From Leucoraja erinacea (taxonomy: Eukaryota): 64,000 nt of DNA. The notes beneath the pieces are model-generated. The model had not been told where the DNA came from and did no database searches. It saw only the letters and a list, made by a program, of their open reading frames with translations. The stretch is from contig NC_073400.1 of assembly GCF_028641065.1 (NCBI RefSeq), positions 19,716,001 through 19,780,000 on the forward strand. The letters run 5' to 3'. Below, piece after piece: positions 1-64,000 of the stretch. A program made the translations under genes and the position numbers. Within the stretch, counting starts at the first letter, position 1; each line of letters begins with the position of its first letter.

Positions 1-342
1 CTGACTCTATTCCTTGGAACGCAGTAGAGTGAGGGGCGATCTTACAGAGGTGTACAAAATCATGAGAGGAATAGATCGGGTAAATGCAGAATCTCTTGCC
101 CCGAGTAGGTTTAAGGTGAGAGGTAAAAGATTTAATAGGAACCTGAGGGGTATCTTAACATCTAGACCGGTACATGGATAGGATAGGTTTAGAGGGATAT
201 GGAAGGTTTAGAGGGACTGTGATGGGCACAGACCCAGACTGGGATAGCGTGCTGTGTGCCAGAGTGAATCCAGCATCGTGCAGATCCTGGGTCACATACC
301 CTCACCCCCACAGAGACTCACAGATCAGGGAGTGTAATCTCA

Positions 343-1294
343 TGAGGAGGAGGAGCCAACTTGGGGAACGGCTGCTAACCAGCAGCCGTCCATTTAATTC
401 ACTTTTTTTTTGTAGTTTTAGTGAGTGTGTTTTGTTTGTGGGAAAGATAGACTTTTTAATGTGGGGGGAAGGGGGTAACATTATTTCTAGGTCCCTACCT
501 GGTCGGTGAGGCAGCTTTTTCTCCGGGCTGCCCCGTCGAACCGTCCTCGTGGCATAACAGCAGGAGTGGAGCGTCGTTTCCTGGCGGGGACCGCCCAGCA
601 CCTCGGCCTCGGTGGCGGCACAGCGCTGGAGCGCTATCGCGAAGCGGAGCGGGCGGTGCCTTGCCTGGATCGACGCGTTGGAGCTCCGGTGAGCTGTGAC
701 TGCCGAGTTCAACACCTCCGGGCTGCGGAGCAGGCGGCTCCGACCTCAACATCGGGAGCCTGGGAGCTCCAAACCGGCGCGGCCTTGTCGGCTTCGGAAG
801 CCGCGGTCTCCGGTAAGGAAGCGGCCGTTCCAGGTGGCCCAGCCGCTGAGAGGACTCTCCCGACGCCGGGGCAACAGCACCCGGCCAGAACGGCCAGGAA
901 CATAGAGCTCCGTAGAGGCAATAGCGGAGACCTCAATAGGCCTGACTTTGGGAGAACTGGGGATGGGGACTGGACATTGTGCCTTCCCCCACAGTGGTAA
1001 CCATTGTGGGGGGATGATTTTTTGTGTGTACGTGAATATTTTAGTTTGTGTCCAAGATGGCTGTCGGAAGGGAGAGTGTACGCTGGCGCGGTTTAGCTGC
1101 CGCTGCTCTCTCTTCACATTGTGTTTTTGATTTTTTGTCTTTGGATCGAATTCTGTCTTTAATTTGTGTATTGGTGATGTCTTTATTATTTATTTTACTC
1201 CGATTATATGTTTTTTTACTCTTGTTAATTTCTGTAAGGTGTCCTTGAGACTTTTGAAAGGTGCCCACAAATAAAATTTATTATTATTATTATT
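343..1294 (+). mobile_element. Non-autonomous retroposon with L2-like 3' end and (TTA)n tail, absent from the paralogous site
   Basis: Ends gtgtccttgag...gaaaggtgcccacaaataaaatttattattattattatta. The paralogue at ~32645-32655 reads straight through (gtgtaatcatcaaattattcc). Boundaries are approximate. Confidence 0.65.
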
Positions 1295-1466
1295 AAGTTA
1301 TTCCAATCTGGTGTGGGGCACATTTTTGGAGGGAAACCAAAGAATCAGAATGGGGAATAAATCACAAAGAGCAGCGATCTGAAGCTACAGAGACACAGAA
1401 TAACAAGGAAAGCAAAATAGTTCAGTCCATCAAAGCTACTGGGGATCTCAAGGGTCATCTTCCATG

Positions 1467-1655
1467 GGTGGTGCAGTGGTAGAGTTGCTGCGTTCCTACA
1501 GCAAGGACCTGGGATTAATTCTAACTAAGGGTGCCGTCTGTATGGAGTTTGTGTGTTCTCCCTGTGATCACATGGGTTTACTCTGGGTGCTCCGGTTTCC
1601 TTCCCCATTCCACTGACATGCAGGTTTGTAGGTTAATTGGCTTCCATAAATTGTC
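1467..1655 (+). mobile_element. tRNA-derived SINE (elasmobranch HE1-like), 5' part; the 3' part resumes at 6015-6110
   Basis: A-box-like ggtggtgcagtggtagag, body gggtgctccggtttcct, (actaa)n tail near 6085-6110. An uninterrupted paralogous copy lies at ~32966-33245. Confidence 0.75.
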
Positions 1656-2955
1656 AAAGGAGTTGGAGGAATTGAGTGAAAACCAGGTTAGTCGGGAAGT
1701 GGTGTTGGGTAAATTGAATGGATTAAAGGCCGATAAATCCCCAGGGCCAGATAGGCTGCATCCCAGAGTACTTAAGGAAGTAGCTCCAGAAATAATGGAT
1801 GCATTAGTAATAATCTTTCAGAACTCTTTAGCTCCGGAGTAGTTCCTGAGGATTGGCGGGTAGCAAACGTAACCCCACTTTTTAAGAAGGGAGGGAGAGA
1901 GAAAACGGGGAATTACAGACCAGTTAGTCTAACATCGGTAGTGGGGGAAACTGCTAGAGTCAGTTATTAAAGATGGGATAGCAGCACATTTGGAAAGTGG
2001 TGAAATCATTGGACAAAGTCAGCATGGATTTATGAAAGGTAAATCATGTCTGACGAATCTTATAGAATTGTTTGCAGATGTAACTAGTAGAGTGGATAAG
2101 GGAGAACCAGTGGATGTGTCATATCTGGACTTTCAGTAGGCTTTCAACAAAGTCCCACGTAAGAGATTAGTATACAAACTTAAAGCACACGGTATTGGGG
2201 GTTCAGCATTGATGTGGATAGAGAACTGGCTGGCAGACAGCAAGCAAAGAGTAGGAGTAAACGGGTCCTTTTCAGAATTGCAGGCAGTTACTAGTGGGGT
2301 ACCGCAAGGCTCAGTGCTGGGACCCCAGCTATTTACAATATATATTAATGATTTGGACAAGGAAATTGAATGCAACATCTCCAAGTTCGCAGATGACACG
2401 AAGCTGGGGGGCAGTGTTAGCTGTGAGGAGGATGCTAGGAGGCTGCAAGGTGACTTGGATCGGCTGGGTGAATGGGATGCAGATGCAGTATAATATGGAT
2501 AAATGTGAGGTTATCCACTTTGGTGGCAAAAACAGGAAAGTAGACTATTATCTGAATGGTGGCCAATTAGGAAAAGGGGAGATGCAACGAGACCTGGGTG
2601 TCATGGTACACCAGTCATTGAAAGTAGGCATGCAGGTGCAGCAGGCAGTGAAGAAAGTGAATGGTATGTTAGCATTCATAGCAAAAGCATTTGAGTATAG
2701 GAGCAGGGAGGTTCTACTGCAGTTGTACAGGGTATTGGTGAGACCACACCTGGAGTATTGCATACAGTTTTGGTCTCCTAATCTGAGGAAGGACATTCTT
2801 GCCATAGAGGGAGTACAGAGAAGACTCACCAGAGGGATGAAGAGAAGGCAGGTACAGGATATCGAGTTGGATGATCAGCCATGATCATATTGAATGGCGG
2901 TGCAGGCTCGAAGGGCCGAATGGCCTACTACTGCACCTATTTTCTGTTTCTATGT
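1656..2955 (+). mobile_element. CR1 LINE, 5'-truncated and internally deleted (copy A)
   Basis: ORF2 peptides [43 protein letters not shown]1 3' end with tttctatg tail. Deletion near 2833. Confidence 0.95.
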
Positions 2956-3300
2956 AGACCCCCCGCATGATGACTTGGTGGACATCTGGTAAAATCTCCA
3001 TCCTGACTCCACCTGGTGGTCCCAGATCGATTGCCTGCACATTTCACAGGCATGTATCTCCTGCATCTCGGTGGCCTCCATGTGGCCAGTGATGTGATCG
3101 GTCCACCATCTGGTGTGGGCAGAGTTCAACCCAATGCGCACGTTCGCACTTTTACAACTGGCTGCTGGATTATCACTGGCTCTGCATTCGTCTCTTGTGT
3201 CAAGAGTATGGGAATGGATCAAGCAACGGCAGGAGTCAGAGATAAGGAACTTGACAGGAAAGTGCTCAACTTGGAATCTCGACTGGGATGAGCCATTGAG
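2956..3300 (+). mobile_element. Degenerate Tx1-like LINE endonuclease-region fragment
   Basis: Broken-frame peptides DLVDIW..LHPD and HHLVWAEF, plus LDRKVLNLESRL. Confidence 0.5.
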
Positions 3301-3364
3301 GATCTGCTGCTGTGGCTGATATTCCAAGAGAGGAAGTGCTGAGGGACTTGCATCCTGAACATTC

Positions 3365-4339
3365 AGAGGTTCACTTGCATCGCCTCCAATCTCATCTACT
3401 CTATCCGTTGTTCCAGGTGAAGACTCCTGTATATCGGTGACACCAAGCACAGGCTCGGCGATCGTTTAGCTGTACACCTCCACTCGGTCTGCCTAAACCT
3501 ACCTGATCTCCCAGTTTCTCAATACTTTAACTCCCCCTCCCCCCTCCCATTCCCACACTAACTTTTCTGTCCTGCGCCTCCTCGATAGTCAGTAAAGACC
3601 CAGCACAAATTGGAGGAACAGCACCTTACATTTCGCTATTGTAGCTTACACCCCAGCGGTATGAACATTGACTTCTCTAACTTCAAGTAGCCCTTGCTTT
3701 CCCTCTCTCCACCCACTCCCCCTTCCCAGTGCTCCTACCCGTCTTACTGTCTCCGACTATATATTATCTCTGTACCGCCTACTCCCCTAACATCAGTCTT
3801 GAACCGAAACATCACTTATTTCTTCTCTCCAGAGAGCATCATGCCGGTCTCGCTGAGTTACTCCTGCATTTTTTGTCTATCTTTCATTTAAACCAGCATC
3901 TGCATTTCTTTTCTACAGTTTTTAACTTCTATATTTGATACTTGACTAATGAAGCCAGTGTGCCGAAAGCCTTCTTGACCATCCTGTGATGCCACTTTCA
4001 AGGAACTACGTATGTACCTGCACTTCTAGATGTCACTGCTCTACAACTCTCCCCAGAGCCCTGCGTAAGTCCTACCCTGGTTAGACTCCGGAAAATGCAT
4101 GACAATTATGTTCCCTAAATGCAACACGCCACAGTTATAATGAAAAGCATTGTATACGCTCGGTTGCGCTTATGATCGTGGCGCTCAATTCTTCCATAGT
4201 GTGATTGAAGTCTGCCTGAGGCAGGATGTAGAGTGAGGCGATTCATGGTTTCTCCAGCATCTGTTGCTTCCAAGGCCTGAAAAAAATCCGTTTAACATGT
4301 ACATGGCATGTGAGAGTTTGCAGACTCTGTTTGCATATT
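3365..4339. repeat. ~970-bp segment (Penelope GIY-YIG fragment + SINE-like tail + CR1 fragment + unique DNA) present in inverted orientation at 26511-27480
   Basis: For example 4141-4340 (gcattgtatacgctcggttgcgcttatgat...gtttgcata) is the reverse complement of 26511-26700. The same repeat junctions occur in both copies. Confidence 0.9.
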
Positions 4340-4418
4340 GGAAGGTTTGCGCCTCAAGTTCTGGTTGCACTTCAGACTGTGCTCCTGATCTTTGGGCACC
4401 CAGTGTGGGCCTCGGGGA

Positions 4419-6013
4419 GTAAATTAAATGGATTAAAGGCCGATAAATCCCCAGGGCCAGATAGGCTACATCCCAGAGTACTTAAGGAAGTAGCTCCAGA
4501 AATAGTGGATGCATTAGTAATAATCTTTCAGAACTCTTTAGATTCCGGAGTAGTTCCTGAGGGTTGGCGGGTAGCAAACGTAACCCCACTTTTTAAGAAG
4601 GGAGGGAGAGAGAAAACGGGGAATTACAGACCAGTTAGTCTAACATCGGTAGTGGGGGAAACTGCTAGAGTCAGTTATTAAAGATGGGATAGCAGCACAT
4701 TTGGAAAGTGGTGAAATCATTGGACAAAGTCAGTATGGATTTACGAAAGGTAAATCATGTCTGATGAATCTTATAGAATTTTTCGAGGATGTAACTAGTA
4801 GCATGGATAGGGGAGAACCAGTGGATGTGGTGTATCTGGACTTCCAGAAGGCTTTTGACAAGGTCCCACATAAGAGATTAGTATACAAACTTAAAGCACA
4901 CGGCATTGGTGGTTCAGTATTGATGTGGATAGAGAACTGGCTGGCAAACAGGAAGCAAAGAGTAGGAGTAAATGGGTCCTTTTCACAATGGCGGGCAGTG
5001 ACTAGTGGGGTACCGCAAGGCTCAGTGCTGGGACCCCAGCTATTTACAATATATATTAATGATCTGGATGAGGGAATTGAAGGCAATATCTCCAAGTTTG
5101 CGGATGACACTAAGCTGGGGGCCAGTGTTAGCTGTGGAGGATGCTAGGAGACTGCAAGGGGACTTGGATAGGCTGGGTGAGTAGGCAAATGTTTGGCAGA
5201 TGCAGTATAATGTGGATAAATGTGAGGTTATCCATTTTGGTGGCAAAAACAGGAAAGCAGATTATTATCTAAATGGTGGCCGATTAGGAAAAGGGGAGAT
5301 GCAGCAAGACCTGGGTGTCATGGCACACCAGTTATTGAAAGTAGGCATGCAGGTGCAGCAGGCAGTGAAGAAAGCGAATGGTATGTTAGCTTTCATAGCA
5401 AAAGAATTTGAGTATAGGAGCAGGGAGGTTCTACTGCAGTTGGTGAGACCACACCTGGAGTATTGCATACAGTTTGGTCTCCAAATCTGAGGAAGGACAT
5501 TATTGCCATAGAGGGAGTGCAGAGAAGGTTCACCAGACTGATTCCTGGGATGTCAGGACTGTCTTATGAAGAAAGACCGGATAGACTTGGTTTATACTCT
5601 CTAGAATTTAGGATATTGAGAGGGGATCTTATAGAAACTTACAAAATTCTTAAGGGGTTGGACAGGCTAGATGCAGGAAGATTGTTCCCGATGTTGGGGA
5701 AGTCCAGGACAAGGGGTCACAGCTTAAGGATAAGGGGGAAATCCGTTTAAAACCGAGATGAGAAAAACTTTTTTCACACAGAGGGTGGGGAATCTCTGGA
5801 ATTCTCTGCCACAGAGGGTAGTTGAGGCCAGTTCATTGGCTATATTTAAGAGGAAGTTAGATGTGGCCCTTGTGGTTAAAGGGATCAGAAGGTATGGAGA
5901 GATGGCAGGTACGGGATACTGAGTTGGATGATCAGCCATGATCATATTGAATGGCGGTGCAGGCTCGAAGGGCCGAATGGCCTACTCCTGCACCTATTTT
6001 CTATGTTTCTATG
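4419..6013 (+). mobile_element. CR1 LINE, 5'-truncated (copy B)
   Basis: RT peptides [29 protein letters not shown]. Complete 3' UTR ending (tttctatg)2. Confidence 0.95.
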
Positions 6014-7227
6014 GCCTTAGTGCGTGATTGTTGGTTGGCGTGGACTAGATGGGCCGAAGGGCCTGTTTCCACGCTGTATTGCTAAACCAAACTAAACTAA
6101 ATTAAACTAATCTGTGGAGGGACATGAATTATTTTTTTTTGGTCAAGATTGTGACTCAGGACTGAGAGTGTAGAAGAGAAATGGCCAGGGCATAGACGCA
6201 AGAGTGAGGGGCGAGTTAGGAGTTGGCAGACCACACAGAGAGCATGGCACACAGTTCTGGTTCCTGTATCCTTGGGTTACACTGGCGAGACATGCAACTG
6301 GTTTTGGAGCACAGGTCTTCCATACTATAGCTGTGATGTTGTCAGGAAACACTGCTCTCTCCGGGGCTCTCAACCATTTCCTGGGATCACATGGACTGAA
6401 CTGAATAGTCCGGGGACAGTTCTGTGTTGGAGGGATCTCAGACGGAAGTAGAGGGAGATCATCCACTCACACCTCCGGCTGTGGAGGGGCATGTTTGTGG
6501 GTGATTAGCCTTGTCTCCAGCACTCACATGTTGGGTTGCCGCATCGCTGAGAATGGGGATGTTCTTAAAGACTCCTCACCACATGAGCTGTTGAATTGTC
6601 CACCACTAGTCATGACCAGATACGAGATGACTGTAGAGCTGTGACATGAGCCATGGGCAGTGCGGTCCCTTAGCTCTATTTCATGCGGCTGTTTTTGCTG
6701 ATGAGCTCGCACATCGCCCTGTGTCACAGCTTCATCAGGCTGGCACCTCGTCGTGTTTAGCTACACCTGGTGCTGCTTCCAGCATGTCATCTGCGCTCCT
6801 CAGTAAACCAGGGATAACCCCCCCCCCAGGTGACAGTAATGGTGGTGTGAGGGATGTGCTGGACTATGAGATTACAGGCTGTGTGCAGGACATTTCTGCT
6901 GATGATGGTCCACAGCACCCCATGAATCCCAGTGTTCAGTTGTTAGGCCTGTTCTGATGGTGCTCAGCTCCTCCAGCCTCGGAGCCATGAGGTTCCCCGT
7001 TGACAGCTCGATCCTTCGCGGCCCCTTACCCAGTCTCCGGGGATAACGCCCAGCTTGGCACTGCCCCAGTCCCATTACATTGGGACCGCCACCCCCCACT
7101 CTGGACACTGGCAGTCAGTGGGATTCAGTAAACAATGTACAGTATCAGCCCTCACCCATTTATGTGGGATGGGGGGGGGTTTCATTCAATGGTTAAACCC
7201 GGGCCCCTTGGCGGCGGTCTCACTCAC

Positions 7228-7545
7228 CGTATACCTCCAGTCGGACTGTGGACATACTCTGTGCTCCCGTATCCAATGTTTCAGTTACCTCGTAATCTCC
7301 TGTGTCCTGTGTCTGTAGACTTAAAATTTCCAGACTGAAGTCATTGAGATGAAGATTTACTCGTCCCTTGTACTTGGTGTTATAGGTTTTAATTTTCCCT
7401 TTTGTATATTCTAATATTCTGGTGCGGGATGATATCTGTTTCCACACAATCTCAACATTGCTCCTTTTGACTTGAAGCCCAGTAGGTAACAAGGCCTTTT
7501 GTCCCACAGTTCCGATCACAAGGCGAGGGTCCGCCCCAGTCCCAG
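7228..7545 (-). CDS. Gene A exon 2: IgV domain of a CD2/SLAM-family-like receptor (phase 1-1, 318 nt)
   Basis: Acceptor CCCTTGTCTCCTCAG, donor G|GTGAGT. Peptide AGTGADPRLVIGTVGQKALLP...EIVWK...YKGRVNLHLNDFSLEILSLQTQDTGDYEV...VRLEVY has the C-strand Trp and D-x-G-x-Y motif but no cysteines, as is typical of CD2-family V domains. Confidence 0.92.
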
Positions 7546-9487
7546 CTGAGGAGACAAGGGAGGCAGTCAGCAGGAGAGCACAGTAACTGGAGGAGGAATC
7601 GGAGCTGGGAGAATCACAGAGCACAGGAGCAGGCCATGGGGCCCATCATCTGGCTCCCGGCTCTGTTAGAGACCCGGCCCACAGTTCCTTCATCACATAG
7701 TGAGCCCACGGGAGGAAGAGTGAGGACTCTCTGCACCAGGGCTGAGGAAGGAAGTTACAGCTTGCAGCCAGATATCGACGGACGGGTCAGGGGGGCACAG
7801 TCATGACAAGTGGGACCCAGTCTGGAGATGAGGGAGAGGGATTGGGCAGAGTGAACATGGCGAGGGAACACGAGGTAAATTAGTAAGTGGCTGGTGCGGG
7901 GGGGAGGGGGGTGTCAGAGGGAGCTTCAGGCAGATCCTTAGAATGCACATTCACAGATCGCTGATGGAGGAGAGACAGGGGGCGAAGAGGAGAGGATCCT
8001 TGCCTTTGTTGCTTGAGACCAGGAATGTGGTCAGGTTTGGAGTGGGGCTGGTCACATCAGAGAAGGGGGGGAGAAGATAGATTTAAATGGATGGGGCAGG
8101 GTGATGAGAGGTACAAAGATAAATATTTTCCAGAGGCAGAAATAGGATGATACCATTCGGATCCTCAAGTTTATACCTTACAAAAGATCATAGTCCCTGC
8201 TGTCCCCACCCCTCCCCACCACCGAGAACTTTAGGCTGTGCACACCGTACGCAAGAAGACGTCACATACACAAGGCTTCGGAGGCTTCAGCCACGGACCC
8301 TGTGGATGGTAACATCGGGAGCTGACCTGGTTGGAGACCGATTCCGAACTCCAGCAAGAGCAGCTTCGTCCACCCCCAATCGTTTGCGGGGCCTTTCATC
8401 GCCCGGCACGGCTTAAAATCTGCCAGCAGGCCTTTCAACATCGGGAGCCTCGATGCAGCAGTTTAATTTTAAGCCGTGCCGGGCGGAAATGAAAGAACCC
8501 GCGACCCGGCCGATTGAGCCCTTAGAAAGCGTCACCCCCACTGTCTCGCGGAATGCGGAGATTTTAATAGTTTTGTTTTCATCAGATTTCAAAACATGGG
8601 GGGCGGGGCGGGGGGATGTTCACCCACCTCTCAAAACATGGGGGTGGACGACCCCGTCCCAGGATTTCCACCTGTGCTAATGGCGTCGAAATTGGCCTTG
8701 GACTTTAACTTGAGGTTCAGTGCAATCTTTTTCCATGACTACTTTAAAACTAATAAAATTAAGGTCACTGGTCCCAACGTGCTCCTCCACTTACATATCA
8801 GTACCAAATCAGGCATAACCCCCAATATGAGGTCCAGTGTGGCGGCTTGTCCACTCGGCTCATCTACATTAAAATACTGGTATAATCACATCAAAATGAT
8901 CACCGCCTTATCATGTCTATCCATATAGCCTCACAGAACAGTTTCCAAGATAATTCTAAGAACTGCCAAGTTCGTCTCCTCTCTTACCTCCACCTGGTAT
9001 ATGTGCTCCAGAGCACTGAGATGCCAGTGCCCACCAATATTGCCATAACAATCAAAGAATGATATTATCCTGCATTTACTCACCCAGGTTGCTCTGAAAG
9101 AACTTGTCAAACCCACCACTTCTCCCACCGGGAAGAATAAGTGCAATAAGTGCAAGGGGACACCACCACTTGTAGGTTCCTCTCCAAGTCACACACTATC
9201 ACTGTTGGGCTGACCGGACCTCTGCATCTCCCTGTACTCGAGCTCTCCTCCTCACTGCCATCCACATGGACAATTCTTGCTCCATCTAGACTCTTTTACC
9301 ATGCTCCCTACATTTACTGTGGGCTTTTACTTTCTTCACCAGCCTATCAATTAACCGACAGGAATCCATATAGACCAATCAAATTGTATCCCCAAACCAA
9401 GTGTGGTTTACTCTCTCTCCCTCCCTCCCCCCCTCTCCCTGTGAAGAACTGTCTCGAGATGTTCTGTCGGAGCAAAGTGAAGACAGC

Positions 9488-9635
9488 AGTTGGAGTCTGT
9501 TCATTTTATGTTGTTAATTTTATCCATCCGAGCTGATGCCCTGAATGCCCAGAGCCCATATGGAGGTCGGGAGCTGCAGTCAGGGTGATGAGCTGGTTCT
9601 GATGCACTGTTTGATCAATCACTGTTACAAATGGT
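9488..9635. promoter_or_regulatory. Conserved intron-1 element, gene A copy (putative enhancer)
   Basis: Shares exact CTGAATGCCCAGAGCCC and ATGAGCTGGTTCTGAT with the reverse complement of 63098-63250. Regulatory function is inferred. Confidence 0.5.
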
Positions 9636-9757
9636 CAGTAGGTGAAGAGAAGTGCTGGACTCGGAATATGGAGTAAAACATATGGGGGGAAAAGAGGGGA
9701 TGAAGGAAGGGAGGGAGTGAGAGAAAAAGAGTGGAAGGGGATAGGTTGTGACCTTAC

Positions 9758-9809
9758 CCAGAGAGATGGCAAGTAGGACGGGGCGGAGCAGGCAGGTGAG
9801 CCGCCCCAT
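9758..9809 (-). CDS. Gene A exon 1 coding part: signal peptide MGRLTCLLRPVLLAISL(A)
   Basis: Kozak context AAGATGG, hydrophobic core, phase-1 donor G|GTAAGG that joins the IgV exon in frame. Confidence 0.85.
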
Positions 9810-9976
9810 CTTCAACCGTCTCTGGGAGTCGGGGCGGGAGGCTTGGATGTTGTCGAAAAGAGCTTCCGGTTGACTGCGCCCGCCCGGGGAAAGGCGGCCG
9901 ATCCGCGGGCGTCGAGCTCACGGAGTCTGGGGCCCGTGTCCCTGCAGCCGGCACACTCCCTCTTCCTCTGCTCGGC

Positions 9977-9985
<9 letters not shown>
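9810..9985 (-). promoter_or_regulatory. GC/CpG-rich 5'UTR-promoter of gene A
   Basis: Local CpG enrichment, GC boxes (ggggcggg 9831, cgcccgccc ~9877), ETS cores (cttccgg ~9873, ctcttcctct ~9960). No TATA box seen. Confidence 0.55.
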
Positions 9986-10008
<23 letters not shown>

Positions 10009-10357
10009 TTCTACCCCCAAATCTCTCTCTCTCTCTCTCTTAATTCTGGCTCCCCGATTATCTCTCCCCAGCCATATTCCTCCATTTCTCTCTTCGCCAG
10101 CCATGTGTTTGTCGCGACCCCATCTCTCTCCTCCCATTGGTCTCTCCCTCTATTTCTCTCCCCCTACCCTTCCCACCATTGTTTCTTCCCCCCCCACACA
10201 TTTCTCTTCTTACATAACCTATGTTTCTATCTCAACGCCCATGTTCCTGCCCCACCCCATGCCTCTATGTCACTCAACCGCATCTCCTTCCTATCACACT
10301 CCTTCAAGCCTGGGTCCATTAGCTCTGGGAGTTGGTGGGGACCAAGGCCTTGACCGC

Positions 10358-11399
10358 GTAGGTATCTTACAAAACCTACCTTAATCGTCATTGAGAATCT
10401 GCCCCAGCCCGTGTGTGTGATGTTGGCGCTGTTTAGAGGGGGCGGGTTTAAAACGCGATTTTTACTAGGCTGTTGCAATCGAAAATGTTCAGCATAGTAA
10501 ATCATTAACGAAAAATCGCTGAAAGACCCCGTCGCAAAAGGTATTATTAGTTTTTATGGCCTTGTATAATAGTTATAGTAGTTTAAAAACCACTCTCTCA
10601 ACCCGCAACCTCTCGCAGCCCCAGGGTTTTATAAAGCAAACAATTAAAGGTATGTACCTTATTTTTACATTAAAAGGGGCTTCTTAAGAACCCTGTATAT
10701 AAAGTTTTCTATAGCGAGTAGCTCATTTTGGGCTCTTTATATCCCGCAGTATTTTTCTGGGCATTTGAGGGCACTAATCTAGCGCAATGTGAACGTTCTA
10801 AACCAGCGCGTTCACAGGAACCCACTAGAAAGCCGATTTAAAATGGACTTTAATTTACAACAATTGAACACTAAATTCCTTCCATTTGGCCTATAAATTG
10901 ATGTAAATGAGATTTTAAAATCATGTTTTATTGTGAATTATTTGTGAATATTATTTGGACACTTAGGCTATTTAAAAATGTTAATCATTTATTAAGAAAT
11001 GGATAGATGTTTAGATCTAGTAATTGAAGTTTGAAATTAGCTACAATTGGGTAACTAACTAATTATATGCTTTAATTTCAGGCCATCCAAGTAAGATTAT
11101 TTTATATTTGTTTCAGAATGGTTCAATCTATGATAACTGACAATTTCATTCAGTTCTCTTAATTTTTAAGAAGGTTATGGGCTTTTGACTGTCCATGATC
11201 ACAGCTTTTTTGTTATGTCCATAGAAAATCAATAGGGAACAAGATGCTAATTTCCGAGTATGAAAATGGCCATAACTTTTTTATTACTTGAGATATGAAA
11301 GTGAATTAGGTGCCAAATTAAACTTATTTTTATGCTTTATCTGATGGGATAAATTGCAGACTTGATTTTTTAAATCTCAAAATTTTGTAACATTGCTAC
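10358..11399. mobile_element. Non-autonomous DNA transposon (1042 bp) with imperfect 17-bp TIRs, superfamily unassigned
   Basis: Left end GTAGGTATCTTACAAAA; right end reverse complement GTAGCAATGTTACAAAA. AT-rich non-coding interior, sharply different from the flanks. Confidence 0.7.
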
Positions 11400-12269
11400 G
11401 AGTAGGGCCATGATGCCCGGTGTTGTGTATACAACAAACCCTTAATTATACCCGCCCACACTGCCCAATGTTATGTGCAGCGCACTTACACCCCCCCCCC
11501 CCCATCTCGTGCTGTGTACACCGACTCATTCCTCACTCCCAATTTTCACTGTCATGTACCCCAACCCTTTAATCACCCCCACTGTCCAGTACTGCGTGTA
11601 CATCAACGTGTTTGTAGGTAACGTGTTTATATAAAATTATACCTAATCTATAAACATCTGTGAATTCACCAATATCTGGTAACTAACCAACTGTCTTCCC
11701 CCTCCCCTCCCTCCTGTGCCCCACCTGGATACACACCCATTTTCTCTATCCCCTTCCACCTGTATTCCTTCCACTGGTTTCACATTTCAAGCTTCTTCCA
11801 TCCTTATCTCGCACATTTTGTCTTTTAATCTCTGGCATTTGTCCAGACATCTGCCAATCAAAATCCTCCTCAGTTGCACCCACCTATCACCTACCAGGCT
11901 TAGTCCCACCCTTACCTCTCCTCCAGCTTTCTCTCCCTCCCCCACTATAATCAGTCTGAAGAAGGGTCCCGACCCAAACGTTGGCTATCCATGTTCTCCA
12001 GAGATGCTGCCAGACCCGTGGAGTTAATCCAGCACTATTTGTCTTCTGTTAGCAGAACTAACAGGCTTGAGTTGTAGGCAGAGCCTGGATGTGCTGGGAC
12101 CTTTTACTTTACAGCTAGGGTTGACCTTTCAGAGGTGTACAAAATCACGAGGGGCATTGATAAAGTGAATACACAGTATTTTTCCGCCAGTGCAGAGCGT
12201 CCTGAACCAGAGGGTACAGACTGAGCGGGTAGATTTAAGAGGGTCATCAGGGGCAACCTTTTCACTCAA

Positions 12270-12910
12270 ACGGTATTAAAGTTCATTAAATAAAACAGAC
12301 AACTCACAATAAATTAGGTAAAACCAACACAAGCTTTACTGATCATTTAGCCGGCGAGTGCTAGGAGATACAAAGTCAAGCAAACAGCAGATACCTAACT
12401 CCTCCTAGGCCATCACTCTAATGAATGAAGACATACAGCATATTTTTATAGTATTTCGGAAACATAGTCACATGTTCATACAGAGTTGCAGCAATGACGT
12501 CTAACATATCAATCACAGCTCTACCCATTCAAAGCATGCTTGTCACTAATACAATACTTCTCATGCTATGGTTATATTGATCACAAACTTTAGTTACAAA
12601 ACCCCCAAATAACAGGAAGTTAGTCAAAGGCCTATCATCTGCAGTACCTTCTTAAACGATGTAAGGATCCTTATCAATTGCCTACAGACCAACGTTTCAG
12701 AAAGTTTATCCTCTCTCAGAACCTTTTCAGGAAGTACATCACCGCTCACCATTGTCAATATCTTTTGCTTGGGCACAACAGGAAGCAGTTTGAATGACAG
12801 TTTGAAAGCTGGCCTCCAATTTCCTGATTCCCACATCTCTACAGCCCCAAATTTCAAAGCTTTCATTTACTCAGAACCCAAAACCCAAAGAAGTCAAATT
12901 AATCTTTACT
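12270..12910 (-). mobile_element. Possible solo LTR
   Basis: On the minus strand a TATA-like ACTATAAAAATA (~12452) is followed ~110 nt later by AGTAAA. Interrupts CR1 debris. Termini and TSD not resolved. Confidence 0.3.
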
Positions 12911-14559
12911 TAATAAAATACATAAAATATTCCATAATTAACTAGGATATTATCATTGGTAGTCCATATCTGGAACGAGCTGCTATAAAAGGATGAAATA
13001 GAAGTGATATAATTATGACAGATATGAAAGGGTTTAGAGGAATATGGGCCAAATACAGACATGGGTCTGAAGAAGGGTCTTGAGGTGTAAGTTATGGGAA
13101 AAGGCAGGACAATGGGATCGAGAGGGAAAGATAGATCAGCCATAATTGAACGATAGAGTAGACTTGATGGACCAAATGGTATAATTCCGATCCTATGATT
13201 ACAAACATGAAAGAAAAAGTGTGAAAATGCAAACCGCCAGGTTCAAGAACAGTTTCTTTCCAGCTGTTATCAGGCAACTAAATTGTACTCTCATCAGTTA
13301 GAGTGCAGTTTTGACCTCCCATCTACTTCATTGGAGACCATTGAACAATCTTTTAATTGGACTTTATCGGAGTTCAATATTATATCTTTGCACTCAATGT
13401 TGTAACCTTATCCCCTGTGCACTGGGGAAGGTCTAGTTTAGTTTATTATTGTCACATGTGCAGGAATACAGTGAAAGGTTTTGTTGCATGTTATCCAGTC
13501 AAAGATTACGATCATGCCATCCACAATACAGATAAAGGATAAAGGGTACACATTGAGTGGAAGATAACGTCCAATTAAAGATTGCTTGATTGTATTCATG
13601 TATTGTCTTCTCTTTGACTGGATAACATAAAAACACAAGTTTTTCACTGTACTTTGGTACACATGACAATAATACACTAAACTAATTATTGGGTAAGTTA
13701 ACATCAGACATGTGCAAGCAGTTAAAGACCAGATGATCGAGGTTCAGAACCAGTAAAGAGTCATAGAGTCATACAGTGTGGAAACAGGCCCTTCAGCCCA
13801 ACTTGCCAACAATGTCCCAGCTACACTAGTCACACTTGCCTGCACTTGGTCCATAGGAAAGTGGCCCTGAAGGGAAGATCAGCCTGAATCATATTGAAGG
13901 GCAGAGCTAGCAGGAGTCTGGGTGAAATGAGCAGGTAGTCGCCGTGGAATGGGTTGTGAAAGCGGCTGTTCATGGGCTGGATCTTCATCTTCCACAGAAT
14001 GTAGGTGAGGCTGCAGAGGGGGAGAAGTGGAGACTCGCTGGTCTAGTCCCATGGATGCTGCGTGTCTCAGGGGAGGTGGGACGGATGGGACTGGGACTGG
14101 ATTATCCCGAGTTCAGAGTGAACTGGGATATTAGATTGCACACTGTGTGAGTGGCAGCGTTCCCCATGTAAGGGGTAATATTCGGAGGAGTAGTGGCAAG
14201 TAGCAATCAGGATGAACTGTGGACCAATAAGGGGATAACAGTGAATGTAATGGCGGTGTGCAGTGGGTTGTTTGGGATGGGGGTGTATGGGGTGGTTTGG
14301 GTAAGGGGTGGCGATGATCGAGTGGGGGTAACGATGGAATGGTGGGGTATCGGGTGGTGTGTTTGGGACTGGGGATGGTGTAGGGATGATGGTGTTTGGG
14401 GTGGGGGGATTTGGGGTGAGGTGTATGGAGAATCGTTGATCACAGGTACTCGCAGAGAATCATTGACCGACAGGAAACCCTCTTCTGGCCACCGTGTGAG
14501 TTGCAACAGCCAGTGCCACCAGGTAACGTCCTTTTCATCGTCTTCACAGTGAGGAAGGT

Positions 14560-15750
14560 GGGTGTGGGTGTCAGAAGTCACTCATCACAGCCCCAGGACG
14601 TCACTGCAGTAGTTCCTCAGGACAGTGTCCTGGGTCCAACCATCTTCAGCTGCTTCATCAATGCCCTTCCTTCCATCCCAAGGTCAGAAGTGGAGATGTT
14701 CACCCAAACAACATTCAGGCATGGGCTGATGTGGCAAGTAACATTTGCACCACACGAGTGCCAGGCGATGACAATCTCCAACAAGAGAGAGTCTGAACCC
14801 CTGACATTCCAATCGTCCAGACATTCCTACCAACATCCTGGGGCCACGACTGATCAGAAACTGCAGTGGACCAGACACATAAACACCATGGCAACAGGAG
14901 CAGGTTCAAGGTTAGGTCTCCTGTGGGGAGTGACTCACCTATGACACCCCAAGGCTTTTCTCTCATCTACAGGGCACAAGCCAGGCATGTGATGAGACAA
15001 AATGTGCAGGAAAGAACTCCAGATGCTGGTTTAAATCAAAGGTAGACACAAAATTCTGGAGTAACTCAGCGGGACATGCAGCATCTCTGGTGAGAAGGAA
15101 TGGGTCTGAAGAAGGATCTCGATACAAAATGGCACCTATTCCTCCTCTCCAGAGATGCTGCCTGTCCTGCTGAGTTACTCCAGCATTTTGCATCTACCAT
15201 GTGATGGGACACTCTCCACTTGTCTGGGTGAGTGGATCCAACAGCTGTTGAGAAGCGCAACACCATCCAGGATAAAACAGCCACTTGATCGGCTCTCCAT
15301 GTCATGGTGAACACTCACTCCACCTTAAACATCGCTCCATCCACCCGCCTATTAAACATTCTCTCCCTCCATACTGCCCGAAGCAGTCACTCCCTCCCTC
15401 CACTGCTGCACAGTGGCAACACTATGCACCATCCACAAAATACACTGGTTACTCACCAAGACTACTTCAATAGAAATTTCCAACCTCACCACCTCTACCA
15501 GCAAGGAGAAGGACAGCAGAGAAACACCACCACCTGCAGGTTCCCCTCTAAGCCCCATACCACCCCGACTGGGAAATATATCACCAGTCCTTTATGGTCA
15601 CTCTGTCTTAATTTTTACAACTCCCTTGCTAAAAGCAATGTGGGAATATCGTCACCACGATTACAGTGAATCAAGACAGCCCAACCCGCCTTCTCAAAGG
15701 CAACTAGGGATTGGCAACAAATCTGGGCGTGACCGTGACCATCACATCCT
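14560..15750 (+). mobile_element. Old degenerate CR1-group LINE 3' part with a nested SINE-like insert (~15003-15190)
   Basis: VPQDSVLGPTIFSCFINALPS and WQVTFAPHECQAM peptides in broken frames. Confidence 0.7.
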
Positions 15751-15965
15751 GTAAAATGAAGAAAGAAAAAATCCTCCTTAAATCTCTAAACCGCTCCAGC
15801 ACCTTCACCTCACCTATCTCTGAAAGCTTCTCCAGTCCCTACATCTCTCCCCAACTCTATGACCCTCCCAGAACACCACCCCTACCTCTACTACGGGCGT
15901 AATGAGAATGCATTAGAAAAGGCCTTTGAGGGATTATATATTTTTTAATTTAAAAAATAAAATAA

Positions 15966-18212
15966 ATTTTTATTAGAAGCATATACATATCATAAACAAA
16001 ACACGATTTGTTTACCAGTTACATATTCCATACAGCTTCTATTTTTTAATTAAAATTTTTGAAAGATAGAGCTATAGAGAAAAAAAATAAGGGAAGAGAA
16101 AAAGGAAACTTTTTAAGCTAATAGTTTAATAGGAGGGAGAAAAAATAAATAAAAAAGATTACCAATAACACAATTTTGGAGATAGGTCCGTAGATTATAG
16201 AGTGTAATTATTCATCCAGTCCTGGATTCAAGTTTCAGTCCAGCTTCCGTGTTGAACCAATTTACCCTTTTAGAAAATCAATAAATGGAGACCATATTCT
16301 AGTAAATAGTTCAGATTTGTCAATTAAGACAAGTCTAATTTTTTTCCACGTGTAAAGTCTCAGACATTTCCGTAATCCACATTTTAATTGTGGGGGCTGT
16401 TGGATTTTTCCAAAATTTTAATATTAATTTTTTCCCAATTATTATACTATAATCAAGGAAATTTATTTGATTTATTGTAAGTTTTATGCTTTGTTCTGAT
16501 ATACCTAATATTATTAGTTTTGGGTCAGGATCCAATTGGATATTAACTTCAGAAATAATTTTAAAAATATCCATCCAAAAATGTTTAATTTTTATGCAGT
16601 TTACAAAATTATGAGTTAGATTAGCTTCTAAGTATTGACATTTGTCACAGATAGGAGAGATATTTGGAAAAATTCTGTTTAATTTTGTTTTAGCATAGTG
16701 CAGTCTATGTAGTACTTTATATTATTAAAGAGTGTTGATGTATATGTTGTAAACTTTCATCCCATATATCTTTCATTTTGGGTTGAGCCAATTCATTTTC
16801 CCATGCTTGTCTATGTAGTTCCGTCGACAGGACCTCACTATCTAAAAGGATATTATAGATGTGAGATATTAATTTATCTGTATTGGAATGTTTATTCAAA
16901 CATTCGTCAAGGATTTCTGGTTGCCTAATTCTATATTCTTGTGCATGTGATTTAACATAATCTCTAAGTTGTAAATATCTAAAAAAATAATTTGAGTGTA
17001 GTCCATAATTCTGTAGTAGCTCCTGAAATGAAAGAAAAATACCTTTTCGATAAAGGTGTCCCACCTTTTTAATTCCATGGTTTTTCCATTGTACAAAACC
17101 TTTATCCAACACAGCAGGTTTAAATGAAGGGTTATTTACAATGGGGAGAAGGAGTGATAAATTATCCAATTTTAAGGTTATTTTTAATTGTTTCAAGTTC
17201 GTATACCATTATATATTATCAGATTTTCACTATGTTTTTTTATTCAATTTTGTAGGGGTTAACAAGACCGAGCCAATTTCAAAAGGTAAACAATCTTCCT
17301 TTTCCATCTTTAACCAATCTGGTTGTTGATCCATATCTTCCAACCAGAAGATCATATTTTTAATATTAACTGCCCAAAAATAAAATGTTTCGTAAGACTA
17401 ATCCTCCATTCATCTTGGGTTCACATACGTGTTTTTTTACTTATTCTATGGTTCTTGGAGTCCCAAATAAAGCTTGTAACAATATAGTCAAGTTTAAAAA
17501 AAAAAAAAAAAAAAATTGGGAGATATATCGGAATTGATTGAAATAAGTACAGTAATTGTGGAAGGAAAATTATTTTTATGGCGTTAATTCTACCAAGCAT
17601 TGAGATGGGGAGTGTTTTCCAATACTGAATATTCTTATGTAGTTTATTAAGTAAAGGAGGAAATTTTAATTTAAATATAGAAGTATATTTCTTAGTCACA
17701 TAAATTCCAAGATATTAAAATTTTTCATAGACTATTTTAAAAGGAGATTGTTGCAATGTATGTGGGTTTAGTTCCGTTATTGACATAATTTCACTTTAAT
17801 TCCAATTAATTCTATATCCCGAGAATGAGCCAAATTGAGTTAAAAGACTTAGTAAATTTGGAATACTAGTTTCTGGGTTTGTGATGTATTATAATACATC
17901 ATCTGCGTATAAAGAAATGTTATTAACTGGAGCTTTAGTATAATACCCATAGATTTCTGGGTGGGCTCTAACATTTTCTGCTAGTGGTTCAATAGCTAGG
18001 GCAAATAGTAATGGAGATAATGGGCATCCTTGTCTACAACCTCTAGACAGATTGAATTTGGGTGATAACATTTGACTTGTCAATATTCTAGCTGTTGGGT
18101 TAGTATACCCAGGAGTTTAACCCATGTACAAAACTTCTCACCCAGCTGAAAAATTTCCATCACAAAAAAAAGATGGGGCCATTCCACCTGATTAAATGCT
18201 TTTTCAGCATTT
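15966..18212 (-). mobile_element. L1-clade LINE, 5'-truncated ORF2 and 3' UTR
   Basis: RGCRQGCPLSPLLFALAIEPLA, ISLYADDVL, LGRINAIKIIFLPQLLYLFQSIP, a C-terminal Cys/His knuckle (CDKC...THNFVNC), and AATAAA plus A-rich tail near 15970. Confidence 0.92.
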
Positions 18213-18455
18213 ATTTTTTTCAGATTTTATTATTTAAAAATAAATAGATTTAAGCAGTAAAAATCTGAATGAACAGGAAATGTAAAGACTGGCAAGTCGG
18301 GCAGCACCTGCAGGGAGAGATTCAGATGGAATGATTGGGACCTGGTAAAATAAATCTGTATCTGTAAGACACCCCTGCCATGGAGAAGGATTTCCTCAAA
18401 TCTACACCTCTCATAATTTTGTAAACTTCTCAAATGAATTTAAAAAAAAAATGAA

Positions 18456-20195
18456 ACTAATCTAAATAATAAAACAACTGTTTGTTATTTTTCAGAACTC
18501 ACAATCCATTCCAAAGATTTCAATGGGAGTGCTGAACTTTGGCCAGGTTTAGCCTTGAGTGGTGGAAAACTGTTCTGTCTCGATGGATTCTACCGTAACA
18601 GCACTAGGATGGATCTAATTAGCAGAAGCAAGTCAGGAGATGCAATAACAACACTGGACGTTGGAGTTAATCAAATAAGTGCTGACATAGAGGTGGAAGG
18701 CATGATATGTGTGGAAGAGTACAGAGAATTTTAAGTGTGTTTCAAAGTCATGACCTTTGTTGACTTCAAACATTAATAAAAGATTGATTAGAATTAAAGA
18801 TTAATAGAAGAAAGGTAGAATTCTCAGATTACAATTAATGTTCAAATATTCTTCACAAATACTTTGTACAGATGTACATTGCATTCAGAAAGTAATCAGA
18901 CCCCTTCACTTTTTCCGCATTTTGATAGGTTATAGCCTTATTCTAACATGGATTAAATTCTTTCTTTTTTTTTTAAAATCATCAATCTACACACAATACC
19001 CCATAATAAAAAAAAGCAAAAACAAGTGTTTAGAAATTTTTACAAAGTAATTAAAAAGAAATAACTGAAATATCCCATTTACACGAGTATTTAGATCCTT
19101 TATTCAGTACTTTGTTGAGGCACCTTTGGCAGCGATTACAGCCTCAAGTCTTCTTGGATATGATGCTACAAGCTTGGCACACTTGTATTTGGGTAATTTC
19201 TCCCATTCTTCTCTGCAGATCCTCTCAAGCTCTGTCAGGTTGGATGGGGAGCATCGATGCACAGCTATTTTCAGGTCCCTCCAGAGATGTTCAATCGGGT
19301 TCAAGTCCAAGCACCCGACCGCAGGGTTCGATTACCCGAGGGCACCAGCAGGTGCCGCTACACTAATCTAAATAATAAAATAACTTGTTTTTCAGAACAC
19401 ACAATCCATCCCAAACATTTCAATGGGAGTGCTGAACTTTGGCCAGGTTTAGCCTTGAGCAGTGGGAAACTGTTCTGTCTCGATGGATTCCATCGTAACA
19501 GCACTAGGATGGCTCTAACTAGCAGAAGCAATGCAGGAGATGCCAATAACAACACTGGAAGTTGGAGCTAATCAAATGTGCTGACAGAGGTGGAAGGCAT
19601 GATATGTGTGGAAGAGTACAAAGAATTTTAAGTATGTTTCAAACTCATGACCTTTGTTGACTTCAAACATTAATAAAAGATTGATTAGAATTAAAGATTA
19701 GTAGAAGAAAGGTAGAATTCTCAGATTACAATTAATTTAATGTTCAAATATTCTTCACAAATACTTTGTACAGATATACAGTGCATTCAGAAAGTATTCA
19801 GACCCCTTCTCTTTTTCCACATTTTGATACATTACAGCCTTATTCTAAAATTGATTCAATTATTTTTTTATCATCAATCTACACACAATACTGTAATTAA
19901 AAAAAGCAAAAACAAGTGTTTAGAAATGTTTGCAAAGTAATTAAAAAGAAATAACTGAAATATCACATTTACATCAGTATTCAGACCCTTTAGTACTTTG
20001 TTGAGGCACCTTTGGCAGCAATTACAGCCTCAAGTCTTCTTGGATATGATGCTACAAGCTTGGCACACCTGAATTTGGGTAATTTTTCCTATTCTTCTCT
20101 GCAGATCCTCTTAAGCTCTGTCAGGTTGGATGGGGAGCATCGATGACCAGCTATTTTCAGGTCCCTCCAGAGATGTTCAATCGGGTTCAAGTCCA
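18456..20195. repeat. Tandem duplication (~850-bp units 18456-19309 and 19362-~20195) covering flank plus Tc1 end, separated by a 52-bp GC-rich filler
   Basis: Both units start actaatctaaataataaaa and run to ttcaatcgggttcaagtcca. Confidence 0.9.
18877..19309 (-). mobile_element. Tc1 transposon 3'-end duplicate
   Basis: TA|CATTGCATTCAGAAAG terminus. Transposase C-terminus DLNPIEHLWRDLK...AAKGASTKY. Confidence 0.9.
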
Positions 20196-21162
20196 GGCTC
20201 TGGCTGGGCCACTCAAGAACATTCACATTCTTGTCAGTAAAAGCCATTCCTGCATTGTCTTGGCTGTGTGCTTAGGGTTGTTGTCCTGTTGGAAGGTGAA
20301 CCTCCACCCCAGTCTGAGGTCTAGAACACTCTGGAACAGGTTTTCATCAAGGTTTTCTCTGTACTTAGCTCCCTTTTCTTTTCCCTGATCCCGACTAGTC
20401 TCCCAGTACCTGCCGCTGAAAAACATCCCTACAGCATGATGCTGCCACCACCATGCTTCACCGTAGGTATGGTATTGGCCAGGTGATGAGTTCCTGAGTT
20501 CCTCCATATGTGACGCTTGGCATTCAGGTCAAATAGTTTGGTTTCATCAGACCAGAGCACCAGAGAAAACAACCCTTTTAGCAAACTACAAGTGGGCTGT
20601 CACGTGCCTTTTACTGAGAAGTGGCTTCCGTCCGGCCACTCTACCATAAAGGCCTGACTGGTGGTGTGCCACAGATATAGTTGTCCTTCCGGAAGGTTCT
20701 CCCATCTATACAGGGGAAATCTGCAGTTCTGTCAGAGTGACCATCAGGTTCTTGGTCACCTCCCTGACCAAGGCCCTGCTCCCCCGATTGCTCAGTTTGG
20801 CTGGGCGACCAGCTCCATTAAGAGTCCTGGTGGTTCCAAAGTTCTTCCATTTAAGAATGACGGAGACCACTGTGCTCTTCGGGACCTGCATTACTGCAGA
20901 AATTGTTTTATACCCTTCCCCAGATCTACCCTTCCCTCGACACAATCCTGTCTCAGGTGTCTACGAACAATTCCTTTGTCTTCATGGCTTAGTTTTTACT
21001 CTGACTTGCACTGTCCACTGTGGGACCTTATATCGACAGGTGTGTGCCTTTCCAAATCATGTCCAATCAATTTAATTTACCACTGGTTGACTCCAATCAA
21101 GTTGTAGAAACAATTCAAGGATAATCAATGGAAACAGGATGAACCTAAGCTCAATTTTGAGT
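19779..21162 (-). mobile_element. Tc1/mariner (DD34E-type) transposon, defective, second TIR truncated
   Basis: TA|CAGTGCATTCAGAAAGTATTCAGACCCC terminus. Peptides GEGYKTIS...GRPAKLS (paired-like HTH, GRP motif) and FQQDNNPKHTAK, with frameshifts. Confidence 0.93.
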
Positions 21163-21402
21163 GGGAACATCAGAGGATATACGGTCAGTAACACAGAGCA
21201 CAGCGTTGATACGGTTACAAACCACAGTCAGGGACAGAGAGTCTGGGAGACTGGAGGGAACGGGTCTGGATGTGGGGTCACCACAGGTCACTGCAGAACC
21301 CTTGGTGTTGAACATGGCTCCTCCTCACCGGGTCAGTGGGAAAAGGACAGAGGTTCCAGTGGAAGGGATACTCATCCCCATCATCCTCCCTCTGCACTGG
21401 AG

Positions 21403-23143
21403 ATAGAAACATAGAAAATGGGTGCAGGAGGAGGCCATTCAGCCCTTCGAGCCAGCACCGCCATTCATTGTGATCATGGCTGATCGTCCCCAATCAATAA
21501 CCTGTGCCTTCTCCCCATATTCCTTGACTCCACTAGCCCCTAGAGCTCTATCTAACTCTCTCTTAAATCCATCCAGTGACTTGGCCCCCACTGCCCTCTG
21601 TGGCAGGGAATTCCATAAATTCACAACTCTCTATGTGAAAAAGTTTTTTCTCACCTCAGTCTTAAATTACCTCCCCTTTATTCTAAGATTGTGGCCCCTG
21701 GTTCTGGACTCACCCAACATTGGGACCATTTTTCCTGCATCTAGCTTGTCCAGTCCTTTTATAATGTTATATGTTTCTATAAGAACCCCCCTCATCCTTC
21801 TAAACTCCAGTGAATACAAGCTTAGCCTTTTCAATCTTTCCTCATAGTCCCACCATCCCAGGGATCAATCTCGTGAACCTACGCTGCACTGCTTCAATCA
21901 CAAGGATGTCCTTCCTCAAATTAGGAGACCAAAACTATACACAATACTCCAGATGTGGTCTCATCAGTGCGCTATACAACTGCAGAAGAACCTCTTTACT
22001 CCTATACTGAAATCCTTTTGTTATGAAAGCTAATTCCATTAGCTTTCTTCACTGCCTGCTGTACCTGCACGCCAACTTTCAGTGACCGGTGTACAAGGAC
22101 ACCCAGGTCTCGCTGTACCTCCCCCTTACCTAACCTAACTCCATTGAGATAATAATCTGTCCCCTTGTTTTTGCCACCAAAGTGGATAACCTCACATTTA
22201 TCTATATTATACTGCATCTGCCACGCATCTGCCCACTCACTCAACCTGTCCAGGTCACCCTGCAACCTCCTAACATCCTCTTCACAGCTCACTCTGCCAC
22301 CCAGCTTTGTGTCATCCGCAAACTTGCTAGTGTTGCTCCTAATTCCCTCTTCCAAGTCATTAATATGTATGGTAAACAGTTACGGCCCCAACACCGAGCC
22401 TTGCGGCACTCCACTCGCCACCGCATTCTGAAAAGGACCCGTTCACTCCTACTCTTTGCTTCCGGTCTGCCAACCAATTTTCTATCCATGCCAACACCCT
22501 ACCCCTAATATCATGTGCTCTAATTTTAGTCACCAGTCTCCCGTGCGGGACCTTATCAAAGGCTTTCTGAAAGTCTAGATACACTACATCCACCTCCAGT
22601 TTAAATTCCATTTGGAATATTTTGGAGGACCAAGAAACCAAGAACCCCATCATCCATTTTACTTGTCACATCCTCAAAAAATTCCAGAAGATTAGTCAAA
22701 CATGATTTCCCTTTCGTAAATCCATGTTGACTTGGACTAATCCTTTTACTGCTATCCAAATGCCCCATTATTACCTCGTTAATAATTGACTCCAGCATCT
22801 TTCCCACCACCGAAGTCAGGCTAACTGGTCTGTAATTCTCCATTTTCTCTTCCGCTCCTTTCTTGAAAAGTGGGATAACATTAGCTATCCTCCAATCCAC
22901 AGGAACTGATCCTGAATCTATTGAACATTGGAAAATGATCACCAATGCGTCCACTATTTCTAGAGCCACCTCCCTGAGGACCCTGGGATGCAGACCATCA
23001 GGTCCAGGGGATTTATCATCCTTCAGTCCCATTAGCCTACCCAATACAATTTCTCGCCTAATGAAAATTTATTTAAGTTCCGCTACCCCCTTACATCCTC
23101 TGTCCTCCAGTACATCTGGGAGATTGTTTGTGTCTTCCTTAGT
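21403..23143 (-). mobile_element. CR1 LINE, 5'-truncated, inserted just downstream of the gene B stop codon
   Basis: ORFs 22601..23044, 22360..22653 and 22002..22355 carry CR1 RT motifs. Tail atagaaacatagaaa at 21403. Confidence 0.95.
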
Positions 23144-23229
23144 GATGGGCGTCGTTTCCCAGTAACTGGGCATGTGCAGAGGCACTTTCTGTAAAACGGA
23201 GGCAGCAGGTGTCTTTGAGCTGGGGTCTC

Positions 23230-23524
23230 TCACAGAGGGTGTCTGAACTGGAATCTCTCTCTGGGGCTGTCTGAGCTGGAGTCTCTCATGGGGTGTGTGA
23301 GTTGGTCTATCATGGGGAAACTGTGAGCTGGGGTCAACTCAGGGGATGTCTGTGAGCTGGAGTCAACTCTCAAGGGGTATCTGTGAGCTGGGGTCAACTC
23401 AGGGGATGTCTGTGAGCTGGAGTCAACTCTCATGGGGTTTTTGTGAGTTGGAGTCGTTCTGTCAGGGGGTGTCTGTGACCTGCGAACATCCAATCGGATC
23501 CTTTCTTCACTCGCTTCATCATGC
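23230..23524 (-). CDS. Gene B exon 6 (last): Ser/Thr/Pro-rich repetitive cytoplasmic tail
   Basis: Acceptor CTCTGCTCTGTCCTATAG. Phase-2 entry matches exon 5 and opens the long frame (Q)HDEASEERIRLDV...RHPL*. Confidence 0.7.
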
Positions 23525-23754
23525 CTATAGGACAGAGCAGAGGTGAGATTAGTGAGTGCCCATTGATAGATATTTCCCAGTCTTTCCAATCCAACCCCTC
23601 TTCCCACACAAAGCAGCACCTTCATACCCATTGACCCCGACGCTCCCTGTCCCACTCGGCCCATGCACCGCCAGATTTCACCCTCGCGAGCCTGTCCATT
23701 CAGAACCACAAACATGAAACACAACCCTTCCCCAACCTCACAAATGGCCTTTGT

Positions 23755-24365
23755 GGGGACAGTGTACCCCAGTAACTGAGTGTGTGGGGACAGTGTACCC
23801 CAGTAACTGGATGTGTAGGGGACAGTGTACCCCAGTAACAGGGTGTATGGGGACAGTGTATCTCAGGAACAGGGTGTGCTTGGAATGAATGAAGTTGCAG
23901 AGAATTAAATCTTGCCTGGTCAATCACAAAACTGAGCTCCGAACCATCAAAGGGATCTCCAGGGAGCACTGCGTTAGGAAGGCATCTCATATGATCAAGA
24001 TCCACAGTCTCATTCTCATTGCTACCATCAAGATGAAGGTACAACAGTCTGAGAACTGTGTGATAGCTTCCAGGAACAGCTTCTTCCCATCCACCACCTG
24101 AATCTTGAACCACCCTGCACAACACTAACGCAACATTTTTTATTATACCTTAATTTGTTGTGTTGTGCATTTAATGTGCCTGTAAAGCTGAAGCAAATCC
24201 GAATTTCATTGTTCCAAACCTGGACAATTAAACATTGGAATCTCGAGTGGGGACGGTGTAACTGGGTGCGTGGCAGACAGTGTACCCCAGTAACTGGGGG
24301 TGTGTGGAGACAGTGTACCCCAGTAACTGGGGGTGTGTGGAGCCAGTTTACCCCAGTAAATGGGT
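23755..24365. repeat. 31-32-bp minisatellite (gggacagtgtaccccagtaactgggtgtgtg), split by a LINE-derived insert (~23885-24245)
   Basis: Four units at 23755-23880 and about 3-4 units at 24250-24365. Confidence 0.8.
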
Positions 24366-24703
24366 CTCTCTATTCTGGGATACTCCTGGTGAGGATGTGG
24401 GGATGATTTATCGTGTTACTGTGCCTCAGAGGGCGGTGGAGGCAGGTTATCTGGATGCTTTCAAGAGAGAGCTAGATAGGGCTCTTAAAAATAGTGGAGT
24501 CAGGGGATATGGTGAGAAGGCAAGAACGGGGTACTGATTGGGGATGATCAGCCATGATCACATTAAATGGCAGTGCTGGTGTGAAGAGCCGAATGGCTTA
24601 CCCCTGCACCTATTGCCTATTGTCTACTGCTCTGCCATCTCCCACTCCGGGCTGCCAGTTTGATCTCCAGCAATCCTCTGCTGAGGACCATTCTGCTACT
24701 TAC

Positions 24704-24758
24704 TGTTTGTCGGCATTGTTGTGAGCATTCTTGATGATTGTTCCTGGTTTCAGCAACA
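24704..24758 (-). CDS. Gene B exon 5: 55-nt cytoplasmic exon (L)LLKPGTIIKNAHNNADK(Q), phase 1-2
   Basis: Strong acceptor TATTCTCTCTCCACAG and donor A|GTAAGT. It exactly bridges the phases of exons 4 and 6. Confidence 0.78.
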
Positions 24759-25092
24759 CTGTGGAGAGAGAATACAGGTGACGAGGCGCTGTTCAGTGAA
24801 CTGCTCCCTGGAACCCTCACCCCTCTGAACCTCCTTTCTATTCTACAATCCCCTCACAGCTGCCACACCCCTGACCCCTACCACCTCCTCCTCCAGCCCC
24901 TCCCACATCCTTCTATCCATTCCCTTTTTCTCCCCATTGCCTTCTATACTCACCACTGCCCCCGCTTCTCACACATCGCCTTCATCTCCCCCATCCTCTT
25001 AACCACACCCTCTCTCCCAGCTCCTCCCACCACTTGCTATTCTCTCCCCTGGTGACTGACCCCACACTCCCCTGATCGGAGCAGACACTCAC

Positions 25093-25287
25093 GGGTATAG
25101 AATGAAGCACGCTGGTCTGGTCTTTCTTGGCACCAGTTGGCCCAGTACACAGACAGGTCAGCCAGTGTCAGTTGTTTTGGTCTCAGTATGCAGTAGCAAT
25201 GGATGATGATCATCACAATAAACACAATGATGATCCCAATGATGACAATGACGATCAGCACTATCACCAGCCACCGCAATCCTGTAG
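25093..25287 (-). CDS. Gene B exon 4: transmembrane and juxtamembrane segment (phase 1-1, 195 nt)
   Basis: Acceptor TCTTTTCTCCTCACCAG, donor C|GTGAGT. Peptide ATGLRWLVIVLIVIVIIGIIIVFIVMIIIHCYCILRPKQ...RASFYT. Confidence 0.88.
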
Positions 25288-26224
25288 CTGGTGAGGAGAA
25301 AAGACTCAGTGACTCCAACACCATCGTCTCTCCCAGTGACACGGGGTGAACAGATCCACTCCCACCCCATCCCACCCCAGTATCATGCCCCCACTGACAC
25401 TCCCATCTCTCCCCATTAAACAGGAAACCAGTGCCTGCCATCCTGTTTCTTCTCCCTGTAGAGCCAGGCCTGTTGGGCACGTCCCAGTGGCCAGAACCAC
25501 ATCAGCAACAGGTTGCACGGCCACAGTAGCTCAACCATCTCCCATCTTCCCCACGCCCTCACCCCACCTTATACTCCAACCCATCCCCTCCCTCCCAATT
25601 CACTGCCACCTATACTGACATTTATATGTCTCTCTGGTCTGGTGAAGTGTTCCTCATGTGAAACGTGAACTGTTTCTCTTTCCACGAATGCTTCGTGCTT
25701 TTGGGAAACTGCAGTGTTTTTTTATTTTCACTCCCCTCCTTTTCCTCCTCCACCCTCCATCTTCCTCAATTGCCTCAAATCTCCCCATACATCACTTCCC
25801 TCCAATCCCTCAATCCTCTTTCACCCTCCATCCAGAGCAATTCCCCTCTATCCTCTCCAATACCCCACTATCCTCTCCATTCACCCCTCACTCTACCCCC
25901 TCCACATATTACCCCAGTTTCTGAGAGAGAACAGTTGTTTTCATTTTTAAAGGAAATTCCATGATTACAAGCATCACACTAGGACAGTATACAATACAAT
26001 TGTACACATACAGGTACACAGGATTGTATTCAAACAGTATACAATCAACAAACCTCAAGTTACAACAACCTAATCTCGACACACTTGAGCCAGTGCAGTG
26101 TCCACTGCTCCCAGGCAGCCTCCAAAGGGCTAGTAGATGCTACACATTCCCTCTCAATGTCACCCAGATATGGACATAACTTCCGAAGAGGAACTGGTAG
26201 TCAAGGTGGAACTTTGTGTACCTG

Positions 26225-26510
26225 AGCCAGCTGCCTGCCCCTTTTCCGGGGTTACGTCCGTGCCCGGGTGGGATTAGAAAGGGAATACGCCCTGTCTACG
26301 GGCACCCTGAGGGAGTTCCGGGACCGCTGGGCTCCGCAGGGTGTTGAATGTATCCTCAATAAGGATTGTATCATAGTTGTATAGTAGTTTATTATGGATA
26401 CATGTTTGTATTGTATTATGGTGGTGGGTTCTGGCTTGTTTTATTGTAGTGTAAATATTATTTTTAATAATTGAATAAATTTTGTTGTAATAAAAAATAA
26501 AAAATAATAA
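26225..26510 (+). mobile_element. Tx1-like LINE 3' end
   Basis: CLPLFRGYVRARVGLEREYALSTGTLREFRDRWAPQG followed by a short UTR and A-rich tail. Confidence 0.7.
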
Positions 26511-27480
26511 TATGCAAACAGAGGCTGCAAACTCTCACATGCCATGTACATGTGAAACTGATTTTTTTCAGGCCTTGGAAGCAACAGAAACTATGAATCG
26601 CCTCACTCTACATCCTGCCTCAGGCAGACTTCAATCACACTATGGAAGAATTGGGCGCCACAATCATAAGCGCAACCGAGCGTATACAATGCCTTTCATT
26701 ATAAATGTGACGTGTTGCATTTCGGAAACATAATTGTCATACATTTTCCAGAGTCTAACCAGGATAGGATCCACACAGGGCTCTGGGGAGAGTTGTAGAG
26801 CAGTGACATCTAGAAGTGCAGGTACATACGTAGTTCTGTGAAAGTGGCATCACAGGGACAGGATGGTCAAGAAGGCTTTCGGCACACTGGCTTCATTAGT
26901 CAAGTATCAAATATAGAAGTTAGAAGGTATAGAATAGAAGTGCATTTGCTGGTTTAAATCAAAGACAGAAACAAAATGCAGGAGTAACTCAGCGAGACAG
27001 GCATTACGCTCTCTGGAGAGAAGAAATAAGTGATGTTTCGGCTTGAGATCCTTCAGCATAATTTCAGGGGAGTGGGTGGTACAGAGATAATATGTAGACA
27101 GAGACAGTAAGACTGGTAGGAGAACTGGGACGGGGGAGGAGGTGGAGAGAGAGGGAAAGCAAGGGCTACTTGAAGTTAGTGAAGTCAATGTTCATACCGC
27201 TGGGGTGTAAGCTGCCCGAGCGAAATATGCTGTTCCTCCAATTTGCATTGGGCGTCACTCTGACAATGGAGGAGGCGCAGGACAGAAAATTCAGTGTTGA
27301 AATGGGAGGGGTAGTTAAAGTATTGAGAAACTGGGAGATCAGGTAGGTTTAGGCGGACTAAGCAGAGGTGTTCAGCGAAATGATCGCCGAGCCTGCGCTT
27401 GGTCTCGCCGATACCAGGAGTCCACACCTGGAGCAGCGGATGCAGTAGATGATGTTGGAGGCGTTGCAAGTGAACCTCTG
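26511..27480. repeat. Inverted paralogue of 3365-4339; includes a Penelope GIY-YIG fragment (~27170-27480, minus)
   Basis: IGETKRRLGDHFAEHL peptide; reverse-complement match to 3365-4339. Confidence 0.9.
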
Positions 27481-28769
27481 CCTCACTGTAGAGTCCCTGT
27501 TTTCTCTACACTACCTGCCCCTCCACTATCTTTGTATCATCTGAAAGCCTTGCCACAAAGCCATCAACTCCCTCACCCAACCCACTTTCCATACTGGTAT
27601 ATTTGACTTTGAGTATAGTTTATTGTCACATGTGCTGAGGTACAGTGAAAAGCTTTTGTTGCAAGCTAACAAGTCAATAGAAAGACAATACGATTATAAT
27701 CAAAACATTCACCGTGTACAGATACATGATAAGCGAATACCGAATTATGTTTAGTACAAGGTAAAGCCAGTGAAGTGCAATCGCTGACCATTGATCCCCA
27801 CACACTTACACTATCATACACATATGTGACCACCGGGTGGCGCTGCTGCGGCTGCCTCGCAAACAGTCTGTCTCTCCCTTTTCCTTCTTTGTTGTCTTTA
27901 GTATGTATTAAATATGTTTTTTGGGTCCTTTAGCTTTGTTTTATGTGGGGGGGGGGGGGGGGTTGGGGGGAAACAGGAGCTTTTTTCTTCAAAAGGTCTC
28001 TTACCTCGACGGAGATGCGATTTTTTTTCGTATCGTACCTCTGCCCGTACTGAGGCGTAATATTGTGGAGCTGGCGGCCTCTAGCTGGGGATCGACTTTG
28101 GGATCTCCAACTGTGAGAGCCTGCAGGACTTAACATCGTGGAACTGGCAGACCCTGTCAAAGGAACCAACCAGTGTCCTCAAGATCACCATAGCCACCTC
28201 TTTGCTAGTTTCATTACATCTTGGTCCTCAGGGATGGGAGATAAACAGTGATCTTTCCACAGGAAATACAAACTCGAGGGGGGGGTGTCTACATAATTCA
28301 CTTCTGTTCCTCTTCGAGTGGGGTGGCTATTTTATTGGCTCCACCTTTCCAGCTGGAGACCTTGGAAGTCCAATGTCTTCTGCCAGGCAGTTTGCTTCAG
28401 ATCATCGTGTGCTTGTGCATGCTTTTGCACTTTGTGAACATTTTTTGCCCCCAGGACCTGCATAATACATGCTCTGATTTTGAGAGGAATTATATCTCTT
28501 GAGCTCCATTAACTGTGGTATTGTCTGAAGTGGTGGCTTTCAGTTCTATCCTCGAGGACGGGGAACCATTCGAGTCTCCACTGTGGCCAAGCATCGGTGA
28601 AGAAGTTGAATGTACTAATTGGCTGCTTTGACTTGATAATCACTTGGAGAAAATCTTCATTCCGACTCCAGCTTCCTCACCAGGAGGTCTGGACAAGGGG
28701 CTCTCAGAGCAGTAACCCCTGTAATGTTCACTGGCATATGTCCTCTGCATTTTGATGGTCGCCATAGAA

Positions 28770-29830
28770 CATAGAACAATACAACTCAAGAACATGCCCT
28801 TTGGCCCACAATGTCTGGCACTTAATCCATATATCTACATTCCCTGCATATCCAGATGCCTCTCCAAAAGTCTCTTATAGTATATATTTCTATCAGGTCT
28901 CTTCACAATCTCCTGTGTTCCAGAGAAAACAATCCAAGTGTCCAAACTCTCCTTGTAGTTAACACCCCTTAATATGGGCATTATTCTGTAAACCTCCTAT
29001 GCAAATTTTCCAAAGCCATCACATCCTTTCTGTAATGCGGCATCCAAAACTGGATGCAAAACACCAAATGTGGCTTAAACAGAAGCCTATAAAGCAGCAT
29101 AGTGACATGTTGACTCTCATACTCAATGCCCAGAATTATGAAACCAGGCACACAGTATGCATTCTTAACCACTACATTTACTTGTGTTGCCAGTTTCAGG
29201 AAGTTATGGACATGGACTCAAGATCTCTCTGTTGTTGAGGATCATGCCATTAATTGTATACTTACCGTTACATTTGACCTTCCAAAGTGCAACACCTCAC
29301 ATTTGCTTGGATTAAACTCCTTCTGCCATTTCTCCACCCATTTCTCTTGTTGACCTCTATCTCGCTGTATACATTGCCTGCCTTTTTCACAGTCCATGAC
29401 CCCAGTAATCCTGGTGTCATCTTCAAACTTACAAGCCAACCTGTCTACGTTTACACCCAAGTTATTTATATGTATAACAAACAACAGACGTTCGAGCACA
29501 GATCCCTGTGGAACTCCACTGGTCACAAACCTTCAGCCTGAATATTGTCCTTCCACCACAAGCCATTGTCTTCTATCTGTAAACCAGTTCTAAATCCATA
29601 GAAACAAGTCACTGTTAATCCTGTGCATCTTAATCCTCTGGATCATCCTAGCATCAGCCTATCAAATTCCTTCCTAAAATCCATGTACAAAGCTATTCTG
29701 ACTGTCCCTAATTAATCTATTCTCTACCAAATGGGAGTAAATTCTATCCTGAAGTAATATCTCCAATATCTTCCATACATCTGATGGGAGGCTCACCCGC
29801 TTATAATTCCCTGGATTCTCTCTATTTCCA
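28770..29830 (-). mobile_element. Old CR1 LINE
   Basis: [21 protein letters not shown] and KPHLVFCIQFW peptides, degenerate. Confidence 0.85.
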
Positions 29831-30200
29831 TTGAATGCCGCAAGAGCACCAATCTTGCTCTCAATTACAGCAAGGCCAAGGAGCTGAAACTTGACCTGCA
29901 AAGTTTCCTATACATGTTCTCCAGAGATGCTGCGTGACCCATTGAGATCCTTCAGCACGTTGTGCTACTTTTTGGAAACCAGCATCTGCAGTTCTTTGTT
30001 TCTATAAGAGATGGTTGTTGACTTTAGCAGGGAAAAGCCAAGGATCAACAAACCTGTTTTAATCAATGGGATGGCAATGGAAAGTGTCACAGCTTGATGT
30101 TCCTGGCCCCAACAAATCAATGAAATCATAAAAATAAACTCTCTGGGTACGAAGGAATCTCTGCTCCTTTCTAAAAACCAATTCCCCCTTTGACACTCAC

Positions 30201-30485
30201 CAGATGTGGGCTGTTTACAGACGTCTGTCAGGTAGATATGTGCCATGCCTGTACTGCCCGGGTTGGTGGCCTCACACCTGTACTCAACGTTCCTGTCCTC
30301 TGCTGTAGGATGAACCTCTATCGTCTCTCCTTGTCCCCGGAGGTGATGGATGCTGTCGTTTCCCAGAGCTTCTCCTCCCTTCCACCACATGAAGCTGGTG
30401 GGGTTGCCAGAGGTCACGGAGCAGTTCAGGTTGAAGTTGCAGATGCCCTTGTGCTGAACCGAGATCCGTGTTCCTGACACATGTT
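30201..30485 (-). CDS. Gene B exon 3: IgC2 domain (phase 1-1, 285 nt)
   Basis: Acceptor TTTCTTTGTCCCAACCCCAG, donor G|GTGAGT. Peptide EHVSGTRISV...ICNFNLNCSV...MWWKGG...YRCEATNPGS...DVCKQPTS has the four cysteines typical of CD2/SLAM C2 domains. The join gives LEVYEHVS. Confidence 0.92.
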
Positions 30486-33400
30486 CTGGGGTTGGGACAA
30501 AGAAATTAAAGATGAGTAAAAGACCCAGTTGTGGACATCTCAACAACCAACAACCTGCCCCCAACAGATGTAAGAGAACTTTAAGCCGATCCCAATTATT
30601 TCTACCCACCGGTTTAACTCTCCCCATCTCCTTCAGTTCAGACAGTTGTCGCTGGAGGAAGTCTACACGTGTGCTGCGCCCCCTTCCCAACCACTGTCCG
30701 CACTCATCCACAAACTCTCCACTGTGTCCTGTTTATGCCTCTGCATCATTGGAATTCTCTCTGGTTCCATATTATTTTATCAAGTGGTAAAATAGAAATA
30801 AAAGCAGGAGAAGGGTATTCGGCCCCTTGTTTTTCCTGCCACATAAGATCACGGCCCTTTCTTTTCCTTCAGCACCAGTTTCCTGCACTTTCCGTCCATT
30901 TCCATCACACACGCAATCCCAAGGATCTGTCTTGAATGTGCTCAGTAACTGAACCCCCACGAGGTTCAGTCCCTCTGGATGAAATATTCTCCATCTCTGT
31001 CCTGAATGGTCACGTGGGTTTTCTCCGGGTGCTCCGGTTTCCCCCCACACCCCAAAGAAGTTGATACAAAAAGCTGGAATTACGCAGCGGGTCAGACAGC
31101 ATCTCTGGAGAAATGGAACAGGTGACGTTTCGGGTCAAGCCCCTTCTGATTAACATGGGTCTGAAGAATATTATCAACTCGAACCGTCACCTTTCCTTTT
31201 CTCCAGATATGCTGCTCCACCCACTGCTTTTTGTGTCTATCTTCAGCTTAAACCAGCATCTGCTGTTCCTTCTTACACAGGTTTGTAGGTTAATTGGCTT
31301 CGGTAAAATTGTAAATTGTCCCTAATGGCTAGGATAATGCTTGAGTGTACGAGGTGAATGCTGGTTGGTGTGGACTCGATGGGCCGAAAAGCCTGGTTTA
31401 ACGCTGTATCTCTAAAGTCTAGAAAACCCTGACTCTCAGATGGTGGCTCCTGGTCCCAGAAACCGCAGCAGGGGAAATCCCCCTCACCACACCCACCCTG
31501 CTGAGTCCTGGAAGGAAGTTTCAGTGAGATCACCTCATCTTTCTCTCAATTCCAAAGTCTGCTTCATCCTCCCATGAGGCAAACCCACTAGTCACGGGAA
31601 TTGATCTGGTGGTTCCTTGCTGCACTTCCTCAGACACCATTAGATCCTTTCCCAGGGTGGAGGGGGTACAGGACCTGTCCACAAAATTCCACATGTGGTG
31701 TCACCAGCACTCTGCTAATGAATTGCTGGCTGTATCTGTGGGATAACTTTCACTGATTCCTGTGCAAGGAAACACTGATTCTTCCGAACAACAACATCTT
31801 AAGTCTCTCCGCATTAAATAATGATTCTGCTTTTCTATTATCCCTACACTGTGGATGACCACACATTTCCATGTTATAATCCTGCCGTGTCCCTGCCCAT
31901 GTATTTATCCTGATCCTATCTTCCAAAGATTTTCTACATCCACTCCACAGCCCCCACAGCACAGAGTTTTAGAGCTTGGGTAGGTTACACTCGATTCCCC
32001 CGTCCATTACAGGGATACAGATCCCTGCACCACCTCATTAGTCGCAATCTCCCAACATGAAAATAGCCCCCACACTCCTGCATTGTTTTTGTCTGTTAAC
32101 CAAACCAAACTCCACTCCAAGCTGGGAAGGATGCAGTGAAGATGTACGAGGATGTTCCCAAGACTTGAGGACCTGAACTACAGGGAGAAGTTGAGCAGGC
32201 TGACTCTATTCCTTGGAACGCAGTAGAATGAGGGGCGATCTTACAGAGGTGTACAAAATCATGAGAGGAATAGATCGGGTAAATGCAGAATCTCTTGCCC
32301 CGAGTAGGGGAATCAAGAACCTGAGGACATAGGTTTAAGGTGAGAGGTAAAAGATTTAATAGGAACCTGAGGGGTATCTTTTTCACACAAAGGGTGTTGG
32401 GAGTATGGATTGAGCTGCCAGAGGAGGTAGAAGGGGCTGGTACTATCGCTATAAGAAACATTTAAACCGGTACATGGATAGGATATGTTTAGACAGATAT
32501 GGAAGGTTTAGAGGGTCTGTGATGGGCACAGACCCAGACTGGGATAGCGTGCCGTGTTCCAGAGTGAATCCGGCACCGTGCAGATCCCGGGTCACACACC
32601 CTCTCCCCCACAGAGACTCAATCAGCTCACAGATCAGGGGGTGTAATCATCAAATTATTCCGATCTGCTGTGGGGCACATTTTTGGAATCAGAATGGAGA
32701 ATAAATCACAAAGGATAGAGCAGAGATCTACAGAGACAGAATAACAAGGTCATGGAAAGCAAAGTAGTCCAGTCCATCTAAGTAAGATCAAAATTGATCA
32801 GCCATGATCATATTGAATGGTGGTGCAGGCTCGAAGGGCCGAATGGCCTACTCCTGCACCTATTTTCTATGTTTCTAAAACAACAAAAAAATACTGCAGA
32901 TGCTGGAACCAGAAGCAAATACAAAACTGCTGGGGATCTCAGGCATCATCCTCCGTGGGTTTGACAGTAGCGCAGTGGTAGAGTTGCTGCATTCCTACAG
33001 CAAGGACCTGGGATTAATTCTGACTATGGGTGCTGTCTGTATGGAGTTTGTGTGTTCTCCCTGTGATCACATGGGATTTCTCTGGGTGCTCCGGTTTCCT
33101 CCCCCATTCCACAGACATGCAGGTTTGTAGGTTAATTGGCTTCCATAAATTGTCCTTAGTGTGTGATCGTTGGTTGGCGTGGACTAGATGGGCCGAAGCG
33201 CCTGTTTCCATGCTGTATCGATAAACCAAACTAAATTAAACTAATCTGTGGAGTGCCATGAATTAATTATTTTTTTAGTAGAGATTGAGACTCAGGACTG
33301 AGATTGTAGAGGAGAGATGGCCAGGGCATAGACGCGAGAGTGAGGGGTGAGTTAGGAGTTGGCAGACCACACAGAGAGCATGGCACACAGTTCTGGTTCC

Positions 33401-34357
33401 CGTATCCTTGGGTTGCACTGGCGAGACATGCAACTGGATCTGGAGCACAGGTCTTCCATACTATAGCTGTGATGTTGTCAGGAAACACTGCTCTCCCCAG
33501 GGCTCTCAACCATTTCCTGGGATCACATGGACTGAACTGAATAGTCCGGGGACAGTTCTGTGTTGGAGGGATCACAGACGGAAGCAGAGGGAGATCATCC
33601 ACTCACACCTCCGGCTGTGGAGGGGCATGTTTGTGGGTGATCAGCCTTGTCTCCAGCACTCACATGCAGGGTTCCCGCATCGCTGAGAATGGTGATGTTC
33701 TTAAAGACTCCTCACCACATGAGCTGTTGAATTGTCCACCACTAGTCATGACCAGATACGAGATGACTGTAGAGCTGTGACCTGAGCCATGGGCAGTGCG
33801 GTCCCTTAGCTCTATTTCATGCGGCTGTTTTTGCTGATGAGCTCGCACGTCGCCCTGTGTCACAGCTTCATCAGGCTGGCACCTCGTCGTGCTTAGCTAC
33901 ACCTGGTGCTGCTTCCAGCATGTCATCTGCGCTCCTCAGTGAACCAGGGATAACCCCCACTGGGTGACAGTAATGGTGGTGTGAGGGATGTGCTGGACTA
34001 TGAGATTACAGGCTGTGTGCAGGACATTTCTGCTGATGATGGTCCACAGCACCCCATGAATCCCAGTGTTCAGTTGTTGGGCCTGTTTTGACGGTGCTCA
34101 GCTCCTCCAGCCTCGGAGCCATGAGGTTCCCCGTTGACAGCTCGATCCTTCGCGGCCCCTTACCCAGTCTCCAGGGATGTCCCCCAGCTTGGCACTGCCC
34201 CAGTCCCATTACATTGGGACCGTCACCCCCCACTCTGGACACTGGCAGTCAGTGGGATTCAGTAAACAATGTACAGTATCAGCCTTCATCATTTATGTGG
34301 GATGAGGGGTTTCATTAAATGGTTAAACCCACACCCCTTGGTGGCGGTCTCACTCAC

Positions 34358-34675
34358 CGTATACCTCCAGTTGGACTGTGGACACATTCTTTGCTCCCGT
34401 ATCCAGTATTACAGTTACCTCGTAATCTCCCGTGTCCTGTGTCTGTAGGCTTAAAATTTCCAGACTGAAGTCATTGGGATGAAGATTTACTCGTCCCTTG
34501 TAATTGTTGTTATAGGTTTTAATTTTCCCGTTCTTATATTCCAGTACCCTGGTTCTGGATGACATGTGTTTCCACACAATCTCAAGATTGCTCACTTTGA
34601 CTCGAAGCCCAGAAGGTAACAAGGCCTTTTGTCCCACAGTTCCGATCACAGGGCCAGGGTCAGCCCCAGTCCCAG
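34358..34675 (-). CDS. Gene B exon 2: cysteine-less IgV domain (phase 1-1, 318 nt)
   Basis: Same splice sites as the gene A IgV exon. SGTGADPGPVIGTVGQKALLP...EIVWK...DTGDYEV...VQLEVY; about 81% amino-acid identity to gene A by hand alignment. Confidence 0.92.
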
Positions 34676-36309
34676 CTGAGGAGACAAGAGAGGAGGTCAG
34701 CAGAAGAACACAATAACTGGATGTGGAACTTTACATGATCAAACTCAGGTCTCTGGCGCTGTAAGGCACCAACTCCACCACTGCGCTACTATGTTGCCTT
34801 CAGACTTGACTAATGAATAGCAGATTATCAATTAACTCTTCCATTTTACACAATATTGGGTCTAAAATTGCCCTCTTCATCATTGGTTCCTGAACATGTT
34901 GAACTATAAAACTATCCTTGCGTTTGTTCCTCTATGGTGTCATCAAACTAACAGCATTGAAATAGGCCATTCGGCTCAACAAGTCTAGGCTGAACAAGTT
35001 GCCAAAGTGAGCTAGTCCACCTTGCCTGCATTTTGACTACATCACTCAAAATCTTTCTTATCCATACACCTGTCCAAGTGTCTTTTAAATGTCGTAATTA
35101 TATCTGCCTCTATATCTATTGGCAGCTTGTTCCATATACACACCACCCACAATGTGAAAAAGCTGTCTACAAAGTCCTTTTTAATTCTTTCTTCTCTCAC
35201 TTTAAATATATTACCTTTAGATTTATATTCCCCTACTCTGGGAAAAGACTATGTTTATTCACTTTATCTGTGCCTATCACAATTTTATAAGCATCTATAA
35301 GCTGACCCCTCAATCTCTTATGCTCCAGCGTAAAAAGTGTAGCCTATCCAGCCTCTCCTTTTTTGACTGGATAGGAAAGATTTAGTGGGATGTGGGCCAA
35401 ATGCAGGAAGGTAGGACTGGCGTGCATGGGGCACGGTCGGCATGGGCATGTTGGGCCAATGGGTCTGATTCCGAATTGTATGACTCTATGATGCTATAAC
35501 TCAAACCAGGTAACATGTATCGTAAGTTTTTATTTGCATCTTTTCCTGTTTAATTTATCATCCAACAGCATTGAGATCAGAACTATTGCACTACTTTACT
35601 AGTGGCATTATCAATATCCTGTACAGCTGTAATATGCCCTGCACTTAATATCCTGACTGATGAAAGCAAATGTGCCAAATACCTCCTTTTTCCACCCTGT
35701 CCAGCTGTTTTGATACTATGTGCCTCCACCCCTAGGTCTCTCTGTCCTACAATACCTATCTACTATTTACTATGTAAGTCCTGCTCTGGTTTGTCCTACC
35801 AAAGTAAAATACTTCACATTTATCTGAATTAAACTCGATCTGTCATTCCTCAACCCTCTGGCCTAGTTGATCAGGATCCCATTGTAATCATGGATAATCT
35901 TCTTCACGTCCACTATACACCAATTTTAGTTTCATATACAAACCTACCAATAATGCCAGCTGGTTCTCATCCAAATTGTTAATATAAATGTTGAACAACC
36001 CAGTACCCATTCCTGCAGCACACCTAGAGTCATAGACCTCCGGTCTTAAAACAAATGCATATCACTACCCAGTCACTTCTACCATCAAGCCAATTATATT
36101 TCAATTATGACACCATGTGATATAACTTTCTGGACAGCTTACCAAGTGGCACCTTGTCAAAGGCCTTGTTAAAGTCCACATTGGCAAGACCCATCATGCT
36201 ATCTTCATCTTTCTAGTCACCTTGTCAAAAACTCACTCAAATTCCTGAGACACAAATTCTCAAGCACAAAGCCATAGTAACCATCCCTATTCAGTCTTTG
36301 TCTTTCCAA

Positions 36310-37230
36310 AAGGACAAAGGACATTTATTGTCACATACACCAATTGGTGCAGTGAAATTTGAGTTACTGTACCAATTGGTATATGTTATACAATTATTAT
36401 ACAATTATTCATTGTCATTTGAACCTCAAATGAAGTTCAAACGAAATTTGGTTTCTGCGGTCATACAACAAGAAAAGAACCAAGAACCGCAACCAACACA
36501 ATTTACACAAACATCCATCACAGTGAATCTCCTCCTCACTGTGATGGAAGGCAAAGTCTTGTCTCTCCCGAGTTCCATTCTTCTCCCGATGTTAAAGTCC
36601 CCGGCGGGCGATGGGAAGTCCCACGGCCGTTAAGGCTGCGCCGGGCGATGTAAGGTCCGCTCCGGGTCTTAATGTTGGAACCCAGGCGGGCGATGGTAAG
36701 TCCCGCGGCCGTTAAAGCCACGCCGGGCGATGTAAGGCCCAGCTCTGGGTCACTTTCAACCCCGCAACTTGGGCGGGAGAAGTTGCTGTTGCGGGTGCTC
36801 CAAAAAGCAGTCTCCCACCTGGGACCCGCGAGCTCCCGATGTCACCGTCCACCGATCCTGCGGCTGAAGCCTCTGAGATCCGGAGTCGGGTCGCAGCCGC
36901 GCATCACCACAACTCTCCACACTCCGAAGCCGGCCAGCCCCACGATGGTAAATTCGCAGGCTCCGTGACTGGAGCCTCCAGGTCGTTCCGGTTGGTGGCC
37001 GCTCCACGGTGCTGGGCCCCAACGACAACGGAAAAGGTCGGGTCTCCTGTACAGGGAAGAGATGAAAAGTTTCCTCTACCCCCCCCCCCCCGCCTCCCAC
37101 ATATGCACAGCTAAAAACAATATAAAAACTAGTACAAACTATACATTCAACGGGACAAAAATTAAAAAAAAGACAGACGGACTGCAGAGGCCGCTGCAAC
37201 GTTGGTCGCGCCGCCCAATGTGACAAAAGC
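36310..37230 (-). mobile_element. GC-rich non-autonomous retroposon-like repeat; related heads at ~27830-28160 and ~59495-59700 (plus)
   Basis: Shared head (gcggc..c.c.gcagtc.gtctgtc followed by a T-run, a G-run and ggaaactttt). Internal short tandem repeats at 36600-36740. Confidence 0.55.
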
Positions 37231-38554
37231 ACGCAACGTCCCTTCAATAACTTATTGATGTCACTCATTGGTCTGTACTTCCCAGCCTTGTCCTGCAGTC
37301 CGTCTTAAATAAAGACACAATTTGCCCACCCTCCAGTCTGCCAACACCTCACCATTGCTATCGCTGATACTAATATCTCTGCTAGGCGCATCATAAATTC
37401 TTCCCTACCTTGCTACAATGTCCTACGATACACTTAATTAGGTCCTGAGGATTTATCTTTATATGTTTTAAGACGTCCAGTAGTGGTGTAATGCTCCTCT
37501 GATATAATGTGCTCTCTTCAAGTCATCACTATTGACTTCCCCGTGCTCGCTAACATGCATGAAAGGCATAGGGATGGGAAATCATTAAGGACCTTGTCCA
37601 TCTCCTGTGGCTCCACACAGAGGACCTTCACATCACTCTCAGTCTATGTGTGGATTTGGGTCTTCCTGGTCACTGCATTGCCCTTGTTACATGCACCTCC
37701 GATTCTTAAAATAATCTAAACCCTGTATTCCCACAGTGTCTGGGTGCTTGCACCCATTGCCTCCTACCATTCATTTTTGCCACTGTTACAGTCTCTAAAA
37801 TATATAGGAAGGCTGAATTCATCCTGAAATCAGGTGAGTAGTGTCACTCGTCCTGAACAAGGCTCTCAATGTATCAGACCACATGGGGGCCATGGCAAAG
37901 AAGGTTGTAATGTGCAATGTTACGGAGAAAGAGTTGGAGCTGCCTCCACTTGTAAGGAATTTGTCAATTTTATCACCTTTGCTATTCACCTCCAGACTGT
38001 CCTCAAATTTGATTAGACTATTTCAGACACTTCTCTCCCCTTCCTATCTGTCTCATCTCCGGAAGCAAATTATCCCTTTATATTTACAATCAATCCACTG
38101 AATCCCATGTGGACTAACCTCTTCCACCTGTCTCCTGTGAGAACACCATCTCTTTCTTTCAGTTTCTCCATCTCCACTACATCTGTTGTCAAGATGAGGC
38201 TTTCCATGCAAGTAATCTTACATGTTCTCCATTCTCAAGAAACACGACTCCCCGTTCTGCAACCTGCATCTCCTCCATTTTATAGACTTCTGGTTTCAAC
38301 GTGCCTCTCCCAGAGAAAAACAAGAAATACCTCCCCGGTCCTTAAATTTCACCTTCCCATGCAAGCATTGTCATATTTTACAGGTATCTGTGTCATTGCC
38401 TCAAGACTGCAGCGTAATCTTCGAGTTTCACTCAGTATCTAAACCTGTGTCCTAGATCTGTGTAAGTTTAGAGGGAGTTTTATTCTGTTTTTAATCTCTG
38501 CCCCATTGGTGATGGGACATTATACAGGGAGTTTTACTCTGCATCTGAGGAGTT

Positions 38555-39076
38555 GTGTTAAATCCTGCTATGGAAAGATTGAGACAGCCAATGTCACTAA
38601 TTCTATTAAATGTCTTACCTTAAGATTTGAGCTTGCATGTGCAAAAAGCCTACTAACACAAATAGCAGAACCACTACCCTTGTACAACTTGCAGACATGC
38701 AGAATGACTAACTGATTTTAGCAAAGAATGGAAAACAAACAACTTCATAATTGGAGGTGATCAACTTTAAGCAACTTTGCTGATAACCAACTTTAAACAA
38801 AGGGTGAAAAACAACCCCATATTTGAAGAAGAACCAATGACATCATGCTAATGGATGACTGATGTAAAGGAATATGTGAAAGAAATGTAATTGGATAAGA
38901 AGGGGGAAGGAAAGCTTTGTTTAAAAAGGTGTATAAGGTAATGCCTGAAGAAGAGGAGTAGCTACTCTTTGCCAGGTTACCTGGTCTATGGTCGGGTGAA
39001 CTGATGTAAAGACTCTGCTCAATAAAAACGTACGTTTTTGGGAACCCAGTGGTCTGGTCGATTATTGTCGCAACAA
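38555..39076 (+). mobile_element. Possible solo LTR in gene B intron 1
   Basis: TG...CAACA bracket, TATA-like gtataag (~38931) and AATAAA (~39021). No TSD found. Confidence 0.35.
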
Positions 39077-39184
39077 CCGATGGAAAAAGGCTTGAATCCT
39101 CACATCCAACCTATGCCCTGGGACTGTGGCAGTGCAGAGCAAGAACAAGCATTGAAATTCACCAAGAAATGATAAGCCTGAAAC

Positions 39185-39290
39185 TCTTGTTCAGCCTAAG
39201 CCCTTGTGAGAGATCAGAAACCTGCTGTTAAGCTGCGATAAGGGAGGGCGTTTACTCAAACGATCAAATGGTGGCAGGAAGTGGTTTGCA
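39185..39290. promoter_or_regulatory. Conserved intron-1 element, second and more diverged gene B copy
   Basis: gggagggcgtttactcaaacgatcaaatggtggcaggaagtggtt matches the reverse complement of 63098-63146. Confidence 0.5.
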
Positions 39291-40357
39291 ACATATTCTG
39301 GAGGCGGTTGGGAAATATATGAAGCAGGAAATGTTGTTGAACGAGAGAGAGACTAACTGAGGGAGAGAGAGAGAAAGAGAGAGAGAGGGAGAGAGATAGA
39401 AAGAAGGAAGAAAAGAAAGAGACAGACAGACTAATCTGCAGAGTGTGTGACCCATGGAAGTGATGGAAGACAAGCAGACAGAGTGAGAGAGACTAAGTGC
39501 CAAATAGTGGAAAAACATTTGTATAGTGAGAAAGTGAGAGAACTCAAAAAGGAGAAAAAGAGTGACAAGAAAAGATCTGAGCTGCACCCTCGGAGTGAGT
39601 GATTGGATGTGGTAAACAGAGCTTTCCTGTTACTTCTGTAAATGAGGAAATTCAGCACGTCTCCAATGACTCTTACAAACTTTTACAGATGCACCATAGA
39701 AACCATATTTTCGGCTTAAATGACAACTTGATTTGTGAACAGCTCTGCACAAGACCACAAAAGATTAGCAGTGGATGTCGCCCAGTCCACCACACAGACT
39801 GGCCTATCCACATTGACTCCTCATGCACTTCAAACTGCCTTTGAAAATCAGCTAACAAGACTTGACCCACGCCGGTTCTTCCTTCTTCATCTCTACAACA
39901 CTGAGAAATACATTCCACTCTCTGTATCTTTCCCTTTCCTCTATATATTGTACTTGAGTTTGTCTTGATTATATTTATGTATAGTATTATCTGATCGGAT
40001 TGGATAGCATCCAAAACTATTGTTTTCACTTTACCTCGGTACACATGACAATAATAAACCTAAACTGCCATATTTCACCCGTGCCATGAGACTGTCTAAG
40101 GGAGATTGTGTAAATAGAACTTCACATTGTTTAAAAACTGTATCTTTGGAAATTTTAACCGGACAGACGAGACCCATGTTTACTTGATATCTATCGAATG
40201 TCCCAGTAATTTGCCATGTGTCAGTGTAAAGGGGAAACTGCCTGTGTAGTTGATCCGTGCTCTGAAATATGTGATGGAAATGTGCAAAGGGAGCTTCATT
40301 CTATGTCTAATCATGCCCTGGGAATATGGACTGCGTAGAGTGAGGATAGTTGCTGGA

Positions 40358-40489
40358 ATCCATCAAAGAACAAATGGGTCTGAAGGCTCAGAGCCCATTA
40401 GTGATTGGGAACTGCTGTCAAGTTGTAATAAGTTGATTCACAAAGAGAGAGTGTTTGGTCAAACAATGCATCAAATCGTGGCAGGAAGC
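40358..40489. promoter_or_regulatory. Conserved intron-1 element, first gene B copy
   Basis: atccatca...tctgaaggctcagagccc...ctgctgtca...gtgtttggtcaaacaatgcatcaaatcgtggcaggaag is collinear with the gene A and gene C copies. Confidence 0.55.
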
Positions 40490-41103
40490 ATACAACACTT
40501 CTGGTGAAGATGCAAGGCGGAAAATGGCGCGGCCCTAATATTTTGAGAGAGAACGATGAAGAGAGAGAAAGATGAAGAGATAGAAAGAGCAACTGATCTG
40601 CAGAGAGAGCGACGTTGAAATAAGTGTTGGAAGAAAAGCAAAGCAAATAAATTGAAACACCAAAACTGAGTTAAGGACAAAGACAAATAAATAAGGGCGA
40701 ACTTAAGAGGAAGAGAGGAAGCTTTCTGGAGTTAGAGGGCAGAAGACTGCATGCCCTATTTCAGGCTGAGCGTAAAGAGAGTCGCCACACATATACATTG
40801 AAAACCTCAAAGGTTCACATGCATGTCTCTGCTCCATAACTAGAGTAAAGTAATTAAAATCTAAGATAAACAAAATGGTGGGCAGAGAGCAGTTAGGGGA
40901 AGTACCTCAAGGTGAACTATATTTTGAATCTTTATTTGGATGTTTGGTGCTTTGGTGATTGTTCTAGCTAATATTTCAAACATTATAAAGAGAGCTTTAC
41001 TTAGTAACGAAACACTGTCCAGAGAGTGCAAGATGGGATTCTGCTGGAGAGAGAGAAATTAAGCACAAAGTTAAACAGACAGGTTCTTTTTGATTAAACT
41101 TAC

Positions 41104-41158
41104 AGTCTGAGATGGCCAGCATGAGCCAGAAGGAGATTGGCAGGCACCTGAAGTCCAT
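41104..41158 (-). CDS. Gene B exon 1 coding part: signal peptide MDFRCLPISFWLMLAISD(S)
   Basis: Kozak context GATATGG, phase-1 donor T|GTAAGT. Resembles the gene A leader (CL...LLAIS). Upstream GC box (~41253) and GAGGAAGT PU.1/ETS site (~41280). Confidence 0.82.
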
Positions 41159-41644
41159 ATCTCACCGCGTACTGCAGTGTGTGATAGGGGAGGCTTCCTC
41201 TTGTATAGATTTGTAGTATGTGCGCTGACTGTTGAAGCGTTGAGCGTCTAAAGGCGGGGTTTGGCCCAGTGATCACATCGAGGAAGTCAAATGACAGCAA
41301 TGGCATTGTGTAGGAAGAAACTCCAGATGCTGGTTTATACCAAAGATAGACACAAAATGCTGGAGTAAGAGTGTCAGGCAGCCATTTTGTTAAAAATAAT
41401 ACGTGCCATTTCGGGTCGGAACCTTTCTTCAGAGTGAATGTAAAGGTGGGGGTAGAAATAAACTGGAGGCGAGAAAATGCCAGAACAAATTAGGACCACG
41501 ACAGATGACCTCAGGAACGGTGGAGACCATAATGGCCCATTGTTGGCGAGGGACGGTGTGATAATAAGAGGATACCAAAATGCATACAGTGGAACTGGTA
41601 GGATGACTAGGGTGAGGGAGGGGGAAAGGGAAGGAAGGAGAGTT

Positions 41645-42023
41645 TCTTATAGAAACTTACAAAATTCTTAAGGGGTTGGACAGGCTAGATGCAGGAAGAT
41701 TGTTCCAGATGTTGGGGAAGTCCAGGACAAGGGGTCACAGTTTAAGGATAAGGGGGAAATCCTTTAAAACCGAGATGAGAAGAACTTTTTTCACACAGAG
41801 AGTGGTGAATCTCTGGAACTCTCTGCCACAGAGGGTAGTTGAGGCCAGTTCATTGGCTATATTTAAGAGGGAGTTAGATGTGGCCCTTGTGGCTAAGGGG
41901 ATCAGAGGGTATGGAGAGAAGGCAGGTACGGGATACTGAGTTGGATGATCAGCCATGATCATATTGAATGGCGGTGCAGGCTCGAAGGGCCGAATGGCCT
42001 GCACCTAATTTCTATGTTTCTAT
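41645..42023 (+). mobile_element. Young CR1 3' fragment nested in a Penelope-like remnant (~41310-42560)
   Basis: Near-identical to 5627-6013; flanked by minus- and plus-strand Penelope GIY-YIG debris. Confidence 0.85.
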
Positions 42024-45000
42024 GAGAGGGAATGCAGGAGGTACTTAATTAGGGAAATCAACGTTCATTCTTCTGGGTTGTTAGCTGCCAAAGCAAAATA
42101 TGGGGTGTTGTTCCTCCAATTTGCATGTGGCCTCACTCTGAGAGAGGACACCTTTCACCCCATCAGCATCATATACAACACATCATCCTCCAATATTTTC
42201 ATCACCTTCAATGGGACTCCACCACTAGTGACATTTTCCCACCTCCATCCCATTCTGCTTTCTGCAGAGATTCTCTCCGCAAAAATATATATCAGCGAGA
42301 CCTAGCGTAGACTTTCTGGTTGTTTTGCTGAGCATTTACGCTCAGTCCGTCTTGGCCTATATGATCTCCCGATTATTTTAATTTCCCTAATCATTCCCAT
42401 ACTGACCTTTCTGTCCAGGGATTCATTCACTGTCAGAGTGAGGCCACACGCAACTTGGAGGAACAGCATCTCATATTTTGCTTGGACAGTTTACAACTGG
42501 TATGATATTGATTTCTCTAATTTCAAGTAACTCCTGCATTCCCTCTCCTCCCTTCCCTTGCCCCCCTCCTTAGTCATCTTTGGGGTCACAACTCCCTGGA
42601 AATGGCAACATGTGAATAGAGTGGTAAAGAAGATATGCAGTTTTATAGGTTGCCTTCATAGGTTGGGGCATTGAGTATCACAGGTAGGACGTCATATTGC
42701 AGCTTTATACTGTAAGACTTTGGTTAGGTCACATTTGGTGTAGTGTGTGTGGTTCCCATTGCCCATTAAAGGAGGGAGGTGGAGACTTTGTAGATTGTGC
42801 AGTATACCAGATTGGTGCATGAGGGTATTGGCTGCCAGGAGAAGTTGGACAAACTTGAATTGTTTTCTCTGGAGCATTGGAGATTGAGAGGAAATCTGAC
42901 AGAGGTGTATAAAATTGTAAGAGATATAGAAAGGGTAGACAAGCAGAACCTTTTCACAGGGTGAAAATGTCAAAGAATGAAATGGGTAGCTTTATGTTGA
43001 GAGGGGTAAAGTTTAAAGGAGATGTGTGGATGTTTTTTTAAACGGAATGACGGGTGCCTGGAATGTGCATCCAGGGGTGATGGTGGAGGAAGACACAACA
43101 GAGGCTTTTTGTTAGACACATGGATATGCAGGGAATGGAGGGAAATAGATTACGTGCAGACAGGGGAGATTAGTTTAACATATGTTTAGCCCAGACATTG
43201 TGGGCCAAGTGTCTGCTATTGCACGGCCACACGGTGGCCGCCGGTTCCATCCTTGTTCCTGTCATGCCGCTGGTTGTTCTCATCGGCTGCCGGGTCTGGC
43301 CACGTTCTCGCCAGGCCAGCCGGGTCCCTCCTTGCATGGCTCTGTGGTGCCCGCTGGAAGCCAATTAACCTAGAAACCTGTACGTTTTTAGAGTGTGGGA
43401 GGAAACCAGAGCACCCAGAGAAAACCCACGCGGTCACAAGGAGAACATACATACAGGTACAGCAGGTGATCACAGACAGGGAGGTCAGAATGGGAGTGGG
43501 ATGGAGAATTAAAGTGGGAGATAAAGGGAAGCTCAGGGACACACCTGCAGATTGAACACAGATGCCTGTGAAAAGGTAATTCCATCTGCACTTGTTTTTC
43601 TCATGTAGAGGAAGCCACATACTAAACACGGTTCAAGTGTGAAGAATGTTTAGTTGCCATATTTACAAAAACGGAACAATGAAATTCATACTTGCAGCAG
43701 CATAAGAAGTTTGTAAACACAGTACTCAACTGATCACATAATAAAACAAACAAAAAGGTTGAAGTGTGCTTCTTCACCCCTCATCCATTTGCACTGGGAC
43801 ATTCAGGGACCTGTGGACTTGTACCCCAAGGATCCTCTGTTCATCAACATACTCTAGGGCTCCACCATTTACTATTAATGTTTCACCATTGTTTCCCCTC
43901 CCAAAATGCCCTCCTTTGTGTTTGTCAGGTTTAAATTACATTTTCTCTTTTCTCAGCCAGTCTTTCCATCTTGGACAACTTTCCTTGCAATCAATACATG
44001 GCTTTCCATGAGAACCACCAATTTTCATATTATCAGCAAACTTAGTTATCACACTTCATACCTTCACATCAAAGGTCTAAATATGCTGTGGGACAGATTC
44101 GGTCAGAGAATTCCAATCAGAAAAAACAATTTCACCCCCACCCTCTGCCTCTTATTACCAAACAATTTTGCATCTAATTTACTTGTTTGCACTGAACGCA
44201 GTGAGCTTTAACTTGCTTGATTGGCCTAGTACATGGGACCTTATAAAATGTCTCACTATTCCTTGGAGAATGAGAGAAGATCAAAGAGAGGTGTTTGAAA
44301 TCATAAGGGGAATTGATAGAGTGAATGTAGAAAGTCCTTTTCCCAGGATAGAGGAATCACAAAGTAGAGGGCACAGGTTTAAGGTGAGAGGGGAAAGATA
44401 TGAGGTAAGTGAGGGACAACCTTTTCACACAGAGGGTTGTGGTTACATGGAACAAACTGCCAAAGGAAGTAGTCGAGGTAGACAATAACAACAATTAAAA
44501 TACATTTAGACGGTTACCTGAAGAGGAAAGAGGGATTTGGGCCAAAAGTGATCAAATGGGAAGAGATTCCATGGGATATCTTAGGCGGCATGAACGAGTT
44601 GGACCACAGGATTTATTTCCATGTTCTATGACTCTGAGGTTCATGTAGACAATGTCTTCGCACTCCCCTCAATAACATGTTCAACCAGATCCTCAAAAAA
44701 CGCAGTCATATTTGTGAGAAGGATTTTGCATGAACAAGGCCATGCTGATTATCCCTAATCTATCCCCGTCTCCCTAAGTGAAAACATATCCTGTTCCTTA
44801 GATATTTTTCCAATAGTTACTCTTCCACTGACTGACCAGTTGTTATATGCTGAGCTTCTTAATAAAGGAACAACATTTACTATCCTCCATTCACCTGGTA
44901 TTTCACCTGTGGCTAATGAAGATGTAAAATGTCGATTGGGGACATGTAGTCTCCACCTTTGCATTCCACAGCAGCCTGGGGTAAATCACATTTGGCTTTG

Positions 45001-46931
45001 GGAATCCATATGTCTTGATGTAACACAAGACATCTAGCACCTCCTCATTCCTATTACTAACATGCTCATGAACATCACCATCCCTTACTCTGGCTCTTTG
45101 TCTATCATGTCTTTCTCTGTAAATATAGGTGAGAAATATTTATTTAGGACCATGCTTACAACCCCCAACTAAACAATTCTGGCAATCCCAGTCATTATTG
45201 GGGAACTTAAAATCCACAAGTATAATCTTTTACACATCCATGATGTTACATTCCTCTTAAAATTCACAAATACAATCTTTTACACTACTCGAGGTTAAAG
45301 TCCACGGGCCACGGTTGGAGTGTCAATCCCAGGCAAGGGATCGTAGGCTCCGATGGTAAGTCCACGGCAGCGCATTGGGGCGCAAAGTCAGTCTCGAGCA
45401 AGGCCACCAGCTCCATGATGTTAGGCCGCAGAGCAACCAGAGATACGATCCGGAAAACAATCGCATCTCCGGCAAGGTAAGAGACTCCAGATATATCTGA
45501 TCAATGTCCCATAAGACTGAAACATAATACCACCAGGGGCGCCGTACGATGGCAGCTCCGCCGGCAGTCTGTTCGTCTCTTCAGTTCTAAAACATTTGCT
45601 CAGACAGCTACCAAGATCTGGAACTCACGACCATTTGAGGATAAAATTTATGTCCTCAGAAAGGGACATGATCAGACACAAGAATAATCTGTAAGGATGC
45701 GCCTGACCGGATGTTCTACCAGGAACATGCACTGACTCATTGTGTGGAGTTCCTCTTTTCTAAAATGCTATGAATCATTTCCTGGTCTGTACTGTTCTAT
45801 GTAGCTCCATTTTGATCTCTCCCCTGTGGGTTTTGAGAATGTAGTAAATGTGCAAAGATAGTCACATGCAGCACATGAATGCATGATTTCACTGCTCCAC
45901 CTCAACACACATTTACATGCAGACATTGCAAGGAGTGGCTCCATGTACATGGGGATAAACATATCTTCATTACTCAAACACCTCATGGTGTTCACAGTTC
46001 AATTCCAAATTTGGGTTGAGTTAGCCAATCTCAGCTAAGGTCAAGGAGCAGAAACTGGGTCTTCCCTCGTGATCATGTGTAGGCTTCAGTGCTGGCCAGG
46101 GTGGATCTGTGCAGTCAACCAGTCTATTGGTGCTTATTATCCCACTGGGCCATGACTATGGAAGCTGTACGAATTGTGGAACCATGACGGAGTCGACTCA
46201 TTAAAAGGCGATGTGATGATGAGAACTAAATAAATATCATATCAAATCCCAGGGAAGCATGTGGTATGGGTAATGCTGGAGTGAGAGAAGCGTCTGATCG
46301 GATGGAAAGTGAGTGAAGAAGAATCACCTCCAAGTGAGACCCTGAAGGAGCAAGAGCCTGCACTTTGGCCCCAGGCTTTTGCAAAGGCCCGAGGAAATTG
46401 AAGCAAGAGGACAGCGTTATGGAATCAGAAGATTCCCCTGTAACAGAGGTATACGTGCCTCTGCATGTCAGTGGGTCCAAAAGGAGAAGATGTCCACTGA
46501 GTTGAAGGATGGCCTGCTTGTTGGATTTTAGAAGGATGATGCGGATCTCACTGAAACGTATCGAAAGAGTGGATGTGGAGAGGATGTTTCCACTCATGGG
46601 AGAATCTAGGACCAGCGATCACAGCCTTAGAATAAAAGGAAGTACCCGGCACCTTTAGAAAGGATAGGAGGGGTAATTTCTTGAGACAGAGAGTGGTGAA
46701 TCTGGGGAATTCATTGCCACAGATGGCTGTGGAGGCCGTTGGGTATTTTAAAACAAAGATCGACAGGTTCTTGATTAGTAAGGGTGCCAAAGGATATGGG
46801 GAGAAGGCAGGAGAATGGGGTAGAGAGGGAAAGATAGATCTGCCATGATTGCATGGCAGAGTAGACTTGATGGGTCAAATGGCCTAATTCTGCTCCTGTA
46901 ACTTATGAACTTATGTGTGAGATCTTAATTA

Positions 46932-47028
46932 TGTAACGGGTATAGCTTGGACCCAATAGCAGCACAGAATCAGGCAGGTATAGTTGGTAATGAACTTTAT
47001 TACGACACTGTAACACAGAGTAGTAACA
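46932..47028 (-). repeat. 3' LTR remnant (terminal 97 bp only)
   Basis: Matches 51480-51576 with one mismatch; ends ...CCGTTACA on the element strand and contains AATAAA. Confidence 0.92.
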
Positions 47029-50000
47029 AAAAACCCAATCCCACGCAGAGTTGGGTGGGAGGAGGGGGACCGGTGGGCTAATATTCGTCCGAGACATCCA
47101 TGTCCGCATCCTCCTCCATGGCATCAGAGGAAAGCTCCGTCTCGTCATAACTCAGACGGAAGAGGGGACAGAGTCTCAGGGGCGGCGACCCCTATAGCAG
47201 TGGCGGACTAGGACGGCTGGTCGGGATGACGTTGGTGAAACTCCCTGATGATGGAGGCGTCCAGGATGTGTCGAGCAGGATCCAGGACCTCTCCTCTGGA
47301 CCGTAACCCTCCCAATCGACCAGGTATTGGAGACCCCTCCCGCGACGGCGGGAGCACAGGAGGCGGTGCACCGTAAAGGCAAATGAGACGAGGAGGTGGA
47401 GGAGGATGGACTGCGGGGACCAGGGAGCTCTCCCGGACTGGCTTTACTCTGGACACGTGGAACGTAGGTTGGACCCGCATGGAACGAGGCAACTTGAGCC
47501 TCACAGCCGCTGGGTTGATGACCTTCTGGATCTCAAAGGGACCGATGAACTTGGGTGCCAACTTCTTGGACTCCACCCTCGAGGGAAGGTCCTGGGTCAA
47601 CAGCCACACCTTCTGGTCCATGAGGTAGGTGGGGGCCTGGGTGCGGTGATGGTTGGCAGCTGTGGCGTAACGATCCATGGAGCGGAGAAGAGCCGCTCTG
47701 GCTTGGCTCCACGTCCTGCTACAGCGACGAATGAAGGCCTGGACGGACGGGCAGGAAACCTCTTTCTCCAGCGCCGGGAACAATGGAGGCTGGAACCCGT
47801 AGGCACACTGGAGAGGGGAGAGCCCAGTGGCCGAGCTTGTCAGGGTGTTGTGGGCGTACTCCACCCACAACAACTGCTGGGACCAGGAGGAGGGATGCTT
47901 GGACACCATACACCGCAGCGCCGTCTCCATCTCCTGATTCTTCCGTTCAGTCTGGCCGTTGGACAGGGGATGAAATCCGGACGTCAGACTCACGGTGGCC
48001 CCCACAAGCGTGCAGAACTCCCTCCAGAACACAGAGGCAAACTGGGGTCCCCGGTCGGAGACCACATCGACGGGGAGACCATGGAGCCTGAAGACGTGGA
48101 GTAACATGAGCTCGGCAGTTTCCTTGGCTGACGGAAGCTTGGGCAGGGGCACGAAGTGAGCCATCTTGCTAAATCTATCGACCACGGTCAGGATGGTGGT
48201 GTGACCACTGGATGGGGGCAGGCCGGTAACGAAGTCCAGGGAGATGTGGGACCATGGTCGATGGGGTACAGGCAGTGGAAGCAGATGACCCACAGGAGCT
48301 TGGTGTGAGACCTTGTGCTGGTTGCAAACGGGACAGGCGTTGACAAACTCCCGAGTGTCCTCCTCCAGCGATGCCCACCAGAACCTCCGTAGCACCATCT
48401 CCTTGGTCCGCTGAATGCCGGGATGACAGGCGAGTCGAGAACTGTGGGCCCACTGAAGGACGTCGGACCGCAGGGCAGAAACCACAAACAGGCGATCAGG
48501 AGGGCATGCGCTGGGTCCCGGCTGGTTCTCCAAGGCCGCCTTGACCTTCTCCTCCACCTCCCAGGTGAGGGAGGCAACCCTGTGCGAGGACGGGAGGATG
48601 GTCTGGGGGCCAAGAACTGTCGAGAGAGGGCATCGAGCTTCACGTTGTGGGACCCAGGTCGGCAGGAGAAGGAGAAGTTGAAGCGGGTGAGGAAGAGAGA
48701 CGAGCGGCCTGACGAGAGTTGAGCCTCTTGGCTGACTGGAGGTATTCAAGGTTCTTGTGGTCAGTCCAAACCAAGAAAGGCTGCTCGGTTCCCTCCAGCC
48801 AGTGACGCCATTCCTCCAACGCCAACTTAACCGCCAACAGGTTGCCAATGTCATAATTCCTCTCAGCAGGGGTCAGGCGTCGGGAGAAGAAGGCGCATGG
48901 ATGTAGCTTCTGGTCCCCGGCAGCCCACTGGGACAGAACAGCTCCCACCCCCCACGTCGGAGGCGTCCACCTCCACCACGAACTGTCTGTCTGAGTCCGG
49001 AACTTGGAGGATGGGGGCCGATGTAAACCGTGTCTTGAGTGTCCGAAAAGCTTCGTCGGCCGCGGCAGACCACCGAAACGGAAACTTGGAGGAGGTGAGT
49101 GCCGTGAGGGGTGTGGCCACAGTACTGTAGCCACGGATGAACCGTCGGTAAAAATTGGCGAACCCCAGGAACCTTTGGAGCTGTTTGCGGGAGTCAGGAA
49201 CAGGCCAGGTGGTGACAGCAGAGTCCTTGGCGGGGTCCATCTTGATGTTCCCTTGGCCAACGATGTATCCTAGGAAGGAGACTGACGGGGAGTGAAACTC
49301 GCACTTCTCAGCTTTAAGGAAAAGCGAGTTCTCCAGGAGCCGATGTAGAACTGCCTGGACGTGGTGTACGTGTTCATCCTTGGTCTGTGAAAAGATGAGG
49401 ATGTCATCAATATAGACGAACACGTACTTGTTCAACATGTCTCTGAGAACATCATTGATCAAAGCCTGGAAGACGGCCGGGGCGTTGGTGAGGCCAAAGG
49501 GCATCACCAGGTATTCATAATGTCCCATGGGAGTGTTGAAGGCGGTCTTCCACTCATCTCCCTCTTTGATGCGGACCAAGTGGTAGGCGTTGCGTAGATC
49601 CAACTTCAAAAAGATGGTGGCCCCCTCCAGGAGCTCGAAAGCAGAGGAGATGGGTGGGAGAGGGTAGCGATTCTTCACCGTGATGCCGTTGAGCCCCCGG
49701 TAATCTATGCAGGAACGCAGAGATTTGTCCTTCTTCTCCACGAAGAAGAACCCAGCCCCAGCAGGAGACGAGGAGGGACGGATGAGACCAGCAACCAAGG
49801 AGTCGCTTATGTATTTATCCATGGCGCCTCTCTCAGGGGCGGACTGGGAATAAAGGCGCCCCTAGGAGGAGCGGAACCAGGCAGGAGGTCTATGGCGCAG
49901 TCATAGGGCCGATGAGAAGTGAGGGAGGTGGCCCTAGACTTGCTAAAAACCTCCCCAAAGTCATGGTACACAGCTGGGACCCCCGTCAGATCTGGAGCAG

Positions 50001-51479
50001 AACTGGAGCAGGAGGCCGTTTGAGGAGATGATGCTTGCTTCAGGCACACTTGGTGGCAGGAAGGGCTCCAATCCAAGATGACCCCCATCCTCCAGTCGAT
50101 GTTGGGGTTGTGTCACCGAAGCCAGGGGTAACCCAGGATGAGGAGAAGACGGGGAGACTGCAGGATGTGGAACTGGATGGTCTCATGGTGATTACCAGAC
50201 AGGAGCATGCGCACTGGGACCGTCTGGTGAGAAACAGTCCCCAGGAGATGGCCGTCGAGGGCGTTGGCGGGAACAGGTTTAGGCAGGGGAACACAACTGA
50301 TGCCTGGCTGACGGGCTAGTTCCATGTCCATAAGATTAATGTCACAACCAGAGCCTATGAAGGTGGCGAGGGTGTGAGAACCATCAGACAACAGCAGACG
50401 GGCATGACAAAGAGGGCGTCGGGCAGAGGAAAGTTCAGAGGTTTGACTCACCAGTAATTCCTCCGCTACTGGCGAGTCTGGCCCTTTTACTGGACACTTG
50501 GAGATGTAATGACCCGCCAGGCCACAGTAGAGACAGAGGTTCCCCCGACGCCGACGTTCCCATTCCTGGGGGGTGGGACTGGTGCGACCCACCTGCATGG
50601 GTTCGGGTTGCCTCGATGGTTGCCCCGACGAGGGTAGTCCAGTCTCCGGAGGAAAACGAGCTTGGGTGGATAGCTGGCGGACCCCCTGTCCTTGTCGCCT
50701 CTCCCGACGTCTCGCCAGGATGCGTCGGTCCAGATGGGTCGTTAGCTCGATAAGCCCACCCAGAGAAGAAGGAAGGTCGTGGGACACCAACTCATCCTTG
50801 ATAAAGTCATTCAAGCCCAGCAAGAAAGCGTCACACTGGGCCAGGGCATTCCAATCACTCTGACGGGCCCTGGTGCGAAAGTCGATGGCGAAGTCAGCGA
50901 CGCTCTGGTTCCCCTGGCTCAACCCCAGCGGACCTCCCGCAGCGTCCGGACCCATCGAAACCTCACCGAACACCTTGCGAAGCTCCACGGCGAAAGCCTG
51001 GAAAGAGGAGCAAGCCGGCGTGCGTCGCTCCCATACAGCCGTTCCCCACAGCCGAGCTCTGCCAGTCAGGTGATTAATGGTAAACGCCACTCTCGCCGCT
51101 TCCTGGGCGAAGGTGTAGGGCTGTAGGGCGAAAAGAATGGAACAGCTCATGATGAATGGGTTGCAGCCCTCCGGGTCTCCAGCGTAGTGCTCCGGGGTTC
51201 CCACCCGGGGCTCAGGTGATGGTCCTGGCGGACTGGGAGCTGGTGCAGTCAGAGCCGGAGGCGAAGCATGGGGTGTAGCCTGGGCGAGGGTGGTCGTCAG
51301 CTGTTGGACCTGGGTGGCTAGTGCAACCAATGCTTGCTCTTGGTTTGACACAGCCTGTCGAACCTCGGAGTTGGAGGCAGTGAGCATAGCTTCGTGCTGC
51401 AGGAGCGTGTGCTCAATCCTCTCGAAACGGTTTGACGGAGACGTTGTGTGCGCTGAGTCCATTGTTGGCCAGATTGTAC

Positions 51480-51978
51480 TGTAACGGGTATAGCTTGGAC
51501 CCAATAGCAGCACAGAATCAGGCAGGTATAGTTGGTAATGAACTTTATTACAACACTGTAACACAGAGTAGTAACACAGGAATGGGTACACTGTACTCAC
51601 ACAGAGGCTCAGAATTGAGCGAGGGTTCCGAAGAGGGGCAGGCAGGAGATGTAGTCGGGGTAGCGGAAGGTCCGGTAACCAGGAGATCCAACACACGATG
51701 CAAACAAACCTGCGAGGGACAGACGAGAGGAGAGTCGAAGCCAGGCAGGAAGTCGAGGAGCCGTTGCAGGGATACACCAAACAGCCCAGGAGAGAGGCAG
51801 ACAGAAACCAGGATGTACGGGACGAAGGCCGGGGTCGGTGACAGAAGGCTGAGGTGATATCCGGGAAGACGACAGGACGGAATGGTCAGGGGCAGGCAGG
51901 TTCGAATCCGTGTAGGCAATCGGGAAATCGCTGGAGAGTCTTGCATGAATGCTGAGAACAATCTGGCACCGGGATCAA
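51480..51978 (-). repeat. 5' LTR (R-U5 part; U3 missing)
   Basis: Ends ...GTTACA directly before the PBS GTACAATCTGGCC and the gag ATG. The outer end abuts the LINE ORF1 ATG. Confidence 0.85.
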
Positions 51979-53193
51979 ATGGCAACTCAGGTAGGATTAG
52001 AGGATGACGAAGACCAAGATGATGGGGCTTTTGGTGACTGGACGTCAGTGTCTAGTCGGAGATCAGGGAGGAATCAAGGAGAAGGAGGAGTCAGGCAAAA
52101 CGAGCTCAGCCAAAGCAGCAAAAGGAGTTTTGAAGGGAACAGTTCAGAAGAGGATAGGAGAACAGTTCGGAAAAAGGTTGAAAGGAAGGAGGTTAAAATA
52201 ATTTTGAAATTTAGAAAGGAAGATGAGCATGTCAATTTAAGTCCGATAGCTTTATCCAGGGAGCTAAAGAAGAAGGTAGGAGAGGTGGAAACAGCTAAGA
52301 TTTTGAGAGACGGGAACTTGTTAATAATATGTAAAACGGAGGAGCAGAAAAATAAGGCTCTGAAGATTGAAAGTGTTTGCAAGAAGATGGTCAGTGAAAG
52401 AAAGACTCTGGGTGAGAGTAGAGTGACAAGGGGAGTAATAACAGGTATTCCTGTAGATGAAGACCTGGAGAAACTCAAACGGAGTATTTTTGGTGGCCAG
52501 GTGAGTGTAGCTAAGAGATTGTTAAGGACAGTGGAGGGTAAGAGGGTAGAGAGCTTGTCTGTGCTTCTGGAGTTTCAGCAGTCTGAACTACCAGAAAAAG
52601 TGAGAATCGGATGCATGAGCTTTCCAGTGAGGCCTTATATCCCTCCACCGCTCCGATGTTATAAATGCCAGAGGTATGGACATATAGCAGCGGTGTGTAA
52701 GGGGAAGCAGAGGTGTCCCAAGTGTGGAGGAGAGCATAGATTTGAAGAGTGCAGAGAAAATATGCAGGATAAATGCTGCAATTGCGGAGGACCGCACAGG
52801 GTAACGTATGGGGGATGTGAAGTCAGGAAGAGGGCTGTGGAGATTCAGCAAGTGAAAACAGTAAGTAACATAAGCTACTCAGAGGCAGTGAAGAAGGTGC
52901 AAGGACAAAGGGGAAGAGTGGATATAATTGGGAGAGAGAATCATCCGTTTTTGAGATTAGAGGAAAGTCAAGCAGTCAAAACTCACACAGAACTGACAGC
53001 TGATAAGCTTATTGTTTTCATTGCATATGTAATCAACTGTACTGATCAGGTTAAACACAAAACAGAAAAAATAAAAATCATTGTTAAGGGAGCAGAGAAG
53101 TTTTTGGGTTTAAAAGAAGTATCATGGGAGAGTATCAATAAAAAGCTTGAAGCAGATGGAAGGCAGGAAGGTTCTGGTGATAGGTCAAATTGA
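51979..53193 (+). CDS. ORF1 (gag-like, three CCHC zinc knuckles) of an I/Nimb-clade LINE
   Basis: Uninterrupted ORF from MATQVGL with CYKCQRYGHIAAVC, CPKCGGEHRFEEC and CCNCGGPHRVTYGGC. Confidence 0.92.
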   Translation: MATQVGLEDDEDQDDGAFGDWTSVSSRRSGRNQGEGGVRQNELSQSSKRSFEGNSSEEDRRTVRKKVERKEVKIILKFRKEDEHVNLSPIALSRELKKKVGEVETAKILRDGNLLIICKTEEQKNKALKIESVCKKMVSERKTLGESRVTRGVITGIPVDEDLEKLKRSIFGGQVSVAKRLLRTVEGKRVESLSVLLEFQQSELPEKVRIGCMSFPVRPYIPPPLRCYKCQRYGHIAAVCKGKQRCPKCGGEHRFEECRENMQDKCCNCGGPHRVTYGGCEVRKRAVEIQQVKTVSNISYSEAVKKVQGQRGRVDIIGRENHPFLRLEESQAVKTHTELTADKLIVFIAYVINCTDQVKHKTEKIKIIVKGAEKFLGLKEVSWESINKKLEADGRQEGSGDRSN

Positions 53194-56100
53194 TTATATT
53201 ACAATGGAACGCAAGGAGCATAATAGCAAATGGACAAGAGTTTAAAGGATTCATTAAAGAGTTAAAGAAGAAACCAGAAGTCATATGTATTCAAGAAACC
53301 TGGCTTAAGCCTTCATTAGACTTTGTCATCAAAGGTTATGATAGTATCCGTAGAGATAGGGGGGAGGGGAGTGGAGGGGGGTGTGTAATATTTATAAAGC
53401 AAGGAATACAGTATAGATTGTTGGTGAAAGGAACAGAATTAGAATATTTAGTGGTTGAAATTTGGACAAGAGAAGGTAAGGTTAAAATTGTTAATTTTTA
53501 TAAACCGTGTAAAAGGCTTTCGATGGAGTTGATGGACGAACTTGCTGGGTATTTAGGGGGGAAAGTTATATGTTGTGGAGATTTTAATGCTCATAGCACG
53601 TTGTGGGATGATTCTAATGATGAAAAATGGGATGGTGATTGAGGATTTAATGGAGAATAAAAACCTTGTGTGTCTTAATGATGGAAGTGGGACACGAATC
53701 AACATCAGAACAGGGTCAGAATCAGCCATAGACCTCACACTAGTGTCAGACTCATTGGCGGGTGTTTGTTCATGGGAAGTAATTCGAAGAACAACGGTAG
53801 GAAGTGACCACTACCCGATAGAAATAGTAGTAGGAGTGAGTTTAGAGGAGTATAATACAGAGAGAATACAGAAGTGGTCTTTTAGTGGTGCTGATTGGGA
53901 GAAGTTTAAGATTATTAGTGATCAAGAAATGGAGAAAATTGATATTTATGAAGATGTGGATAATTTAAATATTTCTGTTTGTGAAGCCATTTTAGAGGCA
54001 GCAACAAAGTCCATTAAGAAGAAAGGAGGTAAGCACAACAAGAAGAGTGTACCATGGTGGACTAAGGAGTGTGACAAAGCAATTAAGTGTCGAAATAAAG
54101 CTTTTAAAATTTTGAAAAGAAATCACAATTTTCAGAATCTTATTGAATACAAAAGGTTGCAAGCAAGTGTAAGAAGAGTAATAAAAAATGCAAAGAGGGA
54201 ATTTTGGAGGACATTTTGTAACTCAGTGGGAAGGGAGACAAAAGTAGGTCAAGTTTGGGGAATGATAAGGAGAATGAAAGGAATTAAAAGAGAATACAAA
54301 TATCCAATCCTAACTGACGGTGAAATTACAGCAGTGAAAGATGAAGAGAAAGCAGAGATGTTGGCAAAATCTTTTGCTAAAATTCACAGTTCAGACAATG
54401 TTAGTGAAGAAGGAAGAAAAGGAAAAGAAAATACTATAGCAGAGAATATACAGTTAATACGACATGAGGAAGACACTAACGATGTTCTTAACAAACCATT
54501 CACAAAGACAGAATTCAACCGAGCTCTTAGAAAAACCAAGATGTCAGCACCAGGTAAAGATCAGATTTGTTACACCATGTTAAACCATCTCAGTGAAACA
54601 TCCAAGGATTTTTTGTTAGAATTTTATAATAAAGTGTGGGAGGGTGGGAAATTACCGCAAAGCTGGAAGGAGGCAGTAGTAATCCCAATAGGAAAGCCAG
54701 GTAAAGATCTGACAAACCCAGGGAATTATAGGCCTATTGCGTTAACATCCAACATATGTAAAGTAATGGAAAAAATGGTAAATGAAAGGTTAACATATTA
54801 TGTAGAAAATAAAGGATATTTATCCAATTACCAGAGTGGTTTTAGGAAGGGGAGAAACACCATGGATCCAGCTATATGTTTAGAACATGAAATTAGGAGA
54901 GCACAAATTAACAGAGAAAGTGTAGTAGCTGTATTTTTTGATATTGAGAAAGCATATGATATGATGTGGGGAGAAGGGTTATTAGTGAAACTAGGTAAAT
55001 TGGGGATTAAAGGTCGTATATTTAAATGGATTAAGGATTTTTTATTTGGGAGGTCAATACAAGTACGAGTTGGAAATCAATACTCAGGAACATTAGATAT
55101 TGAAAATGGAACACCTCAAGGGAGCATAATAAGTCCTTTACTATTTTTAGTAATGATAAATGATGTATATGAAGAAATTGTAAATGAAATGGGAGTTTCA
55201 CTGTTTGCGGATGATGGGGCAATCTGGAAAAGGGGGAGAAATGTGAAGTTTATTGTGCAGAAACTACAGAGGGCTATAATAAAGGTACAAGAGTGGTCAT
55301 ATAAATGGGGATTCAAATTTTCTGTGGAAAAGACAAAGATAATGTTTTTTACTAGGAAGAAAATTGGTAGTGAGGTTAAAACTAAAATTATATAACCAGG
55401 AATTGGAGAGAGTAAAATACTATAAATTTTTAGGTTTATGGTTTGATGAGAGGATTACATGGATGGTTCATATTCAGAAAGTAGTGGACAAATGTAAGAA
55501 GATACTTAATGTAATGAGATGTTTAGTTGGATGTGATTGGGGGGCAGATAGAACAGCTTTGAAGGCTATATACACTGGGTTAATTAGATCTGTGTTAGAT
55601 TATGGTTGTGTGGTGTATGGGTCCGCATCAAGTACTTCTCTTAAGAAAATAGACAACATTCAATATCAGGCATTGAGAATATGTACAGGTGCAATAAAAA
55701 CAACTCCAACAGCAGCATTACAGGTTGAAATGGGGGAGATGCCTCTAGAGATGAGAAGGATACAGCTTTCATTGAATTACTGGATTAACCTACAGGGCCA
55801 CAGTCAAGAACACCCAGCACAAGTTACTGTCAAACCATGCTGGGAAAAGGAGAGAAGGGAAACAAAAAGTTTTGGATGGACAGTGACCCAGAGAGCATTA
55901 CAAATCAGCATAGCACAATTAAATGTGGTTCCAACGGTTCCATTACCTTCAATTCCACCTTGGATACTTCCAGATGCAACAGTAGACTTTACAATATTAG
56001 AACAGAAAAACAAGGATAAACAACATATGTATAATTCATTCATCATACAGGAATACATTGACAGATACTACAGTTTTGTCCAAATTTATACAGATGCATC

Positions 56101-56932
56101 AAAAGATTCAGTAGATAAAGTAGGAGTAGCATTTATTGTACCAGAATTTCACATCAAAGTAGGGAAGAGGATCAATAATGAAGTCTCAGTATACACAGGT
56201 GAAATGATTGCAATATTGTTAGCGGTACAGTGGGTCGAGGATACTAGGCCTTTAAGGACAGTTATTTGTTCAGATTCAAGTTTAGCAATAAAGAGTTTAC
56301 AGCACAGCCATTCAGACAGTAGACCAGACATTTTGATTGAAATACAACAAACACTATTCAGAATTCAAATGATGGGGCTTACAGTCATATTTTTATGGGT
56401 ACCAGCACACATTGGCATTAGAGGAAACGAAATGGCAGATAAGGTAGCAAAAGAGGTAACAAAAAGAAGTAAGATTGATTTAAGTATTAACATAGGTAAA
56501 ACTGAAATCAAAGACATTATTAAGCAAAGACTGAAGGAAAGATGGCAAAAGCAATGGGAGGAAGAGCGGAAAGGACGGTGGTTCTACAGAGTCCAGAGGA
56601 AAGTGGGAGAAATGAGATGTGCAGGAAAAAACAGAAAAGAGGAGACAGTAATTTCAAGAATTAGATTTGGACACACTGGTCTGAACAGTACACTTTTTAT
56701 AATAGGCAAGCATAATACAGGCAGATGTGAATACTGTGGGCAAGAAGAGACAATAGAGCATGTCATTGTACATTGTGAGAGGTATGAGGAGGAGAGAGGA
56801 CGGATGAGTGAGCAGTTCAGAAAAGAAAGAGTACAATTTGATTTGATAGATATTTTGCAAGGGAGTTCATATAAGTGCTATCAAATCCTGTTGCTTTTTC
56901 TTAGGGTAACCAATTTGTTCAGAAGGATATAG
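53190..56932 (+). pseudogene. ORF2 (APE endonuclease-RT-RNase H-CCHC) of an I/Nimb-clade LINE, with two single-base frameshifts (~53625 and ~55380)
   Basis: ILQWNARS, CIQETWL, GDFNAH, SDHYPI (APE); YRPIALTS, GTPQGS, LFADD (RT); IYTDASK, ICSDS, WVPAHIGIRGNEMADK (RNase H); CEYCGQEETIEHVIVHC. Confidence 0.93.
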
Positions 56933-58877
56933 GTTATTAGTATATGTAATGGTGTTGTTTGATCCACACTCCATGCCAACATGTAGATGCTAGTATATCA
57001 TTGAGGTTATCAAGTGAGCATCTCCCTTCACTAGTGTTTCATTGAGTTAGGCCCATGACACCTCAGGAAGATGTAACAGAACCATCTGCCTCAATACACG
57101 GTCTTACCAACTATGATGCCAGTACTAAGCAACCAAGTATGTAAATATCTACTAAGTAAAATAAACTACAGATGATTGATTCAGGACTCAAACAAATGCT
57201 AAACACGCATGGCCTGTCTTACATTTATCCCAATCCTCCATCAAACAATCGTAACGCTACTAATATCAACCTCATATAAAACCGAAGGAATACACTTACC
57301 ATGCATTATGCATTTCAAGCGTTGCCCTCCCTTGTAGAATCTATATATTGCCCAAGGAAACTTTCCTGGATCATATTTAACAAATACCAATGGCACTATG
57401 ACATTCCCGGTCTATATTGGGAAGGTTAAAATTCCCGACTATGACAATCTTATTAGCCTTACAGCTGCCTGAAAATTCTCATCATGTTTGTTCTTCTAAT
57501 TTCCTTTGACTATTTGGGGACCTAAAATAAACTCTCAACAAACTCTCAAACTTCCCCATTTTAATTATTTTACTTCTCAGCTCCACCCTTATAGCCTCAC
57601 TGGGTGAACTATCAGTAACATAATCTGGACTGCTGTTGTGACATTCTCTTTAAACAATAAAGCAAACCTACCCCCATTAGCATGTGCCATTAGGGGTAAT
57701 CGGGAGATTATGCCTTGGAGGTCCTGGTGTTTGCCCTTTTGCTTAATTCCCTATATTCATTTTGCAGGACTTCATCCCTTTTTCTGCCTATGAAATTTGT
57801 GCCAACAGGCACACAACTTCTGGCTGCTCCCCCTCCCCCTTGACAATGCCATGTAACCACTCAGACATGTTGGACTCTGGCACCAGGGAGGCCACACACC
57901 ATCTTGTAGTCTCAATTGCTGCCACAAATTCCCCTGTGCGCCCCTCATAACTAACGAGTCATCTACCACGACAGCTCTAACGGCTGCATTTTGAAACCTC
58001 CCTTTGTTCTCCCACTGCAATTGATTTACTCAGCCAATCCAGTGCCTGCCTTTTAATATCTGGGCAGGAACGTGTTGAACAAGTGGAACAGAAACTATGC
58101 ATGTTTCTGGACAGGGAGAGGGCTCTGAAGAGTGGTTTGCGCAGTGCTCAGTTCCCTGTGGACATGATAGAAAATCACAGTAACCCAGAGAACATGGGGT
58201 TCACCACATCTGCATGTAACATCACCCAGTCATCAGTCCAAACTGTGCATCTCCGGCTGGGATCCACACAATGCACCATTCTAGTGCAAGGCTGGACATT
58301 GGCCTCAGATCTGTCACAGATGGATACAGGATGGTTGCAGCACAGGACACTGCTTGGCTCCTCCAGCCTGTACCAACTGCATATAGACAAGGAGAGAAAC
58401 AGAGAGTCACTGCAACAAATACAGTTAGAGGGAAACGCATAGATAGAGGAAGAAAGATGCAGAGAGATAGAGGAGATGCATTAATATTGAGAAAGTGAGA
58501 CACAAAAAGATTTGAGACAATTACATAGATTGTAAGGGAGGATGTACCGAAATTAAGAGAGAAGAGCAGAGAAACTGACAGAGATACACAGAGATTGTAG
58601 AAGGGAGGTTCACAGAAATTGAGAAAGGAGATGAGAGAGAGAGAGAGAGAGAGGCAAACTCAGATTAAAAGCGTGACACTGTGAGAGTGAGATACAAAGA
58701 GATTGAGAGAGGAAGACGCTGAGAAAGAAGGGTGGAGACTGACGGAGAGACACATGGAGAAAGATCCAGGGCAACTACAGGTGAGAATAAGAGGGATGGA
58801 TGGAGACCTATATTGGAACAGACAGACCGGCTAAATTAAAGGAAGAGTGATGTTGGCAGAGAGATTAAGTGAGAGAG

Positions 58878-61800
58878 AAAATAGGTGCAAGAGTAGGCCA
58901 TTCAGCCCTTTGAGCCAGCACAGCTATTCTATATGATCATGGCTGATCATCCAAAATCAGTACCCCGTTCTGGCGTTTACCGCATATCCCTTGATTCCCT
59001 TAGCCCTAAGACTTAATCTAACTCACTCTTGAAAACATCCAGTGAATTGGCCTCCGCTGCCTTCTATGGCAGAGAATTCCACAGATTCACAACTCACTGG
59101 GTGAAAAAAGTTTTCCGCATCTCAGTCCTAAATGGTCTACCCCTTATTCTTAAACTGTGACCCCTGATTCTGGACTCCCTCTACATCGGAAACATTTTAC
59201 CTGCATCTACCCTGTCCAATCCTCTAAGAGTTTTATATGTTTCTATAAGATTCCCTCTAGCGAATAGAAGCCCAGTCGACCCATTCTTTCATCATACGTC
59301 AGTACCGCCCTCCCGGGAATTAACCTGGTGAACCTACGTTGCACTCCCTTAATAGCAATAATGTCCTTCCTCAAATGAGGAAACCAAAATTGCATACAAT
59401 ACTCCAGGCGTGGTCTCACCGAGGGCCTGTACAACTACAGTTGGACCTCCATGCTCCTAAACGCAAATCCTCTCATAACTAATTGAAAAATTCCGGAAGT
59501 GGAGGCGCTGTCAAGCTGCTGCGGCTCGCCTGCAGTCTGTCTGTCTTTTCTTTTTTTTGTTTTCTTTTGTCTTGTTAGATGCATGTTTTAGTTTATTTTT
59601 AGTTGTGTATGTGTGGGGGGTGGGGGAAACTTTTTTAAAACCTCTTCCTTCAACGGGGATGTGACCTTTTCCTTTTCGTATCTCCGTCTCCGTCTGCGCT
59701 GATCTCCGGTAAAATAGTTTGAATGACAATGACAATAAGGAAATTCAATACAATATGCCATTGGCTTTCTTCATAGCCTGTTGTAGCTGCACGCTTTCAG
59801 TGACTGATGTACAAGCACACCCAGGTCTTGTTGCACCCTCCCCACCCCCCCACCCCCACTTCTCCTAATCTGACACCATTCAGATAATAATCTGCCTTCC
59901 TGTTCTTGCCACCAAAATGGATAACCTCACATTAATCCACATTATACTGCATCTGCCATGCTTCTGCTCACTCATCCAACCTATCCAAGTCACCCTGAGC
60001 CTCATAGCATCCTCCTCGTAGCTCACAATGCCACCAAGCTTTGTGTTATCTGCAAACGTAGAGATGTTACATTTAATTCCCTTGTCTAAATCGTTAATCT
60101 ATATTACTAAAAGTCTGTTCTTGACCGGTTTTGGCCATCTGTGCTGCAATTTCCGAGAGAACGCCACCACCTACGGCCGTCATTTTTGGCCACCTTGCTC
60201 AGAGCGCCCCTCCGCCATATGTGTGCCGAGGATTTTTCCCATCGATGAAAAATGACAGAGATATTAATGATTTTACAAAATTCCCCATTCTCTCTGCTGC
60301 CCCTGCTGGCGGCAGGGGGGAGGGACTATAAAACCAGGAAGTGGTGTGCCTCAATCAGTGTCTGCAAGCTGGAAGAAGGCAGAGGGTCACGTTTCTCTGA
60401 ACTGTGAATAACACTGAACACATGTCTACTCAAACGTAAGTGGCCTTAATGGTTCTAAAACGCTTGCAGAATGTGTCTATTGGTTCTAAAATGTTTGCAA
60501 AAAGTGTTTATTGGTTCTAAAATGTTTGCAAAAAGTGTCTCTTTTTTGGTTCTACAATGCTTGCAGAATGTGTCTTTTTTGGTTCTAAAATGTTTTTTAG
60601 GTTCTCCCCCCCCCCCCCCCTCTCCTCTCCCCCCCCTCCCCCTCCCCCCCCCTCCTCTCTCTCCCCCCTCCTCCTCTCCCCCCCCCCCTCTCCTCTCCAC
60701 CCCCCCCTCTCCTCTCCCCCCCTCCTCCTCCTCCTCCCCCCCTTTTTTCTCCCCCTCCATCCCCATCCCCTCACCCACCATCCTTCCCCTAAACCCCCTC
60801 CCCTCCACACACCCCTACCCCCTTCCCTCCACCCGTCCCTGCTCCCCCCCTCTCACCCTCCCCTTTCAGCACACCCCCTCTTTCCCCCTCCCCCCTCCCT
60901 CTCCCTCCTCCCTCCTCTCCTCCCCTCCCCCTCCCCCTCTCTCTCTCCCCACCCCCCCTCTCCCCTCCACTACCCCCCACCTCTCCCCCCCCTCCCCTCC
61001 CCTTAAACCCCCTCCCCTCCACACTCTCTACCCTCTTCCCTCCCCCCTACCTCCCCCTCCCTGCTCCCCACCTCTCCCCCTCACCCCCCTCTCAGCACAC
61101 CCCCTCTATCTCCCCCTCATTCTCACCCTCTCCTCCCCTCCTTCCTCCCCCCCTTCCCTCTTCTCCTCCGCTCCACCCCCCTCTCCCTCTTGCCCCTCTC
61201 TCTGTGTCTCTGTCTCTGCCCCTTCTCTCTCTGCCCTCACTCTCTACACCCGCCCCCTCCCCCCCTCTCTAGGTGTGACTGCAAGTTGGGGGCTATGCGT
61301 CAGTAGATAAGGTGTTTATGGGGTAAAAGGAGCAAATTAATAATATTAATATAATATCAAGGGGGGTAATTAGCGTGAGTGCGGGGGAGATAGTTAGTGT
61401 GTGTGACGCTGCATGCCGCCTACACCCACAGTCTAGTATATATTGTAAACAATGGGAGTCCCAACACCGAGCCTTGCGACATCCCACTAGTCACTGCCTG
61501 CCATTCTGAAAAGGACCCGTTAATGCCTACTCTTTGCTTCCTGTCTGCCAATCCGTTCTCTACCCATGTCAACCATGTCAATACCTTACCCCCAATACCA
61601 TGTGCTGTACGTTTGCGCAGTAATCTCTTGTGTGGGAACTTTTCAAAGGCTTTTTCAAAGTCCAGATGCACCACATCCAGTGGCTCTCCCTTATACATTC
61701 AATTTGTTACCTCGTCAAAAAATTTCAAAAGATTAGTCAAACATGATATCCCCTTCATAAATCCATGCTGACTTTGACCGATCCCGTCACTGTTTTCCAT

Positions 61801-61890
61801 ATGCGCTGCTATAACATCTTTTATAATCGACTCCAGCTCTATTCCCCACTACCGATGTAAGGCTAACTGGTTTATAATTCCCCCTTTTCT
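58878..61890 (-). mobile_element. CR1 LINE interrupted by a repeat head (~59480-59750) and a Helitron
   Basis: RPRLEYCMQFW and LDVVHLDFEKAFEKFPHKRLL peptides. The sequence is contiguous across the Helitron (aaatcgttaa|tatatattgtaaac). Confidence 0.9.
60098..61436 (+). mobile_element. Non-autonomous Helitron with internal tandem repeats and a C-rich low-complexity tract
   Basis: 5'-TC (TCTATATTACTAAAAG) and 3'-CTAG termini, inserted between A and T of a CR1 with no TSD. ggttctaaaa repeats at 60450-60605; C-rich tract at 60605-61270. Confidence 0.85.
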
Positions 61891-61992
61891 CACTCACTGG
61901 AAAGTGGAGTTACATTGGCTGCACTGCAGTACACAGGAAAAGAGAGGGAGAGAGAGGAGAGAGAGAGAGAGAGAGAGAGGAGAGGATGAAGA

Positions 61993-62193
61993 NNNNNNNN
62001 NNNNNNNNNNNNNNNNNNNNNNNNNNNNNNNNNNNNNNNNNNNNNNNNNNNNNNNNNNNNNNNNNNNNNNNNNNNNNNNNNNNNNNNNNNNNNNNNNNNN
62101 NNNNNNNNNNNNNNNNNNNNNNNNNNNNNNNNNNNNNNNNNNNNNNNNNNNNNNNNNNNNNNNNNNNNNNNNNNNNNNNNNNNNNNNNNNNNN
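61993..62193. other. Assembly gap (~200 N)
   Basis: Run of N next to a (GA)n tract. Confidence 1.
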
Positions 62194-62526
62194 GGACTGT
62201 GTGCGGATGTGTGCATGGAGAGGTACATGCAACGATGTAGAGAGAGTCACATATGTAGAGAGTTATAATAATACGGTCCATGAGACAGAGATCAACTGAT
62301 GCATAGAGACTGGGATAGAGATTCTAATTAAAACAAAATGAAAAAGCAAACAAGTCAGAATGTTGGTACGGAAGAGGTCAGTGCAATGTGTTTCTTCTCT
62401 GTATGTATCCTCTGTCACATGCAGAACATGCTGCCTATTACCCTATCACAGGCGGGTCTGAGGAGGAGTCAGTTCCTGATCTTTTCACTTATTTTAAATC
62501 TCGCATCGCTGAAACATCACTTCAAG

Positions 62527-62593
62527 ATGTGGCACTTTTCTTTGAGGAGGATCCCCTTCCTACTCTGTGCATCCCTCATCGCCGTCTTTGTAG
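62527..62593 (+). CDS. Probable gene C exon 1 coding part: signal peptide MWHFSLRRIPFLLCASLIAVFV(x); likely a third family member running off the window
   Basis: AAGATG start context as in gene A, hydrophobic core, phase-1 donor G|GTAAGT. Followed by a pyrimidine tract and the family intron-1 element, as in genes A and B. Family assignment is indirect. Confidence 0.7.
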
Positions 62594-63097
62594 GTAAGTA
62601 CAGATATTAATGATCAACTCTGGTTATCGATGGGTATGAGGATTGTGCAGGTTTTCCAACCCATTCAACCCATTGTGGTAATTTCCTGGCTTCATGCTAG
62701 CCCAAATGCTGCCACACTGTCATAAAGGTGGGACACACTGGTCTCTCATTCGGTCCATCTCTCTGTCATTCACAGCCCCTCTTCCATTCTGCTGATGTTA
62801 TCTTTCTTTATCTCTCTCTCTATCGAAACACTCCTTCTCTCACTGACCCTATTTCTGTGCCTCTTTCTCCAGTTCTGTCACTTTCTGCTGGTTCCTGACA
62901 TCTCTACAAACCTCTCTGTAGTTAACATTGTATTGCCATTTGTGCCTCGCTATCTCTCTCCCTCCCTCCCTCCCTCCCTCCCTCCCTTCAACAACCTCCC
63001 GCCCTCCACCCATTCCACTACTCTCGCTTTACATCCGCAGTCCAGCTCTATTTTTCACTTCACATACTTCTTGTTCAGCAAAGTGTTCTGAGCCTGA

Positions 63098-63250
63098 ACC
63101 ACTTCCTGCCACCATTTGATGCAATGTTTGACCAAACACCCTCCCTATCAGAACCAGCTCATTGCACCCTGACAGCAGCTTCTGACTTCTACAGGGCTCT
63201 GGGCATTCAGACTATGAGCTCTGATGGATAACAGTAATGAACCCCAACTC
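63098..63250. promoter_or_regulatory. Conserved intron-1 element, gene C copy
   Basis: aaccacttcctgccaccatttgatgcaatgtttgaccaaaca...gggctctgggcattcag...gatggat is homologous to 9488-9635, 39185-39290 and 40358-40489. Confidence 0.55.
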
Positions 63251-63340
63251 CAAGTGAGATGTCTAATAACAGAATGGCACAACACAGCAGAGACAGTTCC
63301 TTGCACACACACAAATGGAGGAGGAGGAGGGGGAAGATGA

Positions 63341-63375
<35 letters not shown>

Positions 63376-64000
63376 AAGAGAGAGAAACAAAGACAGAGAG
63401 AGAGGGGTCAATTTGCAGAAGTTAAAAATTGTGTGTCATTGACAATGAGGAGGAGAATGAAGAACTGAGGAGGAGAAATCTGGTCAGCTGGGCAGGGAAA
63501 TGAAGTTTACTCCAGAGAGGTGTGTGGTGAGATGTTTGGAGAAGCAAAACAAGGTTGGGAATACACAATAAATGAACCAGCAAATGGTTGGTGTTTGGAG
63601 AGGTTGAAAGCCAGATAATGTCATAGCACTGGGATGAAGGGCCTGATTTAAGATTCATGGGATCCACAGCGACTTGGACATTCAGATTCAGAACTGGCTC
63701 ACTCATAGAAGGTAGAAGGTTGTGGGGGGAGAGTGTTATTCTGGCTGGAGGTCTGTGACCAATGGAGTTCCAAAAGGATCTGTGTTGGGTGTTCAATATT
63801 ATATATAATATCTATCTCTCCCTCCTAACCCCATTCTCCTGCCTTTTCACCATAACCTCTAACACCTTTGGTATGGCGATATAAGGAACTGCAAATGCTG
63901 GTTTACCAAAAAAAAGAACCAAAGATATAAAGTGCTGGAGTAACTGCTGTGGGCAGCATCTCTGGAGAACATAGATAGGTGACGTTTTATCTTGGAACCC

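What the first reader, a model, noticed from the sequence alone, without database searches (positions are those of the whole stretch)
7228..63250. Cluster of at least three paralogous receptor genes, two in tandem (minus) and one divergent (plus)
Seen: three short phase-1 signal-peptide exons (9758-9809 minus, 41104-41158 minus, 62527-62593 plus). Each is followed on its own sense strand by a pyrimidine-rich tract and the same conserved element. Two lead to paralogous IgV exons. Inference: an expanding immune-receptor locus, possibly containing paired activating/inhibitory members or receptor-ligand pairs, as CD2-family members usually bind one another. The gap at 61993-62193 makes the position and orientation of gene C less certain.
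Basis: partly seen in the sequence, partly recalled or inferred. Interest (0 to 1): 0.7.

Follow-up and report, generated by a model that had tools for sequence, protein, structure and literature searches.

The report
Skate SLAM immune-receptor gene cluster
The three genes have intact reading frames and belong to a large skate cluster of SLAM-family immune-cell receptor genes, whose look-alike outer domains are joined to different tails that likely switch cells on, switch them off or send no signal; the family is known, and its mixed make-up in skates is the point of interest.

Summary
Observation confirmed. The three leader exons, two IgV exons and shared intron element are at the stated coordinates. 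Both predictions held: gene A's C2 exon lies 1.7-2.0 kb left of the window, and gene C's IgV exon 1.6 kb right of it. The genes belong to a cluster of about 370 kb with 13 IgV exons plus two C2-only genes. Disulfide-free V domains, four-cysteine C2 domains, best folds (CD48, CD2, CD58, NTB-A) and linkage to COPA/NCSTN identify the skate SLAMF locus; a separate CD2/CD58-like pair lies on another chromosome. A and B have no tyrosine motif. C is V-C2-C2 with an ITSM tail conserved in three other batoids. Neighbours carry ITIM+ITSM or ITAM tails, so a paired-receptor reading is plausible, but binding and signalling are untested. Expression: faint support for B, no reads for C in four runs of unknown tissue, A untested. 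NCBI already labels such genes SLAM-like. This scan earlier noted the ITAM gene and cluster in another skate genome. Side finding: a multicopy DNA transposon carries half of a SLAM V exon across 11 contigs.

The parts
9758..9809 (-). Gene A leader (signal peptide) exon, phase 1
9514..9635 (-). Conserved intron-1 element, copy A (likely cis-regulatory)
7228..7545 (-). Gene A IgV exon, no cysteines; Pfam V-set and Receptor_2B4. The gene continues left of the window: four-cysteine C2 exon at -1715..-1999 (G000:C24:19714001-19714285), TM exon at -17000..-17185, stop at -17490; 289-aa model, no tyrosine motif
41104..41158 (-). Gene B leader exon, phase 1; also the start of NCBI model P0001
40350..40488 (-). 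Conserved intron-1 element, copy B (a second, partial copy at 39241-39286)
34358..34675 (-). Gene B IgV exon, no cysteines; best PDB sequence match CD48
30201..30485 (-). Gene B C2 exon, four cysteines
25093..25287 (-). Gene B TM exon with uncharged TM and conserved W/C-rich juxtamembrane segment
24704..24758 (-). Gene B short tail exon (55 nt), homologous to Rhinoraja P0002
23230..23524 (-). Gene B last coding exon, Ser/Thr/Pro-rich repeats, no ITSM; 400-aa model
62527..62593 (+). Gene C leader exon, phase 1; same leader type as in Amblyraja P0185 and Pristis P0196 SLAM-like models. The gene continues right of the window: IgV 65564-65881 (G000:C24:19781564-19781881), C2 exons 70270-70551 and 73095-73376, TM exon 78354-78491 (GC donor), tail exons 78942-79030 (TIYAQP) and 79946-80164 (TIYDTV, QEYETV); 464-aa model
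63102..63237 (+). Conserved intron-1 element, copy C; ETS-type core (motif recalled)

Best explanation
Genes A, B and C have intact reading frames and belong to the skate SLAMF gene cluster, where C likely signals through SAP/EAT-2-type adaptors or SHP phosphatases at its ITSM tyrosines, and A and B likely act as non-signalling ligand or adhesion partners. Shown: exon structures, disulfide-free V plus four-cysteine C2 domains, tail motifs, synteny, and block duplications that copy leader+element, V, C2 and TM/tail modules separately. Inferred: surface expression on leukocytes, V-to-V binding between cells as in mammalian SLAMs, adaptor use, and enhancer function of the intron element. The cluster has grown by tandem and inverted segmental duplication with module shuffling, which gave similar V domains different tails.
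For: Domains: Pfam V-set and Receptor_2B4 above cut-off for the A, B and C V exons; best PDB sequence hits CD48, then CD58 and 2B4. None of 11 aligned V exons has Cys at the B- or F-strand disulfide positions; 8 of 10 C2 exons have four Cys, and the other two (ITAM genes) show three in the part I cut out. This is the SLAM definition in PMC12084948 (passage). Fold: the B ectodomain model has its top 7 Foldseek rows all CD48/CD2/CD58/NTB-A, rmsd 2.9-4.2, with CEACAM1 at rank 22. Tails: C has TIYAQP, TIYDTV and QEYETV; orthologue models in Amblyraja, Rhinoraja and Pristis keep the tail, the latter two with TIYAQV. Synteny: COPA at C24:20.19 Mb, NCSTN at 20.23 Mb, a Kir channel gene at +227 kb, CASQ on the same chromosome. 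A separate divergent V-C2-TM pair lies on C13 0.45 Mb from VANGL/CASQ; the human gene order used for comparison is recalled. Shuffling: A's leader is duplicated at the -38 kb gene, C's at +103 kb, and A's TM/tail block is 85% identical to that of the -55 kb gene while their V domains are 49% identical. The V domains of C, the ITIM gene and gene E form one clade (99/97), with C 68-72% identical to the other two. The A/B exons differ more than their adjacent introns (31/315 vs 55/1218, p=5e-4; 28/282 vs 95/1839, p=4e-3).
Against: No splice junction was seen for any gene: none among the 15 joints shown (773 more not shown, repeats dominate). There was zero depth on C's leader, element and V exon in 4 of 4 runs (tissue unknown). 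The V-profile PDB search scored CEACAM1 as high as CD48 (54.4 vs 53.4 bits), though only over the C-terminal half. The C2 sequence search returned no SLAM chain among 45 hits. In VIA-align, BTN3A chains tie with CD48/CD2/CD58 within 1 Z unit (16.1 vs 16.7; rmsd 3.5-4.1 vs 2.2-2.5). C's first motif ends in P, not V/I. No SAP/EAT-2 gene was looked for in this genome. The excess of non-synonymous change is seen in C2 (26 vs 2, p=0.033, uncorrected) but not in V (22 vs 9, p=0.52).
Confidence: 0.88

Rival explanations
1. The genes are CEACAM-like receptors, which also have a disulfide-free N domain, IgC domains and paired tails.
For: CEACAM1 scores equal to CD48 with the V profile. CEACAM chains appear among the C2 sequence hits. 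One fish protein labelled CEACAM6 passed the profile search.
Against: The best-scoring CEACAM rows cover only profile positions of about 37-110, while CD48, CD84 and SLAMF6 cover about 10-110; CEACAM15 and CEACAM8 cover the whole domain but score lower (42 and 32 bits). The C2 exons have four cysteines. Foldseek ranks 1-7 are CD2 family. The cluster is linked to COPA/NCSTN, and the TIYAQ-type motif is present.
Confidence: 0.04
2. The cluster is the expanded CD2/CD58 locus rather than SLAMF.
For: CD2 and CD58 structures are among the top fold matches. A and B lack ITSMs, as CD58 does (recalled).
Against: A separate divergent V-C2-TM pair sits on C13 near VANGL and CASQ. This cluster sits beside COPA/NCSTN and has ITSM members. 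I did not find the proline-rich CD2 tail on C13, so naming that pair CD2/CD58 rests on position and domains.
Confidence: 0.03
3. A, B or C are recent pseudogenes or assembly duplicates with no function of their own.
For: The cluster holds clear relics: a V exon with a stop at -120 kb, gene D with two broken C2 exons, gene E without TM/tail here, an orphan leader at +136 kb. There are no reads for C. NCBI's model of B stops after C2.
Against: All three models are open end to end with proper splice sites. A and B differ by 10% in exons and have different leaders and tails. A has a 95%-identical V in Amblyraja. C's tail exons are 74-91% identical to Amblyraja and Rhinoraja models. Contigs from two runs cover parts of B's V exon.
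Confidence: 0.07
4. The shared intron element is a small non-coding RNA or a transposon relic rather than a regulatory DNA element.
For: It is about 130 bp, lies in an intron in sense orientation in most copies, and one copy is inverted (-86.7 kb).
Against: No Rfam match in the window. Folding z-scores are -1.0 to +0.6 for 4 of 4 copies tested. No reads on copy C (these libraries would lose short RNAs). All 6 genome hits lie in the cluster. Indels are not multiples of three.
Confidence: 0.15

Closest known systems
Mammalian SLAMF cluster (SLAMF1-9: CD150, CD48, Ly9, 2B4, CD84, NTB-A, CS1, SLAMF8, SLAMF9)
   Same: Tandem cluster; leader-V-C2-TM-tail exons in phase 1; V without the canonical disulfide; C2 with four cysteines; TxYxxV/I motifs in some members and short motif-free tails in others (PMC4718992, PMC12084948 passages); linkage to COPA/NCSTN (human order recalled).
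   Different: No one-to-one orthology was shown; the supported groups in the tree are skate or single-genus groups (no mammalian rows in the tree). C is V-C2-C2, a layout not listed for mammals in the passages read. One member is V-stalk-TM with ITIM plus a PD-1-like TEYxxV, and two are C2-only with ITAM patterns. Both orientations are mixed. No GPI-anchored CD48 equivalent was identified.
NCBI automatic models in skates, rays and a shark (CD48-like P0001, 2B4-like P0002, SLAMF5/6/8/9-like, Ly-9-like)
   Same: Same family and, for P0001, the same gene B; V identity to C's V is 50-83% in the 25 hits.
   Different: Names are inconsistent (HEPACAM-like, NCAM2-like, unc-89-like, uncharacterized). 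P0001 lacks B's TM and tail. No full-length Leucoraja model of A or C came up.
Paired receptor families (CD300, KIR/LILR, teleost LITR, Xenopus FcR-like; recalled, PMC2413239 seen as listing only)
   Same: Similar ectodomains joined to inhibitory, activating or absent tails; birth-and-death duplication.
   Different: Built on the SLAM scaffold. The activating members carry their own ITAMs; a mid-membrane lysine occurs in only one gene (-38 kb), and in none of the 26 TM segments called among the 35 homologues printed.
Multicopy Pack-TIR elements (PMC8277862, passages)
   Same: Side finding: a non-autonomous TIR element carrying a host gene piece with its intron, copied to several chromosomes with different target duplications.
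   Different: That survey found only 4 multicopy cases (1.4%) in reference genomes, and its main text does not contain the word shark. This one has at least 13 copies with nearly the whole 389-bp query and carries an immune-receptor exon piece.

Membership tests
CD2/SLAM family | Membrane-distal IgV domain without the canonical disulfide | tested here: met
   Pfam V-set and Receptor_2B4; no B/F-strand Cys in 11 of 11 aligned V exons
CD2/SLAM family | Membrane-proximal C2 domain with two disulfides (four Cys) | tested here: met
   Four Cys at matching positions in A, B, both C2 of C, and 8 of 10 exons overall; the bonds themselves are inferred
CD2/SLAM family | Two-domain fold closest to CD2-family structures | tested here: met
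   Foldseek ranks 1-7 CD48/CD2/CD58/NTB-A; VIA-align top Z 16.7 (rmsd 2.5, 177 aligned) but tied with BTN3A
SLAMF subfamily | ITSM (TxYxxV/I) tail in signalling members; motif-free short tails allowed | tested here: met
   C: TIYDTV (plus TIYAQP); -143 kb gene: TVYATV; A and B none
SLAMF subfamily | Clustered at the locus linked to COPA/NCSTN, apart from CD2/CD58 | tested here: met
   human order recalled
SLAMF subfamily | Expression on haematopoietic cells | tested here: inconclusive
   Low cover of B's V exon in runs of unknown tissue; none for C
SLAMF subfamily | Homophilic or intra-family binding through the V domain | not tested
   No complex prediction or assay was obtained
SLAMF subfamily | Recruitment of SAP/EAT-2 | not testable with these tools
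   An sh2d1a-like gene is reported in bamboo shark T cells (PMC11372145 passage); not searched in this genome
CEACAM family | IgC domains with a single disulfide (recalled) | tested here: not met
   Four-Cys C2 exons
Paired receptor family | Similar ectodomains with opposing signalling tails | tested here: inconclusive
   C's V is 72% identical to the ITIM gene's and 68% to tail-less E's; no V exon was found for the ITAM genes; opposing function not shown
Academ (AcademX-type) DNA transposon, side finding | TIRs with 3-4 bp target site duplication; TAG...CTA ends (ends recalled) | tested here: inconclusive
   About 15-bp TIR; 3-bp duplication exact in 4 of 6 copies with both ends, one mismatch in 2; TSD length fits the PMC10045372 passage; no autonomous partner was sought

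The most novel reading that the evidence does not exclude
In skates the SLAM locus works as a full paired-receptor complex. Shuffled V, C2 and tail modules give SAP-type (gene C), inhibitory ITIM, directly activating ITAM and tail-less decoy or ligand members (A, B) under diversifying selection. This would be the cartilaginous-fish counterpart of the KIR/LILR/CD300-type systems, built on a scaffold that mammals use only with ITSMs.
Probability: 0.35. Interest if true: 0.62.

Novelty: new variant of a known kind. Interest (0 to 1): 0.42.

Why it matters
It places a clustered SLAMF locus, already separate from a CD2/CD58-like locus, in cartilaginous fish. It also shows tails (ITIM, ITAM) and layouts (V-C2-C2, V-stalk, C2-only) outside the mammalian consensus. 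If paired signalling is real, it offers candidate activating and inhibitory receptors for shark and skate NK-like and T cells and makes SAP-dependent T-B help testable there. The family itself is well known and partly annotated, so surprise is moderate.

Tried and rejected
Run search: no RNA holder listed on record; three partial holders. One search was swamped by SINE/LINE reads and showed no splice joint. One search gave no reads on gene C. Non-coding RNA reading of the element: no Rfam hit, no folding signal. My first tail models for A and B (direct TM-to-last-exon splice) were wrong; homologue models revealed an extra short exon. TM lysine as an activating mark: present only in the -38 kb gene and in none of the homologue TM segments printed, so weak. 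The dispersed V-exon hits were first taken for retrocopies; rejected because they keep the splice donor and intron and lie inside a TIR element. The representative search was dominated by multi-Ig proteins; I looked up names for only 14 of its 150 listed hits. No complex prediction was obtained, so binding is open. A genome-wide profile search with the V alignment was not available; counts outside the 654 kb fetched rest. The TM exon of the ITAM genes and the leader of the -88 kb gene were not settled. Literature: none of the titles or abstract starts listed in searches describes a chondrichthyan SLAM cluster. Subscription journals and genome-paper supplements were not seen and may list these genes.
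Full report
Setting. The window is G000:C24:19716001-19780000 of a 2.19-Gb genome. A protein model that matches gene B at 100% and lies on a contig of the same length is labelled 'CD48 antigen-like [Leucoraja erinacea]', so the organism is a skate. Coordinates below are window-relative; negative values lie to the left. I fetched 200 kb to the left and 390 kb to the right.

Observation. All three leader exons are exact: 52, 55 and 67 nt, ATG start, hydrophobic peptide, phase-1 GTAAG donor. The pyrimidine tracts are 73-78% C+T. The shared element aligns at 76-78% with E near 1e-19. It has 6 genome matches among 6 candidates, all in this cluster; a finer local search gives 9 full or partial copies. 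It follows the leaders of A, B, C, D (+103 kb), E (+148 kb) and the -38 kb gene at 123-616 bp. No copy was found after the leaders at -58 kb and -139 kb. It has no Rfam match, no folding signal in 4 of 4 copies and frame-breaking indels. Its best-kept part holds an ETS-type core (motif recalled). I read it as a likely intronic enhancer copied along with the leader; this is inference.

Gene anatomy. Full models computed in scripts are open with proper splice sites. A is 289 aa: leader, V, C2, TM (-17000..-17185), short tail. B is 400 aa: same ectodomain, tail of Ser/Thr/Pro repeats. Neither has an ITSM or ITIM, and both TM segments are uncharged. C is 464 aa: leader, V, two tandem C2 (70270-70551, 73095-73376) from an internal 2-kb duplication, TM (78354-78491), and a tail with TIYAQP, TIYDTV and QEYETV ending at 80164. 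C uses a GC donor after the TM exon, as does the -88 kb paralogue at the same place. Models from Amblyraja (P0185), Rhinoraja (P0189) and Pristis (P0196) have C's tail; P0185 and P0196 have C's leader type ahead of the V. These are NCBI predictions, not my measurements, but they argue that the 62527 exon heads an Ig gene.

Family. The V exons match Pfam V-set and Receptor_2B4 above cut-off, and CD48 first in PDB. No aligned V has the B/F cysteines, and 8 of 10 C2 exons have four. This is the SLAM pattern stated in PMC12084948 (passages). An AlphaFold model of B's ectodomain (mean pLDDT 75 overall, mostly over 90 in V) has CD48/CD2, CD2, CD58 and NTB-A as its top seven Foldseek rows, with CEACAM1 at rank 22. 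VIA-align agrees on the top row but ties butyrophilins within one Z unit. Against: the V profile scores CEACAM1 as high as CD48, over half the domain only, and the C2 sequence search found no SLAM chain.

Synteny. COPA (C24:20.19 Mb) and nicastrin (20.23 Mb) lie on opposite strands about 330 kb from the last V exon. An inward-rectifier channel gene lies at +227 kb, and one of two calsequestrin loci is on C24. The other calsequestrin lies beside the only VANGL found, on C13. About 0.45 Mb away is a divergent pair of V-C2-TM genes. With the human order (recalled), C24 is the SLAMF locus and C13 the CD2/CD58-like locus.

Cluster. Profiles found 13 V exons between -143 and +144 kb (11 of them built the profile; one has a stop) and 13 C2-type exons, 10 of which built the profile. 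Tails differ. C and the -143 kb gene have ITSMs (TVYATV; the Amblyraja orthologue is labelled SLAMF6-like). The -88 kb gene (-88435..-94800) has V, a Thr-rich stalk, an ITIM and TEYAAV. A, B and the -55 kb gene have no motif. The -38 kb gene has no motif and a lysine in its TM. E lacks TM and tail in this assembly. D is a broken chimera. PMC12151841 (passage) says SAP's phospho-independent binding needs a hydrophobic residue before the tyrosine. C has that, and the -88 kb gene has glutamate, as PD-1 does, so C is the SAP-type candidate and -88 kb the inhibitory one (inference). An earlier scan note on another skate genome (e1-10274745) led me to check the two C2-only genes at +185 and +204 kb. 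The first has two ITAM-pattern exons; the second has one intact and one degenerate. I did not settle their TM exon. C's V domain groups with those of the -88 kb gene and E (support 99/97; C is 72% and 68% identical to them). A groups with an Amblyraja V (95%), then B, then a Rhinoraja V, so the A/B duplication likely predates the Leucoraja-Amblyraja split (42 rows, no mammalian rows, 19 of 39 inner branches open). The A/B exons are about twice as diverged as adjacent introns (p 5e-4 and 4e-3). C2 shows 26 non-synonymous against 2 synonymous changes (p 0.033, uncorrected); V shows no such excess. That is suggestive of diversifying selection, no more.

Expression. On gene B, two contig sets guessed to be RNA hold pieces of the V exon without mismatch (215 and 173 nt; one ends at the exon edge), and one holds part of the last exon. 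Raw depth in the V bin is about 2, against 0.6 or less in the intron bin on its 3' side (33438-34051); the bin on the other side is repeat-filled. No splice joint was among those shown. On gene C there was no depth on the leader, element or V exon in 4 of 4 runs.

The N stretch. Its nature cannot be told. Gene C is whole to its right, and opposite orientations also occur without any gap on each side (-55 kb against -38 kb; C against E). Only the B/C head-to-head layout depends on it.

Mechanism. Most likely these are leukocyte surface receptors that engage each other V-to-V across cell contacts, as mammalian SLAMs do (PMC4718992, abstract start and passages). C would recruit SAP/EAT-2 or SHP phosphatases through its tyrosines; A and B would serve as motif-free ligands or adhesion molecules, like SLAMF8/9 or CD48. 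Structure, motifs and position are shown; binding, adaptors and cell type are inferred.

What is known. Shark Slamf6 and sh2d1a-like transcripts are mentioned in single-cell studies (PMC10529500, PMC11372145; passages), and an 'slamf' gene in a shark MHC figure legend (PMC10751288; passage). NCBI labels many batoid homologues SLAM-like. Seven literature searches listed no paper whose title or abstract start describes the cluster; supplements and subscription journals were not seen.

Side finding. Eight partial V-exon hits on other contigs belong to an element of about 1.9 kb. It has terminal inverted repeats of about 15 bp and 3-bp target duplications (exact in 4 of 6 copies with both ends located, of 10 fetched). 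It carries about 300 bp of a cluster gene: the 3' half of the V exon, the donor and the start of the intron. The copies are 77-88% identical to gene E over this piece, and E was the best match among cluster genes for 8 of 8 copies compared. A genome search gave 13 rows covering nearly the whole 389-bp query, on 11 contigs, among 40 of 763 candidates scored. Multicopy Pack-TIRs were rare in a survey of 100 animal genomes (PMC8277862, passages). The Academ assignment rests on TSD length (PMC10045372, passage) and recalled ends.

Verdict. Interest 0.42.

Noticed in passing
L078-L087, L042-L049 (G000 C1, C2, C3, C4, C5, C6, C7, C8, C10, C14, C24, C28): Non-autonomous DNA transposon of about 1.9 kb (TIR about 15 bp, 3-bp TSD, Academ-like) carrying the 3' half of a SLAM V exon with its donor and intron; at least 13 copies cover nearly the whole 389-bp query. 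Relatives without a match to this cargo lie at window +83 kb, +190 kb and +349 kb.
   Followed up: partly
window +180.7 kb to +218.3 kb (L012-L016): Two tandem C2-only genes with ITAM-pattern exons at the cluster edge; the second has one ITAM degenerate.
   Followed up: partly
L031-L032, window -88435..-94800: V-stalk-TM gene with ITIM and PD-1-like TEYAAV; a similar tail occurs in Pristis and Hemitrygon models.
   Followed up: partly
L036, window -44272..-44451: TM exon of the -38 kb gene has a lysine mid-membrane, not seen in the homologues examined.
   Followed up: partly
window 47208-51885 (-): Ty3/Gypsy-type LTR retrotransposon with gag, RT and integrase in separate open frames, CpG-rich, between the B and C leaders.
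   Followed up: partly
window 51972-56978 (+): Young LINE with endonuclease, RT and RNase H; 98-99% identical to a copy at +156 to +166 kb.
   Followed up: partly
window +103 kb to +123 kb (L004-L006): Gene D: copy of C's leader and element (93%), an inverted copy of the -143 kb gene's V, two broken C2 exons and a conserved TM/short tail; likely a chimeric relic.
   Followed up: partly
window +140 kb to +148.5 kb (L008-L009, L069): Gene E has leader, V and C2 but no TM/tail in this assembly, whereas a 90-92% identical unnamed protein (P0194) has TM and an ITSM tail. An orphan leader sits at +135.9 kb and a palindromic repeat at +131-133 kb; a local deletion or misassembly is possible.
   Followed up: partly
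L028-L031, window -98 kb to -128 kb: Four divergent V exons with extra cysteines (one with a stop); long branches, weak or no Pfam match for the three tested.
   Followed up: no
L074-L076 (G000:C13:27.54-27.565 Mb): Divergent pair of V-C2-TM genes, likely CD58- and CD2-like; no proline-rich CD2 tail was found in the 80 kb fetched.
   Followed up: partly
window +239 kb to +261 kb (L018, L020): A CTX/JAM-like V-C2-TM gene (recalled likeness) and a B7/butyrophilin-like V exon between the cluster and COPA.
   Followed up: no
G000: Only one VANGL locus (C13) was found; none near NCSTN, where humans have VANGL2 (recalled). The search gives lower bounds.
   Followed up: no

What the first reader, a model, noticed from the sequence alone, without database searches (positions are those of the whole stretch)
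9488..63250. A ~130-bp non-coding element conserved in intron 1 of all three genes: candidate family-wide lymphoid enhancer
Seen: four collinear copies (9488-9635, 39185-39290, 40358-40489, 63098-63250), always within about 0.1-1.9 kb after the leader donor and in the same gene-relative orientation. The surrounding intron-1 DNA does not align and the leaders are strongly diverged. The gene A and C copies share exact 17- and 16-mers. The core GTGTTTGGTCAAACA(A/T)TGCATCAAATGGTGGCAGGAAGTGGTT packs a TGTTTG-NN-CAAACA palindrome (forkhead-like), a TCF/LEF-like ATCAAA, an E-box CAAATG, an ETS site CAGGAAGT and a RUNX-like GTGGTT. Gene A has lost the ETS/RUNX end. Established: ETS-RUNX/E-box/TCF clusters typify T/NK-cell enhancers. 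Inference: a cis-regulatory module co-duplicated with the family and conserved better than the signal-peptide exon.
Basis: partly seen in the sequence, partly recalled or inferred. Interest (0 to 1): 0.75.

Follow-up and report, generated by a model that had tools for sequence, protein, structure and literature searches.

The report
Conserved intron-1 element in skate SLAM genes
Three neighbouring little-skate immune-receptor genes of the SLAM/CD2 family each keep the same ~130-letter non-coding stretch just after their first exon, better preserved than the exon itself, so it is probably a shared gene-control element, though no activity has been measured.

Summary
A profile of the four copies finds exactly those four places in the 64-kb window (9517-9642, 39152-39279, 40353-40486, 63103-63234). 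Each lies 115-1823 nt after a phase-1 leader donor and in the same gene-relative direction. The copies are 57-76% identical. The leader exons are 51-57% identical, the 200 nt before each ATG 50-52%, and the rest of intron 1 does not align apart from CT-rich tracts.

- It is not a high-copy repeat: in DNA contigs of three runs, copy A has the depth of its single-copy flanks (36-63), against more than 100,000 for a true repeat 1 kb away.
- It is not coding, matches no Rfam family and does not fold better than shuffles.
- A gene model of another skate, Rhinoraja longicauda (P0002), translates the whole element ahead of a V exon, so the element exists outside this genome.
- Copies B1 and C carry CAGGAAGTGG, the published consensus of ETS1-specific T-cell enhancers.

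"Co-duplicated and conserved" is supported. "Family-wide" and "lymphoid enhancer" are untested, because the tool that fetches other loci was closed. The main rival is an alternative exon or promoter. The assembly gap (61993-62193) lies 334 nt before gene C's ATG, outside every copy.

The parts
9514..9642 (-). Copy A of the element, in intron 1 of gene A, 115 nt after the leader donor. Blocks III-V are well kept; the ETS end is degenerate in the window's version.
   Evidence: nhmmer E 2.7e-32; blastn against C, 78% over 128 nt; 17-mer and 16-mer shared with C.
40353..40487 (-). Copy B2, in intron 1 of gene B, 616 nt after the leader donor. It keeps CTTCCTGCCAC and the exact palindrome TGTTTGGTCAAACA.
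   Evidence: nhmmer E 2.2e-34; 76% identical to C.
39152..39284 (-). Copy B1, in intron 1 of gene B, 1823 nt after the leader donor. It is the most decayed copy overall (57-65%) yet shares an exact 24-mer with C at the ETS/E-box end, including CAGGAAGTGG.
   Evidence: nhmmer E 1.2e-23; 24-mer.
63099..63237 (+). Copy C, in intron 1 of gene C, 509 nt after the leader donor. It is closest to the consensus and carries CAGGAAGTGG (on the minus strand) and the palindrome TGTTTGACCAAACA.
   Evidence: nhmmer E 6.6e-38; matched in three frames by the N-terminus of Rhinoraja P0002.
9758..9809 (-). Leader exon of gene A (MGRLTCLLRPVLLAISL, phase 1, donor GTAAGG).
   Evidence: Read. The leader type resembles P0023 (MSLTCLF...), a weak tblastn match with E 0.5.
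41104..41158 (-). Leader exon of gene B (MDFRCLPISFWLMLAISD, phase 1, donor GTAAGT).
   Evidence: 18 of 18 residues identical to NCBI protein P0001.
62527..62593 (+). Leader exon of gene C (MWHFSLRRIPFLLCASLIAVFV, phase 1, donor GTAAGT). The rest of the gene lies beyond the window.
   Evidence: tblastn with P0008, P0015 and P0020: 79-83% identity.
7228..7545 (-). V-set exon of gene A; its acceptor marks the end of intron 1.
   Evidence: ORF; Pfam V-set E 7e-7 and Receptor_2B4 E 1e-5; acceptor read.
34358..34675 (-). V-set exon of gene B; its acceptor marks the end of the 6.4-kb intron 1.
   Evidence: ORF; Pfam; the P0001 sequence.
62954..62987 (+). (CTCC)n tract just upstream, in gene sense, of copy C. 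CT-rich tracts lie in the same relative place at A (about 9697-9740), B2 (about 40545-40590) and B1 (about 39340-39440).
   Evidence: TRF; low-complexity blastn hits; sequences.
61993..62193 (.). Assembly gap, 334 nt before the ATG of gene C. It is not part of the element.

Best explanation
The element is a paralogous conserved non-coding element. It is a stretch of about 130 nt that already lay in intron 1 of the ancestral SLAM/CD2-type receptor gene. It was copied with the gene, and once more inside gene B. Selection has kept it while the leader exon, the promoter-proximal DNA and the rest of the intron diverged beyond alignment.

The most likely job is promoter-proximal transcriptional control, as an intronic enhancer that may also act as a downstream or alternative promoter. 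Transcription factors would bind the block at the leader-proximal end: an ETS site of the ETS1-enhancer type (CAGGAAGTGG), followed by CCATTTGAT and a 14-nt palindrome. Further factors would bind the three remaining blocks.

Shown: the copies, their position and direction, their excess conservation, their non-repeat, non-coding and non-structured nature, and the element's presence in a second skate family.

Inferred: selection, factor binding, and any lymphoid activity.
For: - The profile finds 4 of 4 hits in intron 1, none elsewhere in the 64 kb, and all in one gene-relative direction.
- Element identity is 57-76% with z 3.8-16.2 and 0 of 500 shuffles reaching the observed score. Leaders are 51-57% (z 1.6-2.8). 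The 200 nt before the ATG are 50-52%.
- No other intron-1 alignment appears apart from CT-rich tracts.
- The proteins of the same genes are far apart. Gene B's P0001 is 51% identical to the gene-C orthologue P0015, with a tree path of about 1.7 changes per column. The element (B2-C 76%) is therefore better kept than the Ig domains.
- Copy A has single-copy depth in DNA contigs: 35.8-41.7 (X1) and 41.5-63.3 (X3). The flanks read 23-55, and the repeat at 8156-8443 reads above 100,000.
- Different copies keep different blocks. B1 keeps a 24-mer exact with C at the ETS end while its other blocks are roughly 30-63% identical to C. A keeps the middle and far blocks. This is modular constraint.
- CAGGAAGTGG is exact in B1 and C: 3 hits in the window against 0.34 expected. 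It equals the consensus of the ETS1-specific enhancer Motif 3 (PMC2787013, passages read).
- The N-terminus of Rhinoraja P0002 is collinear with the element in three frames, with E 1.75e-5 against copy C.
Against: - There are no functional data of any kind.
- Only three genes were examined, so 'family-wide' is unknown.
- Gene conversion is active in this cluster. A and B share a 1.6-kb block at 93%, and Ig domains group by taxon although leaders and tails are shared across taxa. Old short conversion patches could mimic constraint.
- Cartilaginous fish evolve slowly (recalled, not tested). Part of the identity could therefore be slow neutral decay of a surviving intron fragment.
- Copy A's ETS end is degenerate and copy B2 lacks the RUNX-like part, so the supposed key site is not kept in all copies.
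- Contigs of organism D (run X13) left bins 9404-9595 empty at 80% likeness. This is a hole or a loss.
- A third CAGGAAGTGG lies outside any copy, at 60335.
- Motif labels other than ETS rest on pattern matching only.
Confidence: 0.5

Rival explanations
1. The element is a transcribed alternative exon: an alternative first exon with its own ETS-type promoter, or a cassette or 'poison' exon. Its conservation would then reflect splicing or 5'UTR function rather than enhancer activity.
For: - The Rhinoraja gene model P0002 uses the whole element as its first coding exon. The model joins it after 'MDK' to sequence just before the V exon.
- Copy C has a GT (63234-63235, GTAATG) at the place where that exon would end, in phase 1 like the normal leader (read).
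- All four copies have a pyrimidine-rich run ending in CAG 12-30 nt before the CTTCC core.
- A CT-rich tract precedes every copy.
Against: - No GT lies at that place in A or B2.
- Stops occur in 23 of the 24 frames counted, and the indels between copies are not multiples of three.
- P0002 has no signal peptide at its N-terminus. Its sister model P0009 also reads through the V-exon acceptor, and its N-terminal 'GAVMGTDPDWDNV' resembles an unrelated window ORF. These N-termini therefore look like gene-prediction fill-ins.
- The oligo-dT RNA run X24 gave 0 reads on 8828-9950. That is one run, read at about 5%, from an unknown tissue.
Confidence: 0.17
2. The element is a neutral survivor or a gene-conversion patch. 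It would be a fragment of the ancestral intron that escaped deletion and insertion in a slowly evolving genome, or was homogenised long ago by short conversion tracts, and has no function.
For: - Conversion or recent exchange is evident in the cluster: 93% identity over 1.6 kb between A and B, and the Ig-domain tree groups by taxon.
- Copy B1 and the ETS end of copy A are decaying.
- No functional data exist.
Against: - The leader exon lies only 115 nt from copy A and is not homogenised (51-57%). The element has the same boundaries in all pairs.
- The identity is far below that of the known converted block, so any conversion would be old.
- B1 shows 24 of 24 identity with C at one end, while its other blocks are roughly 30-63% identical to C. 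Uniform neutral decay does not predict that.
- The element is present in Rhinoraja as well.
Confidence: 0.18
3. The element is a fragment of an old interspersed repeat (SINE, MITE or similar), either inserted independently or present in the ancestor by chance.
For: - The size (about 130 nt) and sharp ends are compatible with a small repeat.
- The window is rich in transposons (LINE and Gypsy ORFs).
- A weak 21-nt direct repeat (15 of 21) flanks copy A.
- Copies less than 80% alike would not have been laid.
Against: - There are no further copies in the 64 kb.
- All four copies lie in the same kind of place and in the same direction.
- Copy A has single-copy depth in three DNA runs, while a true repeat in the same stretch piles up more than 1000-fold.
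- No terminal inverted repeats and no tRNA-like head were found.
- The metagenome scan of the 24-mer gave 0 hits. This is of little weight.
Confidence: 0.1
4. The element encodes a structured non-coding RNA hosted in the intron, such as a miRNA precursor or a snoRNA.
For: - A 14-nt palindrome is kept in three or four copies. In B1 its outer pair is changed on both sides, T..A to C..G.
Against: - Rfam gave 0 matches at the gathering threshold over the whole window, and 0 at E <= 1 over copy C.
- The eight folds (four copies, both strands) have z-scores from -0.52 to +1.69 against shuffles.
Confidence: 0.03

Closest known systems
Paralogous (duplicated) conserved non-coding elements of vertebrates, e.g. 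PMC3595034 and PMC1896008 (search listing and abstracts only)
   Same: A short non-coding stretch is kept in collinear position beside or inside each of several paralogous genes. It is more conserved than its surroundings and is taken as a candidate cis-regulatory module. Different paralogues keep different sub-blocks.
   Different: The described sets come mostly from whole-genome duplicates of developmental regulators and are conserved from fish to mammals at high identity. This element sits in tandemly duplicated, fast-evolving immune-receptor genes, is only 57-76% identical, and is so far seen in two skate families only.
ETS1/RUNX composite sites of T-cell enhancers (TCR alpha and beta enhancers; Motif 3 and Motif 4 of Hollenhorst et al. 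2009, PMC2787013; passages read)
   Same: CAGGAAGTGG, exact in copies B1 and C, is the consensus of the ETS1-specific enhancer Motif 3. The paper states that A or T at the sixth position both support ETS1-RUNX co-occupancy.
   Different: Those sites were defined by ChIP in human T cells; nothing has been measured here. Copy B2 has CAGGAAGC and copy A is degenerate. The same 10-mer also occurs once outside the element.
Human SLAMF1 regulatory elements (PMC5662279; passages read)
   Same: A SLAM-family gene is controlled by a promoter plus intragenic enhancers.
   Different: The described human enhancers lie in intron 3, 1.5 kb upstream, and 3 kb downstream of the coding sequence, not in intron 1. 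No sequence relation was tested.

Membership tests
Paralogous conserved non-coding element | Non-coding: no reading frame kept among the copies | tested here: met
   Stops occur in 23 of 24 frames (four copies, two strands, three frames). Only one antisense frame of B2 is open. The indels between copies are not multiples of three.
Paralogous conserved non-coding element | More conserved than neighbouring non-coding DNA and than weakly constrained coding DNA of the same genes | tested here: met
   The element is 57-76% identical, the leaders 51-57% and the upstream 200 nt 50-52%. Nothing else in intron 1 aligns except CT-rich tracts.
Paralogous conserved non-coding element | Collinear position and direction relative to each paralogue | tested here: met
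   The copies lie 115-1823 nt after the leader donor, all in the same gene-relative direction.
Paralogous conserved non-coding element | Also conserved at orthologous loci of other species | tested here: inconclusive
   Rhinoraja P0002 translates the element (E 1.75e-5), but its DNA could not be fetched. Run X3 holds copy A nearly unchanged and is too close to be informative. Run X13 has a hole over 9404-9595.
Transcriptional enhancer (lymphoid, ETS/RUNX type) | Binding-site content typical of the class | tested here: inconclusive
   CAGGAAGTGG is exact in 2 of 4 copies and matches the published Motif 3 consensus. The other labels were not tested.
Transcriptional enhancer (lymphoid, ETS/RUNX type) | Open, acetylated chromatin in the relevant cells and reporter activity independent of position | not testable with these tools
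   No chromatin or reporter data were within reach.
Interspersed repeat (SINE/MITE) | Many dispersed copies in the genome | tested here: not met
   There is no fifth copy in the 64 kb. Copy A has single-copy depth at 80% likeness or more in three DNA runs, against more than 100,000 for a true repeat nearby. Limit: copies less than 80% alike are not seen.
Interspersed repeat (SINE/MITE) | Terminal inverted repeats, target-site duplications or a tRNA-like head | tested here: not met
   No terminal inverted repeats in any of the four regions. Only a weak direct repeat (15 of 21) lies around copy A. ARAGORN found 0 genes.
Structured RNA family | Match to a curated family, or a fold more stable than shuffles | tested here: not met
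   Rfam gave 0 hits. Fold z-scores run from -0.52 to +1.69.
Alternative exon | Splice sites kept at both ends, plus RNA evidence | tested here: inconclusive
   An acceptor-like pyrimidine run ending in CAG is present in 4 of 4 copies. A GT at the expected end is present in C only. There is one predicted model in Rhinoraja. Run X24 gave 0 RNA reads on copy A.

The most novel reading that the evidence does not exclude
The element is an ancient shared control switch of the cartilaginous-fish SLAM/CD2 receptor family. It would be an ETS(/RUNX)-driven intron-1 module older than the split of the leader lineages, which are shared by skates, sawfish and rays. It would have been kept in many family members, giving them coordinated expression in lymphocytes or NK-like cells. 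It would also have been exonised as a new first exon in some genes, as in Rhinoraja P0002.
Probability: 0.2. Interest if true: 0.65.

Novelty: new member of a known kind. Interest (0 to 1): 0.4.

Why it matters
Almost nothing is known about how immune-receptor genes are switched on in sharks and rays. A short module shared by several SLAM-family genes would be a concrete, clonable handle:
- It could be tested in reporter assays.
- It could mark which cells of a skate use these receptors.
- It would show whether the ETS/RUNX logic of mammalian T/NK-cell enhancers was already in place in cartilaginous fish.

It also gives a fixed landmark in a gene cluster whose coding exons are scrambled by gene conversion. 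If it proves neutral or a prediction artefact, it is only a footnote to the annotation of this cluster.

Tried and rejected
- Structured RNA: rejected. Rfam was blank and the folds are no better than shuffles.
- Coding exon: rejected. There are stops in 23 of 24 frames and frame-breaking indels.
- High-copy repeat: rejected at 80% likeness or more. No terminal repeats and no tRNA head were found.
- Word search with the N-terminal part of P0002: it found only P0002 itself.
- Metagenome scan of the 24-mer: 0 hits.
- The scan's own index, by sequence and by words: nothing on this element.
- Paper searches: they gave no paper on SLAM-family regulation in cartilaginous fish and no intron-1 enhancer of a SLAM gene. 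That is all I can say about print. Supplements were not consulted, and the tables of PMC2787013 could bear on the motif claim.
- P0009 as a second Rhinoraja model that translates the element: dropped. Its local matches have E 0.5-1.
- RNA evidence: the one RNA run laid (X24) gave no reads on leader A or copy A. This neither supports nor refutes that gene A is expressed.
The joined step was left out, and the database protein P0001 was used instead.
Full report
WHAT IS THERE. The window carries three SLAM/CD2-type receptor genes. The V-exon ORFs at 7220-7624(-) and 34350-34649(-) match Pfam V-set (E 7e-7) and Receptor_2B4 (E 1e-5), and the ORF at 29965-30711(-) holds a C2-type Ig domain. The NCBI protein P0001 ('CD48 antigen-like [Leucoraja erinacea]', 297 aa) is 100% identical to gene B. 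This names the organism and confirms leader B. Earlier notes of the scan place the window in a large little-skate SLAM/CD2 cluster.

THE COPIES. A four-way alignment and an nhmmer profile built from it find four places and no others:
- 63103-63234(-), E 6.6e-38
- 40353-40486(+), E 2.2e-34
- 9517-9642(+), E 2.7e-32
- 39152-39279(+), E 1.2e-23
The next hits have E >= 0.05 and are internal palindrome echoes or noise. B1-C share a 24-mer and B2-C a 15-mer. The 19-letter pattern CTTCCTGCCACNATTTGAT occurs 3 times against 0.14 expected.

POSITION. Leader exons were read and checked by tblastn. All three are phase 1 with a GTAAG donor.
- A: 9758-9809(-)
- B: 41104-41158(-), 18 of 18 residues identical to P0001
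- C: 62527-62593(+), 83% identical to Rhinoraja P0008 and 82% to Amblyraja P0015
The element follows the donor by 115 nt (A), 616 nt (B2), 1823 nt (B1) and 509 nt (C), and always points the same way relative to the gene. Leader A rests on my reading and a weak resemblance to P0023 (E 0.5). The assembly gap 61993-62193 begins in a (GA)n run. It lies 334 nt before the ATG of gene C, so no copy and no leader-to-element interval crosses it. Its continuity was not tested.

IS IT MORE THAN CHANCE OR NEUTRAL DECAY?
- Global alignments give 57-76% identical columns for the element, with z 3.8 to 16.2 and 0 of 500 shuffles reaching the observed score.
- The leader exons give 51-57% (z 1.6-2.8).
- The 200 nt before each ATG give 50-52%.
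- blastn at two sensitivities finds nothing else in the 5' regions except CT/GA low-complexity tracts. There is also a weak extension of the A-C alignment to 9749/62991 at 68%.
- The proteins of these gene lineages are distant. P0001 (gene B) is 51% identical to P0015, the Amblyraja orthologue of gene C. The tree path between them is about 1.7 changes per column.
The element is therefore better kept than the signal peptide, and by this indirect measure better than the Ig domains.

Constraint is also uneven. B1 is the most decayed copy yet is 24 of 24 identical to C at the end nearest the leader. A keeps the middle and far blocks and has a degenerate near end.

REPEAT TEST. I laid Logan contigs of three runs (X1 labelled DNA? 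by the tool; X3 and X13 of unrecorded kind, their pieces reading as genomic DNA) and raw reads of one RNA run on 7100-9950 at 80% likeness.
- The two bins over copy A have word depth 35.8 and 41.7 (X1) and 41.5 and 63.3 (X3).
- Neighbouring bins have 23-55.
- 8156-8443, in the same intron, exceeds 100,000 in all three.
At this sensitivity copy A is single-copy. Copies less than 80% alike would be missed.

Run X13 (organism D, about 5-7% diverged in its listed pieces) has no contig over 9404-9595, although it covers 9632-9937. The tool warns that a hole proves nothing, but it is not support either. There are no terminal inverted repeats. Only a weak direct repeat (15 of 21) flanks copy A, and there is no tRNA-like head.

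NOT RNA STRUCTURE, NOT CODING. Rfam gave no match at the gathering threshold over the window and none at E <= 1 over copy C. The eight folds have z from -0.52 to +1.69. Stops occur in 23 of 24 frames.

Protein models gave an indirect view. The N-terminus of Rhinoraja longicauda P0002 (415 aa, V-C2-C2) is collinear with the whole element in gene sense, switching frame twice:
- residues 10-19 against 63104-63133;
- residues 25-35 against 63150-63182 (10 of 11 identical);
- residues 37-48 against 63187-63222 (10 of 12 identical), with a joint E of 1.75e-5 for these last two matches;
- its 'MDK' end equals the translation of copy A.
So the element stands before a V exon, in the same direction, in a second skate family. 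The frame switches again argue against a conserved protein. P0002 lacks a signal peptide. Like P0009, it reads through the V-exon acceptor region ('LLLTASLVSS'). I therefore take these N-termini for prediction fill-ins, not proof of an exon.

WHAT IT PROBABLY DOES. The end nearest the leader holds CAGGAAGTGG in B1 and C (3 hits in the window against 0.34 expected; the third, at 60335, is outside any copy). Hollenhorst et al. 2009 (PMC2787013, passages read) give exactly this string as the consensus of the motif at ETS1-specific T-cell enhancers. They liken it to the ETS/RUNX composite of the TCR enhancers and state that A or T at the sixth position both allow ETS1-RUNX co-occupancy. Next comes CCATTTGAT, and then a 14-nt palindrome that is exact in B2 and C and has one mismatch in A. 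In B1 the palindrome's outer pair is changed on both sides.

I therefore rate a promoter-proximal cis-regulatory module as the best reading (0.5). This is an inference from conservation and one literature-backed motif. Nothing shows activity, cell type, or which factors bind.

RIVALS.
- Alternative exon or promoter (0.17). It draws on the P0002 model, on a GT at 63234 in copy C where that exon would end in phase 1, and on a pyrimidine run ending in CAG before every copy. But A and B2 lack the GT, and the one RNA run gave 0 reads over 8828-9950.
- Neutral relic or old conversion patch (0.18). It draws on the clear exchange between A and B (93% over 6012-7598 against 33151-34728). It also draws on a tree in which Ig domains group by taxon although leader and tail types are shared by skates, sawfish and rays. 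Against it stand the unconverted leader 115 nt away, the common boundaries, and the uneven constraint.
- Old repeat (0.1) and structured RNA (0.03) fare worse.

A DETAIL ON COPY A. Contigs of X1 and X3 carry 30 extra letters between 9635 and 9632 (table 5c; TGGT stands on both sides). The insert contains GGAAGTG and resembles the same part of copy C. All their contigs over 9665-9729 also differ from the window at four places. Whether this is the other allele or a near-identical second copy is open. Either way, 'gene A has lost the ETS end' describes only the assembled version.

VERDICT. The functional label is plausible but untested, and 'family-wide' is unknown. This is a new member of a known kind, a paralogous conserved non-coding element, and is of moderate interest.

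Noticed in passing
window 6012-7598 and 33151-34728: Genes A and B share a 1.6-kb block at 93% identity (V exon plus the following intron), although their leaders and the rest of intron 1 do not align. This points to recent gene conversion or a patchwork duplication.
   Followed up: partly
window 9632-9635: Contigs of two public runs (X1, X3) hold 30 extra letters here, flanked by TGGT on both sides and containing GGAAGTG. The same contigs differ from the window at 9665, 9689, 9697 and 9729. It is an allele or a near-identical second copy.
   Followed up: partly
window 8156-8800: A very high-copy repeat lies inside intron 1 of gene A. Word depth exceeds 100,000 in three DNA runs, and about 100-fold read depth appears on both strands in the RNA run.
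   Followed up: no
window 62954-62987; about 9697-9740; about 40545-40590; about 39340-39440: A CT-rich tract, (CTCC)n at copy C, lies just before every copy in gene sense. It may belong to the module, serve as a polypyrimidine tract, or be a microsatellite seeded in the ancestor.
   Followed up: partly
window 39274-39292 and 39324-39342: Copy B1 has a second, weaker GGAA-bearing repeat of its ETS end, 50 nt nearer the leader (74% over 19 nt). It recalls the 30-letter doubling seen at copy A.
   Followed up: no
window 60335-60344: A third exact CAGGAAGTGG lies outside any copy, about 2.2 kb before the ATG of gene C and beside a long proline-rich low-complexity stretch.
   Followed up: no
proteins P0002 and P0009 (Rhinoraja longicauda): Both gene models lack a signal peptide and read through the V-exon acceptor region ('LLLTASLVSS'). 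P0009's N-terminal 'GAVMGTDPDWDNV' resembles the window ORF at 174-509. These are probably mis-modelled N-termini.
   Followed up: partly
proteins P0001-P0035: Leader types (MD.RC... and MW.F.LR...) and cytoplasmic tails are shared between skates, sawfish and rays. The Ig-domain-dominated tree nevertheless splits skates from the rest. This suggests concerted evolution of the Ig exons.
   Followed up: partly
window 5627-6013 and 41645-42024: A 387-nt stretch is 95% identical between the region downstream of gene A's V exon and the region upstream of gene B's leader. It is probably a young repeat.
   Followed up: no
window 41105-41221: The 5'UTR of gene B translates to a peptide 49% identical to the N-terminal extension of sawfish P0004. 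The region before the leader therefore seems conserved between orthologues across batoids.
   Followed up: no

What the first reader, a model, noticed from the sequence alone, without database searches (positions are those of the whole stretch)
23230..41158. Complete six-exon, 400-aa CD2/SLAM-like receptor gene with a non-canonical tail
Seen: exons 41104-41158, 34358-34675, 30201-30485, 25093-25287, 24704-24758 and 23230-23524 all have GT-AG borders and compatible phases (1,1,1,1,2). They sum to 1203 nt, i.e. 400 aa plus stop. Established: leader + Cys-less IgV + 4-Cys IgC2 + TM is the CD2/SLAM family architecture. Unusual: the ~150-aa tail has no ITSM (TxYxxI/V) as in SLAMF receptors and no CD2-type polyproline motif, and the TM has no charged residue. 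Inference: this is a lineage-specific signalling type of CD2-family receptor in a cartilaginous fish.
Basis: partly seen in the sequence, partly recalled or inferred. Interest (0 to 1): 0.75.

Follow-up and report, generated by a model that had tools for sequence, protein, structure and literature searches.

The report
Skate SLAM receptor with repeat-built tail
This skate gene is predicted to make a CD2/SLAM-family immune receptor whose tail lacks the family's usual signalling motifs and ends in a stretch encoded by a DNA repeat; it likely works mainly as a cell-contact partner that tunes its signalling neighbours, a role already known from mammalian CD48, CD58 and SLAMF8/9.

Summary
The six exons, splice sites, phases and 400-aa frame are as described. 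The ectodomain is CD2/SLAM-type by profile, fold and synteny, and lies in a skate cluster with 9 V exons. NCBI's model of this gene (297 aa) runs into intron 3. No read spanning a junction of this copy was seen. The tail is a class found only in skates so far: a Trp-faced juxtamembrane helix, an RASF site and a disordered Ser/Thr/Pro repeat encoded by a 29-31-nt minisatellite. Versus Rhinoraja, two inferred frameshifts cancel, so the repeat is read in the same frame. Three paralogs truncate this tail. 'Signalling type' is unproven: 11 of 12 tail-side substitutions change the amino acid. Neighbours carry normal ITSMs or Arg anchors; the scan has already noted this paired cluster, and an ITSM-less member, in other skate DNA. 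Verdict: real gene, new tail variant of a known family, moderate interest.

The parts
41104..41158 (-). Exon 1, leader peptide (55 nt, phase 1)
   Evidence: matches the N-terminus of P0001 and 83% to P0002
34358..34675 (-). Exon 2, Cys-less IgV domain
   Evidence: Pfam V-set 9.5e-8 and Receptor_2B4 6.8e-6; best PDB sequence hits CD48; exact-match contigs in runs X1 and X2
30201..30485 (-). Exon 3, IgC2 domain with four Cys; NCBI model P0001 reads through its donor into intron 3
25093..25287 (-). Exon 4 (195 nt): uncharged TM, juxtamembrane Cys, Trp-faced helix, RASF site; 9 nt longer than in three paralogs and in organism B
25124..25168 (-). Predicted juxtamembrane helix (aa 260-274) with hydrophobic residues at i, i+3, i+7, i+10
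   Evidence: helix 251-263 in the AlphaFold model of relative P0002; moment only 0.28 in this copy, 0.29-0.57 in relatives
24704..24758 (-). Exon 5, 55 nt here against 60 nt in paralog E and, by codon count, in Amblyraja and Rhinoraja; with the end of exon 4 it forms the non-conserved ITIM-like motif
23230..23524 (-). Exon 6, 97 codons plus stop, 38% Ser+Thr+Pro, predicted disordered
   Evidence: contigs of run X1 at 23186-23410
23216..23482 (-). Coding minisatellite, units of 24-31 nt; 29+31-nt pairs give a 20-aa repeat (2.4 copies; five 21-aa copies in P0002)
   Evidence: only one other copy in the genome search, in paralog D
7228..7545 (-). V exon of paralog E (90% DNA identity); candidate leader exon starts at 9809; its C2, TM and tail lie left of the window
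62527..62593 (+). Leader exon of head-to-head neighbour G, whose tail exons (C24:19794353-19796161) carry ITSMs

Best explanation
This gene has an intact six-exon frame for a CD2/SLAM-family protein that is predicted to sit in the leukocyte membrane and likely works mainly as an adhesion ligand and modulator, binding SLAM-type partners on other cells through its V domain without recruiting SAP or SHP phosphatases. Shown: gene structure, family, cluster context, tail anatomy, non-conservation of the tyrosines. Inferred: (1) the V domain binds itself or sibling receptors in trans, as mammalian SLAMFs and CD2/CD58 do; (2) the conserved part of the tail, a Cys- and Trp-bearing helix plus the RASF site, lies on the inner leaflet and sets membrane location, perhaps under Ser phosphorylation; (3) the minisatellite-encoded repeat is translated, was likely present in the ancestor of this tail class, and is a variable-length disordered extension of secondary importance; (4) unequal crossing-over swaps ectodomains and tails among cluster genes, so this tail is a third option beside ITSM tails and Arg-anchor short tails.
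For: Family: profile hits led by CD48/CD2 3e-18 and SLAMF6 1.3e-16; Foldseek top five are CD48/CD2, CD58, CD2 twice, SLAMF6; nicastrin 470 kb away on C24. Splicing pattern: the paralog C cluster has Logan-derived and NCBI proteins joining TM exon, exon 5 and exon 6 at the homologous sites; Rhinoraja P0002 has the same tail class with the repeat. Tyr not conserved: 0 of 3 skate paralogs, Rhinoraja and organism B have Y283, and organism B also lacks Y267. Long tail kept open: entry frame open for 97 codons in 48 of 5000 dinucleotide shuffles (0.0096) and in 0.6-1.0% of 20000 unit permutations; the longest frame from the exon 6 start in paralogs C, D, E is 38 codons. Mosaicism: paralog E is 90% identical to this gene in V and C2 but 70% in the TM exon, where it is 87-88% identical to C and D.
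Against: No junction read of this copy in 7 RNA or RNA-guess runs of unknown tissue; TM exon and exon 5 had no reads attributable to it. NCBI's own model ends in intron 3. No binding partner was tested. The shuffle nulls overstate significance, because minisatellites grow by copying unit pairs and the gene was picked for its long frame. The helix moment in this copy is low (0.28). VANGL, a mammalian SLAMF neighbour (recalled), was found only on C13.
Confidence: 0.55

Rival explanations
1. The repeat tail is an active, tyrosine-independent signalling module: a multisite Ser/Thr-Pro phosphorylation and docking array whose copy number tunes output, with the truncated paralogs as its signalling-dead partners.
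For: Frame of the repeat kept in two skate families despite inferred indels of 5, 6 and 31 nt that sum to 42; 7-8 S/T-P sites in both tails; chicken chB6 is a precedent for a SLAM-like ectodomain with an unrelated, functional tail (PMC11882424).
Against: Similarity between species follows from the shared DNA unit; about 18 residues before the repeat are read in different frames in the two species; 11 of 12 substitutions against organism B are non-synonymous, 4 of 4 in exon 6; the one motif lead (LC8) failed against published non-binders.
Confidence: 0.17
2. The gene works, but its main product is shorter (exon 5 skipped, giving 30 codons from exon 6, or the intron-3 read-through form without this TM); the long frame is a neutral by-product of a 3' minisatellite.
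For: NCBI model ends in intron 3; paralog C has NCBI isoforms skipping exon 4 or exons 4-5; RNA contigs cover the V exon and exon 6 but not exons 3-5; three paralogs do without the long tail.
Against: Organism B keeps the 55-nt exon 5 and an open exon 6 over the part covered (23339-23524); all splice sites are canonical; Rhinoraja model has the long form.
Confidence: 0.17
3. It is a young, poorly expressed duplicate on the way to becoming a pseudogene.
For: Very low RNA depth; mostly non-synonymous change on the tail side.
Against: No stop or uncompensated frameshift in 400 codons; invariant family residues kept; a counterpart exists in Rhinoraja, another skate family.
Confidence: 0.07
4. It is an inhibitory receptor using the ITIM-like SxYxxL at the exon 4/5 junction.
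For: Matches the ITIM consensus 35 residues from the membrane.
Against: One base from the Cys codon of all three paralogs and of organism B; Ala in Rhinoraja. At most a recent gain in this species or allele.
Confidence: 0.04

Closest known systems
Mammalian SLAMF8 and SLAMF9
   Same: IgV + IgC2 + TM with no ITSM (PMC4718992, passages); SLAMF8 acts as a negative modulator without known tail motifs (same paper).
   Different: Their tails are about 30 aa; this tail is 152 aa with a Trp helix and a minisatellite-encoded repeat. No orthology: this gene nests in a skate clade.
CD48 (SLAMF2) and CD58
   Same: Closest V domain by sequence and closest folds; act as ligands without their own tyrosine motifs.
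   Different: CD48 is GPI-anchored; CD58 has a very short tail (recalled). This gene has a full TM exon and long tail.
Chicken chB6 (Bu-1)
   Same: SLAM-like ectodomain with a lineage-specific tail unlike other SLAMs (PMC11882424, abstract, introduction and methods read).
   Different: chB6 signals through an SH3-binding motif; this tail has no PxxP. Function of chB6 is tested; here it is not.
Expanded CD2/SLAM families of Xenopus and cyprinid fish (Guselnikov 2011; Sameshima 2012)
   Same: Lineage-specific tandem expansion with varied tails (recalled; both papers not held, seen only as citations).
   Different: Whether they contain a tail like this one could not be checked.
Other chondrichthyan SLAM-like NCBI models (ITSM class and Arg/Lys-TM class)
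   Same: Ectodomains 34-62% identical over the alignment, same cluster.
   Different: Of 54 search hits classified, at least 16 have ITSM tails, 9 an Arg/Lys TM with short tail, and only 2 this tail class.

Membership tests
CD2/SLAM family | Membrane-distal IgV domain without the canonical disulfide | tested here: met
   No Cys in exon 2; Pfam V-set and Receptor_2B4 over cut-off; CD48 best PDB hits
CD2/SLAM family | Membrane-proximal IgC2 with two Cys pairs | tested here: met
   C146, C195, C214 invariant and C140 nearly invariant in 35 relatives; disulfides themselves not tested
CD2/SLAM family | V+C2 fold closest to CD2/SLAM structures | tested here: met
   Foldseek ranks 1-5 are CD48/CD2, CD58, CD2, CD2, SLAMF6, TMt 0.70-0.79; profile search, where CEACAM1 follows closely (9.5e-16)
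CD2/SLAM family | Type I TM; one exon per domain with phase-1 introns | tested here: met
   TM helix in model of P0002
CD2/SLAM family | Tandem cluster in conserved synteny (nicastrin, VANGL2 in mammals; recalled) | tested here: inconclusive
   9 clear V exons in 464 kb and nicastrin 470 kb away; VANGL found only on C13
CD2/SLAM family | Leukocyte expression and binding to self or family members | not testable with these tools
   Run tissues not given; no binding assay
Classical ITSM-bearing SLAMF (SLAMF1, 3-7) | TxYxxI/V in the tail | tested here: not met
   0 matches; neighbour G has them
CD2 proper | Polyproline SH3/GYF-binding tail | tested here: not met
   0 PxxP
Adaptor-coupled activating receptors | Charged TM residue and short tail | tested here: not met
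   such a TM exists in a neighbour at C24:19836151
ITIM inhibitory receptors | Conserved S/I/V/LxYxxI/V/L | tested here: not met
   Consensus present in this copy only; Tyr absent in 3 of 3 paralogs, Rhinoraja, Amblyraja paralogs and organism B
One-to-one ortholog of a mammalian SLAMF | Single-copy sister relationship | tested here: not met
   V domain groups with skate paralogs at 100/99; the tree held no mammalian rows, so which mammalian gene the whole clade is nearest to was not tested

The most novel reading that the evidence does not exclude
Skates built a third signalling class inside a paired SLAM cluster: a tyrosine-free tail made from a coding minisatellite, held in frame by selection through cancelling frameshifts, whose repeat number tunes Ser/Thr phosphorylation or docking, with truncated paralogs as decoys.
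Probability: 0.17. Interest if true: 0.68.

Novelty: new variant of a known kind. Interest (0 to 1): 0.38.

Why it matters
It corrects the public gene model (a 297-aa form without this TM becomes a likely 400-aa membrane receptor) and shows that the skate SLAM cluster mixes three tail classes by recombination. If the repeat proves functional, it would be a rare case of an immune-receptor tail built from a minisatellite and tuned by copy number. If not, it is one more ITSM-less SLAM member, a kind known from mammals.

Tried and rejected
ITIM reading: rejected as a conserved mechanism. LC8/DYNLL binding by the SSQT-containing repeat (resemblance recalled): both SSQT-anchored peptides in the table passage of PMC6607443 that I saw (ANKIB1, QSER1) were non-binders, so the idea was dropped and no complex was predicted; weak multivalent binding is not excluded. 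A WxxL LIR-like core (label recalled) occurs in 4 of 6 relatives of this TM exon but not in this copy; not pursued. Pfam found nothing for exon 6 and only generic TM hits for exon 4. No RNA holder was listed as RNA on record. Two lays gave no junction of this gene; only 15 of 444 and 15 of 28 joints were shown, repeats dominated them, and the exon 1/2 junction was never covered. X10 reads at 25237-25317 carry a paralog-type base and were not counted for this gene. A tail-only protein search found only the paralog C cluster among 6 candidates and missed P0002, so it is a weak test of range. The protein atlas gave no answer for the tail. DNA comparison of this tail with ITSM-gene tails found only a shared intronic 31-33-nt minisatellite in the last intron and faint intron matches, no exon homology, so descent from an ITSM tail is suggested by position but not shown. 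Literature searches listed no paper on chondrichthyan CD2/SLAM tails; subscription papers and supplements were not seen and may bear on novelty. In one search the exon 5 acceptor of paralog C was mis-picked (89 nt); the alignment and P0040/P0185 give the right one. In one search three proteins were mislabelled as Tyr-motif class and are left out of the 16.
Full report
Observation. The V domain has no Cys, the C2 domain has four, the TM is uncharged, and the 152-aa tail has no ITSM and no PxxP.

Identity. The V exon is 100% identical to NCBI XP_055510665.1, 'CD48 antigen-like', Leucoraja erinacea, on a contig of the same length as C24. It is itself a predicted model.

Family. The V exon passes Pfam V-set and Receptor_2B4 and hits CD48 first in the PDB. 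A profile of 35 relatives ranks CD48/CD2, SLAMF6 and CD48 first, with CEACAM1 close behind. The AlphaFold model of P0001 (mean pLDDT 80.8) matches CD48/CD2, CD58, CD2 twice and SLAMF6 as its top five folds. Nicastrin lies 470 kb away; its place beside the mammalian SLAMF locus is recalled. VANGL was found only on C13. In a V-domain tree of 42 rows without mammalian sequences, this gene groups with the Rhinoraja protein, skate paralog E and an Amblyraja protein (100/99), sister to paralog C and its Amblyraja counterpart (95/84). One-to-one orthology to a mammalian SLAMF is therefore excluded, and P0002 is a close relative, not a proven one-to-one ortholog.

Cluster. The genome search gave 7 V exons on C24 among 13 matches; a 464-kb region holds 9 clear ones. 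The head-to-head neighbour G, whose leader is at window 62527, has ITSM-bearing tail exons; a TM exon with Arg and a short tail lies at C24:19836151. Among 54 search hits classified, at least 16 have ITSM tails, 9 an Arg/Lys TM and 2 this tail class; 27 were other, partial or unparsed. Of 175 proteins then held, 2 carried the class motif. All named carriers are skates (Leucoraja, Amblyraja, Rhinoraja). Earlier notes of this scan describe the same paired organisation in other skate DNA; I had reached it independently before that call.

The tail class. Four copies of this TM exon exist, all in the cluster. What they share is a helix with hydrophobic residues, mostly Trp, at i, i+3, i+7, i+10, usually a following Cys, and RASF; AlphaFold gives a helix there and disorder beyond residue 279 in P0002. 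Paralogs C and E stop in exon 5 at one codon and D at another, and all three have TGA near the start of exon 6 where this gene has CGA and Rhinoraja Arg. An Amblyraja paralog reads through a 60-nt exon 5 and ends at that TGA (P0181). Different stops and the CpG-decay direction suggest that the long tail is ancestral and the paralogs are truncations (inference). Paralog E is a mosaic: V and C2 90% identical to this gene, TM exon 70% to it but 87-88% to C and D, and a candidate leader like D's.

Cancelling frameshifts. Exon 5 is 55 nt here against 60 nt in E and, by codon count, in Amblyraja and Rhinoraja. Exon 6 here lacks 6 nt at its start and, inferred from the Rhinoraja protein, one 31-nt unit. 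The sum is 42 nt, so about 18 residues are read in another frame, yet the repeat and its end are read in the same frame in both species. The entry frame stays open for 97 codons in 0.96% of 5000 shuffles and in 0.6-1.0% of 20000 unit permutations; in C, D and E no frame runs beyond 38 codons from the exon start. These nulls overstate the case: arrays grow by copying unit pairs, two indels cancel one time in three, and the gene was picked for its long frame. I count this as moderate support for a translated tail.

Against a conserved signalling motif. Run X3 (organism B, covering introns evenly, about 2% divergent) has Cys at 283 and His at 267, a TM 9 nt shorter, and no indel in exon 5 or in exon 6 down to 23339. 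Of 12 listed substitutions in exons 4-6, 11 are non-synonymous; the list is nearly complete for the two main contigs, and this ratio fits neutral or diversifying change. Rhinoraja has Ala at the 283 position and a single Tyr in its tail, next to the membrane. The LC8 idea failed against published non-binders (PMC6607443, passages).

Expression. Runs X1 and X2 (RNA by guess) have exact-match contigs in the V exon, and X1 has two contigs in exon 6 and the 3' flank, at depth 2.5-3.7, with most unique intron bins empty. Exons 3-5 had no such contig. Raw reads in X9 and X13 gave depth under 2 on the V-exon bin; X16, X10 and X11 gave essentially none on exons 5-6. No junction was seen. Tissues are unknown and only 5-25% of each raw run was read, so expression of the full form is open.

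Mechanism. Most likely (0.55) an adhesion ligand and modulator: the V domain binds family members in trans, the tail recruits neither SAP nor SHP, the Trp/Cys helix and RASF site set membrane location, and the repeat is a translated, variable extension. All functional steps are inferred from the family (PMC4718992, passages). Rivals: the repeat as a Ser/Thr signalling module (0.17), a shorter main product (0.17), a decaying duplicate (0.07), a recent ITIM (0.04).

Literature. Nurse shark T cells express genes called Cd2 and Slamf6 (PMC10529500, passages); a slamf gene maps in the white shark MHC (PMC10751288, passages); chB6 is a precedent for a SLAM-like protein with its own tail (PMC11882424, first quarter of the text). 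Seven searches listed nothing on chondrichthyan SLAM tails; the Xenopus and cyprinid papers were not held.

Verdict. A real CD2/SLAM gene with a tail class so far seen only in skates: a new variant of a known kind, interest 0.38.

Noticed in passing
G000:C24:19.57-19.92 Mb: Paired-receptor layout: ITSM-tailed and Arg/Lys-TM short-tailed genes with sister V domains within Heptranchias, Cetorhinus and Mobula. Already noted by this scan in other skate DNA.
   Followed up: partly
window 7228-9809 and G000:C24:19697400-19714286: Paralog E looks like a three-way mosaic: leader as in D, ectodomain as in the focal gene, TM and tail as in C.
   Followed up: partly
G000:C24:19621286-19627563: Gene B has a V exon and TM/tail exons with Tyr motifs but no C2 exon between them, and a stop where relatives read on: a V-only form or a pseudogene.
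   Followed up: partly
window 23752-23878 and 24258-24364: A 31-33-nt intronic minisatellite sits in the last intron of this gene, of C, D, E and of the Tyr-motif genes G and B, marking those introns as related.
   Followed up: partly
window 47200-51900 (-): Ty3/gypsy-type LTR retrotransposon with gag, RT and integrase in separate broken frames; observed only.
   Followed up: no
window 51949-56932 (+): LINE-type element with a 414-aa ORF1-like frame, endonuclease-RT and RNase H, pol split over frames.
   Followed up: no
G000:C24:19572592-19572897 and 19825938-19826243: Two near-identical divergent V exons on opposite strands 253 kb apart, suggesting an inverted duplication; the second lies upstream of a partial C2 exon.
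   Followed up: no
window 61993-62193: A run of 201 N upstream of gene G's leader; says nothing about the sequence beneath.
   Followed up: no
G000 C1, C4, C5, C6, C7: Six weaker, partial V-like matches outside the cluster, two with stops; not examined.
   Followed up: no
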